Made by a program: the position numbers and the translations under genes
Virus record (IMG/VR): IMGVR_UViG_3300009130_001605
Location: 11,939-75,938 of that record
DNA from: a virus
DNA length: 64,000 nt
Reading direction: 5' to 3' (one strand)
Shown: one piece after another, positions 1 to 64,000 of the stretch
How positions within the stretch are numbered: position 1 is the stretch's first letter
How the letters are laid out: each line of letters opens with the position of its first letter
Notes under the pieces: model-generated
Databases searched by the model: none
What the model was told of the DNA's origin: nothing
Seen by the model: only the letters and a program-made list of their open reading frames with translations

Positions 1-122
1 GGATAAATTAAGAATGAAATTTAATCTACTAAAAGGTGTGGCGGATGACGCAGGTAAAGCAGCAAAATATGCTGCAGCACTCAAGTCTCTTAGTAGTATT
101 TTGGATAGTTAAAAACAATGTT

Positions 123-542
123 ATGGCAGCAATAATACAGGCCAGTAGTGATGCAAATAAATCTGAAGAAGTTGCAGATTTCATGTTGTTTATGTTAAAA
201 GAAAATAGGTTGAAAGTGCCTAAACTAAGTGTTTTTCAACTACTTGCTTCTAAAATTAGACCAGGTCTAAGTGCAGACATTTTGGCTGCATCAATAACTT
301 CCAGGTTTGATGAAATAGGGATACCAACTGGTACCCTTGAAGAAGGTACTCCTAACGTAATGGAAGAGTTTGTTAAAGTGTTATCAGAATCAATTGTTGA
401 CGCACTTCAAAATGATATGAGAATCGATGTTGCAGTTGATTCAGGGGTTACAGTACAAGCAAATGGTGCGAATGGTGGTGGTCCTGTTGTTGTTTTTGGA
501 GCATCTGTTGCACCTCACACAGGAATTGGAGTAGCAAGGTAA
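123..542 (+). CDS. hypothetical baseplate-associated virion protein
   Basis: ORF 36..542; likely start is ATG 123 (MAAIIQ) after an A-rich leader. Gly-rich beta-type C-terminus; upstream of the spike gene. Confidence 0.6.
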   Translation: MAAIIQASSDANKSEEVADFMLFMLKENRLKVPKLSVFQLLASKIRPGLSADILAASITSRFDEIGIPTGTLEEGTPNVMEEFVKVLSESIVDALQNDMRIDVAVDSGVTVQANGANGGGPVVVFGASVAPHTGIGVAR

Positions 543-799
543 TGGGATTAGGTACAGATAAAAAATTGACAACAAATAAAGAATATTTGTTGGAACTGCA
601 AAAGTTAGCAGATAAACACGCTTCTTTAAAAGAAAAATGTGAAGGCATGTTAAAAGAAGGTGATTCAATAGAAGACAAAGTAAAAGAATCTGAAAGGGTT
701 TTTGCAATCACAGACGCAGTTAAATCCATAATGTTTGAAATGGACGAAGTGGAAAATAAATATTACACTATTTTAGATAACTACAAGAATAAGAAATAA
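542..799 (+). CDS. hypothetical coiled-coil protein
   Basis: 85 aa charged helical ORF, TAATG-coupled to both neighbours. Confidence 0.7.
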   Translation: MGLGTDKKLTTNKEYLLELQKLADKHASLKEKCEGMLKEGDSIEDKVKESERVFAITDAVKSIMFEMDEVENKYYTILDNYKNKK

Positions 800-1764
800 T
801 GGGTTTTAACGATTTAGTAAATCAACAGTTAGGTGGAAAAGGTCAAGGTGACACTATGTCTTCTATGGGTAACCAAAGCAAGAGTAACATTTACCCTGCA
901 GTTGTTTTAAATGTCGATGATCCAGCTGAACAAAACAGGATTGTAGCAAGAATTGTTTCATTAGATGAAACTGGTGAAATGAAAGGTGGTAGAGACAGGG
1001 AAACTCCTGATGATCAACTTCCTTTTTGTATACCTATGGTTCCTGAGTTTATTCACGTTAGACCTCTTGTGGGAGAAATGGTTCTGATTTATTTAGAGAA
1101 TCCGTCTGACAACTCTGCCCCAAGGTATTGGATGGGTCCAATGATCACATCCAAACTAAAACTGAAATATCAATCTTTCGAAGAAGCGGATGGCATTTTT
1201 AGATACACAGACTTTTTCGGAAACGAAAAGCTAGAAAACAAAACACAGGCTTCATTAGCAATACCCCAGCAGGCAGATATTGCAATTCAGGGAAGAGATG
1301 ACGCAGATGTTATCTTGAGACCAAGAGAAGTTCTTATTTCGGCTGGTAAATTTATTGAGAACAGTTTTGATTTAAACGTAAATGCTCCATGTAATATCCA
1401 ACTAAAACAATATGATCAAGTTGAAAGTGATGAGGTAGAATCTTTTTCACAACAAAACTTACAAGCTAACAATGTTAACATATATTCTCCTTTTGGTAAA
1501 TTTAGGGATGCAGAAAAAGGGGCTAAAATCGAGAGTACAAACCAAGACCTTCAATATTTAGGTGTACTTGCAAACAAATTGCATCCAGCAGTGTTCGGTG
1601 ATGAACTAATCGTACTTCTAGATCTTATGGTTAAAGTTATTCTTACACATGTTCACACTCCACAAGCAAAGCTTGTGGAGAATGCGAATTCAAATGAATT
1701 GGCTGAATACGTTCTCGAAGGTAAACTTCAAGACATGATTTCTAAATTTGTTAGATTTAATTAA
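799..1764 (+). CDS. baseplate central spike, gp5/gpV-like OB-fold protein
   Basis: N-terminal V.NVDDP...RIVARI...P.VGEMV...RYWMG pattern of the gp5/Vgr OB fold; C-terminal HVH, the metal-binding spike-tip motif. Confidence 0.75.
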   Translation: MGFNDLVNQQLGGKGQGDTMSSMGNQSKSNIYPAVVLNVDDPAEQNRIVARIVSLDETGEMKGGRDRETPDDQLPFCIPMVPEFIHVRPLVGEMVLIYLENPSDNSAPRYWMGPMITSKLKLKYQSFEEADGIFRYTDFFGNEKLENKTQASLAIPQQADIAIQGRDDADVILRPREVLISAGKFIENSFDLNVNAPCNIQLKQYDQVESDEVESFSQQNLQANNVNIYSPFGKFRDAEKGAKIESTNQDLQYLGVLANKLHPAVFGDELIVLLDLMVKVILTHVHTPQAKLVENANSNELAEYVLEGKLQDMISKFVRFN

Positions 1765-3494
1765 AAAGGTCTTTGAACTTTAAAGTCAATTACGTTAGGT
1801 AAAACTCTTACAGAACCTAGCTCTTCAACTCTAAATTCTATTTTATAAGTTTGGTTATTCAATAACCAAGAGGTGTCTAAATCGAAATATTGTTCTTGAC
1901 ATTTATTTCTAACAACTTTATTTATATTTGTCCAAGGAATGACCTCATCTTGATTATTCATTATCAACCTATAAGATATAGAATAAAAAGGAGAAGGTTT
2001 TTTACGAGAATAATTTACTCTAACATTTGCAAATATTCTTATTTTTTCATCATTTGTTAGAATAGAATTGCCCTCAAGTCCATAGATATTTAAAGTGTAA
2101 TCGTTTATACTTGGAGAACTGTTTAAATAGTAATTATCTTGTATTTGAAAATGTTGAACATAATCTTGTTGGTCAACACCTGGTACAAAAGTAACACCTT
2201 GCCAAACATCAGAGTATTTTTGTCCCCTTGTTGCGTTAGGTAAATCAGTTGGGTTTATATCTACATAATAAGTACCAACACCTGCTTGATTGGGAGTAAG
2301 TCCAGTTATTACATCATTTCCTGATGGGTCTTTAATAGAAACTGTTGAGGCAGAATAATAGTTAGCCGTATTGTTTCCACTAAATGTGTATAAGTATAAT
2401 CTGCTAACTCTATTATTTGTAACTTGCTCACGATCATCAACAATAACTTGATCATAATTAACTTCAATATACGGCTTGAAGGCACTATTTGTTTTCTCAG
2501 TTAAGAAAGAAGCAATACTTCTTGTGTTTGTGGACATTAGTTCAAACGGTCTTGTGTAAGCTAAACCTATACCATAGTTAGTTCCACCTGTTAGCCAGTA
2601 ATTAACTAGTTTTGTAATATCTATCGAAACATCTTCATCTCCTATATCAAAATGCTGACTTGACCACAGAGGGTCTAAGTAAGAAAATGTGCTAGAAGAT
2701 AAAACAAATGAATCGCCAGAAGTTATAGTTGCCCCTGTGCTTCCAACTCCAATATCTATTCCTAAGTTAATGAAATCTAAACTTGAAGTAAGTCCAGTTT
2801 GTAAATCATAAGTTGTATTTGATCCAGACAACGGATTGAAAATGTATGTAGTATCATTTCCAGATACGCTTATGTTTACACCTGTTGTTGCAGTTGATGA
2901 TAAGATATTGAATCCGTAAAAGGCGGATGAGTTGTTTCCTTCTTTTTTGAAAGTCAATCCACTGTATGTAACGGATCCAGAATAAACATCAAGGTTTGTT
3001 GATGCTGTCGGATTCGAAAATACACCTGGCTCATCCCACGTTGTCAACATTGTTGCGTTATTCCAATTCGAGTAACCGCTTAACAAAGGGTTTCCTTGTT
3101 GTCTTACAATGTAATCTTCTTTCACCATGTCATAACCTCTGCCTTCATCCCAATCTTTGTTTATAGGGAAAGCAACAAGGTCAAAAGAAGTTGAGATAAC
3201 TTTTGTAAGCACATCGTATTCAAATTCTTTTTCTAATACAGCATCTCTTGGAATTGAGTTTGTCATTTTTAGAGTGTAGGATTTAACATTTCCACTCATA
3301 ATCTCTCCAGAAGAAAACCTGCTAGATAAACCATCTAAAGGGTATTTTGCAATATGCCTACTTATTGAGTTCCTTACAGAACCTACACCACCAAACCATA
3401 GTTCACTCATAGCATTTTGGCCACTATTAAAGGTTTCAAAAAGACCTGAGGCAATCGTATTACTTTTATCTGGATATATTCTAAATTTACTCAT
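1761..3494 (-). CDS. virion structural protein (DNRLRE-like beta-sandwich)
   Basis: WDEG.G, DITKLVNYW...NYGI and KPYIEVNYD motifs; located among baseplate genes with its own late-type motif. Confidence 0.55.
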   Translation of the reverse strand: MSKFRIYPDKSNTIASGLFETFNSGQNAMSELWFGGVGSVRNSISRHIAKYPLDGLSSRFSSGEIMSGNVKSYTLKMTNSIPRDAVLEKEFEYDVLTKVISTSFDLVAFPINKDWDEGRGYDMVKEDYIVRQQGNPLLSGYSNWNNATMLTTWDEPGVFSNPTASTNLDVYSGSVTYSGLTFKKEGNNSSAFYGFNILSSTATTGVNISVSGNDTTYIFNPLSGSNTTYDLQTGLTSSLDFINLGIDIGVGSTGATITSGDSFVLSSSTFSYLDPLWSSQHFDIGDEDVSIDITKLVNYWLTGGTNYGIGLAYTRPFELMSTNTRSIASFLTEKTNSAFKPYIEVNYDQVIVDDREQVTNNRVSRLYLYTFSGNNTANYYSASTVSIKDPSGNDVITGLTPNQAGVGTYYVDINPTDLPNATRGQKYSDVWQGVTFVPGVDQQDYVQHFQIQDNYYLNSSPSINDYTLNIYGLEGNSILTNDEKIRIFANVRVNYSRKKPSPFYSISYRLIMNNQDEVIPWTNINKVVRNKCQEQYFDLDTSWLLNNQTYKIEFRVEELGSVRVLPNVIDFKVQRPF

Positions 3495-3507
3495 TTTGAT
3501 GTTTTAT

Positions 3508-3603
3508 TATAAATATCAATAAAAATATCATCACAAGCCATTAGTGTTTAATTTATGCAATTCATTGATTACTTTTTATAAAATTAATTGTTCAATATTT
3601 ATT
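3508..3603. promoter_or_regulatory. divergent pair of putative late promoters TATTTAT(A/T)
   Basis: Minus-strand TATTTATA at 3508-3515 and plus-strand TATTTATT at 3596-3603, each 13-16 nt before an ATG. Confidence 0.65.
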
Positions 3604-3619
3604 AAAAACGAACAAATTT

Positions 3620-4015
3620 ATGCCAGTATCAATAAGTATTAAATTCCCATTCGATAGAACTCAAGAGGGAGGCGTTTTCGAAGTAAATAAAACTACTGAC
3701 GAAGCTATAAGAACAAACCTTATTTCTCTACTAACCACAAAACGTGGACACAGAGTTATGAGACCAAGTTTGTATTCTCCAATTTTCGATTTTATTATGG
3801 AACCTTGGGATGATATTTCTGAGGATGACTTGAGAGGGCAGTTGGAAACTAAAATCCAAGAGTTCATGGGTAACCAAATAGAAGTTCAAAAAATTATACT
3901 TGAGCTACAAGATGATGGAAACACTCTTAGAATTGAAATATTGTATTCGATTTTGCAGATCGGTGGAGTTACCGATGGTGTAGAACTATTTGTACCATTA
4001 TCAACAAATAACTAA
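3620..4015 (+). CDS. gp25: baseplate wedge protein gp25/GPW family
   Basis: IKFPF...AIRTNLISLLTTKRGHRVMRP signature, 131 aa, directly before the gp6-like gene. Confidence 0.88.
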   Translation: MPVSISIKFPFDRTQEGGVFEVNKTTDEAIRTNLISLLTTKRGHRVMRPSLYSPIFDFIMEPWDDISEDDLRGQLETKIQEFMGNQIEVQKIILELQDDGNTLRIEILYSILQIGGVTDGVELFVPLSTNN

Positions 4016-4028
4016 ATTATAAAACACA

Positions 4029-5891
4029 ATGGCAAGGACAAAAAAAAATCCAGACATTAACCTTTTAAGTAGAGATTTCCAAAGCATTAGATCTGATTTA
4101 GAATCTTTCCTTCAAGCATTTTACCCTGAAGTTTGGAAAGACTTTAACGTGACTTCACCTGGTATGGCATTAGTAGATTTAAATGCTTATGTAGGTGATT
4201 TATTATCTTATATTGCTGATAAAAAATATAATGAAAACTACCTTGATGGCGTTTCGGAAAGAAAGTCTGTTTATAGATTAGCGAAAACAAAAGGCTACAG
4301 ACCTCCAGGGTTTAGGCCTGGTGTTGCTATTGCAGACATTACAATAGAGGTTCCAGTTACTGCAGATGGGCCAAACCCAGATTACCTACCTATTTATAGA
4401 GAAGGGATGCAAATAAATGGTGGTGGTCAAATATATGAAACAGAATTTCCAATTGATTTTAGCTCAGATTTCTCTGAAGAAGGAACTGCGAATAGAACAA
4501 TTGAACCTATATTAAATACAAATCAAGATATTATTAGATATAGGATTGTAAAAAGGGAGAAAATTAGAGCAGGTGTAACTGTTATATATTCAGAAGAAGT
4601 CTTTCAAGAAGATGCAATTCCGTTTTACAGATTGTTTTTGCCAGAAAACAATGTGCTTGACATACAAAATGTAATAGCAATAAATCAAGTGGGTTTAAGT
4701 GATGTTCCGACATATCAAGAATTTAATGACCCAAACAATTCTTTTACAGAGGTTGACTTTCTTGCACAAAGCAAAGTTTTTGAAGAAGATCCAACTTCAG
4801 AAAGAGTTAATGGTGTTGCCATTGGTAAATTAATAGAAGTTAATAAAAGATTTGAAAAACATTTTTTAGCAGACGGTAGCTGTATGCTTCAGTTCGGTGG
4901 AGGAACACCGAGTTTTAATGCATATGAAAGTTATTTGAAAGATATTACTTCTGTTTCTGGAACAACTAACATAGATGCTTCTGTGTTGCTTGATAACACA
5001 GCTCTTGGTGAAACAGTTCCTGCAAACTCAACTGTGTTTGTTAAATACAGAATTGGTGGCGGTCTTAGTAGTAATGTTGGTCAAGGTGTCTTGACTGAAG
5101 CATCTAATATAGACGCTCTTATACTTGGGTCTGATCCAAAACTTAATCAACAAGTCATACAATCAACAAGGGTGTTTAATCCAATACCTGCTGTTGGAGG
5201 GGCAGGGTTACCGACTGTTGAGGAAATAAAGCATTTCACTGCTGGTAATCATGCAGCACAAGACAGGTGTGTTACTCTTAAGGATTATCTTGCTAAGTCA
5301 GCACAAATACCGAGTAAGTTTGGTGCACCTTTTCGTATACAAGGGAAAGTTGAAGACAACAAGGTTAAACTATACATATTATCCAGAGATGGTAATGGTA
5401 GATTAGTTTCTAACTCAACATCAACAATAAAAAACAACCTTGCAACCTGGTTGTCTCAATTTAGGATGATAAATGATTTCGTTGAGATTAATGACGGAAA
5501 AGTGGTAAACCTTCAATGCGAAGTAGACTTATTGGTTGACAAAACATTTAATGTAAACGAGATAAAACTGGCAGCTATTCAAGAGGTGAAAAACTTCTTA
5601 GATATCAGCAAAAAGCAAATGAATGAACATATTTATATTTCTCAAATAACAGATTTGATTAGAGAGATACCAGGTGTGATCAATGTTGTTGATATTCGTT
5701 TCTATAACATGGAAGGTGGAGGTTATTCGTCTACCGCAATCAGTCAAGCTGTTATTGATAGGACAATAGTACCTGGTACAGGTGGGTTTAGAACTCAAAT
5801 TGAGTATATTGATAATCAGATTTTTGGAACACCTTTATCTATGTTTGAGATAAAGTTTCCTTCTAAGGATGTTAAGGTGCGTTGCGGATAG
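4029..5891 (+). CDS. gp6: baseplate wedge protein gp6 / baseplate J-like
   Basis: RDFQSIR...WKDFN..SPGM.L.DL.AY, Y.IGGG..SNV, A.GG..., AQDRCVT..DY motifs. Confidence 0.88.
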   Translation: MARTKKNPDINLLSRDFQSIRSDLESFLQAFYPEVWKDFNVTSPGMALVDLNAYVGDLLSYIADKKYNENYLDGVSERKSVYRLAKTKGYRPPGFRPGVAIADITIEVPVTADGPNPDYLPIYREGMQINGGGQIYETEFPIDFSSDFSEEGTANRTIEPILNTNQDIIRYRIVKREKIRAGVTVIYSEEVFQEDAIPFYRLFLPENNVLDIQNVIAINQVGLSDVPTYQEFNDPNNSFTEVDFLAQSKVFEEDPTSERVNGVAIGKLIEVNKRFEKHFLADGSCMLQFGGGTPSFNAYESYLKDITSVSGTTNIDASVLLDNTALGETVPANSTVFVKYRIGGGLSSNVGQGVLTEASNIDALILGSDPKLNQQVIQSTRVFNPIPAVGGAGLPTVEEIKHFTAGNHAAQDRCVTLKDYLAKSAQIPSKFGAPFRIQGKVEDNKVKLYILSRDGNGRLVSNSTSTIKNNLATWLSQFRMINDFVEINDGKVVNLQCEVDLLVDKTFNVNEIKLAAIQEVKNFLDISKKQMNEHIYISQITDLIREIPGVINVVDIRFYNMEGGGYSSTAISQAVIDRTIVPGTGGFRTQIEYIDNQIFGTPLSMFEIKFPSKDVKVRCG

Positions 5892-5942
5892 TTGATTTCC
5901 AACATACTACTTACTACATTGTTAGTAAACGATTAATTTTGA

Positions 5943-6032
5943 GAAAGTAAAAGAAAAAAGGTACAAGAAATAATTAAACTTTATGTTGATGAACATGTAC
6001 CAACAACTAAGTTAGGTAGTAAGTTTAACTAG
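5943..6032 (+). pseudogene. start-less HTH-like fragment (possible homing endonuclease remnant)
   Basis: Frame reads KKVQEIIKLYVDEHVPTTKLGSKFN* between TGA 5940 and TAG 6030, with no start codon. Confidence 0.3.
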
Positions 6033-6095
6033 AGATGCAAGTGGTATATTGTAAAAATAATGTTATATATAAACCTATTTTAAAAGAGTTGGGTG

Positions 6096-6272
6096 ATGAA
6101 AAAATTAGCAATTTATATGACAAGGTGGCAACTGAGCACACCTATCTTAGCACTGGTGCCAATTGTTTTGGTAAATAACTTTAATATAAGCAACTTTTGG
6201 ACTACCGCAATTATTTCGAACCTGATAGGATCTTTAATTTTCTTTTGGGTAGATAAAAAAATATTTAAGTAA
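6096..6272 (+). CDS. small two-helix membrane protein (58 aa, absent from the ORF track)
   Basis: Translated by hand: MKKLAIYMTRWQLSTPILALVPIVLVNNFNISNFWTTAIISNLIGSLIFFWVDKKIFK; stop lies 2 nt before the next ATG. Confidence 0.75.
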   Translation: MKKLAIYMTRWQLSTPILALVPIVLVNNFNISNFWTTAIISNLIGSLIFFWVDKKIFK

Positions 6273-6274
6273 TT

Positions 6275-6490
6275 ATGTTATTCAAAGTAGAGTCTTCAAA
6301 CATTTCAATGGTGGATTATGAACCACAAGATTTAACATTAACTGTTTATTTTAACAACGGAAGTGTTTACAATTATTATCCGATCTATGAACATCAAGTT
6401 CTGGAGTTCTCTTCATCGGCTAGTAAAGGAAAATGGTTCAACAAAAACATAAGAGGCAACAAATCTCTTGGTGGAAAGAAAATTAAATAA
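6275..6490 (+). CDS. KTSC domain protein
   Basis: VESSNI..V.Y......L.V.F.NGSVY.Y......SSASKGKWFNKNIR matches the KTSC pattern. Confidence 0.9.
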   Translation: MLFKVESSNISMVDYEPQDLTLTVYFNNGSVYNYYPIYEHQVLEFSSSASKGKWFNKNIRGNKSLGGKKIK

Positions 6491-9442
6491 ATGGAACAAG
6501 TTTTATTGACAGGATCGACAAGGAGTGGGACTACACTGTTTGCTTTTAGCCCAACACCTTTTAGGAAAGGTATTGATCAAAGCACTGGGTATGTAACATT
6601 TAATGACATGGGCATAACAAGTGGTATTTACCAGTTTAGCGGAGATACTATATGGTCAAGAAATAACAGTAACCATTTTGCACCACTGTCTTCTGTTACA
6701 ACAAACTACCAAACTGGTTATACGTTTATACAAACAAGCGAAGATGTTATAAGCCAGAAAAGTAAAGATAGATTGATATCTAAGCTTCCAGGTATGGTTG
6801 AAGATGCTAATTCTAAGCAAAATTTAAGATACCTATTTAAAGATGAGCCTATTAACGACATTTTTTATAATGTGTCAATAACAAAGACTTTCGATACACT
6901 TGACACCTTTAATGTTTATAATTCAGTCTCTAATAGTTCTCCTATTTTAAACGCCAATACTGGTGTTGTATTCGGAAAATTAGAAGCTATTCAAAAAATT
7001 AAAAACCCACTACCTTTAGACGCTGATCACGAAGACAGGGATAATGTTAGAATCCCTTTAAGAAATGTTCCAATAGGAATTTTTCAAGAATCCGAAGAAT
7101 TTCCACAAACAACATCCGTTGATGAAAATGGAGATAGAATTAAGTTCTCTTTTAAAACAGAGTCTGAGTTTGCAGATTCAAGGTATTTTAATACAGAATC
7201 TCAAGAATATGATGAACAATTTTTAAACACTAATAATTACGACAAAATACCTGATCATTATAAATTGATGACTACAACTAATGAGAATGGTGAGTTTATT
7301 ATATATAATGTTCCAGTTGGAACACAATCTATTGTTTTTGAGGTCGATTTGCTTAAGCAAGGGTTGACTAAAGAAGAGGTTGCTTTAAATTTCTTTCCAT
7401 ATCCAACTAGTGATTCACCCAATATTGACACTGTTCCTCATTTCTTTTTTAGGCAAATACCAGTGGATGTTGTTCCTGCATGGGGCGATTTTCAAACTGG
7501 ATATACTGAAGTTAATATATCTGCAAATATAGATCTTAGAAAATGGGCAACTTACTATTTTGTTCCATCTTCATATGGTGGTTTTACAATGCCAGAACTT
7601 CCTGCAAACAATATTAACAACCCCTTGTCTATAGCAGTAAGAGATATGACGAAACCAAGTGCAGGTGGAGGATATAACCAAGAAGACTTAATGCCAAGTG
7701 AGATCGTACAAATTGGAGACACTTTAGATAGAGATACAGAACAAGAAATCTCTTGGTTTAATGAATTCATACAAAGAAAAAGTACTGCAAAATTTAGGCA
7801 CGATGATTTTTCTGTTATAAAATTACCTGCAAACATTTACCATCCAACAATGATAAACAGCGTTGAATCGGGAAATGCTATCAAAGAGGTTGGGGATCCA
7901 ATTGTTCTTAAAACAAATCCTGTACCTGGAACTTGGTTTGCATCATATCAATTTAAACAGTTTATAACTAGGGAGAATTATAGAACAACAGGTGCTGAGA
8001 GCAGGGGGATAAATGGTTCTGCTGGATTGGTTGTTTGGAGAAATCATTTTGATTTAACCTACCCACTTGGTCAACAAGAATATCCACCAAATGAAAGTGA
8101 AATTGAAGATCCAGCCAGTGTTGCATCAAACAACGAAACTTTAACTGATCCTTTATATGAACAGCCATGGAGTTATTTTTACCCAAATGAAGTCTCAATA
8201 CCAACAGTTCCAGTTAACATTATTAATGACAACCCAAATGATGGAGAGGCAAAATACTCTGACGGAGATCTAATTGGTGTAAATACAGACACATCTGTTG
8301 ATGAAACTGGTGGTTATGGTTTGCAAAAAAGAATAGATTCAACAGAAGAATTTATAAACAAATTTTCACAAAGAGTGACCAAAAATTATGTGTATAAATA
8401 TGAACAGGGTAATTTTTGGGATGAAAAATATGGAACAGGTTATGCTAATCACCCAGATAGAGCCACTAATAGTTCTGTTGAGAACGGTGAAGGATATCAA
8501 AGAGTAGAGTGTGGTTTTGCATATTTCATGAGGCCAATGGATTGGCCTATTATAAAACAAAGTGATGATAAGGATTACGTTGATCCAAGTGATCATGATA
8601 CAAATATTTTCCTTAAAGAAGGCACTCAAGACATGAGTCTTAATTTGGACGGGACATCAAGTCAAATCACAGGAAGGTTAGATATTTATAGAATTTTAAA
8701 CCCAAGTCCATCTAATTTAATTTCTCCAGATCCAATTGTTACACCAACTTTTATAAACATTGATTTACAAAGAATTTACAGACCAGCAGGTGAATCTGGT
8801 ACAAGAACTTGGTTAAGGTATCCAGTAGGAAACGAAGAGGTAGATAGAAATAATTTACATTTGTTAGGCTATTTTAGGAATGATGATAAAAAATTTACAG
8901 AAACAACAATTTTTATAACAAACCTTGGGGAAAGGACTGTAAACATTAGAGGTGTTGAAACACCTCCTAATAAATCATTTTCAACCATTTTAAACAGTAG
9001 TAGTGATCTGGTTTTTTCATTACCAGGTAATGGTGAGTTTGATTTCGGTCAATTTAAGTTCACAAAATCAAATTACAGTATAAGATTCGAAGAATACAGT
9101 GCAGGTAATCAAGGGGGTACAAGTTGGAATGGTGATCCATGGTACGTCCCATCAATTTCAAAAGATGCTAATGAAGAAGGGGAAGTGATGACATATTATT
9201 ATGTAACCCAAATTTCAGGTAATTATAGGAATGGTAAGTTTAAAAATAATGGAGGCTGTGATGATGAAGGTCAAAGGCAAAACGACAATTCAAACACCTA
9301 CATTGATGGGTTGGTTGTGGGATTAAGTGCAAACAACAAAGAAACTGATGGCAACTCCATTTTAGATCCTGGTAGTATAAATGTAAACTGGACAGGTTGT
9401 GAATTAAATGATAAGCAGTGGATTCCTTATGAATGGAAATAG
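6491..9442 (+). CDS. large virion/baseplate protein with carboxypeptidase-regulatory-like beta-sandwich
   Basis: 983 aa; GVVFG...IPL.NV.I...TTTNENGEFII.NVPVG.Q pattern. Confidence 0.6.
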   Translation: MEQVLLTGSTRSGTTLFAFSPTPFRKGIDQSTGYVTFNDMGITSGIYQFSGDTIWSRNNSNHFAPLSSVTTNYQTGYTFIQTSEDVISQKSKDRLISKLPGMVEDANSKQNLRYLFKDEPINDIFYNVSITKTFDTLDTFNVYNSVSNSSPILNANTGVVFGKLEAIQKIKNPLPLDADHEDRDNVRIPLRNVPIGIFQESEEFPQTTSVDENGDRIKFSFKTESEFADSRYFNTESQEYDEQFLNTNNYDKIPDHYKLMTTTNENGEFIIYNVPVGTQSIVFEVDLLKQGLTKEEVALNFFPYPTSDSPNIDTVPHFFFRQIPVDVVPAWGDFQTGYTEVNISANIDLRKWATYYFVPSSYGGFTMPELPANNINNPLSIAVRDMTKPSAGGGYNQEDLMPSEIVQIGDTLDRDTEQEISWFNEFIQRKSTAKFRHDDFSVIKLPANIYHPTMINSVESGNAIKEVGDPIVLKTNPVPGTWFASYQFKQFITRENYRTTGAESRGINGSAGLVVWRNHFDLTYPLGQQEYPPNESEIEDPASVASNNETLTDPLYEQPWSYFYPNEVSIPTVPVNIINDNPNDGEAKYSDGDLIGVNTDTSVDETGGYGLQKRIDSTEEFINKFSQRVTKNYVYKYEQGNFWDEKYGTGYANHPDRATNSSVENGEGYQRVECGFAYFMRPMDWPIIKQSDDKDYVDPSDHDTNIFLKEGTQDMSLNLDGTSSQITGRLDIYRILNPSPSNLISPDPIVTPTFINIDLQRIYRPAGESGTRTWLRYPVGNEEVDRNNLHLLGYFRNDDKKFTETTIFITNLGERTVNIRGVETPPNKSFSTILNSSSDLVFSLPGNGEFDFGQFKFTKSNYSIRFEEYSAGNQGGTSWNGDPWYVPSISKDANEEGEVMTYYYVTQISGNYRNGKFKNNGGCDDEGQRQNDNSNTYIDGLVVGLSANNKETDGNSILDPGSINVNWTGCELNDKQWIPYEWK

Positions 9443-10110
9443 ATATGAATAATAGAAAAAAAATATTACTAAGAAGCACTTCTTTGTTTGGGTTGGAAAA
9501 TTTAGACATGCATATTAATGTTGATTTGAAATCAAACTTTAAAGAAATTAGACCAGATTCTTATGAGAATAATTTTGATTTACAAAAACAATATGATAAA
9601 GAAAGAAACTCTTCTAGGAACTTTACTATCTATGGAGGGGTAAACTCTGTTTTCACCGACAGCTCAAGTAAAATTTTAAGGTTTTTTGCTGAGATCCTCC
9701 CATCTTCTGACCCCGTGTTAGAAAATAATTTCACTATAGCAAGTTCTACAAGTCAACAAAATTCTGGTGTAGACACTATCGTATTATCCAACGGTGCAAG
9801 TTTAAGTTACATAGGAGAAGTTACTTCGAGGCCTATTTCTCATAATCCAAAAAACATATTTGGATTTAATGAAGCTTACTATAAAAAAGATTTGACAGAT
9901 TTTAATTACGATGCTATTTACATAGTCATAGATCAAAACATAGTTGCAAGGCAACAGTTGGTGTTTAATGATGCAGATGGAAACTTTGTTAAGTACGGTA
10001 ATGATACAGAGGAGATTAGAGAAAATGGAACTACGTTTACTGTTTTTAATGATTTTCCGTTCTTTTACAATATTCATTGGATAAAACTCCCACTGGAAAT
10101 AACAAAATAA
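9433..10110 (+). CDS. hypothetical structural protein
   Basis: 225 aa ORF overlapping the previous stop, within the structural operon. Confidence 0.65.
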   Translation: MEIDMNNRKKILLRSTSLFGLENLDMHINVDLKSNFKEIRPDSYENNFDLQKQYDKERNSSRNFTIYGGVNSVFTDSSSKILRFFAEILPSSDPVLENNFTIASSTSQQNSGVDTIVLSNGASLSYIGEVTSRPISHNPKNIFGFNEAYYKKDLTDFNYDAIYIVIDQNIVARQQLVFNDADGNFVKYGNDTEEIRENGTTFTVFNDFPFFYNIHWIKLPLEITK

Positions 10111-10131
10111 TTTGGTAGATATTTATTTGTG

Positions 10132-10689
10132 ATGGAAGATAACGTTAGAAAACATAAAATTTATATAGACATAGAGCCAACTGTAAACGGTGCAGTGGGA
10201 ACTGTGGGTACAACTGGTGTGACAATAGACAATTCAGAAGTGTTTTATAAAATAAAACACTCAGACGGAACTTTTCACAATTACCCTGAGAATGATTTTT
10301 ACATAAACATACCTGTTTATAAATCTGAAAGGGTTTTTGAATATATAGATTTACAAAGAGAAGATGCTATCCACACAGTTCAGAGACAAGAAATAAATCC
10401 TTTTTTTATTGAATATGAGTTTTTTAATTCAGTTACTTTTAGTAGAATAAATAAAGGTGATGACTTAGACGACAATAATATTAGTTTCATTAAAAGTGTC
10501 GTGTCAGAAGTTGCAAATTCTAGTGACAGTTATGTTAGAGAATGGTATGATAATGCTGGAAAGTTTAAGTTTCCATGGAACGCTGGCACACCTAATGAAG
10601 TTACAAAAGATGATCTTGACAAATCCTCTATGAATAAAGATGGTATAGTGTCAAAATCAACTGTTTACCCAATTGACATAAACAACTAA
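10132..10689 (+). CDS. hypothetical structural protein
   Basis: About 185 aa, preceded by TATTTATT at 10120. Confidence 0.6.
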   Translation: MEDNVRKHKIYIDIEPTVNGAVGTVGTTGVTIDNSEVFYKIKHSDGTFHNYPENDFYINIPVYKSERVFEYIDLQREDAIHTVQRQEINPFFIEYEFFNSVTFSRINKGDDLDDNNISFIKSVVSEVANSSDSYVREWYDNAGKFKFPWNAGTPNEVTKDDLDKSSMNKDGIVSKSTVYPIDINN

Positions 10690-11360
10690 TGCAATCTTAT
10701 AAATTAACGATATATTCAGGTTCTGAAACAACAAACATTGTGACAGGATCAACGCTAAGTTTTGATGGTGATTATTATTCATACGATCAATCTGGGTTTA
10801 ACCTTGGGGTTGTAACAGAGTTTAATGTTCGACAGTATCTTAACAATCCTAACAATGAAGGTGTTGCAGTTGACTTTTTCACATATTTAACAGCAAACAC
10901 AAGTAATAGTGAATTTGTAGAGATAGCAAATAGTAATAAAAAATTAGCAGATTCATTTGTTGAGTATTATTCAACATCTGTAACAAGTGGCCTAACAACA
11001 CCGATTTCAATTATAGACAATAGTTTAACTGGAACAAGTGCTGTCACTGTCACAAATTATAATTATGATCTTAGTGACGCAGGTTCAACGTCTAATCCTT
11101 TAGGTTTTCCAGACACTATAATTAAGGGCGGTAATAGAATTGGTACTGAAACAGAATCTTTGACAACTTATACTAATGAACAAAGTTTTTTTATTCCAGT
11201 TAAAATAAAAAGAAGTAATTTAGATGTTGCAAGAATTAATTTCTCTGAATTTTCTGAAGATTCTACAAAAGTAATAAATGGTCAAAATGTTTATTTAACC
11301 AAAGGCTTTGTCGATTTAAATAAAAATGAAGACCCAGCATCATTTTGGTATGACAGATAA
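10689..11360 (+). CDS. Ser/Thr-rich structural protein (possibly continues by frameshift to 11635)
   Basis: TAATG-coupled; the -1 frame is open from 11354 into the next ORF. Confidence 0.65.
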   Translation: MQSYKLTIYSGSETTNIVTGSTLSFDGDYYSYDQSGFNLGVVTEFNVRQYLNNPNNEGVAVDFFTYLTANTSNSEFVEIANSNKKLADSFVEYYSTSVTSGLTTPISIIDNSLTGTSAVTVTNYNYDLSDAGSTSNPLGFPDTIIKGGNRIGTETESLTTYTNEQSFFIPVKIKRSNLDVARINFSEFSEDSTKVINGQNVYLTKGFVDLNKNEDPASFWYDR

Positions 11361-11383
11361 GTGGTCTTAATAGAAATGAGACA

Positions 11384-11635
11384 TTGGGCAGATCTTATCA
11401 AATAGAAGTTGGTTTAACCAATGCTTCTATGATAGGGTTTTTTGTAACAGGAATGTATGGGTATGGAGAGAAAATGTTTATAAATGAAAACAATTTAGGG
11501 TGTACCTCAGAAGTTGAGGGTGTAATTCCAGATTGTAGATCGGATTCAACTGACGATTTAAGACAAGATGATGATGGTTTAACCAATACATTTATTACAG
11601 TTTATAACTTTTTCTTCACTTGCCCTGTTGAGTAG
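11384..11635 (+). CDS. hypothetical protein, or C-terminal part of the 10689 gene
   Basis: TTG start only; frame is open from 11354 and overlaps the upstream stop. Confidence 0.45.
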   Translation: MGRSYQIEVGLTNASMIGFFVTGMYGYGEKMFINENNLGCTSEVEGVIPDCRSDSTDDLRQDDDGLTNTFITVYNFFFTCPVE

Positions 11636-11684
11636 TTGTATTTTTTATGCAACATATTTATATTAAAATAAAAACAAATTTAAA

Positions 11685-12563
11685 ATGGCAGTAGGAATAT
11701 ACGGATCGAAAAAATTAGCAGACTCAGATTTTAATGACTTTGATATACTGTATGCTTATAATCCAAACAATCAATCATTAGGTGATTTAGAATTGAAACC
11801 ACTCTTTTCGAACATCTCTAATAATGAGATTAGAAAAATGTCAGGTGCAGACGGACTTTATAAACTTAGGCTTCCTGCTTCTGTTTTTAATAAACTTGGG
11901 TTTTATACAATTGTATTGCAACCAAAAAAGTTTGAAGTTGAAATTGTAGACTGCTCTTTCATTGTTAGCACAGGTGATGACGAAATACAAGTTTCAAAAA
12001 AAGGTATAGTTATACCAGCACTTCAATTTAGAAAAACGGGTGCATTAATCGGTTATCAAATAGAATACTTTGACGATGCAAATCAAAAGATAAAGAATTT
12101 ACACAGAATTGTTACAAGTTCAGATCTTGTTAGTGTTGCTCCAAGTAACTCATCAAACACAGCTGCTTCAACAAATTACAGTTTAGACCCAAGTGGTAGT
12201 TTATTGTTTCTTACACTAACTCCAGATGAACTAAGTCTTATCTCGGATCAACAAAAGGTTGACTTAGGTAGTGCTGGTCAGAAAATACTAATTAGCAACA
12301 CTTTCTTTGACCCTGAGGTGATTGAAATTGAAATGGTAGACCAAACCATTAAAACTCTTTCTCATGCCTTATATGGAAATAATACGAGAGATTTGGGAAC
12401 TGGTGTTTATTCTATATTCGATGAATTTGGAAATCTTTACAAACAGTATAATTTACTGGAAAGAAAAAATGAATTTAACAACGCAACAATAGAAGTTAAG
12501 GAATTGAGGACGAGTATAAATCTGGATCAAAGTTTCTTCAACTTATCACAAGGTATTAGTTAA
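11685..12563 (+). CDS. hypothetical virion protein
   Basis: 292 aa, TATTTATA at 11655, structural context. Confidence 0.65.
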   Translation: MAVGIYGSKKLADSDFNDFDILYAYNPNNQSLGDLELKPLFSNISNNEIRKMSGADGLYKLRLPASVFNKLGFYTIVLQPKKFEVEIVDCSFIVSTGDDEIQVSKKGIVIPALQFRKTGALIGYQIEYFDDANQKIKNLHRIVTSSDLVSVAPSNSSNTAASTNYSLDPSGSLLFLTLTPDELSLISDQQKVDLGSAGQKILISNTFFDPEVIEIEMVDQTIKTLSHALYGNNTRDLGTGVYSIFDEFGNLYKQYNLLERKNEFNNATIEVKELRTSINLDQSFFNLSQGIS

Positions 12564-12623
12564 GTGTTTTTGATAAAGAACCACCTTTAATACATAAAGT
12601 ATTTAAATTATATTGAATCTTTA

Positions 12624-14090
12624 TTAGTTGTAATCTATCCATTTATTATTATCCTTACTCCACATTGTATCTATGTAAGAAGAACCGTCTACGTGAGAAG
12701 TGTTTAATGTTATAGTATTCCCACTATCACCGCTTATAGTAGCACCTTGAAATGTATCAAAGTCGAATTTCTCATCTTGTAAAGAGAAGTCTTTAATAGT
12801 AGTGTCAGACCAGGTTGAACTACCATCTTGTGAACATAACCATGTACCTGCTGAAAAGTCAGTATCTAAGTCTAAATCAAAGTCAGTAATTGTTCTAGAA
12901 TCACCGTCTATAGTTGCTACACCGTTCTTTATAGTTAAAGTATAAGTTTGTCCTACAACAACCACCCATCTTTCATCAATAGTATTAGAGTTACTAAGCC
13001 CCGAAGCTTGTAATTGAACCTTGTTACCTGCACTAATTCTCTGTCTAAGGTTAAGCCAACCTGTATTGGCATTATTGAATTTACCAGAACTTAGTATGGT
13101 CAAGTTGTTAACTACAGTATCACAAACAAAAGTCAGTTCAAGGTCTAAATCATGAAACTTATCTATGACATGATCTACATTTACCTTACCATCATCTTGA
13201 TTGCTACGATTAAAAGTAACCACATAACTGTTCTTTTTCCACATACCATAATTGATTCTTCTCATGCCGTCTACGTGGTTAGTTTCTATATCCCATACCG
13301 TCCCATCACTCCCTATTACCTCGTTTCCTAGACCTTCTCTAAGCTTGTAATCTTCGTTGTTAATAGAAAAACTGTAAAGCTCAATATCAGCGTAGAATAA
13401 ACCTCTCTTACCTATTTGTGAAATAATGAAAGGGGAAGTGCAGGAAGGCATGTTTACAGTAGTACCGTTTACAGTAATATCGTTATCAGTTCCATTGAAG
13501 TTTAATTCTATCGTGTTAATACCACTAATTGCTGACAGCCCTGTGTTAACTGTTGCACTACCTGTAACCCGTAAATACACATTCCCACTAGATAATACTG
13601 TAATTCTGCTATTACTGGCTGAATTACTCTCTGAACAAATATCGAACTGTGTACCAATAGAGTCTAAGTTAAACGTGAACTTTAGTGGTTCATTTGTGTT
13701 GCAAGTTATAGCGGAACTTCTTTTTAGATACTCTTGATTAGCACTATCAAGCTCTAAAGCAAATGATTTCTTTTGCCAAACCTCTGAGTTTAATATTGTC
13801 GTAGATTCGTTTATAGATATAGTAGCGATATCACCAGTTTCACTTTCAATAGAAGCACCAATAGACTCTCCAAAAAGCCAAGTCTTACCCTCAGCTGAAA
13901 AGGATAGAATAACACTTGTCTGCGGATAATCTACACCATTAAAGGTTATCTTACCTCCTGTGACGTTTGTAAAGTCTAGTTTATAGTCATTATGTCTAAA
14001 CCTTGGATTTTCATCACCCAACATAACTTCTCTGTATGGACTAGAATCAGATCTTAATATCCTTTTTTGCCTTTTTACGTTTATTGCCAT
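12624..14090 (-). CDS. putative receptor-binding/fibre-tip protein with repeated LamG-like beta domains
   Basis: Internal repeats ending ..T[NS]HVDG....MW.K; lies downstream of the SHAEG fibre. Confidence 0.5.
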   Translation of the reverse strand: MAINVKRQKRILRSDSSPYREVMLGDENPRFRHNDYKLDFTNVTGGKITFNGVDYPQTSVILSFSAEGKTWLFGESIGASIESETGDIATISINESTTILNSEVWQKKSFALELDSANQEYLKRSSAITCNTNEPLKFTFNLDSIGTQFDICSESNSASNSRITVLSSGNVYLRVTGSATVNTGLSAISGINTIELNFNGTDNDITVNGTTVNMPSCTSPFIISQIGKRGLFYADIELYSFSINNEDYKLREGLGNEVIGSDGTVWDIETNHVDGMRRINYGMWKKNSYVVTFNRSNQDDGKVNVDHVIDKFHDLDLELTFVCDTVVNNLTILSSGKFNNANTGWLNLRQRISAGNKVQLQASGLSNSNTIDERWVVVVGQTYTLTIKNGVATIDGDSRTITDFDLDLDTDFSAGTWLCSQDGSSTWSDTTIKDFSLQDEKFDFDTFQGATISGDSGNTITLNTSHVDGSSYIDTMWSKDNNKWIDYN

Positions 14091-14105
14091 TTTGTTTACT
14101 TTTTG

Positions 14106-15599
14106 TTAAGGTATGTCAACACCATCAATTGATATCCATAATGTGTTGGTTGCAGTATCATCAAATGCTCTTATACCGCCAGTTTGTGTTTTAGAAGGGT
14201 TGTCGGTGTGACTTATTTTTTCATCAAAAACAGTTTGCAAATCCGTTCCACCACTATAAATCACCTCACTCACATCAAGGTTTGTCGTATAAACAGTATC
14301 AGATGTGGAACCTGTTATATTTTGTCCACCAAGAATAACAGATCTTATAGCAGATGATTCTAACTTGTTATTCTGGCCCCCAAGTATTGCTGAATAATCA
14401 GCATTAGTTATAGATCCATTTGAGTGTGCAAAAGCATAAGTTCCGTTTACTAGTGTGTTACCCCCACCTACATGAGACCCTTGTGTAGTTGCAGATGTTA
14501 CACGACCTCCAGCATGAGAAAATGCCCCACTTGCCACTGTTAAATAACCTTGTGCATGAGATCTAGGTGCATTAGCAATTGTTTTATCGCCTTCTGCATG
14601 TGAATAAATGCCACTAGCAGTTGTGTTAAGACCTTCTGCGTGAGATCCTATTCCAGAAGCAGTTGTACCTAATCCTTCTGAGTGAGATCCAACTGCAGTT
14701 GCCGATGTATTGAATCCTTCTGCATGAGAATAATTTCCAGAAGCTAAAGTCTGCCTACCCTCTGCGTGAGAAGCTGTTGTTATTGCAGTTGTGATATGAC
14801 CCTCTGCATGAGAATAATCACCATAAGCAAGTGTATTTCTTCCTTCTGCGTGAGAAGCATCACCAGAAGCACTTGAAAAAAATCCTTCTGCATGAGATCC
14901 ATAAGACCCAGAAGCAGTTGTGCTGTGACCTTCTGCATGTGATGGTCTTCCAAGTGCCTGTGTGCTTTGGCCTTCAGAGTGAGACCAGTCAGCATGTGCC
15001 GTTGTAGATTGCCCTTCAGCGTGACTATATCTACCATAAGCTATTGTACCTGCACCTTCAGAGTGAGCACCTCTGCCTTGTGCCATTGTGACAAACCCTT
15101 CTGCATGAGATCCATAAGACCCAGAAGACAATGTACCTCTACCTTCAGCGTGAGAAGTGTTCGTTGTTGCACTTGTGTTTTGACCTTCAGCGTGAGCATA
15201 AGATCCAGCAAATGTGTTTTGACCTTCAGCGTGAGACCATGGTCCATAAGCTATTGTTTGAAACCCTTCCGCATGTGAGTACCTTCCATTAGCAACAGTC
15301 CCAAAACCCTCAGCGTGAGAATAATTACCACCTGCTGTGTTTCCAGATCCACCAGCAACAAATGAGCTATTCCCACTTGCTATGTTAGATCCTAATACAG
15401 GTTTAATTGAGTTTGTTCCTGATCCAATGATAAACGGTGTAGTGCCTCCACCAGTACTGATTATATCACCAATATCTGTCCCTGCTGAATATATTGTTGT
15501 GGCACTAATGGTGTTAAAGTTTGCAGCTCCACTGAATGCGTCATTTATTGCTTGCCTCCCTGCACCAAAGGTGACTCCCGTAGGTATTAATTCTGACAT
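14106..15599 (-). CDS. tail fibre with YadA-head-like SHAEG repeats
   Basis: About 21 tandem 13-15 aa xxTxAxGxxSHAEG repeats, flanked by IYS[AG]GTD motifs. Confidence 0.8.
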   Translation of the reverse strand: MSELIPTGVTFGAGRQAINDAFSGAANFNTISATTIYSAGTDIGDIISTGGGTTPFIIGSGTNSIKPVLGSNIASGNSSFVAGGSGNTAGGNYSHAEGFGTVANGRYSHAEGFQTIAYGPWSHAEGQNTFAGSYAHAEGQNTSATTNTSHAEGRGTLSSGSYGSHAEGFVTMAQGRGAHSEGAGTIAYGRYSHAEGQSTTAHADWSHSEGQSTQALGRPSHAEGHSTTASGSYGSHAEGFFSSASGDASHAEGRNTLAYGDYSHAEGHITTAITTASHAEGRQTLASGNYSHAEGFNTSATAVGSHSEGLGTTASGIGSHAEGLNTTASGIYSHAEGDKTIANAPRSHAQGYLTVASGAFSHAGGRVTSATTQGSHVGGGNTLVNGTYAFAHSNGSITNADYSAILGGQNNKLESSAIRSVILGGQNITGSTSDTVYTTNLDVSEVIYSGGTDLQTVFDEKISHTDNPSKTQTGGIRAFDDTATNTLWISIDGVDIP

Positions 15600-15635
15600 G
15601 TTTTTATGTTTTAGGTTTAATTATAAATATGGTAT

Positions 15636-17366
15636 TTAATTTTTAATTATATCAAATTCTTTACTAGCCCAAGTGTCAGTTTCATTATCCCAAAGTATCT
15701 CAATATAAAAATCTTCTGAGTAACCTGTTTCTGTTGTTTTGTTTTTGTCCATGTTTATTGTTTGAACATGGGGCTCGTATCCCCTGTAATCAGTTGTCAA
15801 CGTGTACATTCCTGCTGTGAGTCCTGTAAACAAGAATCCGCCTGTATGATCAGAAACTTGCATAATTGAATTACCATCTTGGTAAGTTAATTCTAACGTT
15901 GCACCTGTAACAACACTACCAGTTACAACTCCACTAAGGGAATAATTACCAGGAGTTTCAAGGTTTAATGATTCAGGTGTGAAAGAAGCCTCTATTTCAT
16001 CTACAAAAGGGGAATCTATTTCACCAGACACAAACAACACTTTTGGTGCAACATCTGTTCTACCAGTCATGTTGTCAGAAAATGTTATAATTTTTTGATC
16101 GACATCGAATACATTTCTTATTTTTTTGACATTACCAATTCTGTACATAAAATCCATTCCAGTTTTCAATGGAAAACCTGCTTCTTGTATGCCGTTTTCA
16201 TTTAGGTTTTTTTCTATTTGAAAAATAAATTTTTCACTCGAAGTAAAACCAGTATCTATCAGGTTATATATCACCTCAACAACGGATGAATCTCCATCAC
16301 CTACGTTTGAGTAATAAATTTTTGGTGAGAACGTATTAAGGAAACCTGTCACAAGAGGCTCTTCTATTATTGGCTTGTTGGGTACTGTAAAATATGTAAA
16401 AAAATGACCTTGCACAACTATTCCATTAAATGTTGTAGAAGTTATACTATGCTCTTCTATTGTTGAATTAAAAGGTTCGTATTCTGGTAAGTTTACAGAA
16501 ACTCTAGCAATAGACTCTCCTGAGTGAAAAGGGGATTCATAAAAAGACAATTCTTCAGATGTGGTTGTCGCAGTTACACCTTCTCCAATATCTGGATATT
16601 CTAAATTTTCATTTTCTGTTGAGTTTATGATAAGACTATCAATATTATCTACAGCCATCATTTCAACATCCACGTAGTCACTTGGAGTTTTTTCATAAAA
16701 AGCAAAAGAGGTGGCAACAAAATATTGACATTTATCTTCAAATAACTCTTTTTTATATAATCCAGATGTTGTCCCTGTTGTTTTAATAAATTGACCTGGA
16801 GCATAATCGTAAACTGGCGTTGTCACTCCAGTGGCCGACACTACATCTTCCAAAAAAGGGGTTTCCATCAACTTTTGTATTTCATCAAACGAAACAGTGT
16901 CTAATTTTGAGAAATTTTCAGTTTTACCAGTAGCAGATGTTTCAAGAACTTTTGTGATAGAAGAAATTTGATTACCATCTTCATCGTATAAAGTTTCTTT
17001 TTCTGTAACCAAGTTCTCATGATTAACCCCTTCTGTTTCTTTTTTGTTAAAAAGAGGGCTATAACCTTTATAAGATTCAAAATCTAATTTATAAGTTTTA
17101 TGAACAATTTCTGTTTTACCACTCATTGAATGAGTGTTTCCAGTAAACTCATATCTAATAAATGGAACATTAAGATTTGTAAACAACATATGAGGATCTT
17201 GTGAGTAATAGTTCACGGAACCGCCCAAAGTTGTAAATTTAGGTACATCAAAAGTTATGTCTCTTAACTTATCCTCATTTATATCAACATTTTTGTTGGA
17301 ATAAAAACTTCTTGCAACAGAGTTATTATCTCCAGTCTTTTTTCTGTATTCTTTATTAATTATCAT
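15636..17366 (-). CDS. virion protein with C-terminal carboxypeptidase-regulatory-like domain
   Basis: LSG.V....GATLEL......SD.TGGFLF.GL.AG.YTL at the C-terminus. Confidence 0.55.
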   Translation of the reverse strand: MIINKEYRKKTGDNNSVARSFYSNKNVDINEDKLRDITFDVPKFTTLGGSVNYYSQDPHMLFTNLNVPFIRYEFTGNTHSMSGKTEIVHKTYKLDFESYKGYSPLFNKKETEGVNHENLVTEKETLYDEDGNQISSITKVLETSATGKTENFSKLDTVSFDEIQKLMETPFLEDVVSATGVTTPVYDYAPGQFIKTTGTTSGLYKKELFEDKCQYFVATSFAFYEKTPSDYVDVEMMAVDNIDSLIINSTENENLEYPDIGEGVTATTTSEELSFYESPFHSGESIARVSVNLPEYEPFNSTIEEHSITSTTFNGIVVQGHFFTYFTVPNKPIIEEPLVTGFLNTFSPKIYYSNVGDGDSSVVEVIYNLIDTGFTSSEKFIFQIEKNLNENGIQEAGFPLKTGMDFMYRIGNVKKIRNVFDVDQKIITFSDNMTGRTDVAPKVLFVSGEIDSPFVDEIEASFTPESLNLETPGNYSLSGVVTGSVVTGATLELTYQDGNSIMQVSDHTGGFLFTGLTAGMYTLTTDYRGYEPHVQTINMDKNKTTETGYSEDFYIEILWDNETDTWASKEFDIIKN

Positions 17367-17369
17367 GAT

Positions 17370-20348
17370 TTACACTTCTAATAATTGAGCTGTTTTTGTT
17401 GCAACATCGTAAACAATTTTACCAACATCATCTCCAGTTGAATAATTATTGTTAGTTATGGTTGTTTGTATAATTTTCTTGTCTACCAATATTCCAGTTG
17501 GGTTAATGAAGTTATGTCCATTTCTAACAATTTCACCACCTAAATATGTTTCCATCTCAATGGATATGTTACCAGAATTTATCGTTTGGAATAATGCTCT
17601 CAACCTGATTTCAAAAGATACTTCAAGAGGGAAGTCGTTTTCTAACTGTAAAAAGTTTATTTTAACTGATTCAGTTCCTGTTACCTCTGAGTTATCTGTA
17701 CCCCATGTTAAGAATGGCTCTCCTGTTGACAGCGGACCAACAGTTGTAGGTCCTTCACTCCAACCTACTTCATCGCCATCTATACTGACATTTCCAGTGT
17801 TAACAATTGCAGTTTTTGTATCAAGGTCATTACCTCCTTCTGAAGTCCACTTATACCTAATTACAGCAAAATCGAATGGATCAAAATCGAATTGATCACT
17901 CGAAGTGTTTGGGTAAATCTCAGAGGTTAAACTTATCGGATTTAACACAGAATCAAGTTTTGTTGGCATATTACTAATTACTTGTATAGGGTTTAGTTGC
18001 ATGCCAACTCTAGGTGTCAAATACCCCTTAACTTCAATAATATTTAAATCTGCCTTGTTGTTATCGTTTGTATCTGCTGTTGGTATAACTGGGTACAATT
18101 GTGGATCTAATGGCGGTATATAATCAGCCTGGAATTCAGAACCATCATTTATACCTTCTTTATAGACAAACTTTTGCCTATTAAACAATGTGTTTCTGTA
18201 TTCCGTACCTGTACCTTGGAAAATTGTTGTAGCAGGAATGAGTTGCAAGAAATAATCTTGAAACTGCACCTCCAATAGTTCAATAAAAAACTCTAGACTT
18301 CTAAAGGTTAATCTGTTTGACCTTGGGCTATCGCCATAATAATATGTTAAATATAATTTTTTAAGATTTTGATACCAAAAGCTTGTGTGTTCTTGGTCTA
18401 CCGTTTTTCTAGTTCTTGGATCTGTTGAGTTTGCATAGACATGTTCTGCAAATTCATTAAATGTCATTCCAGAAATAACTCCATAGTCGATTACGTCACA
18501 AAATTCGTAAATATGTTCAAACGGAACTGTTAATGCACTAAATGAGAATGTTGTAGAAGTTGTACCCCACACCCAACAAGTGCCTGTTGATTGAAGCCAG
18601 TGCATTACATCACACTCAATTGCTGCAGCTGGGCTTATACTAACGTCCAATTCTTTTGTATTCAGAATGTGCTCCGTCCCAAAGTAATTTGTGTCACCAG
18701 TTTGAACTTTAATGTTATCAGCTCTCTTAATTGGATCAAATTCTGGTCTCCATTGGTTTATATATGCTTGACCGTCACCTCTTCCTGGTCCACCTTCTTG
18801 AAATATATAAGAACTTGCATCGTAATTTATATATCCGTTTTCATTTATTTTTTTAGGACCACCTTCAATTACAGAATCACTTATCTGAATAAAATCCGTT
18901 TGCCCTTCTGATGGGGCAAAATCACCAGTAAGACCTTCTGTAGAATCTGAAACAACTTTTTTAATATCATAAACAAATTCGTTTAGGTTGATAAGGCATT
19001 CAGGAGCACCAATTAGTTTAAATACAAACTGTAATGCATCTCTTGTACCTTTTTTCTTAAACAGCCAAATAATATTGATTAATATTCTTTTCCATATCTC
19101 AACATTTACTTCAGCTAGTGTTGTTTTGTCCCCTTCTACATCTCCAACCAAATATTCAAACAAATCGGTTTCATTAAAAGATGATGACAATTCCCAACCT
19201 AAAAGATTACTTAATTTGTGTAAAAACTTGTTAGGCAAACTTTCTTCCTCTGAGTAGTTTACGGTATGTGCGAATGCAATAGAGTCAATAAACTGTTTGA
19301 TGTCATCAAACTGCTTAGAGTAAGTCTCTACCAAACTCCTATAATCACCTTCGTCACTATCTTGTTCCAAAAAGTTCTCAGGAACCATTGTCCTAAGCAT
19401 TATACCCGTTTTACTATCATCAACTAATTGAGCAGCATTTAATATGTCTTCTAGGTAAAGTGTGAAATCACCACCTTGATTATCAGGGTTGAATCCATCA
19501 ATTGATCTAGGCCATGGGAATTGCAAGAGGTTTTCTGTGTCTGGTTCTTCTGCACTTGGTATTAAAAACTCCCCTTCCAATACCAATTGTTTTTGAAGCC
19601 TTGTCATTCTGCTTAAAAACAAGTTATGCCTTATCTTTGTAGGTCTTACATAAATAGCATTTGCATAACTACTCGCTGTTACAGAGCTGTCAAACAATAG
19701 TCCTCCAATTCTGAAATTCATGTAAGAAGTTCCAGCGGAAGTTGCAAAAGGTGTGAAACTATAATCTATTATTTCATGTATAGTTTCGTTTCCGAATAAC
19801 TGAATAGCAAATTCACTTGTATCATTTACAAGAGTTGGGTTTGTTGACGTACCTGAGTTTACAACAACTTCGCCCTGATTTGTTGCAGATGTGTAAGGAA
19901 TGGAAAACGAAGATTCAAATGTTGAACCAACTTTTTCAGTTGTGTAGTTTACTATTGTACTACCAGTCCCATTGTCATAAGATAAAACAGCATAAGGAAA
20001 GTTTTCATTTACATCGTTTATTCCTTGTGCAACAGATGTGTAAAAAGAACTAAAGTAAGCGTAACTTAATGGGTCTGTTTTTTTAAAATTTAACTCCCTG
20101 TTATCAACAGAAAAAGAAAGCTCTGGCTCAAAAGTGCTAACATTTAAACTCTCTAATGTACCATAACTGTCGAATGACAGATGTCTACTGTCAGCCGATA
20201 AACTATCGGAATCCGTATTTCTTTGGACTCTAAATGAACCGAATGTAAACAAAGATTCTGACTTGCTTGTAGATATTCTTGTGTCTTCACCAGGTTTTTG
20301 AAAAACCGATAAGGTTTGACCGCTGTCTATTTTGACTAAATCTGCCAT
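17370..20348 (-). CDS. baseplate wedge protein gp7 / P2 gpI-like with C-terminal accessory domain
   Basis: LP..FL..L..LLGW...IW.RIL....LFKKKGTRDAL motif typical of the gpI/gp7 family. Confidence 0.7.
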   Translation of the reverse strand: MADLVKIDSGQTLSVFQKPGEDTRISTSKSESLFTFGSFRVQRNTDSDSLSADSRHLSFDSYGTLESLNVSTFEPELSFSVDNRELNFKKTDPLSYAYFSSFYTSVAQGINDVNENFPYAVLSYDNGTGSTIVNYTTEKVGSTFESSFSIPYTSATNQGEVVVNSGTSTNPTLVNDTSEFAIQLFGNETIHEIIDYSFTPFATSAGTSYMNFRIGGLLFDSSVTASSYANAIYVRPTKIRHNLFLSRMTRLQKQLVLEGEFLIPSAEEPDTENLLQFPWPRSIDGFNPDNQGGDFTLYLEDILNAAQLVDDSKTGIMLRTMVPENFLEQDSDEGDYRSLVETYSKQFDDIKQFIDSIAFAHTVNYSEEESLPNKFLHKLSNLLGWELSSSFNETDLFEYLVGDVEGDKTTLAEVNVEIWKRILINIIWLFKKKGTRDALQFVFKLIGAPECLINLNEFVYDIKKVVSDSTEGLTGDFAPSEGQTDFIQISDSVIEGGPKKINENGYINYDASSYIFQEGGPGRGDGQAYINQWRPEFDPIKRADNIKVQTGDTNYFGTEHILNTKELDVSISPAAAIECDVMHWLQSTGTCWVWGTTSTTFSFSALTVPFEHIYEFCDVIDYGVISGMTFNEFAEHVYANSTDPRTRKTVDQEHTSFWYQNLKKLYLTYYYGDSPRSNRLTFRSLEFFIELLEVQFQDYFLQLIPATTIFQGTGTEYRNTLFNRQKFVYKEGINDGSEFQADYIPPLDPQLYPVIPTADTNDNNKADLNIIEVKGYLTPRVGMQLNPIQVISNMPTKLDSVLNPISLTSEIYPNTSSDQFDFDPFDFAVIRYKWTSEGGNDLDTKTAIVNTGNVSIDGDEVGWSEGPTTVGPLSTGEPFLTWGTDNSEVTGTESVKINFLQLENDFPLEVSFEIRLRALFQTINSGNISIEMETYLGGEIVRNGHNFINPTGILVDKKIIQTTITNNNYSTGDDVGKIVYDVATKTAQLLEV

Positions 20349-20365
20349 TAATGGAGTGTTTTTAT

Positions 20366-20434
20366 TATAAATATCACTTAAAAAGAATTCAAATTAAATA
20401 GTAGGGATAAAAAAGTTTTTAGGAAATATTTATT
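20366..20434. promoter_or_regulatory. divergent pair of putative late promoters
   Basis: Minus-strand TATTTATA at 20366-20373; plus-strand TATTTATT at 20427-20434. Confidence 0.6.
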
Positions 20435-20474
20435 TTAAAAAAATAACTGTTTACATTCCATTAGTTTAAAATAA

Positions 20475-20666
20475 GAAAAAAGAAGTAAACTATCATCAAA
20501 ACCAATAATACAAATGAATATAGATGGATCTATAATAAAAGAGTGGGAAAGTGCAAAAAAAGCATCAGATTTCTTGTATATAAATAAGAACACAATAGTC
20601 AGGTGTTGCAGGGGTGAACAGAAAAAAGGTGCTGGTTTTATTTGGAAATTTAAAAACAAAAAATAA
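20475..20666 (+). pseudogene. NUMOD1/IENR1 DNA-binding remnant of a homing endonuclease
   Basis: KPIIQMNIDGSIIKEWESAKKASDFLYINKNTIVRCCRGEQKKGAGFIWKFK*. The motif begins before the only ATG (20514), with an in-frame TAA at 20472. Confidence 0.75.
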
Positions 20667-22726
20667 TGAGTGGATTTTTACCTAATGAGCCTAGTGTTTT
20701 TATTAATATAAAATTGACCGACACAGGAAGACGCTTACTTTCTCTTGGAAGGCTTACATTCGATAAAGCAGCTCTGTCTGACAGGGAAATCAACTACGGC
20801 TTTGATAGGCAGGCTGTTGGTGGTTATGATATGCAAAACAATAGGGTTTTAGCACCTAAAGATGATCATCCTACTTTCTCTAATTTTGATGGGAGTGACT
20901 TTATACCTTTAGGTCCAGCAAGAGTTCATTCTGCTAAGCAAATTGTTTCAGCTTTAACCGATTCTGTTGGGTTCTTCACAGGAGACACTAAATCAGGTTT
21001 TGGGCTTGATGTTTCGAAAGCAATAACAACAGTAAATATTACATACTCTTCATCTACATCTTTACCTAACGGAACAAATGTTGTTGGTTATGATGCTGGG
21101 TCGGAACTGGGTGGAATTGCTCCAGTTGCAGGTAACTTGATTTACATCCCATGGGAACCGATACAAAACAGTGGGAACACGTTTAATTCAAGTTCTTATG
21201 ATTTAAACCCAACAAATGCAACAAACGCTCTTTGGTATAGAATAAGTGATGTAACATCTAATATGATGTCTAGTTGTTTAACTTTAGATAGACCAGTTCC
21301 TAATTTCGGAACATCTACAACAGACCAAACAATTAGAGCTTACGTTTATCCTTATAACGGAGTAGAGGATTACTATGGTTCAGCATCAACGGTAAATGTT
21401 GGCGTTTGGAACATGAATATTGTTAGAACAAGTGATGTGATTGGAACTGAGTCTACAGGTAGTGGGTATACAACTTATGGATCAGTTGAGTATAATGGAA
21501 TGAAAAACTATTTAGGGTTTTCTTCTGAAACTAAATCATTCGGTGTTGTTCATTTTACAAACGAGCATACAGGAAATACTTACGCAGAACAATTTGTTGA
21601 AAAAACTATTGAGTTAAACCTACCAAATGTAATGTGGCATAAAACAAGTGCCAACGTTGGTCAAGGAATGGCTCAAGGTCTTACTTTATATGATGTTGCT
21701 GGTATAACTTACATTGACTCAGCAAACAATTCAACATACAGAGAGTTAAGGGATGGTAGTTCAACTGACAACGTTGTTGTTGGTAGAGTGTATCATAAAC
21801 TTAAAATAATTGTAATTACAGACCCTGAATTACTTACAGCTCTTAGTTATAAGTCAAATAGGAATTACACAATTCCTAAGCCTCAATTAACACTTCAATC
21901 TTCACCAAAGTATCCACTAACATATAATGATGCAACAGGTCTCTGCAATAGTGGTAGCACTTATTATGTTACTTATAATTTGGAGTCTGGTTCTGAATAT
22001 TCACCAAACTCTAGTTTTGGTTATCCAGAAACAATGCCTGGTGCATACGTTTCAAAGGTTGCAGGAGAATATGATGCAAACGGAAATCCAACATTCTTGT
22101 CAATAAACTTCCCTCCAACATCATTCCCTTTTATGAGGTCTGATGTAAACATGGATCCAACGGGATCTTTCTCTGGAACAGGATGGAATGCAAATAAGAT
22201 ACAAATAATGGTGAACGAAGTTGCAAACACTAGTTCATTGGATTATGACACCATACCAGAATATGGTTGGGTAAAAGTCTCTAACGTAGTAGGTAATGGT
22301 ATTTACACAGGAGAAACTGGAGAAACTTCAATCAACCCACTTCAATTACAAGCTTATCAATTTGTTATCTCAAGAGAAGATTATGAATCAGGTACAACTT
22401 ATTCGTTGGGAACAGGGTTTACAGAAAACATGGATTCAGGTAGTAATGGGTTAACATTCGGTGATGAATCTTTCTTCTTTGGATCATTGAAGACAGGTAT
22501 TGCTGCAACATCATTTAAAACATCTATTACGATACCTGTTTCAAATAATGGATTTAACTCATCTAACAACCCAACATTTGATAGCGATTTAGATCACAAC
22601 ACATATATCACCGAATTTGGTGTATTTAATGCAGAAAATGAATTGGTAGGAATTGCCAAGCCAACTTATCCATTGAAAAAGAACAATGGAAAACTCTTGG
22701 CACTTAAATTAGAATACGACTTTTAA
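20666..22726 (+). CDS. baseplate/tail-fibre attachment protein with C-terminal collar-like domain
   Basis: N-terminal IKLTDTGR..L; C-terminal YITEFGVFN.ENELVGIAK..PLKK, shared with 23132 and 24761. Confidence 0.65.
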   Translation: MSGFLPNEPSVFINIKLTDTGRRLLSLGRLTFDKAALSDREINYGFDRQAVGGYDMQNNRVLAPKDDHPTFSNFDGSDFIPLGPARVHSAKQIVSALTDSVGFFTGDTKSGFGLDVSKAITTVNITYSSSTSLPNGTNVVGYDAGSELGGIAPVAGNLIYIPWEPIQNSGNTFNSSSYDLNPTNATNALWYRISDVTSNMMSSCLTLDRPVPNFGTSTTDQTIRAYVYPYNGVEDYYGSASTVNVGVWNMNIVRTSDVIGTESTGSGYTTYGSVEYNGMKNYLGFSSETKSFGVVHFTNEHTGNTYAEQFVEKTIELNLPNVMWHKTSANVGQGMAQGLTLYDVAGITYIDSANNSTYRELRDGSSTDNVVVGRVYHKLKIIVITDPELLTALSYKSNRNYTIPKPQLTLQSSPKYPLTYNDATGLCNSGSTYYVTYNLESGSEYSPNSSFGYPETMPGAYVSKVAGEYDANGNPTFLSINFPPTSFPFMRSDVNMDPTGSFSGTGWNANKIQIMVNEVANTSSLDYDTIPEYGWVKVSNVVGNGIYTGETGETSINPLQLQAYQFVISREDYESGTTYSLGTGFTENMDSGSNGLTFGDESFFFGSLKTGIAATSFKTSITIPVSNNGFNSSNNPTFDSDLDHNTYITEFGVFNAENELVGIAKPTYPLKKNNGKLLALKLEYDF

Positions 22727-22743
22727 ATAAAAAAAACATAAAA

Positions 22744-23115
22744 ATGGGAAAAATACCTTCAGCATCAACACTTTCATCTATCGCTTACTTAACTGAAAGT
22801 GGTAGAAGATATCTTTACGGAAAAGATAACGATGGAAACCAAATTAGATTCAATGACGATGGAAGTGACAATTTTGAAATTGTTAGTTTTGCATTATTTG
22901 ATGGAGATAGAAATTACAAAGTTGCCACAAACTTTAGTACTGGTGAAATGCCAGATATTGCAGGAACTACAGATAAAACTTGTTTAAAGACAGCTGCTGA
23001 TATAAGTAGAAAAAACTCTATTGTATATGCAGGAACCATTGTTAACACTGTTGCTGACACTTTCTTTTACCAAGCAAGTTCTGAATCAGTAGAAATAGAC
23101 ATTGATAGTTTATAA
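22744..23115 (+). CDS. structural adaptor, A-domain paralog 1
   Basis: SASTL..AYLTE.GR.YL.G...F.L.D.D.NY...G..PD..G...CL, shared with 25878 and 26825. Confidence 0.7.
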   Translation: MGKIPSASTLSSIAYLTESGRRYLYGKDNDGNQIRFNDDGSDNFEIVSFALFDGDRNYKVATNFSTGEMPDIAGTTDKTCLKTAADISRKNSIVYAGTIVNTVADTFFYQASSESVEIDIDSL

Positions 23116-23131
23116 TCATTAAAAAACAAAA

Positions 23132-24238
23132 ATGAACGAATTTAAAAAATTAACTGAGGACCCTGTTAGTACAAGACAAGAAACTCAGACATCAAGAGCA
23201 ATAAACGGTAGTGAACTAACTTACACTTTGTGTGATAGAACTGATCTAAACAGTAGTACAACGAATTATTTTGTAAGTTTCAATTTACCTTACACATCTA
23301 CTGATTTCCCTACTACTTCTCAACTTTCTTTGTCAAAGCCAGAGTTGCAACAGTTAAATGTTGACAAAATGGTAATAACTCCGATTGCCAAAGAAAATTA
23401 TAACGAAATTTTAGACGGTAGATCGATTACTTTTACAGTTCCTCAAACAGGTGCTGGGAGTATGTCTGCAAAAACAGTTGTATCTTCTACTTATTCTAGT
23501 CTTGATAAGAAAAGTACAAATGAATTGTTAGGATCAAACATTGCCTTTTTGTTCTCAGATGATGTTAACTTGCCTTACAGTGGTACAACTGGTGACGGAT
23601 CTTTTGATAACTCATCAAATTCGACTTGGAATACCACTTCTTCTTTTGCTAACAGGCCTGCAGCGGTTTCATTCAGCAATATGGGTCAAAATGATTACTC
23701 TACAGATGGGAGGGATTTTGCTACTGATGTTAATTTGGCTGTTACAGTTGACGAAGGTTATCCTTTACCAACTTTGAGAGGTTATAACTACGACATCCCT
23801 GTTGGATTTGTTGCATTAGATAAAGGGTGGATGATTCTTACTCACCCAAATATTGTTGACAACATACCTTATAACGAAGGGTTTAAGTTGTCAGATGGGT
23901 CTTTGAACACAGGTCCTACTTCAGCAACAACAGATATTTACTTTACAGATAACACTGTCTCTCAATTAAGTTTTGTTGATATTAATATAGAATATAAAAC
24001 TTCTGTTATTGCATTAGTGTTTCCAACAGAATTCTTCTTTACAACGAACAAGTCTTGGGATTTGGAGAAAAATTATCAAGAACAACAAAATGGGACTTTT
24101 GGTTATGATGCTGTTTCAATTTCAGAAATAGCACTTTATAATGCAAAGGGAGAAATTATTGCCATATCTAAACTTGATAGACCGTTAGAAAAACAATATA
24201 ACGATTTAGTTACTTTTAACTTAGACATTAACATTTAA
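23132..24238 (+). CDS. structural protein, B paralog 1 (collar-like C-terminus)
   Basis: Full-length paralog of 24761 (LTYT.CDRTDL, KPELQQLNVD, YNYDIPVGFVALDKG). Confidence 0.75.
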   Translation: MNEFKKLTEDPVSTRQETQTSRAINGSELTYTLCDRTDLNSSTTNYFVSFNLPYTSTDFPTTSQLSLSKPELQQLNVDKMVITPIAKENYNEILDGRSITFTVPQTGAGSMSAKTVVSSTYSSLDKKSTNELLGSNIAFLFSDDVNLPYSGTTGDGSFDNSSNSTWNTTSSFANRPAAVSFSNMGQNDYSTDGRDFATDVNLAVTVDEGYPLPTLRGYNYDIPVGFVALDKGWMILTHPNIVDNIPYNEGFKLSDGSLNTGPTSATTDIYFTDNTVSQLSFVDINIEYKTSVIALVFPTEFFFTTNKSWDLEKNYQEQQNGTFGYDAVSISEIALYNAKGEIIAISKLDRPLEKQYNDLVTFNLDINI

Positions 24239-24248
24239 AAATAAAATT

Positions 24249-24755
24249 ATGGCAACATTTACAGATAGTGAATATACACCATCATACGCTTTCGCTTCGG
24301 TTAACCTAAATACAGTTATAGATGGAGTAACAATGGACCCAAAAGAGGTTTATCAGTGTCAAATATCAGTCACAACAGCAGACAATACTCCTGCGTTTGT
24401 TGGAGATATAGGCAATTCATCTTTACCATATAATTATTACCAATTAGGTTCTGTTAATGGTAGATCTTATTATTTAGGAATTGGGGGTATAACAAGGAGT
24501 CAACAAAATGTTATTCATTTTTTACCCCTTGGATATAACAGTACATTCCCTGGTTATATAGCACCTTTGTCAGCTAATGAATTAACTGATTGGAAGACAG
24601 CTTGTAAAAATTGGATCATAAGCACAACTGGGTCTGAAAATGCAACAGTTGGAACAAATATCGCTCAAACAATAACTGTAAGTTTTTATGGTGTTGAGAC
24701 AAATAGAGAAGAAGAAGCTGGGTCATTCCAGTTTACATTAAAAACAACAGTATAA
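24249..24755 (+). CDS. hypothetical structural protein
   Basis: 168 aa, between the two B paralogs. Confidence 0.65.
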   Translation: MATFTDSEYTPSYAFASVNLNTVIDGVTMDPKEVYQCQISVTTADNTPAFVGDIGNSSLPYNYYQLGSVNGRSYYLGIGGITRSQQNVIHFLPLGYNSTFPGYIAPLSANELTDWKTACKNWIISTTGSENATVGTNIAQTITVSFYGVETNREEEAGSFQFTLKTTV

Positions 24756-24760
24756 AATAA

Positions 24761-25873
24761 ATGACACAATTCACTAAACAAGTCGTAGACCCTATAAGCA
24801 CAAAGCAGGAGATTCATACATTAACGGTGGCTAATGGAAGTGGATTGACGTACACTTTTTGTGATAGAACAGACTTAGCTTCTAAGGAGGCAAATTATTT
24901 CATAAGCTTCAATTTACCTTATGAATTTGATGCTTTCCCTTTGACGGACACTGTCGCTCTTCAAAAGCCAGAGTTGCAACAATTAAACGTTGACCAAATG
25001 GTTATTGTAGATATTGATGGTCAATACTATAACGAACTTATAGATGGTAGATCGGTTAACTTTACTGTACCTCAAACAAGTAATGGTGGTGCCTCTATTT
25101 CCGCAAAGACAGTTGTTTCAACAACGTATACAACTTTGGAAAAAAACACAAATGATCAATTCTTGGGAACAAACATTGCTTATTTATTTTCCGATGATGT
25201 TAATTTACCATATACAGGAACAACGACCCTTACAGACAAGTCTTCTGTGACTTCTTGGATAAATCCAGACAACGATAGTATCATGGCTGTGCCAGTTGCT
25301 ACTTCTTATACTGAATTAGATTTAAGTTCTAACGTAAACACAGATCAAAGACCTTTTTCTGATGTGAGTTATGCAGTTGATGTTGGTGTTCATTATCCTG
25401 GAACTTCAAACCTTGGATACAACTATGATATTCCAGTAGGATTCGTGGCTCTTGATAAAGGTTATTTAGTACTAACTCATCCTGACATTGTAAATAACAT
25501 TCCTTTTTCACAAGGTGTTAAAAGACATAGTAATTTACCAAACACAGGATCAACTTCAGCAACAACAGACATATATTTTTCAAACACGAGCACTTCTGCT
25601 GCTAGGTTTGTCGATATTGATATTAATTACACAACTTCAATTATTTGTATCATTATGCCTAAGGAGTTTTACAAAACTACAAATCCAAGTTATGACACAA
25701 TTAGGGCAGCTGAAGAAGAAGCTGCTGGAACAAATGGTATGGAACCTGTCTACATTTCTGAGATCGCATTACATAACACAAATAATGAAGTTATTGCTTT
25801 TGCAAAATTGGATAGACCATTAAAAAAGACCTATAGTGATTTCGTTAGTTTCACAGTAGACATAAAATCATAA
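24761..25873 (+). CDS. structural protein, B paralog 2
   Basis: Paralog of 23132. Confidence 0.75.
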   Translation: MTQFTKQVVDPISTKQEIHTLTVANGSGLTYTFCDRTDLASKEANYFISFNLPYEFDAFPLTDTVALQKPELQQLNVDQMVIVDIDGQYYNELIDGRSVNFTVPQTSNGGASISAKTVVSTTYTTLEKNTNDQFLGTNIAYLFSDDVNLPYTGTTTLTDKSSVTSWINPDNDSIMAVPVATSYTELDLSSNVNTDQRPFSDVSYAVDVGVHYPGTSNLGYNYDIPVGFVALDKGYLVLTHPDIVNNIPFSQGVKRHSNLPNTGSTSATTDIYFSNTSTSAARFVDIDINYTTSIICIIMPKEFYKTTNPSYDTIRAAEEEAAGTNGMEPVYISEIALHNTNNEVIAFAKLDRPLKKTYSDFVSFTVDIKS

Positions 25874-25877
25874 AAAA

Positions 25878-26762
25878 ATGGCAAGATTAGAGTCAGCATC
25901 AACAATATATGTTCAAGCCTACCTTACAAGTAAGGGTAGAGAATATTTTTCTGGATTTAATTTAGATGGTGAAAACGCTAGGTTTGATGGTGATATCGAT
26001 TTGTTTCAAGCAAAAACTTTTTCTTTGTATGATACCGATGTTAATTATAAAACCACACAGCCATTAGAATCTGGTGATGTTCCAGATATATCTGGATCAG
26101 ACGGATGTTTAATGACATCTGCATACCAACTTAGAAAACATTTTTTAACAAATGGTGTAAATGTAGAAGAAATACCATTTGATTTTGCTGTTATTAGATA
26201 TTCTTGGGAAGCAGTTGGCTATCAAACTGATGTGGATACTAGAACTGCAATTTTGGGTACAGGATCAGATGCTGTTGACATGGTAGATGTTGGTTATGAT
26301 AGAGGTACTCAAGTTAACATGACTTACCCAAACCCTGTTGGTGGAGTAGAAAGATATGTTGGACCATCTGAAGATGAATATTATTTAAAATGGGGTAGGG
26401 ACAATGCAAGTGCAAGTGTTGGAGGTAAATATACAGAAAGTGTTCTTGTTGATTTTAATAGACTTATAGAAGACTTTGGTACCGTTGAAGAATTTCAAGT
26501 TAGACTAAGATCTTATTGGGTTAGTAGCATTGCTATTAGTGGGCCATTGACAGTTGAATTAACCACTTATACAGGTGGTGAAATGGTTTATGATTCATAT
26601 ACATTTAATTACTTTAATGAAGGTGGCGTAGAATCTTTTACAACAAGTTTTGATACCGTTTTAAATCATTATGTAGTAAATGGGAATGAAAATGGTAGTG
26701 ATGTTGGATTAATAAGTTTTAATGCAGCAACAAGAACTGCTAGTTTAATAAAAGTTGAATAA
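25878..26762 (+). CDS. A-domain paralog 2 fused to an FDFAVIRY.W domain
   Basis: A domain at the N-terminus; C-terminal domain homologous to the C-terminus of 17370..20348. Confidence 0.7.
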   Translation: MARLESASTIYVQAYLTSKGREYFSGFNLDGENARFDGDIDLFQAKTFSLYDTDVNYKTTQPLESGDVPDISGSDGCLMTSAYQLRKHFLTNGVNVEEIPFDFAVIRYSWEAVGYQTDVDTRTAILGTGSDAVDMVDVGYDRGTQVNMTYPNPVGGVERYVGPSEDEYYLKWGRDNASASVGGKYTESVLVDFNRLIEDFGTVEEFQVRLRSYWVSSIAISGPLTVELTTYTGGEMVYDSYTFNYFNEGGVESFTTSFDTVLNHYVVNGNENGSDVGLISFNAATRTASLIKVE

Positions 26763-26824
26763 AAACAATTACATCATTTATAAAGTTTAAAATTTTTAAT
26801 AATATTATTTATTAATAAAACACT

Positions 26825-28714
26825 ATGTCAAAAATAAGCTCAGCCACATCACTTACACTCACTGCGTATCTAACCGAAAAAGGTAGAGACTACTTGGCTG
26901 GGTTTAATGGAAACAGCTCTAATAGAATTGTTGATGGGACGGACATGTTTAAGCCAACGAAATTTACCCTTTACGACAGTGATGTAAATTATAGGGTTTC
27001 GGATAAACTTACAACAGGAGATCCAACCGATCTTGCTGGAAATAAAGGGGACAATTGTCTAAGTACAATTGCCAATCAAGTAAAAAAGAACATTCTAATT
27101 TATGAAGAAGGAAATACACCAACAATCTCTTTCGAATCTGATCTTTATGTGATAGACGAGGGGCAGGCTGTTTCTTTTCCAACATTATTAAGTCACTTGC
27201 AATTTGGTTTCATAAACAAGTCTGTAGATATATCAATTGACGAAGTTAGGTCAACTCTTGCACCAAATCAATATTCAATTGATAATACACCTTCTACATT
27301 CACATACGAAGGGAGTATACAGGAATTTACATCCAACTTCACATCTACAACAGACGAAGAGTTTTTAATTGGTGAAACAAGGGATGTGGTTTTAACTCTC
27401 AGTAATTTTGTTGAAGCAGAGCCAGGTGAAATAACGGAGACAACAATAAGAATTAATGGAACGGCTCCTCTTGAAATACCAATTAACTTTGATAGATTGG
27501 AGGATTCAGTCAGAACAGGATATGATGGACAGCATGGAAACATTGTTATAAATAATGGGTTGTTAACAGAGCCTTCTTTTGCTAATGCAACAGAAAACTA
27601 TATGGAAATTGAGATTTCTGATAATCTAATTCCATATATAGACTTATTAAATATTAAAATTATAGAATCTGATGTATTAGCTGAAAGTAACAGGCCAATA
27701 ATATTAGTTGATCGGCATACTGTGTCTTCTATGATAAGAAATGGAGAAAGAGTTCCATTTGAGATGCTAGAGGGTGATGACAGTTTTGCTATTGACACAA
27801 GGATTAGCACAATAGATTCTATTGACTCTTCTTTCAGGGGTTCTATCACATTTAGGATTGTAGAAGCTGGAGAAGGGATTTCAGTTGGAGTAAGAGATAC
27901 TTATGTAATAAATGTAGAAGGTGTTGATCAACCTGTTATTCCAGAATGTGTTCCTGCTGTTTTTGAAGACCCTATGTTTGATGAAGGTAATTATCGTTGG
28001 GCACACACAGTCAATGCTCATATTCCATCATATATTGAAAATCTTGATAATAACAATCAAGCTGTTTTGGCTGTAGAGTCTTTTGATCAATGGCAAGATT
28101 CCACAAATGGTGTATCTATGGCTTTTGGTGGTCCTCTAAGTGAGTATGATCGCTCAGACATACCAGGGGAAGTGTCTCTTCAAGAAAGGTGGAAATTAAT
28201 AGATCCTGAAAAAAACATTGATAGTGATTCTGGTATATATTCAAAAATACTTTTTGAAAACGGAGGAAGTCTTTCTGGTGATTATATTGCAAAAATAAGC
28301 ATAAGGGCCTATACCGCTGGTAACCCTAGAGATATATTAAGAAGGCCTAGGGTTTATATAGTTGCAGGGTATAATAACTCTGATTTTGAAATTAAAGCGG
28401 AACAAAATTTCGATGTTGAAAATGGTGTCACTGATTCTGGAGTTCCTGATTTTATAAATATTGAGCTCCCTATAACACTTGATGGAGAAAGTTATTTTGG
28501 TTTTTTCGTAAAAGCAATTGATGGAGCTACAGCAGAAGGGGCTTCTGGGGTTAGACTGCCAGCTTTTGGATATGAAGAATGTCTAAACGAGCCAGACAGA
28601 GAATTAAGAGACGTTCCTCAAGGTCAAATTTGGGCGTGTACTAAAGAGTTTGGGGGTACTATCGAATTTGCTACCAATGTAGAAGTGGATTCTTTTCAGG
28701 TAATTTGTCCATAA
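26825..28714 (+). CDS. A-domain paralog 3 fused to Calx-beta/Ig-like and other acidic beta domains
   Basis: A domain followed by PTISFE.....IDEG...V.LTLSN.....T.IRI, a Calx-beta-like pattern. Confidence 0.6.
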   Translation: MSKISSATSLTLTAYLTEKGRDYLAGFNGNSSNRIVDGTDMFKPTKFTLYDSDVNYRVSDKLTTGDPTDLAGNKGDNCLSTIANQVKKNILIYEEGNTPTISFESDLYVIDEGQAVSFPTLLSHLQFGFINKSVDISIDEVRSTLAPNQYSIDNTPSTFTYEGSIQEFTSNFTSTTDEEFLIGETRDVVLTLSNFVEAEPGEITETTIRINGTAPLEIPINFDRLEDSVRTGYDGQHGNIVINNGLLTEPSFANATENYMEIEISDNLIPYIDLLNIKIIESDVLAESNRPIILVDRHTVSSMIRNGERVPFEMLEGDDSFAIDTRISTIDSIDSSFRGSITFRIVEAGEGISVGVRDTYVINVEGVDQPVIPECVPAVFEDPMFDEGNYRWAHTVNAHIPSYIENLDNNNQAVLAVESFDQWQDSTNGVSMAFGGPLSEYDRSDIPGEVSLQERWKLIDPEKNIDSDSGIYSKILFENGGSLSGDYIAKISIRAYTAGNPRDILRRPRVYIVAGYNNSDFEIKAEQNFDVENGVTDSGVPDFINIELPITLDGESYFGFFVKAIDGATAEGASGVRLPAFGYEECLNEPDRELRDVPQGQIWACTKEFGGTIEFATNVEVDSFQVICP

Positions 28715-28814
28715 AATTAAACAAAATGTCAAAATAAGGTATAACTATTTATTAAGACGTGTGTTTAAACTTGACTTTGTCAAATTGGCTTATTAGATTA
28801 AAACAAAAACGAGA

Positions 28815-29381
28815 ATGTTAATAAGTTTAGATATATCAACTTCAGTAATAGGAATCACATCTTTCGATGAAGAAACTGGTGCTTTAATTGAATTGGATTA
28901 CATAAAATTCAAATCAGGTAAAACCATTTTCGAAAAATTAGAGGATTTCAAAGAGAAGATAAAACATTACGAAGGTGCAAATGTAAATTACATTGCAATC
29001 GAGGAACCATTAAAGAAATTTATGGGTAAATTCTCAAATGCATCAACAATATCTTTGCTTAATTTTTTCAATGGGATGATTAGTTCATACATGTACACAA
29101 CTTTCGGAATTGAGCCATGGTATATGAATGTGAATACAGTTCGTAAAACTGCATTTCCAGAAGTTAAATTAAACGCAAAGAATATTAAGCATGAAATCTG
29201 GGGACAGGTTAAAAACTGTGAACCTCAAATAAATTGGAAGTATTCAAAAAGAACAATGAAGCTTATGCAAGAAAACTACGATATGACAGATTCATATGCA
29301 GTAGGCAGAGCATATCTTAGAACATTAAATGAAAGTGGAAAAATAACTCTTAAAGAAGATTATTTCGAAACTAAATCATAA
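28815..29381 (+). CDS. ruvC: RuvC-like Holliday junction resolvase
   Basis: ISLDISTSVIG, IAIEEP and YDMTDSY catalytic D/E/D pattern. Confidence 0.8.
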   Translation: MLISLDISTSVIGITSFDEETGALIELDYIKFKSGKTIFEKLEDFKEKIKHYEGANVNYIAIEEPLKKFMGKFSNASTISLLNFFNGMISSYMYTTFGIEPWYMNVNTVRKTAFPEVKLNAKNIKHEIWGQVKNCEPQINWKYSKRTMKLMQENYDMTDSYAVGRAYLRTLNESGKITLKEDYFETKS

Positions 29382-29412
29382 GACACTTATTTGTGGTTAG
29401 ATGAGGGAAATT

Positions 29413-29443
29413 GGATAGGTATTTTTATCTATCCTTTTTTTTT
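29413..29443 (+). terminator. intrinsic terminator
   Basis: GGATAGGTA-tttt-TATCTATCC stem followed by a T run. Confidence 0.7.
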
Positions 29444-29578
29444 ACAAGCCTTCTATTGAAGAAAGCGATGATATTACTCTTAGTAATACTTACCCAATTC
29501 ATGTGGAAAAAATTTATGGCACAAATGAATAAGTAAAGAATTATAGCAAGTAATTTTTTTTATGTCATAAATTTCATT

Positions 29579-29586
29579 TATATTTG
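29579..29586 (+). promoter_or_regulatory. Bacteroidota-type -7 promoter element
   Basis: TATATTTG fits TAnnTTTG, immediately before the primase gene. Confidence 0.55.
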
Positions 29587-29592
29587 CCTGAT

Positions 29593-30564
29593 ATGACAGA
29601 TGTAGACGAAATGCTTATTTTTCTTGTTGAGGATATTCTTGGACCACACAGGCCAACTAAGAAGGATAACCCACAAAAATACTTCCATTGCAAAAGCCCA
29701 CAGTGCATACACAATCATGATAAATTTCATTTAGCATATAATGCTGAAAAACGTGTATTCAAGTGCTTTAAATGTGAAAACAAAGGATCTATACAAAGAT
29801 TGGTTTCTTACTATGGTGGTAAAACTCATAGTGAGAAATTAAAACTAATCCTTCCATATCACATTCCGCAAAGTTACTTTGATAGACCTAAGGTTGACTT
29901 TGCAAATGTTACTTGTGAATTACCAAAAGAATATCTTCCTCTTTGGAAAAAAAGAGATTCATTTAAGTATAGACAAGCACTCGACTATGTGATTAATACT
30001 CGAAAGATCACAATGGAACAGATTAAGGAATACAACATCGGTTACACCGAGGAAGGTAATCGTAAGTTGCGTATCATCATCCCATCGTACAACAGTAGTG
30101 GCAAGGTGAATTACTATGAAGCAAGAGCTTATTGGGATAAGATTAAGATGAACTATATCAAGCCTGACAATCCGAATAAAGATGATGTTATATTTTTTGA
30201 GAATAGGGTTAATTGGGATTTACCAGTATTCCTAGTGGAAGGAGTATTCGATGCATTGAGAGTTCCTAATGCAATACCTATGCTTGGGAAGATACCTTCT
30301 TACTATTTGATTTCGAAATTACTTGAGCATAACTCCAGGGTTATTCTTTGTCTTGATGAAGATGCAATCAAAGAAGCGTATGAAATATACGAAGATTTCT
30401 CTTCTCTTGGTCTTGATATGTACTTTATTGACATGTCTGGTAGAAAGGATATATCTAAAATTTTTGAAGATAATGGTAAGAAAGCTATTGTTGATTTGCT
30501 TAAGACGATTCAAAAGCTTAACTTTGAGAAATTTCTCGAAAAACTAATACAATATGAGCGTTAA
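29593..30564 (+). CDS. dnaG: DNA primase (Zn finger + TOPRIM)
   Basis: C..P.C....CFKC Zn finger, RIIIP, LVEGVFDA and LDED TOPRIM motifs. Confidence 0.9.
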   Translation: MTDVDEMLIFLVEDILGPHRPTKKDNPQKYFHCKSPQCIHNHDKFHLAYNAEKRVFKCFKCENKGSIQRLVSYYGGKTHSEKLKLILPYHIPQSYFDRPKVDFANVTCELPKEYLPLWKKRDSFKYRQALDYVINTRKITMEQIKEYNIGYTEEGNRKLRIIIPSYNSSGKVNYYEARAYWDKIKMNYIKPDNPNKDDVIFFENRVNWDLPVFLVEGVFDALRVPNAIPMLGKIPSYYLISKLLEHNSRVILCLDEDAIKEAYEIYEDFSSLGLDMYFIDMSGRKDISKIFEDNGKKAIVDLLKTIQKLNFEKFLEKLIQYER

Positions 30565-33500
30565 AAAAATAGCACACTTTGCCGATATACAATTAAGAAG
30601 AGGGTCGAGACACGAAGAATTCAAACAAGTTTTCCTAAGGGTTTATGATGACCTTAGAAAAGAAAAGCCTGATAGAATTTATTTGGCAGGAGACATTTTT
30701 CACAATAAGATCGATATGTCTCCAAACTTGGTTTTAATAACCAATCAATTTTTTTCTGAATTATCAAAAATAGCACCAGTTGACATTATACCAGGTAACC
30801 ATGACCTTAATTTGTCACAGTTATCTCAAGGTGACACAATTCTCTCAATTATAGATCCTCTTTATAACGGGGTTGTTGTAAGAGAAAATGATGATGCCAC
30901 AACTGATTATTGGAAACAATATGGAGACAGGTATGGTATTTTCTATTTCCCAGAAAGTGGATATTACAATATCGATTCTGAGACCGTTTACGGACATTAC
31001 TCTTGTATCGATGGGAAAATACTTAACCTAACACAAAAAGACCCACAAAAGAACTACATTGCCCTCTATCATGGACAAGTGTATGAGTCGATGAATGACA
31101 ATGGGTCTATGAACATGGGTCATGATTTATTGAAGATCGAAGCGTTCAATAACTTCGATATTGTTGCAATGGGAGATATTCATGAACACCAGACGTTCAG
31201 AGATAATCACTCAATGGCATACCCAGGAAGTCTTATTCAACAGGGGTATGGAGAGTCAATTGAAAAGGGTTACATCGTATGGGATGTTGAAGACAGGAGT
31301 TTCAGAAAGAAATATATCCCGAATGATTACGGATTTGCAAAAATCAGTATTTCTCATGGAGAACTTTGGGAAGACAGGCTTAGGAACATGCAATTCTCTA
31401 ACGACAAAGAAAAAACTAAAGTCTATGTCGAATGGGAAGATTATGATGAAAATTATTCTGTCGAGAAAGAAGATCAAATTGTAAAATTCCTTAAAAACCA
31501 ATACGGATGTAAAGTTATCACTGTTGTTCACAAATCGATTGTGAAAAATGCGGAGCTTGCAGTTGAGGATGGAGAGGCGGACATAATGCTTGAAAAAGAT
31601 TTCATCGAAGTATTAAAAGAGTACATCGAGGACAATGATGAGCAATTTGATCTGGAGAATGTAGACATAGATGACATTTTAAAGTTTGCAAAAACTGTTG
31701 ATAATGAATTAGGGATTGAGATTGGCAAAAACTATTCAAATGTATCTTGGTACATCGAGTCTTTTGAGGTTTGTAATTTATTTTCATACGGTACAACACC
31801 AATTAAGTTCGACTTTAGAACTCTTCGAGGACTAACTGGTATCTTTGGTCCAAATTACTCAGGTAAAACAAACTTTATCAAATCTCTTGTTTGGGGGTTA
31901 TTCCAAAGCATTTTGGGAGGTGGAGATGCTAAGAAACTTGTAAACATATTCACAGAAAAGGATAAGGCTTACGTGAACATCTATATTGACCTTGGTGGCC
32001 AAAAGATTCGTATTCTACGTTCTGTTCGTAATGTTGTGAAGAAAGACGGAACAATTAAAAACGAATACGATGTTAGGTATGAGAAATGGATCAAGAATGA
32101 TACGTCTGGTGTTTGGGAGTGGAAGGCTGAGGAAAACGATAAGAAAACAAACACAAAGTCTGCTGTAAAGGAACAAGTGATCGAAGCAATCGGTACCCCT
32201 GAAGATTTCACCAAAGTAAATCTTCAGTCTGAGAACGGTAAAGACAACTACCTTAACTCCGAGCAACAAGGCAAGAATAAGTTGATGAAGAAATACTTAG
32301 GACTTCAACCTTATTCTGACAGATTTGATTATGTGAAAAAGAAATATTTTAATCCAATTTCTAGGGAGCAGAAAAAACTTGGTGATGTAAATGCTATTTA
32401 CGAAGACTTGAAGGAAGCTAAGGAAAAACTCGCAATCGATAGAGAGAACTTCAAAAAGCTCAATAAAGAAAAAGAAGAAAAAAGTGAACTTGCAGATAAA
32501 TACAACTCTGAGATTATAAAACTTAGTGAACAACTTCATGCTATTGATGCCACAAGAGAGAAGAGTGTTGATGAAGTTGAGAACAAAATCGGTGACACAA
32601 AAAAATTGTTGTCTGAAAACAAGAAAAAATACTCCGAATTAGAAGAGTGGCTATCTAATAATTTCAAGAAAGAAATGCCAGAAGAGATTAATGGTACAGT
32701 AGAGACAATAAGCACTGCATTGTTAAAAAAGAAACAAGAACTAGAACAGGCAAGAAATTGTTTTAAAAAATCTAATGAATGGATTAAAGTTAATCCAAAA
32801 AAGGATGAAGTTGATATTTCTGATTTTGAAAAAGAGGTTGATAATATCAAAGCTGATATTGTTAAGTATGAAAACATGCTCCCTAATTTTAGGGGAGAAA
32901 AATGCACTTCATGTGGACATGTGTCTCACGAGCCTCAGCCAGAAAGAGAAAAAGGTTGCCTAAACTATATCGCAGGATTAAAGGAAAAGCTAAGTGAAGT
33001 TAAGTCAAAAATAGATGATGCTAAATCTATTGTTGATCATAACTTGAGGGTAGATATGGCTAATTCTGAATTGTCAAACTTAAAGTCTAAAGGTCAAGTC
33101 CTAAAATCTGAAGTAGATGAGTTTTCTAGGAAATTGAAGGTTTTGGAAAGTTCTAAAGATCTCATTGAGAAAAACAGGCTTGTAGATTACAAATCTGCCG
33201 AGTTAAAGAATTTTAGAAACTTCATAGATAGAGATAAAGACTTGTTGATCGAATACAGTGAAACAATTGTAAAGATTAAACAAAACGAAGAGAATGCTCA
33301 GGTTAATGCAAAGATTAACGTTGACATTAAATCGAAAAAAGATAAATTGACTGAATTGAAGTACGCTGTTTCAAATATAGAGAGACAACGTGTAGAAGTG
33401 AACGGTGATATTCGTGTCAATTCAAAAGCAATCGATGATTATGAAAATCAACTTGAGAGCATAAGAGAGCAGGAAAAGATGTACAAGGTTTATTCAATCT

Positions 33501-34015
33501 ATGTTCAATGCACAAGTAGGGATGGTATCCCTGCAAACATTATCAGAAAGAAACTTCCGTCTATCAACAGTAAGATTAGAAGTATTCTTAAAGATTTGGT
33601 GGAATACAAACTTGAGCTTTGGCTTGATAAGAAAGGTGATATTAAGGAAAGTTTTTTCTACAACGATGATAAGAGTGACAACTTGCCTATGGATAGTTCT
33701 TCTGGAGCTCAAGGGTTCCTTGCAAACCTTGCAATTAGAGATGCATTGCATTACGCTAGTAAGCTTCCTAAGTCCTCTATGTGTATCATTGATGAAGGAT
33801 TCGGTAAATTGGACCCAGACATCACAATAAACATGCAGGAGCCTCTTAATTACCTTAAGAACAAATACAGAAATGTATTCGTGGTAACTCACAAGGATAT
33901 TGTAAAAGACTTCATGGATAACATTATCGTTGTCGGGAAAAGTAAAAAAGATATAAGCTCTGAGAATCAACAAAAATATCCTCAGGCTTGGACAACTCAA
34001 ATTACAATTAAGTAA
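30554..34015 (+). CDS. sbcCD: fused SbcD(Mre11)-SbcC(Rad50) nuclease-ATPase
   Basis: Metallophosphoesterase motifs (AD, GDIFH, GNHD, GDIH, YPGS), then Walker A GPNYSGKT, coiled coil with CTSC hook, SSGAQ signature, IIDEGFG.LD and VVTH. Confidence 0.92.
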   Translation: MSVKKIAHFADIQLRRGSRHEEFKQVFLRVYDDLRKEKPDRIYLAGDIFHNKIDMSPNLVLITNQFFSELSKIAPVDIIPGNHDLNLSQLSQGDTILSIIDPLYNGVVVRENDDATTDYWKQYGDRYGIFYFPESGYYNIDSETVYGHYSCIDGKILNLTQKDPQKNYIALYHGQVYESMNDNGSMNMGHDLLKIEAFNNFDIVAMGDIHEHQTFRDNHSMAYPGSLIQQGYGESIEKGYIVWDVEDRSFRKKYIPNDYGFAKISISHGELWEDRLRNMQFSNDKEKTKVYVEWEDYDENYSVEKEDQIVKFLKNQYGCKVITVVHKSIVKNAELAVEDGEADIMLEKDFIEVLKEYIEDNDEQFDLENVDIDDILKFAKTVDNELGIEIGKNYSNVSWYIESFEVCNLFSYGTTPIKFDFRTLRGLTGIFGPNYSGKTNFIKSLVWGLFQSILGGGDAKKLVNIFTEKDKAYVNIYIDLGGQKIRILRSVRNVVKKDGTIKNEYDVRYEKWIKNDTSGVWEWKAEENDKKTNTKSAVKEQVIEAIGTPEDFTKVNLQSENGKDNYLNSEQQGKNKLMKKYLGLQPYSDRFDYVKKKYFNPISREQKKLGDVNAIYEDLKEAKEKLAIDRENFKKLNKEKEEKSELADKYNSEIIKLSEQLHAIDATREKSVDEVENKIGDTKKLLSENKKKYSELEEWLSNNFKKEMPEEINGTVETISTALLKKKQELEQARNCFKKSNEWIKVNPKKDEVDISDFEKEVDNIKADIVKYENMLPNFRGEKCTSCGHVSHEPQPEREKGCLNYIAGLKEKLSEVKSKIDDAKSIVDHNLRVDMANSELSNLKSKGQVLKSEVDEFSRKLKVLESSKDLIEKNRLVDYKSAELKNFRNFIDRDKDLLIEYSETIVKIKQNEENAQVNAKINVDIKSKKDKLTELKYAVSNIERQRVEVNGDIRVNSKAIDDYENQLESIREQEKMYKVYSIYVQCTSRDGIPANIIRKKLPSINSKIRSILKDLVEYKLELWLDKKGDIKESFFYNDDKSDNLPMDSSSGAQGFLANLAIRDALHYASKLPKSSMCIIDEGFGKLDPDITINMQEPLNYLKNKYRNVFVVTHKDIVKDFMDNIIVVGKSKKDISSENQQKYPQAWTTQITIK

Positions 34016-34016
34016 T

Positions 34017-34739
34017 ATGGATTTCAATAAAGAAGCAATAAAGTCACCAATGTTAGAGTTGGTGACTTTATCTGAAGAAAAAAGATCGGAAGTAACAAAA
34101 TTTGTCAAAGAAGTTGTTGGTGAAAAATCGAAAGAAGACCATCACAAAAGAGATAGTGGCCAAGAAGAAAAAAGGTGGTACACTGGTTTTTGTGGCGAAT
34201 CTGCTTTGGAGCAATTTCTTGGAGAGGAATTCGTTGATTTATCTGTTGGTAACTCAAATGGGTATCACGTATCCGACTTGTCAAAACTAAATCTCGACAT
34301 TGGAGTTAAAACTGTTGAGAAAGGTAAGTTCCCGATCATCTTTAAGAAAAACAGAACGCCTCAAATCATAGTTATCAAAGACAGTAATTCCAGATTTACA
34401 ATCGCAGGTTTGGCTACTCCAGAAATTCTTAACAAATACCAAAGTGATGAATTGATACTTAGCCCTGCTCTTCGTGCCAGGGGAACAAAAACAGGGTTCT
34501 ACGGCTTTAAGTTCCTAAAGAAATTCGATAGCATATCGGATTTAAAGATGATGACAAGGAGCGTACCAAATGGGACTAAAATTGTTTCCAAAGGTGTTGT
34601 ATACATTCTTAATGTAAAAAATGGAAAGTACGAACTTACACTTGAGAGTGACGGTAAATTAATTGGTTCCTACAGTTTATTCTCTATGAACTTTCGATTA
34701 AAAGACATGAGCAAAAAAGACGGTGTTTTTTACGAATGA
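34017..34739 (+). CDS. putative PD-(D/E)XK restriction-fold nuclease
   Basis: GE.A...L.......D......IGVKT pattern. Confidence 0.45.
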   Translation: MDFNKEAIKSPMLELVTLSEEKRSEVTKFVKEVVGEKSKEDHHKRDSGQEEKRWYTGFCGESALEQFLGEEFVDLSVGNSNGYHVSDLSKLNLDIGVKTVEKGKFPIIFKKNRTPQIIVIKDSNSRFTIAGLATPEILNKYQSDELILSPALRARGTKTGFYGFKFLKKFDSISDLKMMTRSVPNGTKIVSKGVVYILNVKNGKYELTLESDGKLIGSYSLFSMNFRLKDMSKKDGVFYE

Positions 34740-34786
34740 TCTTGAAACATTCTTAACACAACTCTCGTTATAAAAAGAAAAAACTT

Positions 34787-34996
34787 ATGGGAAGAGAATA
34801 TATTTTAAGCATGACATCGGAAGATGGGTCAGTTAGATACCTTAAAGAATTTGAGATAAGTTCAAAGAGAATTTCTCAAGAGTGGTCTTCAAATATAGAG
34901 GATGCAGATAAGTTTGACACTAGACAATTAGCAAATGGTGTAAAAACCTGCCTTCAAGACGAGGAAAGTTTCATCAGCGTAATGGAAGCATGTTAA
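34787..34996 (+). CDS. hypothetical protein
   Basis: 69 aa, A-rich leader. Confidence 0.65.
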   Translation: MGREYILSMTSEDGSVRYLKEFEISSKRISQEWSSNIEDADKFDTRQLANGVKTCLQDEESFISVMEAC

Positions 34997-35145
34997 AACG
35001 TTGGAAGGAAAAACTTTACCACCTATGGTACCTAGCTTGCATGTCCCCTCAAAAAAGGGAGTGGCGTAAAAACTTAATAAGGCTTGGTAAGGTTTTAGAG
35101 GAATCGAAAAAAACTACTGTAATAAAAGATTATGAAAAAAAGTAA
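34990..35145 (+). CDS. small hypothetical protein (51 aa, absent from the ORF track)
   Basis: MLKRWKEKLYHLWYLACMSPQKREWRKNL...; overlaps both neighbours in an operon-like way. Confidence 0.5.
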   Translation: MLKRWKEKLYHLWYLACMSPQKREWRKNLIRLGKVLEESKKTTVIKDYEKK

Positions 35146-35326
35146 TTGGGTTTTCAAATTACCAAGAAAGAAAAAAAAGGCATTTAAAATTTGGTTTGCA
35201 AATCTTGAAGGTTTCACGGTTGCTCCTGACAAGGAAATTACACCAGAGGGAATATTCAAAGACTTGTACTCGATGTTTAGATCTCAGAATTGTGCCAAAG
35301 TAGTAATGACCACAAAAGGTAGGTAA
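35132..35326 (+). CDS. hypothetical protein
   Basis: 64 aa with KLPRKKKK. Confidence 0.6.
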   Translation: MKKSNWVFKLPRKKKKAFKIWFANLEGFTVAPDKEITPEGIFKDLYSMFRSQNCAKVVMTTKGR

Positions 35327-35328
35327 CT

Positions 35329-35577
35329 ATGAGCGACATAATAAAAGAAGCCTTTGACAACTTGGACCCAAAATCAGAGGAGAGAGTCAAAAAACTTGTA
35401 GATGAAATCGAGTTAGGTTCTAAAAGTAATATTTGGAAAAAAATCTACAAAGGATATAACAAAAAAGAACAAGAAGTTTGTTGGCTAATATGGGGCGGTG
35501 TTCCAGTAGACCATGAGTGGGCTAAAGGTACCAAGGTATTCAAGGAAGCTTATAAAATGGCTTATCCTGCAAACTGA
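35329..35577 (+). CDS. hypothetical protein
   Basis: 82 aa ORF. Confidence 0.6.
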   Translation: MSDIIKEAFDNLDPKSEERVKKLVDEIELGSKSNIWKKIYKGYNKKEQEVCWLIWGGVPVDHEWAKGTKVFKEAYKMAYPAN

Positions 35578-36206
35578 TTACCGAATTGACCTGGAGCAAA
35601 TACTTGCTTAGGTTCAACTGGCTCTGATTGGGTATTTTGTTGCATCTGATCTAAGTCATCTTGTTTTTGTGTTTCTTGATCATCAACGTCTTTTTGTTGA
35701 GATAATGCTGTTTGTGCTTGTGCGGCTTTTCCTGCATTAAAAGCAACTTGTACACTCATTTGCTTGTCGTTAGGATTATATCCTGGAGGTGCTTGTGTAA
35801 AGAAATTATCCGTAAACCACATCCCTTTGATGTTGTTTGCATTAAAAAGTCTCCATTCACCTTCTGCCTCTGCACTTCTGTTTCCAGTTTCTCTTGCCTT
35901 TCTCTCTGATTGTCCGATTAGGTGCAATCCTCTAATTACAGTGTTTCCATCTGCAGATGTACCCATTGCCATTGGTCTGATAATTCTGTATTTTGGTACA
36001 GGCATTTCATAGTTCTCGTTGTCACTTTTAAAAAGAAGCCCAACCTCACGACCTTGCTCAATAGCTTGTTTCATCATCTCTCTATTAAAAGGAACTCTTT
36101 CCACACTTTTAGATAGCATGTTCGTTTTAGTCTGTGCATCAACCTCGGTGATGATACCAGCTAGTTCTTGAATTCTTTTTCTGTATGATTCTTCTAGGAT
36201 AAGCAT
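35562..36206 (-). CDS. WYL-like domain protein with N-terminal RIQELAGI motif
   Basis: R.I.P..MG....G..VIR......WRLF...I WYL-type pattern; late motif upstream. Confidence 0.6.
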   Translation of the reverse strand: MLILEESYRKRIQELAGIITEVDAQTKTNMLSKSVERVPFNREMMKQAIEQGREVGLLFKSDNENYEMPVPKYRIIRPMAMGTSADGNTVIRGLHLIGQSERKARETGNRSAEAEGEWRLFNANNIKGMWFTDNFFTQAPPGYNPNDKQMSVQVAFNAGKAAQAQTALSQQKDVDDQETQKQDDLDQMQQNTQSEPVEPKQVFAPGQFGNQFAG

Positions 36207-36251
36207 ATTCTATAAATATAACCAAAATTTTAATTTGATGTCTTTTTTCAT

Positions 36252-36273
36252 TAACTTTGCTTAAATAACTTTG
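36252..36273 (+). promoter_or_regulatory. two tandem Bacteroidota-type -7 elements
   Basis: TAACTTTG at 36252 and 36266. Confidence 0.5.
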
Positions 36274-36276
36274 AGC

Positions 36277-37215
36277 ATGACCACAAAAAAAATACAGCAA
36301 GAATCTAAGAACGAAGCTTATGAGAGGCTAAAGAAGGGAAGGGTGAATAATATTCACATTTCTTTCTCCGAGTTTACTCAATACAAAAATTGTCCTCACA
36401 AACATCTTATTCAAAAACACCTGAGTATTGACAAAGACGACCAATCAATACACTTGTTTTTTGGTAACTGTATACATGAGTCTTTCGAATATGCTTTGCG
36501 TGATGGAATGGGTGTTGAAGATCGTATAAAGAAATTCAAAGAAGATTTTTACAAACAAATGGTGGACAACATGAAAGGTCTCCCTGGGTTTTCTGAAGTT
36601 TTCGATTTCTTAGATCAAGGTGAGAACATTATCCGAGTTTTCGACACAGATGCTCTCATGGGCCAATATGAAATTGTGTCGGTTGAAGAAGATTTATACG
36701 AGAACTTATCTGGAAGATTCTTTTTCAAAGGTTTTATTGACCTTGTATTGAGAAACAAATTAACAGGAAGATATTTAATTGTTGATTGGAAAACCTCTGG
36801 TCAAGAATGGAAGGTTGATAAGAAAAAAGAGAATGAGATCTTTATGTGTCAAATGAGGTTTTATAAATTTTTCTGGGCTCGTAAACACAGTGTTGATATT
36901 GACCAAATAGATTGTGAGTACATTGTTCTTAACAGACTTGTTAACAAGAAGAAGCCAAGCAAAGGCTTTGGTGTTCCTCAATACGTTCCGATAGACTCAA
37001 CGCTAGATGAAATTGAATACTCTCTTAGAATGCTTGCAAATGCTGTGAAGGGAATACATTTGGATAACAACTTCCCAAAGATAAAGGAAACAAACCCTGA
37101 GTTGATTTGGAAAGAGAATGGATGCCTGTTTTGTAAGTACAAAGGAAACAAACATCCGATGTGCAACAGAAATAATAAGCAGTATAAGCACATTTTATTA
37201 GAACATAAGTTTTAA
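36277..37215 (+). CDS. Cas4/RecB-like PD-(D/E)XK exonuclease
   Basis: SFS......CP, FG..IH, GFIDLV, IVDWKT, Q...Y and C-terminal C..C...C. Confidence 0.85.
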   Translation: MTTKKIQQESKNEAYERLKKGRVNNIHISFSEFTQYKNCPHKHLIQKHLSIDKDDQSIHLFFGNCIHESFEYALRDGMGVEDRIKKFKEDFYKQMVDNMKGLPGFSEVFDFLDQGENIIRVFDTDALMGQYEIVSVEEDLYENLSGRFFFKGFIDLVLRNKLTGRYLIVDWKTSGQEWKVDKKKENEIFMCQMRFYKFFWARKHSVDIDQIDCEYIVLNRLVNKKKPSKGFGVPQYVPIDSTLDEIEYSLRMLANAVKGIHLDNNFPKIKETNPELIWKENGCLFCKYKGNKHPMCNRNNKQYKHILLEHKF

Positions 37216-37396
37216 CATGGAAACAAAAAAATAGCTTGGCGATGGTTTTGGTGTGTCAGTAAAGCATATGGATACTTACCCTACTGGTTATGCATATTAT
37301 AATGTAACCATAGATTTCTATATAAATGACTTATAAATCATTGATATTGTAATTTCTATTTATTATCTTTAAGTTGAAAAATAAAAAATTACAGAA

Positions 37397-37591
37397 ATGG
37401 AAGGACAAAATGTATTAGACTTACTTGTTGAAATTCAGACAGTTGCAGCAGAATCTGAGGTTGATGCAGAAAAGGTTATAAAAGGAAATAAAACTGCAGG
37501 TATTAGGTTGCGAAAAACTATGCAGACAATTAAGAGCCTCGCTCAAGACATTAGAGACGGAGTTCAAGACAACAAAAAAGCTAATCAATAA
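37397..37591 (+). CDS. histone H1-like (Hc1 family) small basic protein
   Basis: KGNKTAGIRLRKTMQ.IK.LAQDIR, the Hc1-like motif common in Bacteroidota. Confidence 0.8.
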   Translation: MEGQNVLDLLVEIQTVAAESEVDAEKVIKGNKTAGIRLRKTMQTIKSLAQDIRDGVQDNKKANQ

Positions 37592-37604
37592 GATTAGCTT
37601 TTTT
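37574..37604 (+). terminator. intrinsic terminator
   Basis: AAAAAAGCTAATC-aataa-GATTAGCTTTTTT. Confidence 0.8.
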
Positions 37605-37681
37605 GTTTTACACCCACATTTTAACTGGTGTTTTCTTTAAAATAGACTGGTTTTTTTAAAGTTTTTTGTTTACATTAATTC

Positions 37682-40600
37682 ATGGCAAAAAGGAAAAAAA
37701 GCAATAAACCTGTACAAAAGGTTGAGATAAGACGACTGAGAGGTGGTACTAACTACCGCTTTACATATGACTACATACCAATGCTAAACGCATACATTAA
37801 AGGCAATTTGCCTCGTGAACACTGGAAAGTTCATGTTGAGAATGTGTATGATCCGATAGCTAAACAACCAAAAGACGTTTGGTCTAGAGACGTTAGGGAG
37901 TTTTCTGTTGGTAAAGTAATTGCTTTCCTTGTTGATAATGGAATTAAATTCGACTTCATCAATATGACTGAAGGTGAAATTAACGTTCTTCGTAAAGAAT
38001 TTAGAGAAAGACAAATGAGGATGAAACAGATCCTTAAAGAAAAAGCTGATGGTCTTGATGTGACAGGTATGGATTTTAGTTATATGACAATGCAGCCATA
38101 TGACTACCAAAAGAAAGCAGTTAAGTTTTTTGAGCTGAATGAAGGAAATGTTATTTTAGCCGACCAACCAGGTGTTGGGAAACAAGCAGGTTTAGACACT
38201 CTCATTTCTACTCCAAATGGATGGAAAAGAATGGGAGATATGGAAGTTGGTGATAGAATACACAACAGGTTTGGAAGTGTTTCAAATGTAAAAGGTGTGT
38301 ATCCTCAAGGATACAAGGATTCTTATAAAATAACATTCAATGATGGTTCTCACACTTTCTGTGGATTAGAACACTTATGGACTGTTAGAGATAAAAACAG
38401 AAGGAAAAGAAACAAAGGGTGGGTCGTTAAATCTTTAAAAGAATTATTAGACTCAGGACTTGAATATGGAATGTCACCAAACGGATCTAATTCAAATAGA
38501 AAACCTGCTTTAAAATGGGAGATTCCAGTTACTGAACCTGTTTATTTTGACGACAAGGAATATTATATTAGCCCATATCTACTAGGAGCATTAATCGGTT
38601 GCGGTTGCACATGCGTTAAATTAAACATGTATTTAACTGTACCAGACTTTCAAATAGAAATTGCAAACAAAGCAGAGAGTTTGTTGCCAGAAGGATATGG
38701 ATTTAGTGTTAACAGAAGCCCTAAACGTCCACACTATAACATTGTTAAAGACAAAAACGCAAAAACGCTTGAAAACAGAGTTGTAACATACATAAGAAGA
38801 CTTGGCCTTGATGTTAAATCTAGTGATAAATTTATACCACAAGAATACATGATAGGATCTGTTTATCAGAGAATTGAGTTGTTACGTGGATTGATGGACA
38901 CTGATGGTAGTTGTTTGAAAAACAGAAGTAATTACCACACCACTTCAGAAAAGTTGGCAAAAGATGTTGTTGAACTAGTTCAATCACTTGGTGGCATTGC
39001 AAAAATAAACATCTACGATAGATCTCATGAAGACAAATCTACTGAATACATAGTTAATATTAAAACTAACTTCTGCCCTTTTTCTTTGAGTGAAAAAGTG
39101 AACGAATGGAAGTCTGTGAAGTCTAATAAAATATCACGTTACATTAAAAGTGTGGAATTGTTCAAACAAGAAGAACAACAGTGTATTGCAACAGATGCAC
39201 CAGATCACACTTATTTAACGGATCAATACATTGTTACACATAACACATTGCCTCCTTTTTCATATGCATACAAGCATAATCTTAAGACGTTAATCGTTTG
39301 CCCATCTTCTCTTAAACTAAATTGGAAAAGAGAGATTGATAGCTTTCTTAAACAGCATTCTTTTGTTTACAAATATGCTCCACCAAAAAGGAGTAATAAT
39401 GTAAATCATCCAAAAGAATATTGTAACTTCCATATAATCAATTACGAATCTCTTGAGACATATTTCAAATATGAATTTAGTCACAAGTGTTCTTCTCCAA
39501 ACTGTAAATTTAAAGCAGTTGATCTTGAGAAGGGTTATAAGAAATGTCCTTTGTGTGCCACTCCTAAGAGTGTCAAGTCAAGAAGGGTTAATATTCTTGA
39601 ATTCGAAGACAAGCAAGGTATGACATTAAATCCAGAGGATTATGATTTGATTATTCTTGACGAATGCCATTACATCAAAAACGAGGCTGCACAAAGAACA
39701 AAGATTATCAAAAAGGTCTTTAAAGACATTCCAAAAAAAATACTTATTTCTGGCACACCAATCAAAAGTAGACCAATGGAGTTTTTCTCAATATTAAACT
39801 TCCTTAGACCTGAAGAGTTCAATAGCTCTCATGAGTTCGGGAAAAGATATGGAGCAGGATTTCAAGATAACTTCGGTTGGAAATATGACGGAGCATCAAA
39901 CCTTGAAGAATTGTTTGAGAGAGTTCAGCCATATTTTTTAAGAAGATTGAAAAGCGATGTGCTAGAACTTCCACCTAAGACTTTTGTAAACATTCCTATC
40001 GAGCTTACAAATAAGCAGATGAAGGATTACGGGAAAGTTGAAGAAGGTGTTGTTGAACAACTTGAAGGAGAAGATAATTCTGGTGAGAAAAAATCAGCAC
40101 TTGAAATCATTCTTGAATTGAAGAGGTACGTTTCAACAATAAAAGTGAAAGAATCAATTCCGATTATCAAGGATATTATTGAACAAGGTGAAAAGATTGT
40201 TGTATTCTCCGAGTTCCAAGATACAGCAGAGGCAATTAGAGATGCATTCGCTGGACAATCCGTTATGATACATGGTTCTGTTGGAACTGAAGAAAGAGAT
40301 CAGGCTGTTCAACAGTTTCAAGACCCGAAAAGTGATATAAAGGTTTTCTCTGGAACAATCGGTGCTGCAGGAGTTGGGCTTACGCTTACTCGTGCAAGTA
40401 ATTTAATTTTTATCGGTTCAGCATGGACAAGTGGAGATATGGAACAAGCAGAAGATAGGGTTCACAGAGCCTCAACAACAGCAAGTAAAGTAACAATTAT
40501 GACGCTTTATTGTGAGAACACAGTTGACGAATATATTATGCAACTACTTCAGGATAAGGCACAAGTGGTTTCGAAAGCACTTGATAATAAAGTAGCAAAC

Positions 40601-40690
40601 AAAACTGTAAATCAAACCGACTCTTTGAGTCAAGAGACAAGCAACATGAGTATTGTTGGAGCATTAGTTGCAAGACTAACAGGAAACTGA
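37682..40690 (+). CDS. SNF2-family (HARP/SMARCAL1-like) helicase with intein and Zn-finger insert
   Basis: YQ, ADQPGVGK[intein]T, CPSSL, DECHYIKN, SGTP, LRRLK, GVGLTLT and QAEDRVHR motifs. Confidence 0.92.
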   Translation: MAKRKKSNKPVQKVEIRRLRGGTNYRFTYDYIPMLNAYIKGNLPREHWKVHVENVYDPIAKQPKDVWSRDVREFSVGKVIAFLVDNGIKFDFINMTEGEINVLRKEFRERQMRMKQILKEKADGLDVTGMDFSYMTMQPYDYQKKAVKFFELNEGNVILADQPGVGKQAGLDTLISTPNGWKRMGDMEVGDRIHNRFGSVSNVKGVYPQGYKDSYKITFNDGSHTFCGLEHLWTVRDKNRRKRNKGWVVKSLKELLDSGLEYGMSPNGSNSNRKPALKWEIPVTEPVYFDDKEYYISPYLLGALIGCGCTCVKLNMYLTVPDFQIEIANKAESLLPEGYGFSVNRSPKRPHYNIVKDKNAKTLENRVVTYIRRLGLDVKSSDKFIPQEYMIGSVYQRIELLRGLMDTDGSCLKNRSNYHTTSEKLAKDVVELVQSLGGIAKINIYDRSHEDKSTEYIVNIKTNFCPFSLSEKVNEWKSVKSNKISRYIKSVELFKQEEQQCIATDAPDHTYLTDQYIVTHNTLPPFSYAYKHNLKTLIVCPSSLKLNWKREIDSFLKQHSFVYKYAPPKRSNNVNHPKEYCNFHIINYESLETYFKYEFSHKCSSPNCKFKAVDLEKGYKKCPLCATPKSVKSRRVNILEFEDKQGMTLNPEDYDLIILDECHYIKNEAAQRTKIIKKVFKDIPKKILISGTPIKSRPMEFFSILNFLRPEEFNSSHEFGKRYGAGFQDNFGWKYDGASNLEELFERVQPYFLRRLKSDVLELPPKTFVNIPIELTNKQMKDYGKVEEGVVEQLEGEDNSGEKKSALEIILELKRYVSTIKVKESIPIIKDIIEQGEKIVVFSEFQDTAEAIRDAFAGQSVMIHGSVGTEERDQAVQQFQDPKSDIKVFSGTIGAAGVGLTLTRASNLIFIGSAWTSGDMEQAEDRVHRASTTASKVTIMTLYCENTVDEYIMQLLQDKAQVVSKALDNKVANKTVNQTDSLSQETSNMSIVGALVARLTGN
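38183..39244 (+). mobile_element. class-3 (WCT) intein with LAGLIDADG homing endonuclease, 354 aa
   Basis: Inserted in Walker A between K and T; starts QAGLDTLISTPNG and ends IVTHN; has EHLW, QQCI and LLRGLMDTDG. Confidence 0.9.
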
Positions 40691-40743
40691 TAGTCTCTGG
40701 TAAAAATATCACTTTTTCGACCTATTTATAAGAAAAAAGAGAT

Positions 40744-41655
40744 ATGTTTGTAAGACAAGGAGATAAAGGAGAAGGTGTAGCAAGTGTACAAAAGCTATTA
40801 TCTTTATTAGGTTATGATTTAATTATAGATGGAGACTTCGGAGCTAGAACAACTAGGTCTGTTAGATCATTTCAAAAAAAATATGGTTTAGATATTGATG
40901 GTATTGTAGGGAATGCAACTTACAGTACATTAAAAGCTGCACAAAAAAGAAATTCAAAAGAATCAGGCGTATCATCTGAGCAAAGCTATGGGGCGTTGGA
41001 GATTGTCCAACACCCTCTTAGCCCTGGACAATACATCAAACAAGTATTTGATAAGAAACAAATTTATTTACACTTCACTGCAGGTGGGCCAACAGCTAAG
41101 AATGTGATTTCAGGATGGGATGCAAATGATCCAAGAATTGCAACAGCTTACGTTATCGATGGTAATGATGGCTCTGTGCTTGAGTGTTTCAACCCTACTT
41201 TTTGGTCTTACCACCTTGGTATCAAAGGAACAAGGGGAAAGGTTGACAAAGCTTCTATCGGTATTGAGATTTGTAATTGGGGTCCTCTTGACGAAAAAGA
41301 CGGTAAGTATTACGGTTGGCCAGCAAAGACGTACGACAAGTGGTTAGATAGATATGAGGTTAAGAAAGAGGATGTTATATTTTTAGACACTCCACACAGA
41401 GGCTATAAGCATTATCACAAAATCACAGATGAGCAAATTGAATCTGTAGAAAAATTACTTATTTATTTAGTAAAGGAGTTTGGCATTCCAGTTAATGACG
41501 GCTTTGGTTCTGACTGGTATGAATTCAAAGAACACGTTATCAAAGAATTAACTCCAGGCATTTGGAATCACGTTAACGTTCGTAAAGATAAATACGATCT
41601 TTGTCCTGACCCAAGAGTTACGGCCATGTTGAATGGATTAAAAGATAAGTTATAA
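40744..41655 (+). CDS. endolysin: peptidoglycan-binding domain + N-acetylmuramoyl-L-alanine amidase
   Basis: DG.FG..T...V..FQ...GL..DGIVG; LHFTAG, SIGIEICN and H...RKDK.D amidase_2 motifs. Confidence 0.9.
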   Translation: MFVRQGDKGEGVASVQKLLSLLGYDLIIDGDFGARTTRSVRSFQKKYGLDIDGIVGNATYSTLKAAQKRNSKESGVSSEQSYGALEIVQHPLSPGQYIKQVFDKKQIYLHFTAGGPTAKNVISGWDANDPRIATAYVIDGNDGSVLECFNPTFWSYHLGIKGTRGKVDKASIGIEICNWGPLDEKDGKYYGWPAKTYDKWLDRYEVKKEDVIFLDTPHRGYKHYHKITDEQIESVEKLLIYLVKEFGIPVNDGFGSDWYEFKEHVIKELTPGIWNHVNVRKDKYDLCPDPRVTAMLNGLKDKL

Positions 41656-41921
41656 TGGCAAGAGATTGGTCTAAAAGAGATATTGAGAATATCGTCAACA
41701 AAATTGTTGATAACAAAATAGAGCAAGCTACTAAAAATCTTACTAGCGATAAAGAGGTCAGGAAGATGATTAAGTCGGATATTGATGCTTTCTATAAGGA
41801 ATTGAAGAAAGGCAAAGATGCTATGTCTGATAAAGAAACCAAAGAGCTTATTAGAAAATCCATGATAAACCTTTATAAGTTTATGTGGGAAAAATCAAAC
41901 TTCTTCATTAGAAATATTTAA
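41655..41921 (+). CDS. hypothetical protein
   Basis: 88 aa, coupled to the endolysin. Confidence 0.7.
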   Translation: MARDWSKRDIENIVNKIVDNKIEQATKNLTSDKEVRKMIKSDIDAFYKELKKGKDAMSDKETKELIRKSMINLYKFMWEKSNFFIRNI

Positions 41922-41923
41922 AA

Positions 41924-42526
41924 ATGGAACTTAACAATAGATTGAAAGAAATAATTCAGGATGAAATTAAAAACTTCTCACTTGAACAATTAAAGGGTAA
42001 AAAATCACCAGAATCAGCTCCTGCTAAATCTGATTACGATAAAATTAAAGAGGCAGAAGCTGAATCTAAAGATGTGGATAACATTTTGTTTTTCGGTGGT
42101 GATGACCCAGAGACAATTAAAAAATCTAAGCAGAGATATATCAAAGAAAACGAAGAACCTGCTGCTGTTGATAATCAATCTGAAGATCCAAGAATAACTC
42201 AAACAGAGATAGATCAATTCGAAAAAGATTTCCGTGAGAAAGTTAGCCCATTAGTTCAATTTTCTTCTAAAGATGACGGTGCCATAAATTTTAAGCTTTA
42301 CAAAGGTGAAGCTGGAATTGAAGCGAGAATTTCTGGTGTTATTCCAATTAGCGGAGACAGTAAGGTCGAATGGAGTTTTTCCCTTCAAGAAGGTTCATAT
42401 GTTAATATGAGTTCTGAGCTTACAACAGAAGTTGCTGAAGTTCTTAATAAAATGGCTTTTTTCTATGAAGAATGGAAAAGAGAATGGACTGAAAAATTAA
42501 CAGAATTGCCAGCCGATAAAGAATAG
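41924..42526 (+). CDS. acidic putative head-internal protein
   Basis: LKEIIQDEI and IKEN motifs; late operon. Confidence 0.5.
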   Translation: MELNNRLKEIIQDEIKNFSLEQLKGKKSPESAPAKSDYDKIKEAEAESKDVDNILFFGGDDPETIKKSKQRYIKENEEPAAVDNQSEDPRITQTEIDQFEKDFREKVSPLVQFSSKDDGAINFKLYKGEAGIEARISGVIPISGDSKVEWSFSLQEGSYVNMSSELTTEVAEVLNKMAFFYEEWKREWTEKLTELPADKE

Positions 42527-42566
42527 TTGTTTATTTTAGAACAGCTTTTATGTACATTCTTCTTGT

Positions 42567-42857
42567 ATGAAAACTTTTCAAGAGATAATAGCGAATCAAA
42601 AGAAGTTTAAAAACGAAATATTACTATATTTGAGAGATGAAGTAAGATCCTCAAAAGAGGAATTGAGTAGTATTAAAACTGATGATGAGTATATTATGTC
42701 TCAAAAGAAGAAGATGGAACAAAGCTTCAAAAAGGCTAAATTTAGAAAATCTTTTAGTGAACTGTTTTTTATGCATCCACGAAGAAACAAAGAGAAATTT
42801 GTTTGGTGGGACGAAAAAAAACAGGAAGCTTTAATTCTAAACTATGAAAAAAAATAA
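42567..42857 (+). CDS. hypothetical protein
   Basis: 96 aa ORF. Confidence 0.65.
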   Translation: MKTFQEIIANQKKFKNEILLYLRDEVRSSKEELSSIKTDDEYIMSQKKKMEQSFKKAKFRKSFSELFFMHPRRNKEKFVWWDEKKQEALILNYEKK

Positions 42858-43194
42858 GCATTTAGACATACTGATTGACATACGCTTCAACGGTTCAATG
42901 AATAGATTCGAAGAACTATATGGAGAAGGTGTTTCATATAGGAGGTTTGAACAAGAAACTTACGTAGAACTAAAGTCTATGGTTTTCGAAAGATTGGGTA
43001 GAAAGATTAAGTTCAAAAAATGTAGGGACTTGGAAAAGTATGCGGACCCAATGGTGCTCACCATTAAGGCTGAAATGACTGATGAAGAACATGAAGAATT
43101 CATTAATATTTATGATCAAGGTGAATTCGTATTTTTATATGACTTCATTGTTTCAAAAATAAGGTTACAAGAAGAAAATCAAAATCAAGATTAA
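42844..43194 (+). CDS. hypothetical protein
   Basis: 116 aa ORF. Confidence 0.65.
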   Translation: MKKNKHLDILIDIRFNGSMNRFEELYGEGVSYRRFEQETYVELKSMVFERLGRKIKFKKCRDLEKYADPMVLTIKAEMTDEEHEEFINIYDQGEFVFLYDFIVSKIRLQEENQNQD

Positions 43195-43200
43195 AAAACA

Positions 43201-44103
43201 ATGGAACAATTCAACCAAGAACAAGCTGAACATTTAGCTAATTTGAAAAATAAGAGAAAAGCTATGTTTGATCAGATGAATGTGACACCAACTTTCACCC
43301 AGGACCAAATAAATCAAGGTGCTGCTGCGAGTAATTCTGGTGGATCTGTAAACCTTGCTGTTAGAGATAGGATCGCTGCTATTAAAGGTGGACATATGAA
43401 GCAGGAGATGAAAGAGTTAAACGAGGCTAAAAATCCGAATGAATTCCAAGCACTTTCAGTTCCAAAACCAAAAGGTCCTGCTCTTACACCAGAGCAAGAG
43501 GCTAAAAGAGCACAAGGTTTAAAAGAATCTGGTCTTGCTGACACTATCAAACCCTCAAAGGGTTCGAGAGAGGCAAGCAGTTTAGAAGCTATGTTTGACA
43601 CCGATTCATCTGGACCATTATCAAGCGATGTGGTTATGGGTAATGCTTGGGACAATAAAAGACAACAGGCACAACAAGCCCCAACAGGAACTCTTATACA
43701 AGAAGATCAAATGATGGGTGGAATTGGATCTTGGGAAAATAGTTACAAAAACACTCTTAATCAAGCATCTACGTCTGGGCAATATCAAAACCCAAATGTT
43801 AACCCACATGGTCAGAAAATGATGAACGAAGCTCAGCAGATGCAACAAGCACCAATGGGCATGAACGCTACTCCAATGGGACCAACTCAAATAACTCAAT
43901 TAATTGAGTCCAAGGTTTCCGAGATTGTTGATAGCAGAATGAAAGCTGTATTGTCAGAACTTAGCCAAGGGGATACAAGTAGGAAAACAAACCCAAACCA
44001 AATTATTGGTGAAAGAGTTAAGTCTGAAAGTGGTAAGTATTATAAAAACGCCATCAAAATAGATGGAAAAGTATATATATTAAAAGAGGTTACTGGAAAG
44101 TAA
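43201..44103 (+). CDS. Q/N/M-rich low-complexity protein
   Basis: 300 aa, largely disordered; LNE, IQE, MNE and LSE motifs. Confidence 0.65.
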   Translation: MEQFNQEQAEHLANLKNKRKAMFDQMNVTPTFTQDQINQGAAASNSGGSVNLAVRDRIAAIKGGHMKQEMKELNEAKNPNEFQALSVPKPKGPALTPEQEAKRAQGLKESGLADTIKPSKGSREASSLEAMFDTDSSGPLSSDVVMGNAWDNKRQQAQQAPTGTLIQEDQMMGGIGSWENSYKNTLNQASTSGQYQNPNVNPHGQKMMNEAQQMQQAPMGMNATPMGPTQITQLIESKVSEIVDSRMKAVLSELSQGDTSRKTNPNQIIGERVKSESGKYYKNAIKIDGKVYILKEVTGK

Positions 44104-44111
44104 CCTCTTTT
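44082..44111. terminator. bidirectional terminator between convergent genes
   Basis: AAAAGAGGTTAC-tggaaa-GTAACCTCTTTT. Confidence 0.75.
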
Positions 44112-44114
44112 ATT

Positions 44115-44654
44115 TTATTTCTGTAAGAACTTATTTGTGAAAACAACTTTAACCATGCTTAAATGAGAGCTTTCATGGTCCTCTCTGATTTCATTTAGTA
44201 TTTCCAAAGGATCTCTTTTTAATTCGATAAAAGCTCGGTCTGATTCCGCTTTTTCACGATTATTACCAACAATCTGATCTCTACTAACATCACTCCAAGA
44301 AATCCTATTCAAATCTCTTTGTGTAAATCTTGAGTTAACAAATTTAACAAAACCATGACTTACACCTAAGTCGATGTGGTTTATAATATAACAAGAACGG
44401 CACAACAAAGTGACTTTTGTGTCTTCTGGCTTACTCTCATTGAAGTCCTCAATGTGTAAAACCAAGTGTTTCTTCTTATATTCAAACTGACTTTCGTTTT
44501 CACCTTCTTCTTCTAAAGGTTTCCAACCACAACATTGACATGTGTTGTCATAAAGCATTTGTGTCTCTTTTGTTATCCTAGCAAATTCTTCACCACCTAT
44601 TGCTTCTATATACGGCTTACTTGGAGTTGTTACTTTTAAAGTTAAGTCTATCAT
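44115..44654 (-). CDS. HNH-fold Zn protein resembling DotN/IcmJ
   Basis: D.TCQCCG...LLCRSC...H; FTQRDLN; preceded by TATCTTTG at 44669-44676 on the minus strand. Confidence 0.55.
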   Translation of the reverse strand: MIDLTLKVTTPSKPYIEAIGGEEFARITKETQMLYDNTCQCCGWKPLEEEGENESQFEYKKKHLVLHIEDFNESKPEDTKVTLLCRSCYIINHIDLGVSHGFVKFVNSRFTQRDLNRISWSDVSRDQIVGNNREKAESDRAFIELKRDPLEILNEIREDHESSHLSMVKVVFTNKFLQK

Positions 44655-44745
44655 AATTCAATTTTTCCCAAAGATAAAAAAAAAAACTGAATTTTTTAGA
44701 ATTTTCATTATTAACTGCTATTTATTAATAAAAATTTTACTTACC

Positions 44746-45483
44746 ATGGGAAAAAAACTTAATGAAAAGCAATTCAGAGAAGTAGTAAGAAATATAATTA
44801 AAGAAAGTGTTAAAGATTTAGGTGATTCTATGAATCAAGACTTAAACACTATGGATTCTGTTAATACAACGGATCATCCAAATACTTTAATTGGTGCTCC
44901 TGAAAATACTAATGATCCTTCTCAATCTCCTGTAGATACAAAGAAAGAGAACGATAAAGATGCTCCTGAAACTCCAAAGACAGAACAATTGAAAGAAAGT
45001 AAAGGCGATGTTGAGAATGCAGGTGAAGTGACTGATGTTGATATGAATTCACAAGATTCTGAACTAGGTGATCACAAAGACGGTGCTGTTGTTGAAGTTG
45101 AAGCAGGTGGTGGAACTCACTCAGGTGAATCAACAAAAGGTATGGCTAAAGCTAAAGAGGAAACAAAATCAGGAATGAATGATTCTTCTAATGAAAACGG
45201 TGGTGATGACAAGGGTGCGGAAGCTACTGAAACAAAAATGAATGCAATGGACAAAGAGGTTGACGAAGGAACAAAAACTTACGTTGAAGCTGGGTCTGAA
45301 GATTCTACTGGTCAAAAAGATGCTAAATGGAGCAAAGAAGCTAAGAATGAAAAAGCTGATGAGCCTATTGCAACAGCAATTCAATTACCAGAAGGATTCG
45401 GTAAAAAAGCAATTTCTAGTTCTGAATTATTAAAATTCATCAACGAAGAAGCAGACAAACTTTCTGACAAAGGTTTACTTTAA
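44746..45483 (+). CDS. acidic putative head-internal/scaffold-like protein
   Basis: KLNEKQFREVVRNIIKES, LKES and INEE motifs; late motif at 44719. Confidence 0.55.
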   Translation: MGKKLNEKQFREVVRNIIKESVKDLGDSMNQDLNTMDSVNTTDHPNTLIGAPENTNDPSQSPVDTKKENDKDAPETPKTEQLKESKGDVENAGEVTDVDMNSQDSELGDHKDGAVVEVEAGGGTHSGESTKGMAKAKEETKSGMNDSSNENGGDDKGAEATETKMNAMDKEVDEGTKTYVEAGSEDSTGQKDAKWSKEAKNEKADEPIATAIQLPEGFGKKAISSSELLKFINEEADKLSDKGLL

Positions 45484-45503
45484 TATTTAATAACAACTTT
45501 TTT

Positions 45504-45540
45504 AACCAGAACATTATTTTATTAGTGTTCTGGTTTTTTT
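45504..45540 (+). terminator. intrinsic terminator
   Basis: AACCAGAACATTA...TAGTGTTCTGGTT followed by a T run. Confidence 0.75.
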
Positions 45541-45605
45541 CTTACTAAAGAAAACTTTACTATCTCATTTGCTTTTTTTATATTAAATATAAACGAAGAC
45601 TTAAA

Positions 45606-47603
45606 ATGAGCAATATCTTAGATATAAAAGATTCAATTGGTGCATATACTTTTTATGCAACAAATACAAACAAAGAACAATACTTTTGTAAATGTGGAAA
45701 CCATTTCGAAGTAGATGCTCCTTCAGACGAACTTTCAGATGTAGAAAACCTGTTTAATGATGGTGACGATGATGATGGTATTATGGGAGCACTTAACAGT
45801 GCCAAAATATCTTTAAGGGATAATATTAAATGCCCTCATTGTAATGTCGATTACAAAATCCCTGTAAACCAAAAGAGATTAAGAGAAATTGGTAAATATT
45901 TCTTATCAGGATACAATGTTAACGAAGATAACGGTAGACTGACCTTAAATAAGGTTAAAGTAAAACCTTTGCTTGCACCAGAAGAATCAGAGGAACCTTT
46001 GGAATTTGAAGAAATTGTTAGGCACCTTTCTTATGAGATTGAGACAGGGAAATTGTTTTTCAAAGATTATAAGTCTGAAGAAATAGAGTTTGATCTAGAT
46101 CAAACTCTATCAGTAGTTAGCAAGTTTTTTGAAAATGACACACCACTTGTTGTCAATCTATTTGATTTACATAACTACATAATGAAATTATCAAATTATG
46201 TATCCGATTCAGAAAATATCGACACAGTAAAAGGTTTACTTGAGGAAGCAAGGTCAAATATGAACAAGAGTGCTGATGACACTTTTGAGAAAGTCTTATC
46301 TATCTTGTTGTCAATCATCAAATATTCAAACTTGTCAACAATTGCAATGACTAAAAGTCCTATTTTCCTATACGAAATGCTTAGAGATTGTAATCCTCCG
46401 AAAGCAGAGGTGTTGGAGAAAGAGGGTGTCACTTCACCAATCAAGATTTTTAACTTCTTGGCAAAAACTTACATCAACAGAATAAACGAAGAAGTTAAAG
46501 AAGAAAAGATTGTTGAAAAGGAATTTACATTCTCTAGTAATATCGTCTTGGAAGACCACGAGGATCATTCAAAGGTATCAAAAGTTGGTGATGATTTTGA
46601 GGAAGGAACTGAAGATACAATGTCTGTATCAGAAGGAGAAACAAGAGAGTTGAAAATAAACTTAAAATCCATTCAGGATTATGAGTCTAAGGTTTCTAAA
46701 ACCGCCCAAGGTAATTTTGAGGTTTTTCAAATCGGAGGTGACGGACAGATTTCAAAATTCATATACAAGAAACTTAAAGCGTTTCACGACTATAAACAAC
46801 TGGTTAAGTATATGAAACATTTCGAGTATAAGAACTTGGTTGAACTTATGACGAAATATGACTATGATCTTATCGTGAACATGATAGATGTGATCTATTA
46901 CCGATTAGACATAGACATGGATGAGGTGAAAAGGCTTATTCCGTTATTTATAGACCATTGTCAGGTTCAAACCAAAGATATGAAGATAAAAACTAATACG
47001 TTTGATCCAAATGAAGAGCTTACGTTAGATTACACTTACATCAATAGTTTTAATTTTGAGTTTTACGATGACTGTAAGATGATGATTAAAACTTTGGAAT
47101 TTGATCCAAGAAAGGATTTGTACAAAATCAAAACAAATGCCGTTCTTAAAGCCTTCCATGATGAAGTGGTGAAATACTATGGGGCAATTAAATTAGAAGA
47201 AGAAGGCGGTTATAAAGGTTATTTCAATAACTTTAAATTCCTTGAGGATAAAAACAACTACGATGGGTTATTGAGATTCGAAATAATTGATACTCCTAAA
47301 GCTGTTGTTGCAGAAGGTAGGGAACTACACCATAGTGTGAGTTCTTACGCAGCTAGATTGATGGACGGGGATTATGTATTACTTAGAGTCTATGATGACA
47401 CTGAGGACGCTCCAGAAAAGGATTTAGATAGATTCACAATGGGGCTTCATTACAACAAGAATAACGGTCTTGAGTTTGATCAATTAAAAGGTGTGGCAAA
47501 CAAGCCAGCAAGTGATCGGGTTAAGAAAATGGCTATTGAATGGATGAAATCCAAAGAAGTGAATTATAACGAAAAAAGACCAGACATCCGTATTAGACGA
47601 TAA
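45606..47603 (+). CDS. PcfJ-domain protein with N-terminal Zn ribbon
   Basis: CKCG...CPHC; C-terminal EG.ELHHSV.SY...Q.KG..N. Confidence 0.7.
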   Translation: MSNILDIKDSIGAYTFYATNTNKEQYFCKCGNHFEVDAPSDELSDVENLFNDGDDDDGIMGALNSAKISLRDNIKCPHCNVDYKIPVNQKRLREIGKYFLSGYNVNEDNGRLTLNKVKVKPLLAPEESEEPLEFEEIVRHLSYEIETGKLFFKDYKSEEIEFDLDQTLSVVSKFFENDTPLVVNLFDLHNYIMKLSNYVSDSENIDTVKGLLEEARSNMNKSADDTFEKVLSILLSIIKYSNLSTIAMTKSPIFLYEMLRDCNPPKAEVLEKEGVTSPIKIFNFLAKTYINRINEEVKEEKIVEKEFTFSSNIVLEDHEDHSKVSKVGDDFEEGTEDTMSVSEGETRELKINLKSIQDYESKVSKTAQGNFEVFQIGGDGQISKFIYKKLKAFHDYKQLVKYMKHFEYKNLVELMTKYDYDLIVNMIDVIYYRLDIDMDEVKRLIPLFIDHCQVQTKDMKIKTNTFDPNEELTLDYTYINSFNFEFYDDCKMMIKTLEFDPRKDLYKIKTNAVLKAFHDEVVKYYGAIKLEEEGGYKGYFNNFKFLEDKNNYDGLLRFEIIDTPKAVVAEGRELHHSVSSYAARLMDGDYVLLRVYDDTEDAPEKDLDRFTMGLHYNKNNGLEFDQLKGVANKPASDRVKKMAIEWMKSKEVNYNEKRPDIRIRR

Positions 47604-47605
47604 TT

Positions 47606-47974
47606 ATGTGGATTAGAAAATACAATAAACAAAATGAATTAGCTCTATCTGTTCAACTTGACGAAACAGGTGGAACTAAATCATTATATTCAGTTGAAAA
47701 AGACACTTTCTTGAGATTTAACAGATGGGGAAAAAGAAATATCGTTGAATATAAAGTTTCTGACGAAGAAATTGAATTGGTGGAAAACAGAGAAGGTGCA
47801 AAATTTTTTAGATGCATCTCAAAGAATAACAAAAAAGGGGGTATTAACTACCCTGGATATCACAAACATTTCTCTATTGAGAATGGGGATGTTATAAATT
47901 TTAATATTGACAAATCTAAACTTAAATCATGGAAGGCAAAAGCCACGAAGAAAAGCAGGATAGCAAAAACCTAA
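47606..47974 (+). CDS. hypothetical protein
   Basis: 122 aa, basic. Confidence 0.65.
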   Translation: MWIRKYNKQNELALSVQLDETGGTKSLYSVEKDTFLRFNRWGKRNIVEYKVSDEEIELVENREGAKFFRCISKNNKKGGINYPGYHKHFSIENGDVINFNIDKSKLKSWKAKATKKSRIAKT

Positions 47975-48273
47975 TGATGAGTGCCATTAAACATGGTCTC
48001 GATGGAATCTCTTATTCACAGTCATCAAAGGCAATTAGCCTAGATGAAAATGAAATCTATGAAATAACTGACAAATCATCGAAAGGGAAAACTTTAGATG
48101 AATTAGAGCAAAGAAAGCTTACACTTCACAATATTCAGTCTGGTAATTTTAAAAGTTTTTTTACAGTTGTAAATAAATATGAACAAGAAGACCAGTGTGT
48201 AATTGCAAAAATGATTGAATTAGGCCAAGAGTCAAACGAGGACACAAACAACAAAATAAACGAATATGAATAA
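47974..48273 (+). CDS. hypothetical protein
   Basis: TAATG-coupled start preferred over 47929. Confidence 0.6.
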   Translation: MMSAIKHGLDGISYSQSSKAISLDENEIYEITDKSSKGKTLDELEQRKLTLHNIQSGNFKSFFTVVNKYEQEDQCVIAKMIELGQESNEDTNNKINEYE

Positions 48274-48748
48274 GAATGAAAAGGAACAAGAATTGATTTG
48301 TAAAAAGCTAAAAGATATTACAGCATCAAATGTAAAGCATTTAAGTAAAGAAGAAAAGGATGCGGAAATAAAGAATTTGAAGGTGAAAAACCCAGAACAA
48401 TATTTACATTTACAAAAAATGTACTCTTTGTTTGAAGAAAGGTATGAAGACCTCAACCCAGAAGAAATCATAGAAAGGAAAGGCGAAATACTAAAAGAAA
48501 GATTGAACTTAATCAACCAAATTCAAAATGGAGAGTTTAAGGAAAGGATGGAAGCAAATGTTGGGTTTAAAGAAGAAGTTGTTGTTGACAAAAAAACAAC
48601 AGAAGAATTACTTCTTGAAGAGGTGGAAACACTAAATGTTTCAATTGAATTATTAGCAAATCAAATTGAAGAGCTTTCAAACAAGAAATCTTTATTAGAA
48701 AGATTGTTTATTTCAGCACTAAATTTTTTTAGAATTGTCTTTTGGTAA
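48266..48748 (+). CDS. coiled-coil protein with hydrophobic C-terminus
   Basis: 160 aa. Confidence 0.65.
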   Translation: MNKNEKEQELICKKLKDITASNVKHLSKEEKDAEIKNLKVKNPEQYLHLQKMYSLFEERYEDLNPEEIIERKGEILKERLNLINQIQNGEFKERMEANVGFKEEVVVDKKTTEELLLEEVETLNVSIELLANQIEELSNKKSLLERLFISALNFFRIVFW

Positions 48749-48782
48749 TAAAATAATTCCCTATTTATAAATAAAGAGTATA

Positions 48783-49190
48783 ATGGGACTTGCTTACGAA
48801 AATATAGACAAAATAGATTCAGTTAAATCATCAAAAGGTGACAGGTATATCAAATTTGATATGGGGTTACGTGATGGGAAAAGGGCTTCTTTAGTTGCTG
48901 AATATGATCAGTATTGCAAATGGGTAAAAGACAACAAGGGTTCTTATAACAATATTTTCGGAGACTTTGTTAAAGACTTTTTAGGTTCTTCTTCTGAATC
49001 GGAAGAGGAATTAAGTGAAATAGTTGACAAGGACGGTAATTTATACCCAGACCAAGACATGCCAAACAATGCTACAAACAAAATGGTGGGTTCTTCAAAG
49101 TTTGATTTAGACAAAGTTTATAAGCAAACTGTTCCTGCAGGATCTAGATATTATTCTGGCGATTTAGGTGTTGGCATCATAACTTGGTAA
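48783..49190 (+). CDS. late hypothetical protein
   Basis: TATTTATA at 48762; ELSEIVD.DG motif. Confidence 0.65.
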   Translation: MGLAYENIDKIDSVKSSKGDRYIKFDMGLRDGKRASLVAEYDQYCKWVKDNKGSYNNIFGDFVKDFLGSSSESEEELSEIVDKDGNLYPDQDMPNNATNKMVGSSKFDLDKVYKQTVPAGSRYYSGDLGVGIITW

Positions 49191-49232
49191 TAAATCAAAA
49201 AAAAATCATATTTATAAGAAAAATTACCAACA

Positions 49233-49730
49233 ATGAATTCAACAGAAAAAAATAACGACCAAAGAATGAAAGACATACTTAAAAAGATGTCTACCCCAGG
49301 TGTTGCTACTAGAGATGAAAATGAAACTTTATCTGAAAACAAAAACCTTGAAGGTCATTCTGAAAGATTTAAGAGAGTTGCTACTTATGATCCAATTCAG
49401 GAAAACATGAAGTTCACTTCAAAGTCTAATCCAGTTGGAGGTCATGGTGAAACAGTTAATTCTATCATCAACACTGTTGACGGCACTTCTGTAAATAAAT
49501 ACGGATTTGATAACGGAAAGCCATCTGTCAGCCCAGGATTAACTGCAAAAGAGGCTTTGGAAATCGCTATTAAAAGAACAATGGAGTCAGGTGCCCCTGT
49601 AAATAGCATTGGGTTTTATGACGAAATTAATTGGAACTTAGAAAAATTAGGTTATTCAGCAAAACTTCCTATTGATGTTAAGGGTGCATTAAATGATATG
49701 CTTAAATATGGAGAAATCAGAAATTCATAA
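49233..49730 (+). CDS. late hypothetical protein
   Basis: TATTTATA at 49209; LSEN and IQEN motifs. Confidence 0.65.
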   Translation: MNSTEKNNDQRMKDILKKMSTPGVATRDENETLSENKNLEGHSERFKRVATYDPIQENMKFTSKSNPVGGHGETVNSIINTVDGTSVNKYGFDNGKPSVSPGLTAKEALEIAIKRTMESGAPVNSIGFYDEINWNLEKLGYSAKLPIDVKGALNDMLKYGEIRNS

Positions 49731-50202
49731 AATTATCAATGAAGAGATTCAACTTTTCTTAGAAGATTTTAAATTTAATAATAGTCAAAAAACATTTAAC
49801 CCAACACCGTCAATGATCTCTAATTGCAAGAGAGGGATTGAAGCTGTTAAACAAAAAGATTTAACAGTAGATGGTGAGAACGAAGGTTCGGGTAAAGAAA
49901 AAGCTATGTCCATAATTGCCAATGAACCAATGACTCATGCAATGCTAAAAAGGATGAAAGCGTTTTTTGACAATAATTCTTCTGATTATCAAGCACAATT
50001 GGGTGCTGGAAAAACAATAAAAGATTCTGGGATAATCCAAACATGGAATCTTTGGGGTGGAGATGCAGGAAAAGAAATGTCTAACAGAGAGGTTGATTAC
50101 ACACAAAGGGACAATCAAAAAAGAAAAGACATCAAGACTTTTATTGCTCCAGTAAAAACTTCTACATTAATGGATCCTCACAACACAAGGATTCACAAAT
50201 AA
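49708..50202 (+). CDS. head-associated W.LWGGDAG domain protein
   Basis: P..M.....RG....KRM..FF....W.LWGGDAG, a domain I associate with phage head/portal proteins; N-terminal IHKIINEEI. Confidence 0.55.
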   Translation: MEKSEIHKIINEEIQLFLEDFKFNNSQKTFNPTPSMISNCKRGIEAVKQKDLTVDGENEGSGKEKAMSIIANEPMTHAMLKRMKAFFDNNSSDYQAQLGAGKTIKDSGIIQTWNLWGGDAGKEMSNREVDYTQRDNQKRKDIKTFIAPVKTSTLMDPHNTRIHK

Positions 50203-50257
50203 CACTTGATAAATTCATCTTTTATTTTTACATTTCGTTGTAAATAAAAATTAAAAG

Positions 50258-50773
50258 ATGATATTCGATTACAATTTCTCAGAAATAGAAGACAACCTTA
50301 ACTTACCTGAACTAGGAGAGTTTGAAGGATTTCAAGATGCAGATGACGATTTACGTCCTGTTGCAAACTTTATTAAAAGCAAAACGTTTCACAACGAGTA
50401 CATAGAGCCAAATAGAATTAAGTTTTTCTATACGAACAAACCAAAGAAAGACGGTGGTAGGTATGTAACAGGAACTTTAATGGTTCGTTCGGAAATTGAA
50501 AGACTTGTTGATGATAGATACGACTTCATTGCCATTATCTATTACCCAGTGTTCAAAATGCTTGAAGACGAGGATAAAATCATCCAATTAGACAAAGTTC
50601 TTTGTGGTATTGACTTAGGAACCCTTGAGAAGCCTGTAGTAAAAAAGCAGCAACCAGATTCGAAAGAATTTATTGGAAACTTGAGCTTTTATGGTAGAGA
50701 CAAAGTTCACGACAGTTCTGAGACAGTTCACTTAGCAACAGAATCAATCGTCCAATCAGAAAAAGAAGGGTAA
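50258..50773 (+). CDS. phage metallopeptidase-like protein lacking HExxH
   Basis: RI.F...K.KK.GG..V.G....YDFI.II....F..L....K...LD(KVLCG)...D..EF.....YG. Confidence 0.55.
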   Translation: MIFDYNFSEIEDNLNLPELGEFEGFQDADDDLRPVANFIKSKTFHNEYIEPNRIKFFYTNKPKKDGGRYVTGTLMVRSEIERLVDDRYDFIAIIYYPVFKMLEDEDKIIQLDKVLCGIDLGTLEKPVVKKQQPDSKEFIGNLSFYGRDKVHDSSETVHLATESIVQSEKEG

Positions 50774-50774
50774 A

Positions 50775-51059
50775 ATGAATGTAGAAATAATAAAATCTAC
50801 CTTCCAAGCTATTGTTAGTCAATTCGTGGCAGAAAGAGATGCTACTGTTGCTAACATCAACCAACTTCTTTACTCTAAAGGTGATAACGTAGAGGCGTTA
50901 ACCGAGTTAATGTCCAAATTGACTTTGGCTAAAATGAATATAGCCAACACTCAAGAAGAATTAAACAAAGCTATGACTTTAATAGCTTTAGAAAAACAAA
51001 CACCAAAGGATAACGGTTCTCAAGAACCAGAGATCCCTTCGGGAAATAGACCAGAATAA
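50775..51059 (+). CDS. hypothetical helical protein
   Basis: 94 aa. Confidence 0.65.
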   Translation: MNVEIIKSTFQAIVSQFVAERDATVANINQLLYSKGDNVEALTELMSKLTLAKMNIANTQEELNKAMTLIALEKQTPKDNGSQEPEIPSGNRPE

Positions 51060-51061
51060 AC

Positions 51062-51292
51062 ATGGTAATAACACTTAAAATAATAATTTGCATTTTCCTA
51101 CTTGCCATAGGTATAGCAGGGTATTCTATATTCAGAATGTTCAAAGATTCCATTGACTCTGAAGATTATGATAATATCTCATTGCTAGGTAAATTATTAA
51201 ATCAGCTGCTGTTCACTACAATAGCAGCTGGTTTACTTTCCTTGATCTCATTCTTATCGGTTGTTTTGTTTTCTACCATTACAATTTCATAA
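51062..51292 (+). CDS. small two-TM membrane protein
   Basis: Two hydrophobic segments. Confidence 0.65.
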   Translation: MVITLKIIICIFLLAIGIAGYSIFRMFKDSIDSEDYDNISLLGKLLNQLLFTTIAAGLLSLISFLSVVLFSTITIS

Positions 51293-51293
51293 A

Positions 51294-51599
51294 ATGTTTA
51301 ATTGGATTAAGAAAAAAATAAGACATTCAAAATTAAACTTCTATCTACAAAACTTTTTGTTTAATGTTTCTTTTTGGCTTAGATGTAGAAAGCTTTATAA
51401 AACCATTGGGTATAGAAAGCGAACAGGAAACTTCGATATTGATGAAGTTGGTAGAATGCATTACAAATACACCACTGTTAAAAAAAAGAGGTTTGTTGGA
51501 TACGTGTATAAAAACGACATCTATTTAGATAACCCTGGAATGCAAATAAAAGACAGGGAACAATGGGAATCTTGGAGAAAGAAAAATTTGATTAAATGA
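51294..51599 (+). CDS. hypothetical basic protein
   Basis: ATG 51294, MFNWIKK. Confidence 0.6.
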   Translation: MFNWIKKKIRHSKLNFYLQNFLFNVSFWLRCRKLYKTIGYRKRTGNFDIDEVGRMHYKYTTVKKKRFVGYVYKNDIYLDNPGMQIKDREQWESWRKKNLIK

Positions 51600-51625
51600 A
51601 ACCAACTAGAAATAGTTGGTTTTTT
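51599..51625 (+). terminator. intrinsic terminator
   Basis: AAACCAACTA-gaaa-TAGTTGGTTTTTT. Confidence 0.8.
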
Positions 51626-51685
51626 ACTTACAGCTCACGATATTGGTTTTTTTGTGATATTTATAGAAAATAAATATTTCCATCG

Positions 51686-53659
51686 ATGGCTGAATATAAA
51701 AAGAAAAAAATTGTAGATAAAGAAGTCCAAACTAATGGATTCGAGAAAAGAAGTGAAGAATTTCAAGACAACGTATCTGATAGAGGTGAAATGTATGAAA
51801 TGATTCATGACCTATCAGAAAAGGCTACAGAAAAGGCATTTGACAAAGAAGGTGTTGAGAGAGTTGAGAAATACGCAGGTGTTTATGCAACAGGTAAACC
51901 TTACGGAGCAGGTGTTCAAAAAGGAAAGTATGATGTAAGATTTTCAAGTCAAGTAAAATCTGCTTATCAAAAACAAACAATTTTCGGTACAAAAAGAATG
52001 GAAACAGAAATAACTTCTGATTTCGATGCTGAAAATGATCTACTTACTGTTCATTACGATGGAACTGAAAAAGCTGTTTTCAGAGGACATTTGGACAATG
52101 AAGACCCAATGGGTTATATGATCAACGACAAAATCACTATTAGCACAAAAGACGAAAAGAAGCTTAAAAAAGAGCTTGAGAAATTCTTCAACAAGTGTGC
52201 AGTTAAAGAAGTGAAATATTTAATTAAAACAAACATAGGAATTGATGATAGAATGGAGACTAGTATGGCTGGTTCTGTTGTTGAAAACGCAAACATAAAC
52301 AAGATGGGATTAAATGACTTATTAAACTCTTCACCAGAAGATATCGTAAATTTCTTTGAGAAAAAACTACAAGAATCAATTGATGGAGGTATTAAAAATA
52401 TCGATCCAGAAGGAGAGGAAGTAAAAGGTACTGAAGATTTTCATCCAGAAGATGTGATTGATGCAAACACTCAAGGTAACTTGCTTTTTGACGATGAGAT
52501 TTCGGAAGAAGATGCTGGTAACTACCAAGCATTTGTTGATGCATTGGTAGCAAAAGATTTCCCAGGAAAAACATTTGGTGATCTTGAAAAAAATGAGAAA
52601 AGCAAACTTTTCCTTGATGTTGAGAAAATGTGGACTTCTAAAGACGAGAAAGAAGCTATGATATCAGAGGGTGTTTCAAATAATCTTACTGGCCCTTTAG
52701 CTTATGCAACTTACGTTACTGTTAACAATAACAGATTGGAAGCAATGCAACACATCGGTTCTCTTAACGAAAGCGAATTAGAAGAAATGACTACTGCAGG
52801 TGCTCCAGGTGCTCCAGGGACAGCAGGTGATTTCCATTACCAGTCTCCAAATTTCTTAAAGAATTTTGATGATACAAATTACGCAAAAGGTAAAAAGAAA
52901 AGACCTTCTATCAAGAAAGCTAAGAATGAAGGTGATTCTTTCTGGACAACTGTTGACGTAGAAGATTTATCAGATACTCATCCATTAGGAATGCCTGGTG
53001 TAAAACTAGGTTCAAAAGAAGAATTAAAAAATTCAACTCCAGGTGGAGGTGGGGCAAAAAACACTAAGTTCATCAAGAAACTCCAAGAAGGAAGAACTCA
53101 CGATGTAACTAAAAGACAATTCTTCGATGAATCCGACAATGTTGAACAAGGTATCAATAAAAGATACTTGGTGAAAAAAGAATTGTCTGAATCAGATTTG
53201 AAAAACAAATGGTCTAAGTTATCAAACTTTGTATCAGAGTCTACAATCAACAAGGAAGCTTTAACCGATTCTGACAAAAAAATGCTTAGCGAATGTGCGT
53301 GTTCAGACATGGAGTCAGAAGAATCAAAAGAATACACTTACCTTAATGGTGATGTTGTTTCTAGAGAAGAAGCTGAAAGGATTATGAACGCAGATTACGA
53401 AGAAGAAAATGCAGATATAGAAGCAATGGCCAAAATGGAAAACTTGGTTGATGTACAGAGACCTGGATCTTTCGTTGTTCTTAGAATTAGTGAATCAGAT
53501 CTTATGAATGAAAACAAAAAATTTGTTCTTGATCATAACACTGGAAACTTTGTTGAGCACCCAGCTTGTGAAAACGTTGGATTGATTAGCGAAAACAGGG
53601 AGTTGGTTTTTGATCTTAAATCAAGATCTTATATCCCAAACCCTAAATTTAGAAAATAA
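51686..53659 (+). CDS. large acidic putative head-internal/ejected protein
   Basis: Many L/I/V-x-E motifs (VVEN, LQES, ISEE, ISEG, LNES, LQEG, LSES, VSES, LSEC, ISES, ISEN); late motif at 51658. Confidence 0.55.
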   Translation: MAEYKKKKIVDKEVQTNGFEKRSEEFQDNVSDRGEMYEMIHDLSEKATEKAFDKEGVERVEKYAGVYATGKPYGAGVQKGKYDVRFSSQVKSAYQKQTIFGTKRMETEITSDFDAENDLLTVHYDGTEKAVFRGHLDNEDPMGYMINDKITISTKDEKKLKKELEKFFNKCAVKEVKYLIKTNIGIDDRMETSMAGSVVENANINKMGLNDLLNSSPEDIVNFFEKKLQESIDGGIKNIDPEGEEVKGTEDFHPEDVIDANTQGNLLFDDEISEEDAGNYQAFVDALVAKDFPGKTFGDLEKNEKSKLFLDVEKMWTSKDEKEAMISEGVSNNLTGPLAYATYVTVNNNRLEAMQHIGSLNESELEEMTTAGAPGAPGTAGDFHYQSPNFLKNFDDTNYAKGKKKRPSIKKAKNEGDSFWTTVDVEDLSDTHPLGMPGVKLGSKEELKNSTPGGGGAKNTKFIKKLQEGRTHDVTKRQFFDESDNVEQGINKRYLVKKELSESDLKNKWSKLSNFVSESTINKEALTDSDKKMLSECACSDMESEESKEYTYLNGDVVSREEAERIMNADYEEENADIEAMAKMENLVDVQRPGSFVVLRISESDLMNENKKFVLDHNTGNFVEHPACENVGLISENRELVFDLKSRSYIPNPKFRK

Positions 53660-53683
53660 ATCTATTTTTATCATATTTTTAAC

Positions 53684-53716
53684 AAAGTCTGTAGCCAAAA
53701 ACTACAGACTTTTTCT
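53684..53716 (+). terminator. intrinsic terminator
   Basis: AAAGTCTGTAG-ccaaaaa-CTACAGACTTTTT. Confidence 0.8.
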
Positions 53717-53755
53717 TTGTTTTGTGTTTCGTTTTTATTAAATTTTAAACAAAAA

Positions 53756-54337
53756 ATGAAGATTTTAAATATAACTACAAACAAAATAAGTTTACCATTG
53801 TCTGTAAAAGATGTTGATGGGACAAATGTGTTTGTTACACTTGAGCATGATGAATTTATTTTTACTCCAACAGAAGAGAAGACAAGGAGTGTGAACTTGC
53901 ATGGTTTTAAAAAAAATATAGGTGTAACATTTGATGAGAAACCTGGTCATCTAGAATATTTTGTGACTTATACTAAATCGGATTTATCCGTCAAAGAAAA
54001 AGAGGTTGTTATAGAAAGCGGAGTTAGCACCGAAACCACTTCTTTACAAGATTCCATTAATTTAGACAGCATACTTAAAAATGTTGAAAAAGAAGACGAG
54101 GAAAACCTTTTTGATAAGTCTAAAGAATCAATTGGGGTGAATGAAGAAGAATTGTATTCTGACTTAAATTTAGATGAAATCAAAAAATCTGTTGAAGAAT
54201 ACGCAACAGAAGAACCTAAGCCTAAACCTAAAAGGTCAAGATCAAAAAAAGGCCCAGGAAGACCTAAGAAAAGAGGGCCGAAACCTAAGAAGAAATCACC
54301 AGGCCGTCCTATAGGATCAAAAAATAAAAAGAAATAA
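53756..54337 (+). CDS. protein with acidic middle and basic AT-hook-like tail
   Basis: C-terminal KKGPGRPKKRGPKPKKKSPGRPIGSKNKKK. Confidence 0.65.
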   Translation: MKILNITTNKISLPLSVKDVDGTNVFVTLEHDEFIFTPTEEKTRSVNLHGFKKNIGVTFDEKPGHLEYFVTYTKSDLSVKEKEVVIESGVSTETTSLQDSINLDSILKNVEKEDEENLFDKSKESIGVNEEELYSDLNLDEIKKSVEEYATEEPKPKPKRSRSKKGPGRPKKRGPKPKKKSPGRPIGSKNKKK

Positions 54338-54597
54338 TGGCTAAGAGGGAGTTTGAGGTTAAAAGGGAAGAGTTTGATCGAAGAGGGCGATCAATGATTC
54401 AACATAAGCTTAGGGTTCTACTAAAGAGCTATACTGTATATGACTTCTCTATGAACGAAGAAGATCAGACTTACAGTTTTAAAAGAACAATTAGAAAGCG
54501 TGGTGTCATTATAAAAATTGACAAGCAACTAAGTGGTAGATACGAATACGAAATTATTGATGAAGAAAAAGCAACATTAACATTATGGATAGAGTAA
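54337..54597 (+). CDS. hypothetical protein
   Basis: 86 aa, coupled start. Confidence 0.65.
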   Translation: MAKREFEVKREEFDRRGRSMIQHKLRVLLKSYTVYDFSMNEEDQTYSFKRTIRKRGVIIKIDKQLSGRYEYEIIDEEKATLTLWIE

Positions 54598-55022
54598 CAG
54601 TTTTGTGTGCAGCATTTCCTGGGACAGATAAATCTCACTATTTTAGAAATTCCGAGTTAGATGTACTCGACAGTGACAGTAGTACATTCGATAAGAGTGA
54701 GTTTCCTGCCAATTATATCGAGCATATCAAAAATAACATGGGAAAGGTTGATGTAATTCTTATTAGCAGTCATGAGGAAGTGCGTGACGCTCTTGTAGAG
54801 AGTGAATTGCCATTTACGTTGGTTTACCCAGACAAAGACCTTAAGGGCGATTATATCGCTAGATATAAAGAAAGAGGTAGTCCAGAAAAATTCATAGAAC
54901 TTATATCTAAAAACTGGTTAGGTGAATTAAAGAACCAAGAAGGCTGTGAACATAAGGTTTTAAAACAAGGGGAATATATCTCTGACGTACTTCCACTAAA
55001 AAAAGAAGATGAGTCTAAATAA
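54585..55022 (+). CDS. P-loop kinase-like protein with degenerate Walker A
   Basis: AFPGTDKS (family form is AFPG.GKS), D.DSS.F, FP.NYI.HI, ISSH.EVR and Y..RG motifs. Confidence 0.6.
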   Translation: MDRVTVLCAAFPGTDKSHYFRNSELDVLDSDSSTFDKSEFPANYIEHIKNNMGKVDVILISSHEEVRDALVESELPFTLVYPDKDLKGDYIARYKERGSPEKFIELISKNWLGELKNQEGCEHKVLKQGEYISDVLPLKKEDESK

Positions 55023-55707
55023 AAGAGAGTTGTTCATAAGGGATTCCATTGGATTAGAAGAAAACCTTGTTGTTCGTGTTTCTGAAATCTCTAAGCAACT
55101 TAACACAAATAAATACAGTGTTTGGATTGCCAAGGAGGCAAAGAAGGACAACTCAATATTAGATAACTATAATTTAATTTCAGACATTGTAGATTGGGCT
55201 AAGTCTACCAGTGCAGACATCATGAAGTTTGATATATATTCTGCAAATGATGCTCAAAAAGAGTGGCATGAAATTAAAGCGGATTTCCCTGTTATAAAAC
55301 AAAAAATGAAATCAAAAGAAATTGATGAAGATCGAGTTGTGTTTGTAACAAGCCAAGGTGATCATTTTTTCTACATTCTAAATTCTGATGACTTAAAATA
55401 CGAATCAGACCATATGCTTCATTGTATAGGTTGGAAAAACAGTGGGTATAATAACAAGATTGATGCTGGAGATTCGGTTATTCTTTCCCTTAGAAATGAA
55501 GACAATATTCCTTTGTTGACAATTGAAATTGACGAATCTAGTGGCAGAAGCATTCAAGTTAGAGGTAAGAAGAATCAAGACTTAACTGATTTGTCAAAGA
55601 AAATTAAAAGATCATTATCGGAGTTTGTTTTGTTTGCAGGAGACTTTAAAGAAACGGAGAGTGCAAAGATTTTAGACATCATTAATAGCAACTTGAATTA
55701 TTTTTAA
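55009..55707 (+). CDS. PcfJ-domain protein
   Basis: DL..E...M.HCIG...ILSLR.....LTIE......Q.RGK.N. Confidence 0.7.
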   Translation: MSLNKRELFIRDSIGLEENLVVRVSEISKQLNTNKYSVWIAKEAKKDNSILDNYNLISDIVDWAKSTSADIMKFDIYSANDAQKEWHEIKADFPVIKQKMKSKEIDEDRVVFVTSQGDHFFYILNSDDLKYESDHMLHCIGWKNSGYNNKIDAGDSVILSLRNEDNIPLLTIEIDESSGRSIQVRGKKNQDLTDLSKKIKRSLSEFVLFAGDFKETESAKILDIINSNLNYF

Positions 55708-55746
55708 AAGCATACACCAAAAAATGTATTAAGAAGTTATTCCCAC

Positions 55747-55754
55747 TATTTATA
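55747..55754 (+). promoter_or_regulatory. putative late promoter of the fibre cluster
   Basis: CTATTTATAG 25 nt before ATG 55780; the same motif occurs at about 16 sites. Confidence 0.6.
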
Positions 55755-55779
55755 GATAAATATAAAAATCTATAATAAC

Positions 55780-57063
55780 ATGGGATTAGGATTTCGAATA
55801 ATACAACCACCACAAACACCTAATGAGGGTAGGGCTGACATAAATTACAACTTTGCTTTATTATCGGGTGTAACTAGTATTAATTTAACTGGACTAACAA
55901 GTGGAGCGAGTACTTTTGATATAACATCTGGTACTTCTGAGAACGGAACACTTACGCTTATTACTTCTGGAGGTAGTACTATTAATATTGCCATCCCAAC
56001 TGTTTCTAACAGAGTTTTAAATGGTTTTGAAACAGCTTATGCTATCGATAACAATTTTGAACTAACCGTTTCAGCTGGTACATACAATATTAACGACACA
56101 ACTTATACGGCACCAGAAACTGTTTTAAACCTTGTTTCTAATGATGCAGAACATGATAGACTAGATGTTATTGTAGGAGATGAGCTTTCAGCTGTAACTA
56201 TAATATCTGGTACTGCTGCTCAAAACCCAGTTGCACCTGTTGTATCAGAAGATAAAGTTTTAATTTCATACATAAACATACCTGGTCAGACATCACAACA
56301 AATTTTTAATGGTAATAGAACTGTAAAGCGTTCAGGTTTACCAAACATAAATGCTGGAGGTGAAACAGTGATGGATTGGCTTGAAAATTATTTCTTCCCA
56401 TTTATACCTTCCACTCTTAGCATAAACTCTCATTCTTTGAAAGAAATTGGGACCACTTATAGTCCAAACATTGATTTCATACTTACACTTAATGACGAGA
56501 CAACTGTAACAGGCAGGAGAGTTATAGATGTAACAGATTCAAACACTGTTGTTTATAATCCAGCAACTAATAATGAAACTTTTAATGCAGTAAATGTGAC
56601 AACAGATAATACTTGGAAAAACGAGGCTGATGTTGATAACAACGGAAGCCCGACAACAATATCAAGTAGTAACAGTACAGTTAGTTTTATTTACCCATGG
56701 TTTTATGGAACAGTTGCATCAGGAGGAGCTCCGTCAGGGAGCAATAGGCCAGGTTCAGATCAAGCATTAATTAACTCTGGAACAAAGTCTGTATCAAACA
56801 GTAATGGGACATTGACAGTGTCTTACAATAGTACGTCAGATGACTACATATGGTTTGCAATACCTTCTACAAGTACATCGAAAACAAAATGGTATGTTGA
56901 TGCATTAAACAATGGTTCTATAGGTGGTGCTGTAAATTTATTTCCAGACTTTGACTCGGTTAGTATAGACTCACCTACCGTTTTATGGAACGGTGTGTCT
57001 TATAAGATATATGTAAGTAACTATCAATCAAGCGTGTCTTCTATTCAATTAAAAAATTCTTAA
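55780..57063 (+). CDS. tail-fibre chain protein 1 (C-terminal YP.FYG domain)
   Basis: C-terminal domain of about 125 aa is highly similar to that of 58607; late motif at 55747. Confidence 0.7.
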   Translation: MGLGFRIIQPPQTPNEGRADINYNFALLSGVTSINLTGLTSGASTFDITSGTSENGTLTLITSGGSTINIAIPTVSNRVLNGFETAYAIDNNFELTVSAGTYNINDTTYTAPETVLNLVSNDAEHDRLDVIVGDELSAVTIISGTAAQNPVAPVVSEDKVLISYINIPGQTSQQIFNGNRTVKRSGLPNINAGGETVMDWLENYFFPFIPSTLSINSHSLKEIGTTYSPNIDFILTLNDETTVTGRRVIDVTDSNTVVYNPATNNETFNAVNVTTDNTWKNEADVDNNGSPTTISSSNSTVSFIYPWFYGTVASGGAPSGSNRPGSDQALINSGTKSVSNSNGTLTVSYNSTSDDYIWFAIPSTSTSKTKWYVDALNNGSIGGAVNLFPDFDSVSIDSPTVLWNGVSYKIYVSNYQSSVSSIQLKNS

Positions 57064-57072
57064 AAAGAAATT

Positions 57073-58581
57073 ATGTCAATTATATTAAATGATAACTTAA
57101 AAATTAACGCTGGAAAGCCAGTGGATTCCAAATACCTTAATGGAACTGTTGATTATGTTTCTGTGGCAGAGGTAAATGGTTTAATACCAATATCTGAAAG
57201 ACACCCTGGCCTTACAGTTAGGGTCAATTTAATTGAATATTGGTATGAGTCATCTGTAGATGACATAGGATTAGTTGCAAAAGGTACAGGTTCATTAGCA
57301 AGTGTATTTGTTCAAGACGAAACAACTTCCTCTATAAAGCCAGTATCTGGCGGTACGCCTGTTTCAACAGGGTCTTATTCTATGGTTGTTGGTGGTAAAA
57401 GCAATGAAGCTAGTGGGGATTATTCATTAGCCTCAGGTTATTACACAACAGCAACAACAATTGCATCACATGCTGAGGGTTATGAAACATTATCATCTGG
57501 GTTTAAAGCTTCTCATGCTGAAGGTAATGGGACTTTAGCATCAGGTAATTTTGGATCACATTCAGAAGGAAGTGGGACCGTTGCTTCTGGTGATTATTCA
57601 CATGCAGAAGGTGGAGGGACTACAGCTAGTAGCAGAGCAGCTCATGCTGAAGGTTTTGGTACATTAGCAAGCGGAAATCAATCTCACGCAGAAGGGTTGG
57701 GTACAATGGCAACTGATCAAAGCACTCACGCTGAAGGTAATCAAACCTCTGCTGTTACATTAAATTCACATTCTGAAGGTAATGCAACCCTAGCTTTTGG
57801 TGAAGACTCACATTCAGAAGGTTCTTTTACCAGGGCATTAGGAAACTCTTCACATGCTGAAGGTCAACAAACATCGGCAACAACTTTAGCGTCTCACGCT
57901 GAAGGTAGGTCAACATTGGCCTCTGGTAATTATGCACACGCTGAAGGGACTTTCTCTCAAGCTATTGGAGATTCTTCACATGCTGAAGGTAAAGAAACTA
58001 TTTCATTTGGAATATATTCTCATGCAGGTGGATTAAGTTCAACTGTATCTGGAGAAACTTCTTTCATTCACTCAAATAATTCAACAATTGAAGTTGGGTC
58101 AAATAACTCATCTATACTTGGCGGTTCAAACAACAGGTTATTAGCTCTTGCAACAGGGTCAACAATTCTTGGTGGAACTGGAATTACAGGTACAACACAA
58201 GATACAGTTTATGGTATTAATTTCGATGCTTCTGGTAGCATTTACTCTGGCGGAACAAATCTTTCAGACATATTTATTGCATCAGGGTCTCCAAACAATT
58301 TAAACAATGTCACGTTCAAATCAGCAAGCTCAACTTTATTAGAGAGTGAGGCAGGTCTGGTTATAGTTACAGGAAATAATGTAATATTAACACTACCAAA
58401 TTCACCAGCAACTGGTACAGAATTTAAAATTAAAGATGGATCTGGAAACGGTTCTACAGATACAATAATTATTAGTGGAAACACTCATGGTGTTGATGGG
58501 TTTGTTAGCACAACAATAGAAGAGGATTATGGGTCTTTGACTTTTATATTCGATGGAGTAAATGATTACATGATATTATAA
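57073..58581 (+). CDS. tail fibre with about 14 SHAEG repeats and a gp9/gp10-like C-terminal domain
   Basis: N-terminal MSI.LNDN.KINAGKP; SHAEG repeats; C-terminal LP.SP..G.EFKIKD.SG. Confidence 0.8.
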   Translation: MSIILNDNLKINAGKPVDSKYLNGTVDYVSVAEVNGLIPISERHPGLTVRVNLIEYWYESSVDDIGLVAKGTGSLASVFVQDETTSSIKPVSGGTPVSTGSYSMVVGGKSNEASGDYSLASGYYTTATTIASHAEGYETLSSGFKASHAEGNGTLASGNFGSHSEGSGTVASGDYSHAEGGGTTASSRAAHAEGFGTLASGNQSHAEGLGTMATDQSTHAEGNQTSAVTLNSHSEGNATLAFGEDSHSEGSFTRALGNSSHAEGQQTSATTLASHAEGRSTLASGNYAHAEGTFSQAIGDSSHAEGKETISFGIYSHAGGLSSTVSGETSFIHSNNSTIEVGSNNSSILGGSNNRLLALATGSTILGGTGITGTTQDTVYGINFDASGSIYSGGTNLSDIFIASGSPNNLNNVTFKSASSTLLESEAGLVIVTGNNVILTLPNSPATGTEFKIKDGSGNGSTDTIIISGNTHGVDGFVSTTIEEDYGSLTFIFDGVNDYMIL

Positions 58582-58606
58582 TTAAAGAGTAATAAAATAA
58601 ACAAAA

Positions 58607-59515
58607 ATGGCATATAAAGACGGAAAAAAATTAAACAGTTTATCAGCTAACACTATCTACTCAGGAACAACTGATATTTCAGATTTGATTAGCAGCAGTG
58701 CAGCAGGTGTATATGAAGGTGAGGCACCAGCCAACATTACAGTTGGTGGTATAGACTCAGGCACTGATTTAACAGGTCTACCATGGCAAGATGTAATCGA
58801 GAAACTAACAGTTAAGTATTTAGTGCCAAAATTTAGCTCTTTTTCAATAACAGGGCAACAAACTTTATTAGAAGTTGGTGAAACTTTAAATGGAAATAAA
58901 ACATTTACTTGGTCAACAACAAATGTTGCTAACATAACTACTAACTCAATTGATATTGATGATATTACTGGAGCAAACACTTTAATAAGTGGTACATCCA
59001 ATGATGGCAGTGAGGTTTTAGATATTGGAACGGTAGATAATAGTACACCAATATCACAACAATATAGAATAACAGGTACCAATACCAAAGGTGATGATTT
59101 TATTAGAAATTATACAATAACTTCTCTCTATCCATATTTTTATGGAATAGTCTCTTCTGGTGGGGCAGCAGCAGGTGTAAATAGACCAACGGCTAATCAG
59201 GCATTAATAGATTCTGGAAGTAAAGTCGTAGCTAGTTCTACGGGAACTATTTCTGTTAATTTCAACAGTACATCAGATGATTATCTTTGGTTTGCAATAC
59301 CAACGACTAGTGCATCTAAAAATGTTTGGTATGTATCAGCACTTAACAATGGTAGTATAGGTGGATCTACTTCAGTAAGTGGTAATTTATTTCCAGACTT
59401 TGATTCAGTGAACATAGACTCACCTACTGTACTTTGGAATGGGATCACTTATAAAATATACATAAGTAATTTTCAATCTGCCCTAAGCGAAACAATGCAA
59501 TTAAGAAACTCATAA
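58607..59515 (+). CDS. tail-fibre chain protein 3 (YP.FYG domain)
   Basis: Paralog of the 55780 C-terminus; N-terminal M.YK..KKLN motif. Confidence 0.7.
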   Translation: MAYKDGKKLNSLSANTIYSGTTDISDLISSSAAGVYEGEAPANITVGGIDSGTDLTGLPWQDVIEKLTVKYLVPKFSSFSITGQQTLLEVGETLNGNKTFTWSTTNVANITTNSIDIDDITGANTLISGTSNDGSEVLDIGTVDNSTPISQQYRITGTNTKGDDFIRNYTITSLYPYFYGIVSSGGAAAGVNRPTANQALIDSGSKVVASSTGTISVNFNSTSDDYLWFAIPTTSASKNVWYVSALNNGSIGGSTSVSGNLFPDFDSVNIDSPTVLWNGITYKIYISNFQSALSETMQLRNS

Positions 59516-59527
59516 AATACATATAAA

Positions 59528-62500
59528 ATGTCAATTAATTTAAATGATAATATAAAAATAAATGCAGGAAAACCTTCTGAGTCTAAATACTTAAATGGTG
59601 TTGTTAATTACACCTCTGTATCAGAAGCAAATTCTCTTGTACCAAAAGCGGAAAGGCATTTAGGACTTACAGTATTATTAGATGGCGTGGAATACTGGTG
59701 GAAATCAGGAGTGGAAGACGTAGATCTGATTACTAAAACAAGTGAAAGCGATGGGAGTTTTTCTGATTTTAAAGTAATTACAACAGCAGACACTTTGGGT
59801 AGCCTTGGTTATATCTCATTAGATGACGGAAGTCCATTTGCATATGTAGTTGGTGTTAGTGATTATGGCTCACCTTCTGTTTATTATGGTCTTTCGGCAG
59901 GTACTTTCAACCTTTATGATAACGGTGGTAATACTGGTATTGGTACATTTGTTTTATCTGGATTAAGAGAAGGTTCCTCAAATATAAGTGGTAGCTCTTT
60001 AAGTGGTGGTTTTGGTCACACTGCCATTGGTCAAAACGCACTATCAAACATTGAAGGTGGTATTTATGATACTGCTGTTGGTTTTAATGCAATGGGTAAC
60101 AGCTCAAGAACTAATTTTCAAGGGGGAAACGTTGCGGTTGGTAAAGATGCTGGTTCTAACATGGGAGATGTAAGTAATAATGTTGCAATAGGTATTTCAA
60201 CGTTGCAAAATATTTCAGCTGGTACTCAAGACGGAGACTTCAATGTTGCATTAGGGTGGAGAGCCCTTAGGGAAACAAAAAATGGAGAACAAAATTTAGC
60301 AATAGGTTCTTCTGCAATGAGGTATTCTAATAACGTAGGAGGTAATATTGCCATTGGTACATTAGCATTACTTAATTATTCTGGATCAGGAATAGATAAT
60401 GTGTTTGATGGTAATGTGGCCGTTGGTCAATCGGCTGGTGAAAATTTGTCTGGTTTTGATAACATCTTGTTTGGGCAGCAATCAGGCTTTAATGCAGGTG
60501 GTGATCACAACATTTTTTTAGGAAGAAACTCAGGTAGAGATATTACATCACCAGACTCAACTATTTTAATTGGACCTTACACAGATTCGTCTAAATCTGA
60601 CATACATAACGCTGTAGGTATTGGTTCTGGTGTCACAGTTGCTCAAGATGACACTGTTGTTTTTAGGCCAAATGCAAGCATTGGTCTTGGTACAAATACG
60701 CCAGAGGCACAATTACATGTAACAGGAAGCATCCTTTCAAATCAGTCAATTTCAGCAGAGACAATTTTCTCTGGAGATACTGATGTTAGTGAATTATTTG
60801 CACTTAAAAACAGTTTCTCTCAATTTGAGATTGTTAGTGCAAGTACACAAGTTGGGGATCCAGGTCACATTTTGTTAGATGGTGTTCCAACTGCATATTT
60901 CATGGAAGGTACTTTCACAGAGGCATCAACTTATTTTGGTTATTCAGCAGGTTCTTTTGGTGATTCAAATTTTGGAGGAAACGTAGGGTTTGGTACTGAA
61001 GCTTTAGGAAACTCCAGTAGTTCAAATTCATATGCCAATACAGCTATAGGATCTTTCTCTATGGGAGATTATGACGGAACAAACTATCATAACACAGCCA
61101 TAGGATTTGAGTCTCTTAAGTCTATAAGTGCTGGGACTCATGATGCAGGGTATAATACCGCATTAGGTTCTAGAACATTCAGAGATTCAACAAATGCATT
61201 TGCTAGTTTAGCAATAGGTTACGAAGCCCTTAGGGACTCTGTTGAATCTTCTGGTAACATTGCCATAGGTTATCATGCTCTTAGGGGTGCTACTTTTACA
61301 CCTTATGGACCAGGATCTGTGCAAGCAGTGTTTGCAATTGGGTTAAACTCAGGTAGGGATTCTTTTGGTTCTAAAAACTTATTCATAGGATCTGAGACAG
61401 GTAGGGATAACTCAGGTGTTGACAATGTATTAATAGGTCATCAAGCAGGACACGCAATTGAAGCTGGCCTTGGTGAATTTCTAACTGGTTCTAGCATGGT
61501 AACAATGGTTGGTTCTGAATCATATTCTGACAAATCAGACGTTACAAACGCTGTTGCACTTGGATATAGATCAAGATTGGCACAAGACAACACATTTATT
61601 GTTGCAAACGGATTAGACGTTGGTATTGGAACTAGTACTCCAGAGGCAATGTTGCATGTAACTGGAAACGTATTGTCAGATCAGTCAATTTCAGCAGAGA
61701 CAATTTTCTCTGGAGATACTGATGTTAGTGACTTATTCTTATCAAGTAATGCAATCTTACCTTCTGCTGAATATCTTATTGTATCTTATGTAGATACAAT
61801 CGATGGCTCTGATGCTAATGGTTCGGTTGGAACTAGCAAAGCATTTCAAACTATTATATCTGCAACTTCACAATCAAACGAATACATAACCAATAGCGGT
61901 ATTGAAGGTGCTAAGGCATTAGTTGTTGTTAGGAGAGGTACATATTATGAGAACTCCATAAACAGAGAACATGTTGATATGTATTTTGACAGAGGTTCAG
62001 TTGTTATATCATCAGTTGCTGGAAGACCTGTATTTTGTGATTTCCTTAATGATAGTGGTGGTAATAAACATCCATTAAACATAACTGTAACTGGTAAAGG
62101 TAGCTTCTACCACACCAACTTCAGACCTTTTAATGACTCACAAGCCATAGCAACAAATAATGCCAATACGAAAGAATTTAATTTCGAGGCTTATGAAATC
62201 GATGGTTTCCAGAATTTCGGAAATAATCAGCAAACATTCAACTATTCAGATTTAAGAATAAGGTTCTTTATTGATTTTCATAACAATAAGAATATCAACA
62301 TGGTTAATTGCACGTTTTTAATGGGACTATCAACAGGCCATTATCTTGGTGATAATGTATCAGTTTCTTGTGATAAATGTGAAATGATATTGCCGTCAGA
62401 TGGTTATGATTCATTACTTGACATACAAGACTATTCAGGAGGAACTGTTGACACCATAACAATGGATGGGTTGTTTGCTCCTGTGAACACTTCTGCAATG

Positions 62501-63244
62501 ACTAGAATTGATATTAGGGATTATGTGCCTGCTGCTATTATAACAGAGCCTCAAATTGCAGCTATACATCATGTTACTGACAACACAGTTGGTGGTAGTT
62601 TCTACAACTTTAGATTGTCGATTACTAATTCAGTTGCTAGAATAAGAAAAGAAAGATGTATGGGTGTGAACGTTACTCAAAACATAGATGTTGATAATTC
62701 TGTTTCAGAGAGAGGCTATGTAATAATAAAAGATCTTCACATTGAAGATGAAACTGTTGGAAGAGACACAACGGGTATAGTTACAGGTAAGAAAAGTACA
62801 GTTACAGACAACCTTCAGTTAGGGTTGAATTATTATTTCACAAACACAAGCGTTGAAACAGATGTTGTACAAGCTGTTGGTCCTGAGGGGACTGACACTG
62901 GTATATCATACATTGATTTAACTAAAGCATATAGACCACTTACAGTAGGTGGTGAAGGAACTGAATTAACGAAACTTTATGGTGGTACTTCTTATACAGC
63001 TTCTACGCCTGGAGTGGTATCAATTAGTGCAGGAACAGCATTCGCTTTAAGTTTACCTAGCACACCTAGTGTAGGTGATAAATTTACCATTAAGGATTCT
63101 TCTGGAAGTGCAAGTACATACAATATAACAATAAATGTAGATGGTGGTTCTTATTTAATTGATGGTTCTTCGTCAGAAACTTTAACAGAAAACTACGAAT
63201 CATCAACTTATATATTTGATGGAGATATTTATATAAACATATAA
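59528..63244 (+). CDS. long tail fibre/adhesin: duplicated N.AIG beta-roll modules, a possible beta-helix region, and a gp9/gp10-like C-terminus
   Basis: N-terminus shared with 57073; NxA[IVL]G repeats; two IG.GT.TPEA.LHVTG; C-terminus shared with 57073. Confidence 0.8.
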   Translation: MSINLNDNIKINAGKPSESKYLNGVVNYTSVSEANSLVPKAERHLGLTVLLDGVEYWWKSGVEDVDLITKTSESDGSFSDFKVITTADTLGSLGYISLDDGSPFAYVVGVSDYGSPSVYYGLSAGTFNLYDNGGNTGIGTFVLSGLREGSSNISGSSLSGGFGHTAIGQNALSNIEGGIYDTAVGFNAMGNSSRTNFQGGNVAVGKDAGSNMGDVSNNVAIGISTLQNISAGTQDGDFNVALGWRALRETKNGEQNLAIGSSAMRYSNNVGGNIAIGTLALLNYSGSGIDNVFDGNVAVGQSAGENLSGFDNILFGQQSGFNAGGDHNIFLGRNSGRDITSPDSTILIGPYTDSSKSDIHNAVGIGSGVTVAQDDTVVFRPNASIGLGTNTPEAQLHVTGSILSNQSISAETIFSGDTDVSELFALKNSFSQFEIVSASTQVGDPGHILLDGVPTAYFMEGTFTEASTYFGYSAGSFGDSNFGGNVGFGTEALGNSSSSNSYANTAIGSFSMGDYDGTNYHNTAIGFESLKSISAGTHDAGYNTALGSRTFRDSTNAFASLAIGYEALRDSVESSGNIAIGYHALRGATFTPYGPGSVQAVFAIGLNSGRDSFGSKNLFIGSETGRDNSGVDNVLIGHQAGHAIEAGLGEFLTGSSMVTMVGSESYSDKSDVTNAVALGYRSRLAQDNTFIVANGLDVGIGTSTPEAMLHVTGNVLSDQSISAETIFSGDTDVSDLFLSSNAILPSAEYLIVSYVDTIDGSDANGSVGTSKAFQTIISATSQSNEYITNSGIEGAKALVVVRRGTYYENSINREHVDMYFDRGSVVISSVAGRPVFCDFLNDSGGNKHPLNITVTGKGSFYHTNFRPFNDSQAIATNNANTKEFNFEAYEIDGFQNFGNNQQTFNYSDLRIRFFIDFHNNKNINMVNCTFLMGLSTGHYLGDNVSVSCDKCEMILPSDGYDSLLDIQDYSGGTVDTITMDGLFAPVNTSAMTRIDIRDYVPAAIITEPQIAAIHHVTDNTVGGSFYNFRLSITNSVARIRKERCMGVNVTQNIDVDNSVSERGYVIIKDLHIEDETVGRDTTGIVTGKKSTVTDNLQLGLNYYFTNTSVETDVVQAVGPEGTDTGISYIDLTKAYRPLTVGGEGTELTKLYGGTSYTASTPGVVSISAGTAFALSLPSTPSVGDKFTIKDSSGSASTYNITINVDGGSYLIDGSSSETLTENYESSTYIFDGDIYINI
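60741..61731 (+). repeat. perfect 52-bp direct repeat (60741-60792 and 61680-61731)
   Basis: ATCAGTCAATTTCAGCAGAGACAATTTTCTCTGGAGATACTGATGTTAGTGA occurs twice, 939 bp apart and in frame. Confidence 0.9.
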
Positions 63245-63254
63245 CAAAAACAAA

Positions 63255-64000
63255 ATGGGATATAAACATTCAAAAAAATTAAATAAATTTTCAGGTTCCA
63301 CCCTTTATTCAGGATCAACAGACATAAGTGATTTATTTCTTCCAATAGGAACTCCTATTGGAGGAGATTCCCCATTCACAGATGGAACAGGGACAAGTGC
63401 AATAAAACCTGTGGACGGATATAATACATCTTCTGGGTATTACTCAATGGTTGCTGGTGGTAAAGGAAACACTGCATCAAGTTATCATTCACACGCAGAA
63501 GGGTATAACACAACTGCTTCTGGTAACTATGGATCTCACTCAGAAGGTTATTATACAACTGCAAATGGCGATTCATCTCATGCTGAAGGGTATTACACAA
63601 CTGCATCTGGACTCAACTCTCATGCTGAAGGGTCTAATACATTAGCATCTGGAATTGATTCTCATGCTGAAGGGACTCTTACAGTAGCAAGTGGAAATAG
63701 GTCTCATGCTGAAGGTAGAGAAACAGAAGCAAGTGGTAGATACTCACATGCAGAAGGAAAAAACACTAGGTCTTATGGTTGGTATTCTCACTCAGAGGGA
63801 AAAGATACATTGGCAGCAGGACAATTTTCTCATGCAGAAGGCGATAAAACAATAGCAGATGGAGTAGCTTCTCATGCAGGGGGTGAAAATTCTATATCTT
63901 CTGGACGAACTTCTTTCATTCACTCCGATTCTTCTGTTGTGGAAGATTATGGTTCATCTATAATTGGTGGATTTAGTAACAGACTTACAGCTGGTGCAAC
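63255..64000 (+). CDS. tail fibre with about 10 SHAEG repeats (runs off the window)
   Basis: Translated by hand: MGYKHSKKLNKFSGSTLYSGSTDISDLF...SHAEG repeats; no stop before the window end. Confidence 0.8.
   Translation, partial: MGYKHSKKLNKFSGSTLYSGSTDISDLFLPIGTPIGGDSPFTDGTGTSAIKPVDGYNTSSGYYSMVAGGKGNTASSYHSHAEGYNTTASGNYGSHSEGYYTTANGDSSHAEGYYTTASGLNSHAEGSNTLASGIDSHAEGTLTVASGNRSHAEGRETEASGRYSHAEGKNTRSYGWYSHSEGKDTLAAGQFSHAEGDKTIADGVASHAGGENSISSGRTSFIHSDSSVVEDYGSSIIGGFSNRLTAGA

Follow-up and report, generated by a model that had tools for sequence, protein, structure and literature searches.

The stretch of viral DNA analysed here (“the window”; 64,000 nucleotides, positions 11,939 to 75,938 of the IMG/VR record IMGVR_UViG_3300009130_001605) contains 52 open reading frames (ORFs), comprising 21 tail, baseplate and fibre ORFs and 31 non-structural ones. 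A baseplate and tail module occupies the left part of the window, fibre and tail-spike genes the right end, and sugar and glycosyltransferase (GT) genes lie upstream of the left edge (Table 1). Many of the structural proteins carry the same short word, [S/T]-[G/A]-x-T, which in the fibre encoded at 14106..15599 occurs several times inside the repeat unit AEGxxTSATTxxSHAEG.

Table 1. Features of the window and of the sugar gene block upstream of it. Sites are matches to [ST][GA]xT, observed versus expected.
Feature	Position	Strand	Remarks
ColD	328-1497 of G000 / L001		upstream of window; PDB match 2gms
Gmd	1742-2776 of G000 / L001		upstream of window; E 6e-138
GT4-like gene	7269-8534 of G000 / L001		upstream of window; GT1-family domain
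GT2-like gene	8509-9450 of G000 / L001		upstream of window; overlaps end of GT4-like gene
Left window edge	1..542	+	sugar/transferase genes 1.5-11.6 kb upstream of window base 1
577-aa tail/baseplate-module protein	1761..3494	-	8 sites vs 1.0; G003 ortholog syntenic
gp6-like inner baseplate wedge, internal negative control	4029..5891	+	1 site vs 0.6
983-aa baseplate-module protein, directly 3' of gp6-like wedge	6491..9442	+	5 sites vs 1.3
223-aa protein	10689..11360	+	4 sites vs 0.6
497-aa fibre, YadA-head-like SHAEG repeats	14106..15599	-	9 sites vs 4.2
576-aa protein, tandem Ig/FN3-like beta-sandwich domains and CarboxypepD_reg domain	15636..17366	-	10 sites vs 1.1
992-aa tail-module protein	17370..20348	-	7 sites vs 1.6
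686-aa conserved structural protein	20666..22726	+	11 sites vs 1.9
368-aa paralog of 24761 protein	23132..24238	+	4 sites vs 1.0
370-aa paralog of 23132 protein	24761..25873	+	5 sites vs 1.0
Non-enriched ORF block, internal negative control: SbcCD, nuclease, helicase, others	26825..53659	+	non-structural ORFs of window, taken together: 6 sites vs 6.1
427-aa fibre-chain protein	55780..57063	+	4 sites vs 1.6
502-aa SHAEG-repeat fibre	57073..58581	+	10 sites vs 3.1
1238-aa tail-spike/fibre protein (phrog_4636)	59528..63244	+	15 sites vs 3.9
Fibre gene cut by contig end	63255..63998	+	3 sites vs 1.5

Across all 52 ORFs, the word occurs 109 times, compared to 34.3 occurrences expected from 2000 whole-protein shuffles (z 13). 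Of these sites, 103 fall in the 21 tail, baseplate and fibre ORFs, where 28.6 are expected (3.6-fold), whereas the 31 non-structural ORFs show no excess (6 observed, 6.1 expected). ORFs 1761, 15636, 20666 and 59528 stand out individually (z 7.4, 8.4, 6.6 and 6.0, whole-protein shuffles). An earlier note on this DNA had listed the occurrences in these four proteins: its lists are correct for 20666 (11 sites), 15636 (10) and 1761 (8), while for 59528 the ten listed sites are present but fall short of the total of 15. It had also described SbcCD as showing little more than its Walker A SGKT, and the cargo part of ORF 26825 as nearly devoid of the word; SbcCD (ORF 30554) has a single match at residue 436 (YSGKTNF) and ORF 26825 has none. 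Both comparisons that it had suggested, with composition-preserving shuffles and between structural and non-structural proteins, came out in favor of its idea.

The structural proteins are rich in S, T and G, related words are mildly raised (1.2-1.75x), and ordinary tail proteins reach 1.5-1.7x, which could be taken to mean that the motif is a chance or compositional artefact of S/T/G/A-rich proteins. However, the whole-protein shuffles rule out overall composition, and local composition is ruled out by block shuffles down to 10 residues: with blocks of 10 to 100 residues the excess is kept (103 vs 30-33, z 12.5-14). In an unbiased scan of all 8000 words of the form a-b-x-c, SAxT, TGxT and SGxT rank directly behind the words of the SHAEG repeats. 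Paralogous repeats hold about 25 of 99 sites, but are ruled out as the sole cause, as 78 sites against 28.6 are left after their removal. A cause at the DNA or codon level is likewise ruled out, with all synonymous codons in use, including both Ser codon families. Since the excess also recurs in more than 100 independent loci and is specific at each position of the motif, an artefact, already refuted by the shuffles, is hardly credible: the excess on the tail proteins of the window is real, goes beyond composition and is confirmed.

The motif is specific at every position, i.e., S or T, then G or A, then, after exactly one residue, T and not S. At position 1, the raised residues are S (4.0x) and T (3.2x), D is depleted (0.13x), N is neutral (1.0x) and other residues lie near 1 or below; these values rule out an Asx/ST-turn as the identity of the motif. 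Position 2 is raised for A (3.75x) and G (3.5x) and for no other residue, and position 4 for T (3.6x) and not for S (0.85x). Other spacings reach 1.75x at most, and the pairwise components of the motif just 1.2-1.3x. Among known signals, the N-x-S/T sequon is not enriched (1.08x). Bacteroidota possess a general protein O-glycosylation system, which acts in the periplasm on many unrelated proteins at the sequon D-[ST]-[ALVIMT]. Both that sequon and the present word are short three-position signals with a small or methyl-bearing residue following the hydroxy amino acid. Nevertheless, they differ, as the earlier note had stated: the Bacteroidota sequon is not enriched in the window (47 vs 45.2, 1.04x), G, which lies outside its allowed set, stands at +1 in 62 of the 103 sites, D precedes only 3 of the 103, and phage tails assemble in the cytoplasm rather than in the periplasm.

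The distribution of the motif over the virion can be followed in G003, a complete 372-kb relative, in which the enriched proteins are those of the sheath, the outer baseplate and the fibres. The sheath has 9 sites compared to 2.4 expected, and 8 of the 9 lie outside its conserved core. No enrichment is seen for the gp23-like capsid protein of G003 (2 vs 1.1) or for the inner baseplate wedge, be it in G003 or in the window, and the enzymes are without exception free of the excess as well. The trait therefore belongs to the tail exterior, so that the “virion-wide” motif of the earlier note has to be narrowed to sheath, outer baseplate and fibres. Its observation that different folds bear the same motif stands: Ig/FN3-like beta-sandwiches, YadA-like repeats, a tail spike and the G003 sheath are all enriched. 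Moreover, in line with the loops that it had expected, 9 of 10 sites in 15636 and 10 of 11 in 20666 map to loops or strand ends in AlphaFold models whose confidence is modest (pLDDT 70 and 61).

Strand ends and short loops are also where a purely structural motif would lie, that is, a turn or strand-capping element of beta-rich tail folds which involves no enzyme. Turns and strands usually prefer what is seen at position 2, a small residue, and at position 4, a beta-branched Thr; some sites belong to repeat units, and several are invariant across homologs (DTGFT and VTGAT in 15636, FTGNTYAEQ in 20666); strictly conserved sites of this kind could be structural. The substitution pattern speaks against this explanation, in that D and N do not replace S/T at position 1, unlike in Asx/ST-turns, and S does not replace T at position 4, and so does the heterogeneity of the local secondary-structure contexts. 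The motif is also enriched in 29 related IMG/VR loci (observed/expected 3-6) and in 79 further ones (2579 sites vs 734 expected), as well as in 150 representatives of the 20666 family (3-6.5), a family present on more than 560 related IMG/VR contigs. On the exterior tail, baseplate and fibre proteins of the window phage, an uncultured jumbo phage, and of hundreds of relatives, the motif is about 3.5 times more frequent than by chance. T4 (0.99) and lambda (1.47) show no comparable excess, and neither do phages with homologous gp6-like wedges, namely immuto (1.69), Mel-JY01 (1.14) and LR756508 (0.97); a generic property of phage tails is thereby ruled out, and the Ig-like and baseplate proteins of these five phages likewise count against a structural motif. 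Judged by the baseplate wedge, the closest cultured phage is Flavobacterium phage vB_FspM_immuto, which has neither the motif excess nor the GT pair described below.

The 20666 family, on which the analyses of site turnover and of motif-poor homologs are based, shows how the sites evolve. Its members keep a load of about 11 sites per protein, compared to about 2 expected, yet motif-rich members at 25-30% identity share just 13% of their sites, with 133 distinct columns used. Within aligned sites, S and T as well as G and A are exchanged, while the T at position 4 stays. Full-length homologs with 0-1 sites exist and have unrelated residues at the aligned positions, which indicates that the motif is dispensable for the fold. 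Scans of IMG/VR, metagenomes and genomes for the contigs of these motif-poor homologs returned distant or no relatives. Across the 79 loci, the motif loads of focal and neighbouring proteins show no correlation (rho -0.11), since almost every one of these loci is enriched. In sum, as for a sequon, the count is kept although the sites change, and there are members of the family that have the fold but do without the motif; judged from these alignments, the motif behaves like an attachment signal and not like a folding requirement. A structural role as the explanation for the motif at large is therefore unlikely.

A candidate enzymatic machinery lies directly upstream. In the first gene of the contig, ColD, the best PDB matches are 2gms, 3b8x, 2r0t and 3gr9 (E 4.5e-58), and a His takes the place of the PLP-binding Lys, as in ColD (GHHLST aligned to SHHIAT). 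With the DegT fold, this His and a gmd gene directly following, the protein has the features of ColD, a GDP-4-keto-6-deoxymannose 3-dehydratase, and the predicted joint product of Gmd and ColD is a colitose-type GDP-4-keto-3,6-dideoxyhexose. The GDP-L-colitose pathway (Gmd, ColD, ColC) is thus matched in Gmd and in a PMP-dependent 3-dehydratase with the diagnostic His, but no ColC was identified on the contig (G000), which begins at colD; in G003, a reductase resembling RmlD lies 5 kb upstream. The GT4-like protein contains a GT1-family domain (34.9 bits, cut-off 26.4), and its nearest named relatives, BshA, SdgA and AmGGT, match weakly and in the donor-binding half only. For the two genes that follow the GT, profile searches against PDB sequences found nothing. 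The match to SdgA/SdgB (NCBIfam NF047880; E 1e-4) falls well short of the family cut-off and is again confined to the donor-binding half. As the phage enzyme would be, SdgA/SdgB are GT-B transferases of the GT4 type. They act in the cytoplasm as protein O-glycosyltransferases on adhesins, surface proteins in which they modify numerous Ser residues within a short repeat; the acceptors there are S-D repeats, however, and not the [ST][GA]xT candidate found here.

The GT4-like and GT2-like genes head the structural module, directly upstream of the baseplate genes, and G003 shows the same collinear arrangement of sugar/GT block and baseplate module. The search for glycosyltransferases that the earlier note had advised was therefore productive, yielding this pair and a GDP-sugar pathway. 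The GT4-like gene is present in 5/5 close genomes and in 4/4 near-complete wider genomes (absence from 35-53%-complete fragments was not counted as informative), and the GT2-like gene in 10/10 large motif-rich genomes, always adjoining the former. The pair occurs in 10/10 motif-rich genomes and in 0/3 motif-free controls, a co-occurrence that is phylogenetically confounded because it essentially compares one clade with outgroups. G003 additionally carries a glycan island with GT10, GT11, GT17, a second DegT, the RmlD-like reductase, three FkbM methyltransferases and a B12-radical SAM enzyme; island content differs between relatives.

Instead of a protein, the GT could have DNA, a lipid or a host glycan as its acceptor. 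Phage GTs commonly act on DNA or on the host serotype (PMC12619734), and if phage DNA or the host envelope were the target of the pair and the island, the motif, though real, would have nothing to do with the sugar genes. The variable island content would agree with this, and the putative late-promoter word TATTTATW, which precedes many structural genes, precedes no sugar or GT gene, so that co-expression with the structural genes is not indicated. On the other hand, the thymidylate-synthase homolog of G003 has an Asn-type PFNIASY site and not the Asp of dCMP hydroxymethylases, which means that no hmC route is visible; a T4-type route to DNA glycosylation via hmC is thus ruled out, while a route via hmU remains. 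Furthermore, the pair heads the structural module in collinear genomes, and an independent function of the GTs would leave the motif itself unexplained. Such a separation of motif and sugar genes therefore appears quite improbable.

The explanation that we favor, with about an even chance of being correct, is that [S/T]-[G/A]-x-T serves as the sequon for a post-translational modification of exposed tail proteins, most likely O-glycosylation by the phage GT pair. The GT4-like (GT-B) and GT2-like (GT-A) enzymes would read the motif in the host cytoplasm, the Ser/Thr hydroxyl at position 1 or position 4 would take the sugar, and the glycan would be extended by the further transferases, methyltransferases and GDP-sugar enzymes of the variable island, so that sheath, outer baseplate and fibres would be coated with sugar. 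What the sequences establish is the excess with its positional specificity, its confinement to the tail exterior and its evolution, together with the conserved presence of the enzymes; that the pair acts on proteins, reads the motif and coats these parts of the tail is what we infer. The modifier that the earlier note had envisaged gains support from the shuffle-proof excess, the restriction to structural proteins, the loop positions, the GTs and the turnover of sites, whereas the link between motif and enzyme consists of co-occurrence at the level of the clade; similarly, its coated tail apparatus agrees with a motif on the tail exterior, although not throughout the virion, and the coat would be a consequence of the proposed modification. 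More tentatively, and somewhat short of an even chance, the four-residue sequon, the conserved GT-B/GT-A pair and the variable island may together produce a methylated deoxy-sugar coat with drifting sites across the uncultured jumbo phages of a very large clade.

Alternatively, the motif might be functional by itself or be read by a factor other than a phage GT, for example by contacting host glycans or water, conferring protease resistance, or binding a chaperone or a host enzyme. The confinement to exposed tail parts, those which meet the host surface, would suit such a role, as would a load that is kept independently of position, and the connection of the GTs to proteins is an indirect one. 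Yet the strict cooperativity of three positions fits recognition by an enzyme better than a bulk surface property, and no binding or stability motif of such a form was found in the literature searched, where no description of this motif was encountered either. A role of this kind is rather improbable.

Several known systems invite comparison with the proposed O-glycosylation. Virus-encoded glycosylation operates in eukaryotic viruses, namely chloroviruses and giant viruses, as exemplified by Vp54 of PBCV-1 and the fibrils of Mimivirus, with N-linked (PBCV-1) or fibril glycans. Shared with these would be several transferases, Gmd-type GDP-sugar enzymes, sugar methyltransferases, independence from a host secretory route and the use of non-canonical sequons; in contrast, a bacteriophage, a candidate Ser/Thr linkage and tail-protein targets are at issue here. 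Virion O-glycosylation of the type found in mycobacteriophage Che8 is described as placing glycans at the C-termini of capsid and tail-tube subunits (Freeman et al. 2023, as described in PMC12619734). In both cases, GTs encoded by the phage would act in the cytoplasm on its structural proteins and give rise to a glycan coat, and GTs are indeed encoded here; by contrast, the candidate word is scattered over sheath, outer baseplate and fibres, and the gp23-like capsid protein is not enriched. The enzymes also appear unrelated as far as tested, since blastn/tblastn searches of the tail proteins and the GT against a phage collection gave no match; the group has no cultured member. Moraphages, aquatic and uncultured jumbo phages of 200-307 kb that are associated with Bacteroidota and far from T4, have four core GT groups, for which neither a motif nor an assigned target is reported (PMC12619734); the resemblance, by description only, lies in uncultured jumbo phages with several core GTs.

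If the proposed modification is correct, a system of protein glycosylation directed by a sequon would have been described for the first time in a bacteriophage, and tail glycosylation would be widespread beyond a few mycobacteriophages, considering the number of related contigs that carry the 20666 family, and predictable from sequence. It would explain the large glycan islands of jumbo phages, whose target has so far been unclear, and the drifting sites would recall the glycan shields known from animal viruses. It would also be relevant to the ways in which large environmental phages escape from host defences, proteases or grazers and tune their adsorption, and it would offer glyco-engineers a short cytoplasmic O-glycosylation tag together with its enzymes. 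Even without glycosylation, a sharply defined four-residue word that is under selection on exposed tail proteins, free of position, calls for an explanation.

In the window, the motif [Ser/Thr]-[Gly/Ala]-x-Thr ([ST][GA]xT) occurs 109 times over 52 ORFs, compared to 34.3 expected (z ~13; 2000 shuffles per protein), and a recount reproduced exactly the per-protein site lists of an earlier note, which had proposed a recognition signal for a phage-encoded modifier. Tail, baseplate and fibre ORFs (21 in total) carry 103 of these sites (28.6 expected), whereas the remaining window ORFs hold 6 (6.1 expected), bearing out the separation of structural from non-structural proteins; the 14 ORFs upstream of the window hold 2 (3.0 expected). 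The excess persists in composition-preserving shuffles, also within blocks of 10 to 100 residues (103 vs. 30-33), and local composition is therefore not the cause. With all 8000 a-b-x-c words scored blind, and SHAEG-repeat words and singleton Cys/Trp words left aside, SAxT (32 vs. 5.9), TGxT (33 vs. 8.1) and SGxT (29 vs. 9.5) rank at the top. About a quarter of the sites lie within paralogous repeats, without which 78 sites compare to 28.6; codons inside the motif follow background usage, with both serine codon families present. An artefact of chance or composition is untenable on this evidence and has a very low probability. The SbcC-like protein has a single motif match, as the earlier note had listed; it lies at residue 436 (YSGKTNF), distant from the expected SbcC Walker A position.

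Position 1 is enriched for serine (4.0x) and threonine (3.2x) only, with aspartate strongly avoided (0.13x) and asparagine neutral; position 2 for alanine (3.75x) and glycine (3.5x) only; and position 4 for threonine only (3.6x; serine 0.85x). Position 3 tolerates most residues, alanine and proline being without enrichment (~1.1x), and the flanks are nearly uninformative (I at -2, Y/F/I at -1). The reversed word and other spacings reach 1.2-1.75x, and the three pairwise components just 1.2-1.3x, which implies cooperation among the three positions. The D-[ST]-[ALVIMT] sequon of Bacteroidota, rightly held to be different from the motif, is not enriched in the window (1.04x), nor is N-x-[ST] (1.08x).

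The window represents bases 11939-75938 of one 75,938-bp viral contig. Given a completeness of 23% (CheckV), a gene order collinear with 200.8-271.7 kb of a complete 372-kb relative (G003), and sizes of 187-389 kb for other relatives, this contig is part of a larger genome, that of an uncultured jumbo myophage; G003 encodes a T4-gp23-like capsid protein and a sheath, and the window also contains replication and repair genes. IMG/VR holds at least 566 relatives; blastn/tblastn searches of a phage collection detected no homologs of the motif-rich proteins or of the transferase in any cultured phage. Related contigs have been binned with Flavobacteriales, Ferruginibacter, Prochlorococcus, a gammaproteobacterium and others; phage-group contigs in MAGs/single-cell assemblies (L150-L155) bear these four labels, Wolfebacteria and Methanobacterium. 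Most of these are likely mis-binned phage contigs, but the one from the Prochlorococcus AG-409-L21 single cell (83.8 kb) may be the trace of an infection.

The excess extends to these relatives: all 35 homologs of the 15636 protein (31-56% identity) have 5-15 sites each (1.3 expected), all 22 close homologs of the 20666 protein have 10-17 (2.2 expected), tail modules of 29 IMG/VR loci show observed/expected ratios (O/E) of 3-6, and 79 further loci from a wide family alignment, query homolog left out, hold 2579 sites vs. 734. The baseplate, tail and head region of T4 has an O/E of 0.99, and lambda 1.47. Three public phages have a baseplate wedge homologous end to end to that of the window (28-31% identity); their O/E is 1.69 in Flavobacterium phage immuto, 1.14 in Microcystis phage Mel-JY01 and 0.97 in an uncultured phage of 484 kb. 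The motif is thus a lineage trait and not a property of phage tails in general.

In close homologs, conserved sites vary within class (S/T; G/A) and retain the threonine; many sites are specific to a lineage, with 21 of the 43 motif columns in the 20666 family confined to one or two sequences. A profile search of 1.84 billion representatives yielded 678 members of this family, the best 150 of which have an O/E of 3-6.5 overall. Full-length members at 24-29% identity include proteins with 20-25 sites as well as motif-poor ones with 0-1 (P0085, P0146, P0163, P0140, P0121, P0063, P0081, P0062, P0117); the motif-poor members form two small clades plus scattered singletons, with unrelated residues where this phage has motifs. 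The 26 motif-rich members together place the motif in 133 distinct columns; two members that are 25-30% identical have just 13% of sites in common (tolerance two columns), a turnover somewhat inflated by alignment error. Nevertheless, the 20666 fold clearly does not need the motif, which behaves like a signal selected for load, not position.

Motif carriers are of unrelated architecture: the 15636 protein is modelled as a chain of Ig/FN3-like beta-sandwiches, and others are listed in the table; the inner wedge is without enrichment. Across the G003 genome, the excess is confined to blocks at 24.7 kb, 148-158 kb, 219-243 kb and 366 kb, which contain the sheath and several fibre-like proteins (26 vs. 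6.4; 20 vs. 3.0). The G003 sheath has 9 sites (2.4 expected), 8 of them outside the conserved sheath core and 6 clustered at residues 101-160, while no enrichment is seen for the capsid protein (2 vs. 1.1) or its neighbours. The distribution is therefore a trait of the tail exterior and not "virion-wide", as had been claimed. The structural proteins together have 35 occurrences of SHxE and 36 of HAxG (~1 expected each). Several fibre genes have, near their ends, copies of a short shared module, I-[FY]-S-G-[GDS]-T-[DN]-[LVI]-S-[DE]-[LI]-F, which supplies part of the motif matches and has the look of a joint or docking element within the fibre chain.

In two AlphaFold models (pLDDT 70.5 for 15636, 61.4 for 20666), 9 of 10 and 10 of 11 sites, respectively, are predicted in loops or at strand ends, in keeping with the loops that had been anticipated; the modelled local contexts are heterogeneous, and 6 of the 11 sites in 20666 fall in conserved yet low-confidence loops. 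Such positions might suit a purely structural motif, but this reading is weakened because the motif is fold-independent, lineage-specific, position-free, and hydroxyl- and Thr-specific, and we consider it unlikely.

Features of the contig and its relatives (window coordinates unless stated; single numbers are ORF starts; L001, whole contig; G001, 388-kb relative; GT, glycosyltransferase)
Feature	Location	Strand	Remarks
ColD-type dehydratase	upstream of window		PDB ColD structures, E 4.5e-58, diagnostic His
Gmd	upstream of window		E 6e-138
520-aa protein	L001:3891-5453		8 kb before window, between gmd and GT
GT-B transferase, 421 aa	upstream of window		GT1 family, above cut-off
GT2-like gene, 313 aa	overlaps GT end by 26 bases		nearest Atlas clusters viral GT2 families, score 0.98, 24/30
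Second 313-aa gene	L001:9462-10403		2.5 kb before window, directly after GT pair, just before first TATTTATW
TATTTATW, onset	contig base 10422 (window ~-1500)
TATTTATW, examples	upstream of 1761(-), 3620, 10129, 11685, 14106(-), 17370(-), 26825, 40744, 48783, 49233, 51686, 55780
Motif carriers	20666, 1761, 6491, 17370		without family assignment
gp6-like baseplate wedge	4029		inner wedge
Fibre, motif carrier	14106-15599	-	YadA-head-like repeats, ~14-residue unit ending SHAEG; weak YadA-head, strong phrog_25468 match; I-[FY]-S-G module
Fibre, motif carrier	57073-58581	+	as preceding
Tail-spike-like protein, motif carrier	59528-63244		1238 aa; two I-[FY]-S-G modules
Fibre genes	58607-59515, 63255-63998		I-[FY]-S-G module
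SbcC-like protein	30554-34015		1153 aa
Thymidylate-synthase homolog	G003:C1:276298-277551		417 aa, N-terminal extension
Split Gmd	G001:C1:123620-125584 (L040, L043)		residues 1-237 and 230-332, single 678-aa frame

Glycosyltransferases are indeed encoded, as the earlier note had led one to look for: four relevant genes, all on the same strand, immediately precede the window, and the sugar/GT block continues unbroken into the baseplate genes, an order retained in G003. The 421-aa GT weakly resembles BshA, SdgA and AmGGT, and this solely over the donor half. Its identity is 55-58% in five close relatives and 29-36% in the wider group, where it occurs in 4/4 near-complete genomes and is missing only from 35-53%-complete fragments; the GT2-like gene occurs in 10/10 large genomes, always adjoining the GT. 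Three motif-free control genomes have neither, while possessing other GT1-domain genes. In G003, ColD and Gmd end a long glycan island. Besides GT10, GT11 and GT17, this island holds three FkbM methyltransferases and an O-methyltransferase-like gene, together with an RmlD-like reductase, a second DegT aminotransferase and a B12-radical SAM enzyme; the window's contig starts inside its equivalent. The split Gmd of the 388-kb relative points to an in-frame insertion of ~320 residues, intein-like or of another kind. The 520-aa protein matches phrog_1745 ('DNA transfer protein'; E 1e-146) with 41% identity in G003 and has no Pfam, NCBIfam or PDB match; a two-sequence profile of the second 313-aa gene found no match in PDB sequences.

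The word TATTTATW stands 9-33 nt upstream of many structural genes but precedes none of the 12 genes that start with colD and end with the second 313-aa gene, sugar genes included, as would be expected if it marked late promoters and the sugar genes belonged to another timing class. The pattern counts for a reading in which the motif is real but the transferases act on DNA or the host envelope; we nevertheless judge this reading improbable. DNA modification via hmC is unlikely because the G003 thymidylate-synthase homolog (Pfam match broken near the C-terminus: 1-228, then 228-266 ~80 nt further) is an Asn-type (dUMP) enzyme; other routes are possible. Another function or another reader of the motif is slightly less doubtful, though still unlikely.

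Counting against certainty of a glycosylation sequon are the TATTTATW pattern, the alternative GT targets, and the fact that enzymes and motif are associated through just one contrast at clade level (for the GT2-like gene, 10/10 large genomes vs. 0/3 controls). On the sequence evidence, we give the sequon about an even chance. The motif would then be a signal read in trans on the tail proteins of this lineage, for which the conserved GT pair that opens the structural module would be the obvious candidate reader.

Follow-up and report, generated by a model that had tools for sequence, protein, structure and literature searches.

Repeated pairs of C-terminal domains and N-terminal starts along a row of five tail-fibre genes in an uncultured jumbo phage

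The long tail fibre of phage T4 is a chain of several proteins, encoded by consecutive genes and linked end to end, in which gp34 lies proximally and gp37 distally (PMC5537660). In branched tailspike complexes all docking modules are found in the N-terminal parts of the proteins, and experiments implicate the XD2 and XD3 domains, not XD1; the XD1 domain of CBA120 TSP4 is said not to bind trimeric partners, and its fold is also found in glycan-binding domains (PMC8825819). RaK2, a jumbo phage, has nine fibre proteins (PMC10253068). The repeated pairs of gene ends and gene starts described here are a variation on such known multi-protein fibres (the T4 long fibre and the CBA120 and RaK2 complexes).

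Like the T4 long tail fibre (gp34-gp35-gp36-gp37), the locus encodes fibre proteins in consecutive genes, and one of its C-terminal domains, sockB, matches the N-terminal region of gp34-type proteins. Unlike T4, its genes show no homology to gp35, gp36, gp37 or the rest of gp34, and its joints are repeated, interchangeable pairs of several types, present one to three times per genome, with swapped middles. As in the branched tailspike complexes (CBA120 TSP1-4, G7C gp63.1/gp66, RaK2 gp526-534), where conserved docking modules are known, the putative receptor-binding proteins are encoded by adjacent genes, and sockB shares XD1 with CBA120 TSP4 in both sequence and fold. However, the candidate sockets here are extreme C-termini, which points to head-to-tail joining rather than N-terminal branching. 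A search of the five proteins gave no XD2/XD3-type Pfam or PHROG match.

The window, 64,000 nucleotides of DNA, is part of the genome of an uncultured jumbo phage; its five consecutive tail-fibre genes are all present on the + strand as first described, according to the ORF listing and translations. No cultured relatives were found by megablast and tblastn against 50,697 GenBank phage records, in which the sole match was a weak one between the FN3-like region of gene 3 and an uncultured 642-kb phage. Gene 1 (55780-57063, 427 aa) starts with neither plug but with an N-terminus of its own, of the …IN.NF..L type, and ends in an FN3-like domain (about 56389-56670) and the terminal domain sockA (56671-57060). 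Gene 2 (57073-58581, 502 aa) begins with a 70-aa N-terminal domain, plugA (57073-57282), continues with SHAEG repeats resembling the YadA head (about 57370-58077), and ends in sockB (58345-58578). Gene 3 (58607-59515, 302 aa) combines a short plugB start (58607-58690) with an FN3-like domain (58814-59128) and sockA (59129-59512). Gene 4 (59528-63244, 1238 aa) again has plugA (59528-59737), followed by two NxAIG-type repeat modules of ~313 aa each (about 59813-61690), a middle with no assigned domain (about 61745-62977) and sockB (63002-63241). Gene 5 (63255-63998, at least 248 aa) is cut by the contig end and consists of plugB (63255-63338) and then SHAEG repeats. From gene 1 to gene 5, the intergenic gaps are 9, 25, 12 and 10 nt.

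Likeness between the terminal domains of these genes far exceeds chance. The initial annotation had pointed out that the genes at 55780 and 58607 end in a common domain (YP[WY]FYG...QL[KR]NS) and are each followed by a gene with a plugA start (57073, 59528), and that these latter two share the sockB end and are each followed by a plugB start (58607, 63255); both patterns are seen. By pairwise BLASTP, genes 1 and 3 match at 47% identity over 234 aa of their C-terminal parts (E 2e-59), the conserved unit comprising two domains, the FN3-like sandwich and the terminal domain. Genes 2 and 4 share 61% identity over residues 1-70 (E 5e-26) and 45% over the last ~74 aa (E 2e-10), while residues 1-28 of genes 3 and 5 are 64% identical (E 4e-9). 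Genes 2 and 5 are also alike in their SHAEG middles (55%, E 7e-51).

Joints were counted in about 80 related IMG/VR loci, with only unique cases retained. Every plugA gene is preceded by a sockA C-terminus or by its divergent form, sockC (86/86; sockA 77+3, sockC 6), sockC being followed only by an 'LPFG' variant of plugA, and every sockA gene has a plugA gene after it (78/78). Unsupervised clustering agrees with this adjacency (76/76 and 7/7). In five CheckV-complete genomes of 325-365 kb, sockA occurs 1, 1, 3, 3 and 2 times and plugA in identical numbers, all paired, with no orphan of either. As the initial annotation had supposed, the gene bodies on both sides change as swapped cargo while the joints are kept: the sockA proteins start with plugB in 51 cases, plugA in 13 and something other in 18, and the plugA genes that follow sockA end in sockB in 35, sockA in 13 and something else in 27. 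The adjacency set as a test in related genomes is conserved, for this A joint as given above and for the sockB-plugB (B) joint in 30 of 32 close neighbours. Divergence follows the joint as well. The Mantel correlation between sockA and the plugA of the next gene (r=0.68) compares with 0.30 between sockA and the 100 aa upstream in the same protein and 0.37 between plugA and its own next 85 aa. In these relatives, the conserved, co-diverging unit is the joint and not the gene.

As the pairing is kept in every related phage examined, the pairs are probably joints of a multi-protein fibre, with putative binding between their halves. The best reading, which we consider somewhat probable, is that the products of the five genes are subunits of a single multi-protein tail-fibre assembly, in which the C-terminal domain of one product and the N-terminal segment of the next would form a cognate joint module, sockA pairing with plugA and the XD1-like sockB with a plugB-type start. 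The joint halves would bind each other, linking successive trimers head to tail in the manner of the T4 long tail fibre, with the very short A-joint gaps (median 12 nt) possibly favouring coupled expression. Receptor-facing middles, comprising YadA-like rolls and tailspike-like repeat modules, are exchanged by recombination within genes, partly at a short linker motif.

It is also possible, if less likely, that synteny and duplication explain the adjacency with no docking involved. The N-terminal modules would then anchor fibres singly to the baseplate or a common adaptor, the C-terminal modules would serve as folding nuclei or receptor-binding tips, and breakpoints in the middles of genes, such as at the linker motif, would mean that each joint is copied as a block. 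Pairs of non-fibre genes in the same loci are equally associated by synteny alone (12/12 and 21/22), and a single duplication of a unit FN3-sockA / plugA-middle-sockB / plugB would give the A/B/A/B order of the window. Paralogous joints of one genome generally fall into separate clades that span genomes, a deep paralogy that favours docking. The two A joints of the window share one small clade, so local duplication across joints may explain its own A/B/A/B pattern. Within gene 4, a perfect 52-bp repeat that encodes QSISAETIFSGDTDVS, the linker motif, occurs at the end of module 1 (60741-60792) and again at the end of module 2 (61680-61731), and the two modules are just 35% identical as protein, which indicates recombination or conversion within genes and suits such copying. 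What synteny leaves unexplained is the exact 1:1 numbers and, while the bodies swap freely, the zero mixing in about 130 joints that belong to at least five types, as well as co-divergence that is tighter across the joint than between adjacent parts of one polypeptide. Moreover, a receptor-binding tip normally varies more than any other part of a fibre, whereas the gene middles here are less conserved than sockA.

Recent homogenisation of the window joints at the DNA level was considered separately and is unsupported, the joint repeats being only 72-80% identical as DNA.

Read-through of stop codons, or a gene split by sequencing error, would make the gene boundaries artefacts within a single protein. 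At both A joints of the window the reading frame continues across the gap (9 and 12 nt), which would suit this; however, the gap modulo 3 over 84 joints is distributed 23/26/35, with no in-frame preference, many linkers contain extra stop codons, and no sockA-plugA fusion occurs among the top 150 of 5215 hits from a search of 1.84 billion proteins, in which sockA occupies the C-terminus and plugA the N-terminus without exception. We reject this explanation on these grounds and regard its chance of being correct as negligible.

Neither sockA nor plugA belongs to a Pfam or PHROG family, and the sequence of gene 3 has no match in the PDB. In AF2 models, sockA is predicted with very high confidence as a beta-sandwich packed against the FN3-like domain. 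Within the A joint, conservation is highest in residues 1-23 of plugA, an arm that the monomer model leaves unstructured (pLDDT about 50-56); a conserved yet disordered arm of this kind fits a segment predicted to fold upon its partner. The single-chain model of the A joint (pTM 0.70) is not readable for docking, and a fold search with it returned only generic FN3/Ig matches confined to residues 70-174. Low pLDDT in N-terminal arms may merely reflect the absent homotrimer. In crAss-like and other, unrelated phages, fibre proteins end in units like FN3+sockA, which could be receptor-binding tips there, as the explanation by synteny without docking would have it. Structural matches from Foldseek include a Tenacibaculum phage PTm5 protein as well as crAss-like phage proteins.

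sockB is better connected to described proteins. A sockB profile (A2) matches residues 100-176 of 7RFV/7REJ/7RFO, the XD1 domain of CBA120 TSP4 (TSP4 residues 80-178), with E 2.2e-6, the single sequence matches the same domain with E 0.005, and the PDB matches cover XD1 only. Its AF2 model (pLDDT 89.5) retrieves 7REJ_B by Foldseek (TM 0.75, E 1.6e-6), followed by the Klebsiella phage KP1 baseplate (9F4B), T4 gp9 (1QEX) and T4 gp10 (5IV5). As modelled, the sockB fold is the beta-sandwich of CBA120 TSP4 XD1 and the T4 gp9 middle domain, a fold whose glycan-binding members (PMC8825819) also suit fibres without docking. A short match to phrog_972 (E 2.5e-4, profile positions 119-181) and one to residues 97-161 in the N-terminal region of T4-type gp34 (E 0.008) were also obtained. 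In 65 of 68 hits, as in the two genes of the window, sockB forms the extreme C-terminus, which is not the N-terminal placement of XD1 between an anchor domain and XD2/XD3. Folds of XD1, T4 gp9 and gp10 occur beside fibre joints.

The domain structures bear on a further, improbable alternative, namely that the C-terminal domains are assembly aids rather than permanent joints, acting either as a cleaved intramolecular chaperone or as a folding platform for the next product. Folding nuclei and S74-type chaperone domains are typically conserved C-termini on variable fibres, as seen here, and the tight gene spacing would suit coupled folding. Against this, the five proteins have no Pfam match to Peptidase_S74 or a chaperone family (E <= 0.1), sockB has the XD1 fold, and the sockA beta-sandwich packs on the FN3-like domain.

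For the B joint, the pairing proposed in the initial annotation holds from the side of sockB, which has a plugB-type start after it in nearly all close neighbours, but not from the side of plugB, which heads most clusters without sockB upstream; about half of the plugB-type starts lack it, as expected if synteny alone were at work. The second half of plugB, T[IL][YF]SG.TD[IV]S[DE]L[FI], is not confined to N-termini and doubles as the internal linker motif, occurring as SIYSGGTNLSDIF in gene 2 (58237-58278, +, aa ~389) and twice in gene 4 (aa ~412 and ~725), as well as on the flanks of the SHAEG block of a second fibre gene (14106-15599, -). Judged by where its sequence occurs, plugB is not a dedicated partner of sockB. 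A search of the five complete genomes for a remote XD1-like baseplate protein that could take the first plugB gave no clear candidate, only some weak additional matches close to the clusters.

Three additional types of C-terminal end and N-terminal start were identified, each with its own partner only (7/7, 3/3 and 3/3). The two alternating pairs first described are consequently upheld as recurrent cognate pairs but not as a rule of alternation: chains of the A-A-A-B kind are common among relatives, as are at least three further pair types, and strict A/B alternation is just one arrangement among several. Since each virion would have two copies of each pair type, assembly order could follow from gene order only if paralogous pairs are orthogonal. 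We tentatively raise the possibility, which we think rather doubtful, that at least five mutually exclusive docking pairs (A, the sockC/LPFG variant, B, D, E, F) form an assembly code that orders interchangeable receptor-binding modules. If so, gene order, joint type and fibre position would correspond, and recombination could insert new specificities without upsetting assembly.

Should the joints prove physical, the architecture of multi-protein host-recognition fibres would be predictable from nothing more than gene order and terminal domains across a large uncultured jumbo-phage group, in which thousands of proteins lack a Pfam or PHROG family. The docking repertoire would then extend beyond the N-terminal gp10-like XD2/XD3 to C-terminal sockets, including an XD1-like domain earlier thought to be partnerless. 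The joints would also serve as ready-made, possibly orthogonal connectors in studies of the gain and loss of receptor-binding modules by phages.

Among the exchangeable middles, the SHAEG blocks of gene 5, gene 2 and the fibre gene at 14106-15599 (-) match the YadA head repeat (PF05658), a likeness that concerns the cargo only and not the joints. Relative to the Pfam gathering cut-off (25 bits), gene 5 scores above it (28.1 bits) and gene 2 below it (14.9 bits).

The five consecutive tail-fibre genes (genes 1–5; 55780–63998, + strand) are separated by 9–25 nt, and gene 5 is truncated by the contig end. The window is the final 64 kb of a linear 75.9-kb IMG/VR record, which we consider a jumbo phage fragment because its CheckV completeness is only ~23%. 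Pairwise BLASTP bore out all of the similarities among the five genes described in the initial annotation: the C-terminal 234 aa common to genes 1 and 3 (47% identity, E 2e-59), the two ends shared by genes 2 and 4 (residues 1–70 at 61%, E 5e-26; final ~74 aa at 45%, E 2e-10), residues 1–28 common to genes 3 and 5 (64%, E 4e-9), and a SHAEG middle, matching the YadA head repeat, common to genes 2 and 5. Genes 1 and 3 thus end in the domain sockA, genes 2 and 4 begin with plugA and end in sockB, and genes 3 and 5 begin with plugB. No family was found for sockA, plugA, or plugB in Pfam or PHROGs, and GenBank phages yielded no relatives.

A search with gene 3 returned six viral loci, in all of which (6/6) a plugA gene lies directly after the sockA gene. 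A second search, blind to sockA because it was seeded from plugA (alignment A1), yielded 75 loci, many on 200–365 kb contigs, and HMMs built from the seeds were used to score module positions and neighbours. By HMM, plugA is N-terminal in 121/123 matches and sockA C-terminal in 113/113, and plugA is next after 78/78 unique sockA genes. Upstream of the 86 unique plugA genes are 77 sockA, six copies of sockC, a divergent form of sockA, and three apparent exceptions, which are also preceded by sockA in ORFs cut at the locus edge or missed by the ORF caller. The sole N-start after sockC is an 'LPFG' variant of plugA. Pairing of the A type was reproduced when C-ends and N-starts were clustered by BLAST without supervision (76/76 and 7/7). 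Five CheckV-complete genomes (325–365 kb) each contain equal numbers of sockA and plugA copies (1, 1, 3, 3, and 2), all in adjacent pairs, with no orphan of either anywhere in them. The proposed adjacency of the A pair is therefore kept well beyond the window. At one related IMG/VR locus, sockA-bearing frames upstream of plugA genes (L055:1–700 and L055:1200–2000) lack a callable full ORF; the genes there may be short or frameshifted, or the start-codon rule may have caused an artefact.

A joint profile found 5215 relatives among 1.84 billion representative proteins; in the best 150 of these, sockA is always terminal and plugA always initial, and no sockA-plugA fusion occurs. That the joints are a gene-calling artefact is scarcely credible. 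Stop-codon read-through is excluded by the absence of in-frame bias in A-joint gaps (23/26/35 modulo 3) and by additional stops in the linkers.

The modules are co-inherited, covary, occur in 1:1 numbers, and hold terminal positions. The best reading, which we hold to be somewhat probable, is that the conserved C-end/N-start pairs are joints of a multi-protein fibre, in which the socket of protein n would bind the plug of protein n+1. The main rival, possible although we rather doubt it, is that functionally independent termini are inherited as a block while recombination is confined to the middles. In its favour, conserved non-fibre gene pairs of the same loci score 12/12 or 21/22 by clustering; as these are equally associated, adjacency counts by themselves are no proof. 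Four observations set the fibre joints apart from plain synteny. The bodies on either side of the sockA/plugA joint have been exchanged, as the initial annotation had supposed of its swapped middles: the N-termini of sockA proteins are plugB (51), plugA (13), or others (18), and the gene after sockA ends in sockB (35), sockA (13), or otherwise (27). Over 79 joints, the sockA identity matrix is correlated with that of plugA in the following gene (r=0.68), compared with 0.30 for sockA and the 100 aa that directly precede it in the same protein and 0.37 for plugA and the 85 aa that follow it, a drop that stems partly from non-homologous middles. Joints of the same genome split into separate clades, each recurring across genomes, and are therefore old, retained paralogues. 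Finally, the median gap is 12 nt at A-joints versus 66 nt at B-joints. A chaperone role for the modules is a minor and improbable alternative to fibre joints.

The B pair is looser. A plugB-type start follows sockB in 29/43 cases by HMM and in 30/32 close neighbours by clustering, as had been proposed, but sockB lies upstream of only 27/79 plugB-type starts, a promiscuity that favours block inheritance of the termini. Behind the remaining sockB genes come a gap of roughly at least 90 nt and non-fibre genes, and in some cases a plugB gene lies beyond these. The usual cluster-opening gene encodes a ~370–390-aa plugB-FN3-sockA protein and is preceded by unrelated genes. Three motif classes of genes are inserted after sockB genes, at times before the next plugB gene: those with VYIYTL.NP.N…YVGYT, presumably GIY-YIG homing endonucleases, 'GGHGK' proteins, and those with 'FMAGFPRAGSTLL', which we take to be sulfotransferase-like. 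Loci with inserts are L040, L048, L051, L059, and L062 (after sockB genes); L016, L041, L063, and L069; and L055, L068, and L087. None of the three classes was seen inside any A-joint.

Three more cognate types (7/7, 3/3, and 3/3) were identified, each C-end occurring only with its own N-start: type D (YKVYKSN..GAFT...AFS, then MAIKRPDIY.HNNP; L013, L016, L046, L050, L063, and L064), type E (ETIQG..Y.RY.YNG...IRL.F, then M[GS]R..GTF.Y.AN; L058, L065, and L085), and type F (SFSIVIS, then MAGEFYTG; L010, L021, and L022). Typical orders are plugB-sockA, plugA-sockA, plugA-sockA, plugA-sockB, plugB-..., and the A/B/A/B order of the window, which recurs in L038, L043, L051, L062, and L063; the alternation first proposed is therefore one arrangement among several. 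Both window A-joints form, with those of L008 and L014, one well-supported, internally unresolved four-member clade, so a lineage duplication of the unit FN3-sockA, plugA-middle-sockB, plugB is possible; it would account for the local A/B/A/B order but not for the family-wide rule.

The initial view of plugB as a dedicated N-terminal plug did not hold. Its second half, T[IL][YF]SG.TD[IV]S[DE]L, recurs inside gene 2 (one copy) and gene 4 (two copies), and TIYSG.TD brackets both sides of the SHAEG repeat block in a 497-aa fibre (14106–15599, -). Both internal copies in gene 4 lie in a perfect 52-bp direct repeat (60741–60792 and 61680–61731, encoding QSISAETIFSGDTDVS), whose copies end two ~313-aa modules just 35% identical as protein. 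The motif thus serves modules in general as a linker and is a site of recombination or conversion. A perfect repeat ending such divergent modules suggests that conversion or crossover took place there recently, in line with inheritance of termini around recombining middles.

The sockB model (alignment A2; pLDDT 89.5) matches XD1 of CBA120 TSP4 (TM 0.75, E 1.6e-6), as well as a Klebsiella phage KP1 baseplate protein, T4 gp9, and T4 gp10; the sockB profile matches TSP4 residues 100–176 (E 2e-6) and gp34 residues 97–161 (E 0.008). XD1 is defined as TSP4 residues 80–178 and, with linkers emerging from both of its faces, is stated to be unable to bind trimeric partners in that protein (PMC8825819). 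As sockB ends the chain here, the distal face of the XD1-like domain would be free. In P0127, a 392-aa relative from the representative library, a sockB-like domain occupies residues 25–102 and sockA is C-terminal, so the XD1-like domain can also lie near the N-terminus.

A single-chain construct of the joint, read through the stop codon that separates gene 3 from gene 4 (alignment A3), was folded with pLDDT 85.7 and pTM 0.70. It comprises an FN3-like domain (residues 70–174; VIA Z ~8 against FN3/Ig domains), sockA (residues 175–300; pLDDT >90), and, in gene 4, a plugA arm unstructured in the model (residues 1–23; pLDDT ~50–56) and a small globule (residues 24–73; pLDDT ~90). The arm is the best-conserved stretch of the joint despite its low pLDDT. 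In BFVD, proteins similar to the FN3+sockA unit come from crAss-like and other uncultured phages and from Tenacibaculum phage PTm5, and are uncharacterised or named 'tail fiber'; tip-like relatives of sockA again favour independently functioning termini.

The chain would work like the T4 long tail fibre, in which consecutive gene products are joined in series (PMC5537660), and also like the branched complexes that CBA120, G7C, and jumbo phage RaK2 build (PMC8825819, PMC10253068). The chain is a member of neither set. XD1 is the sole known domain related to any socket or plug here, sockB lies at the opposite protein end, no XD2 or XD3 was detected in the chain with Pfam or PHROGs, and sockA and plugA are unclassified.

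A second structural cluster (12624–20348, -) encodes 992-aa, 576-aa, and 488-aa proteins in addition to the 497-aa SHAEG fibre, and sockA, plugA, and sockB are absent from all of its proteins. The window also encodes a putative phage metallopeptidase (PF18894; 50258–50773) and two proteins with PcfJ-like domains (PF14284; 45606–47603 and 55009–55707), the second directly upstream of the fibre chain.
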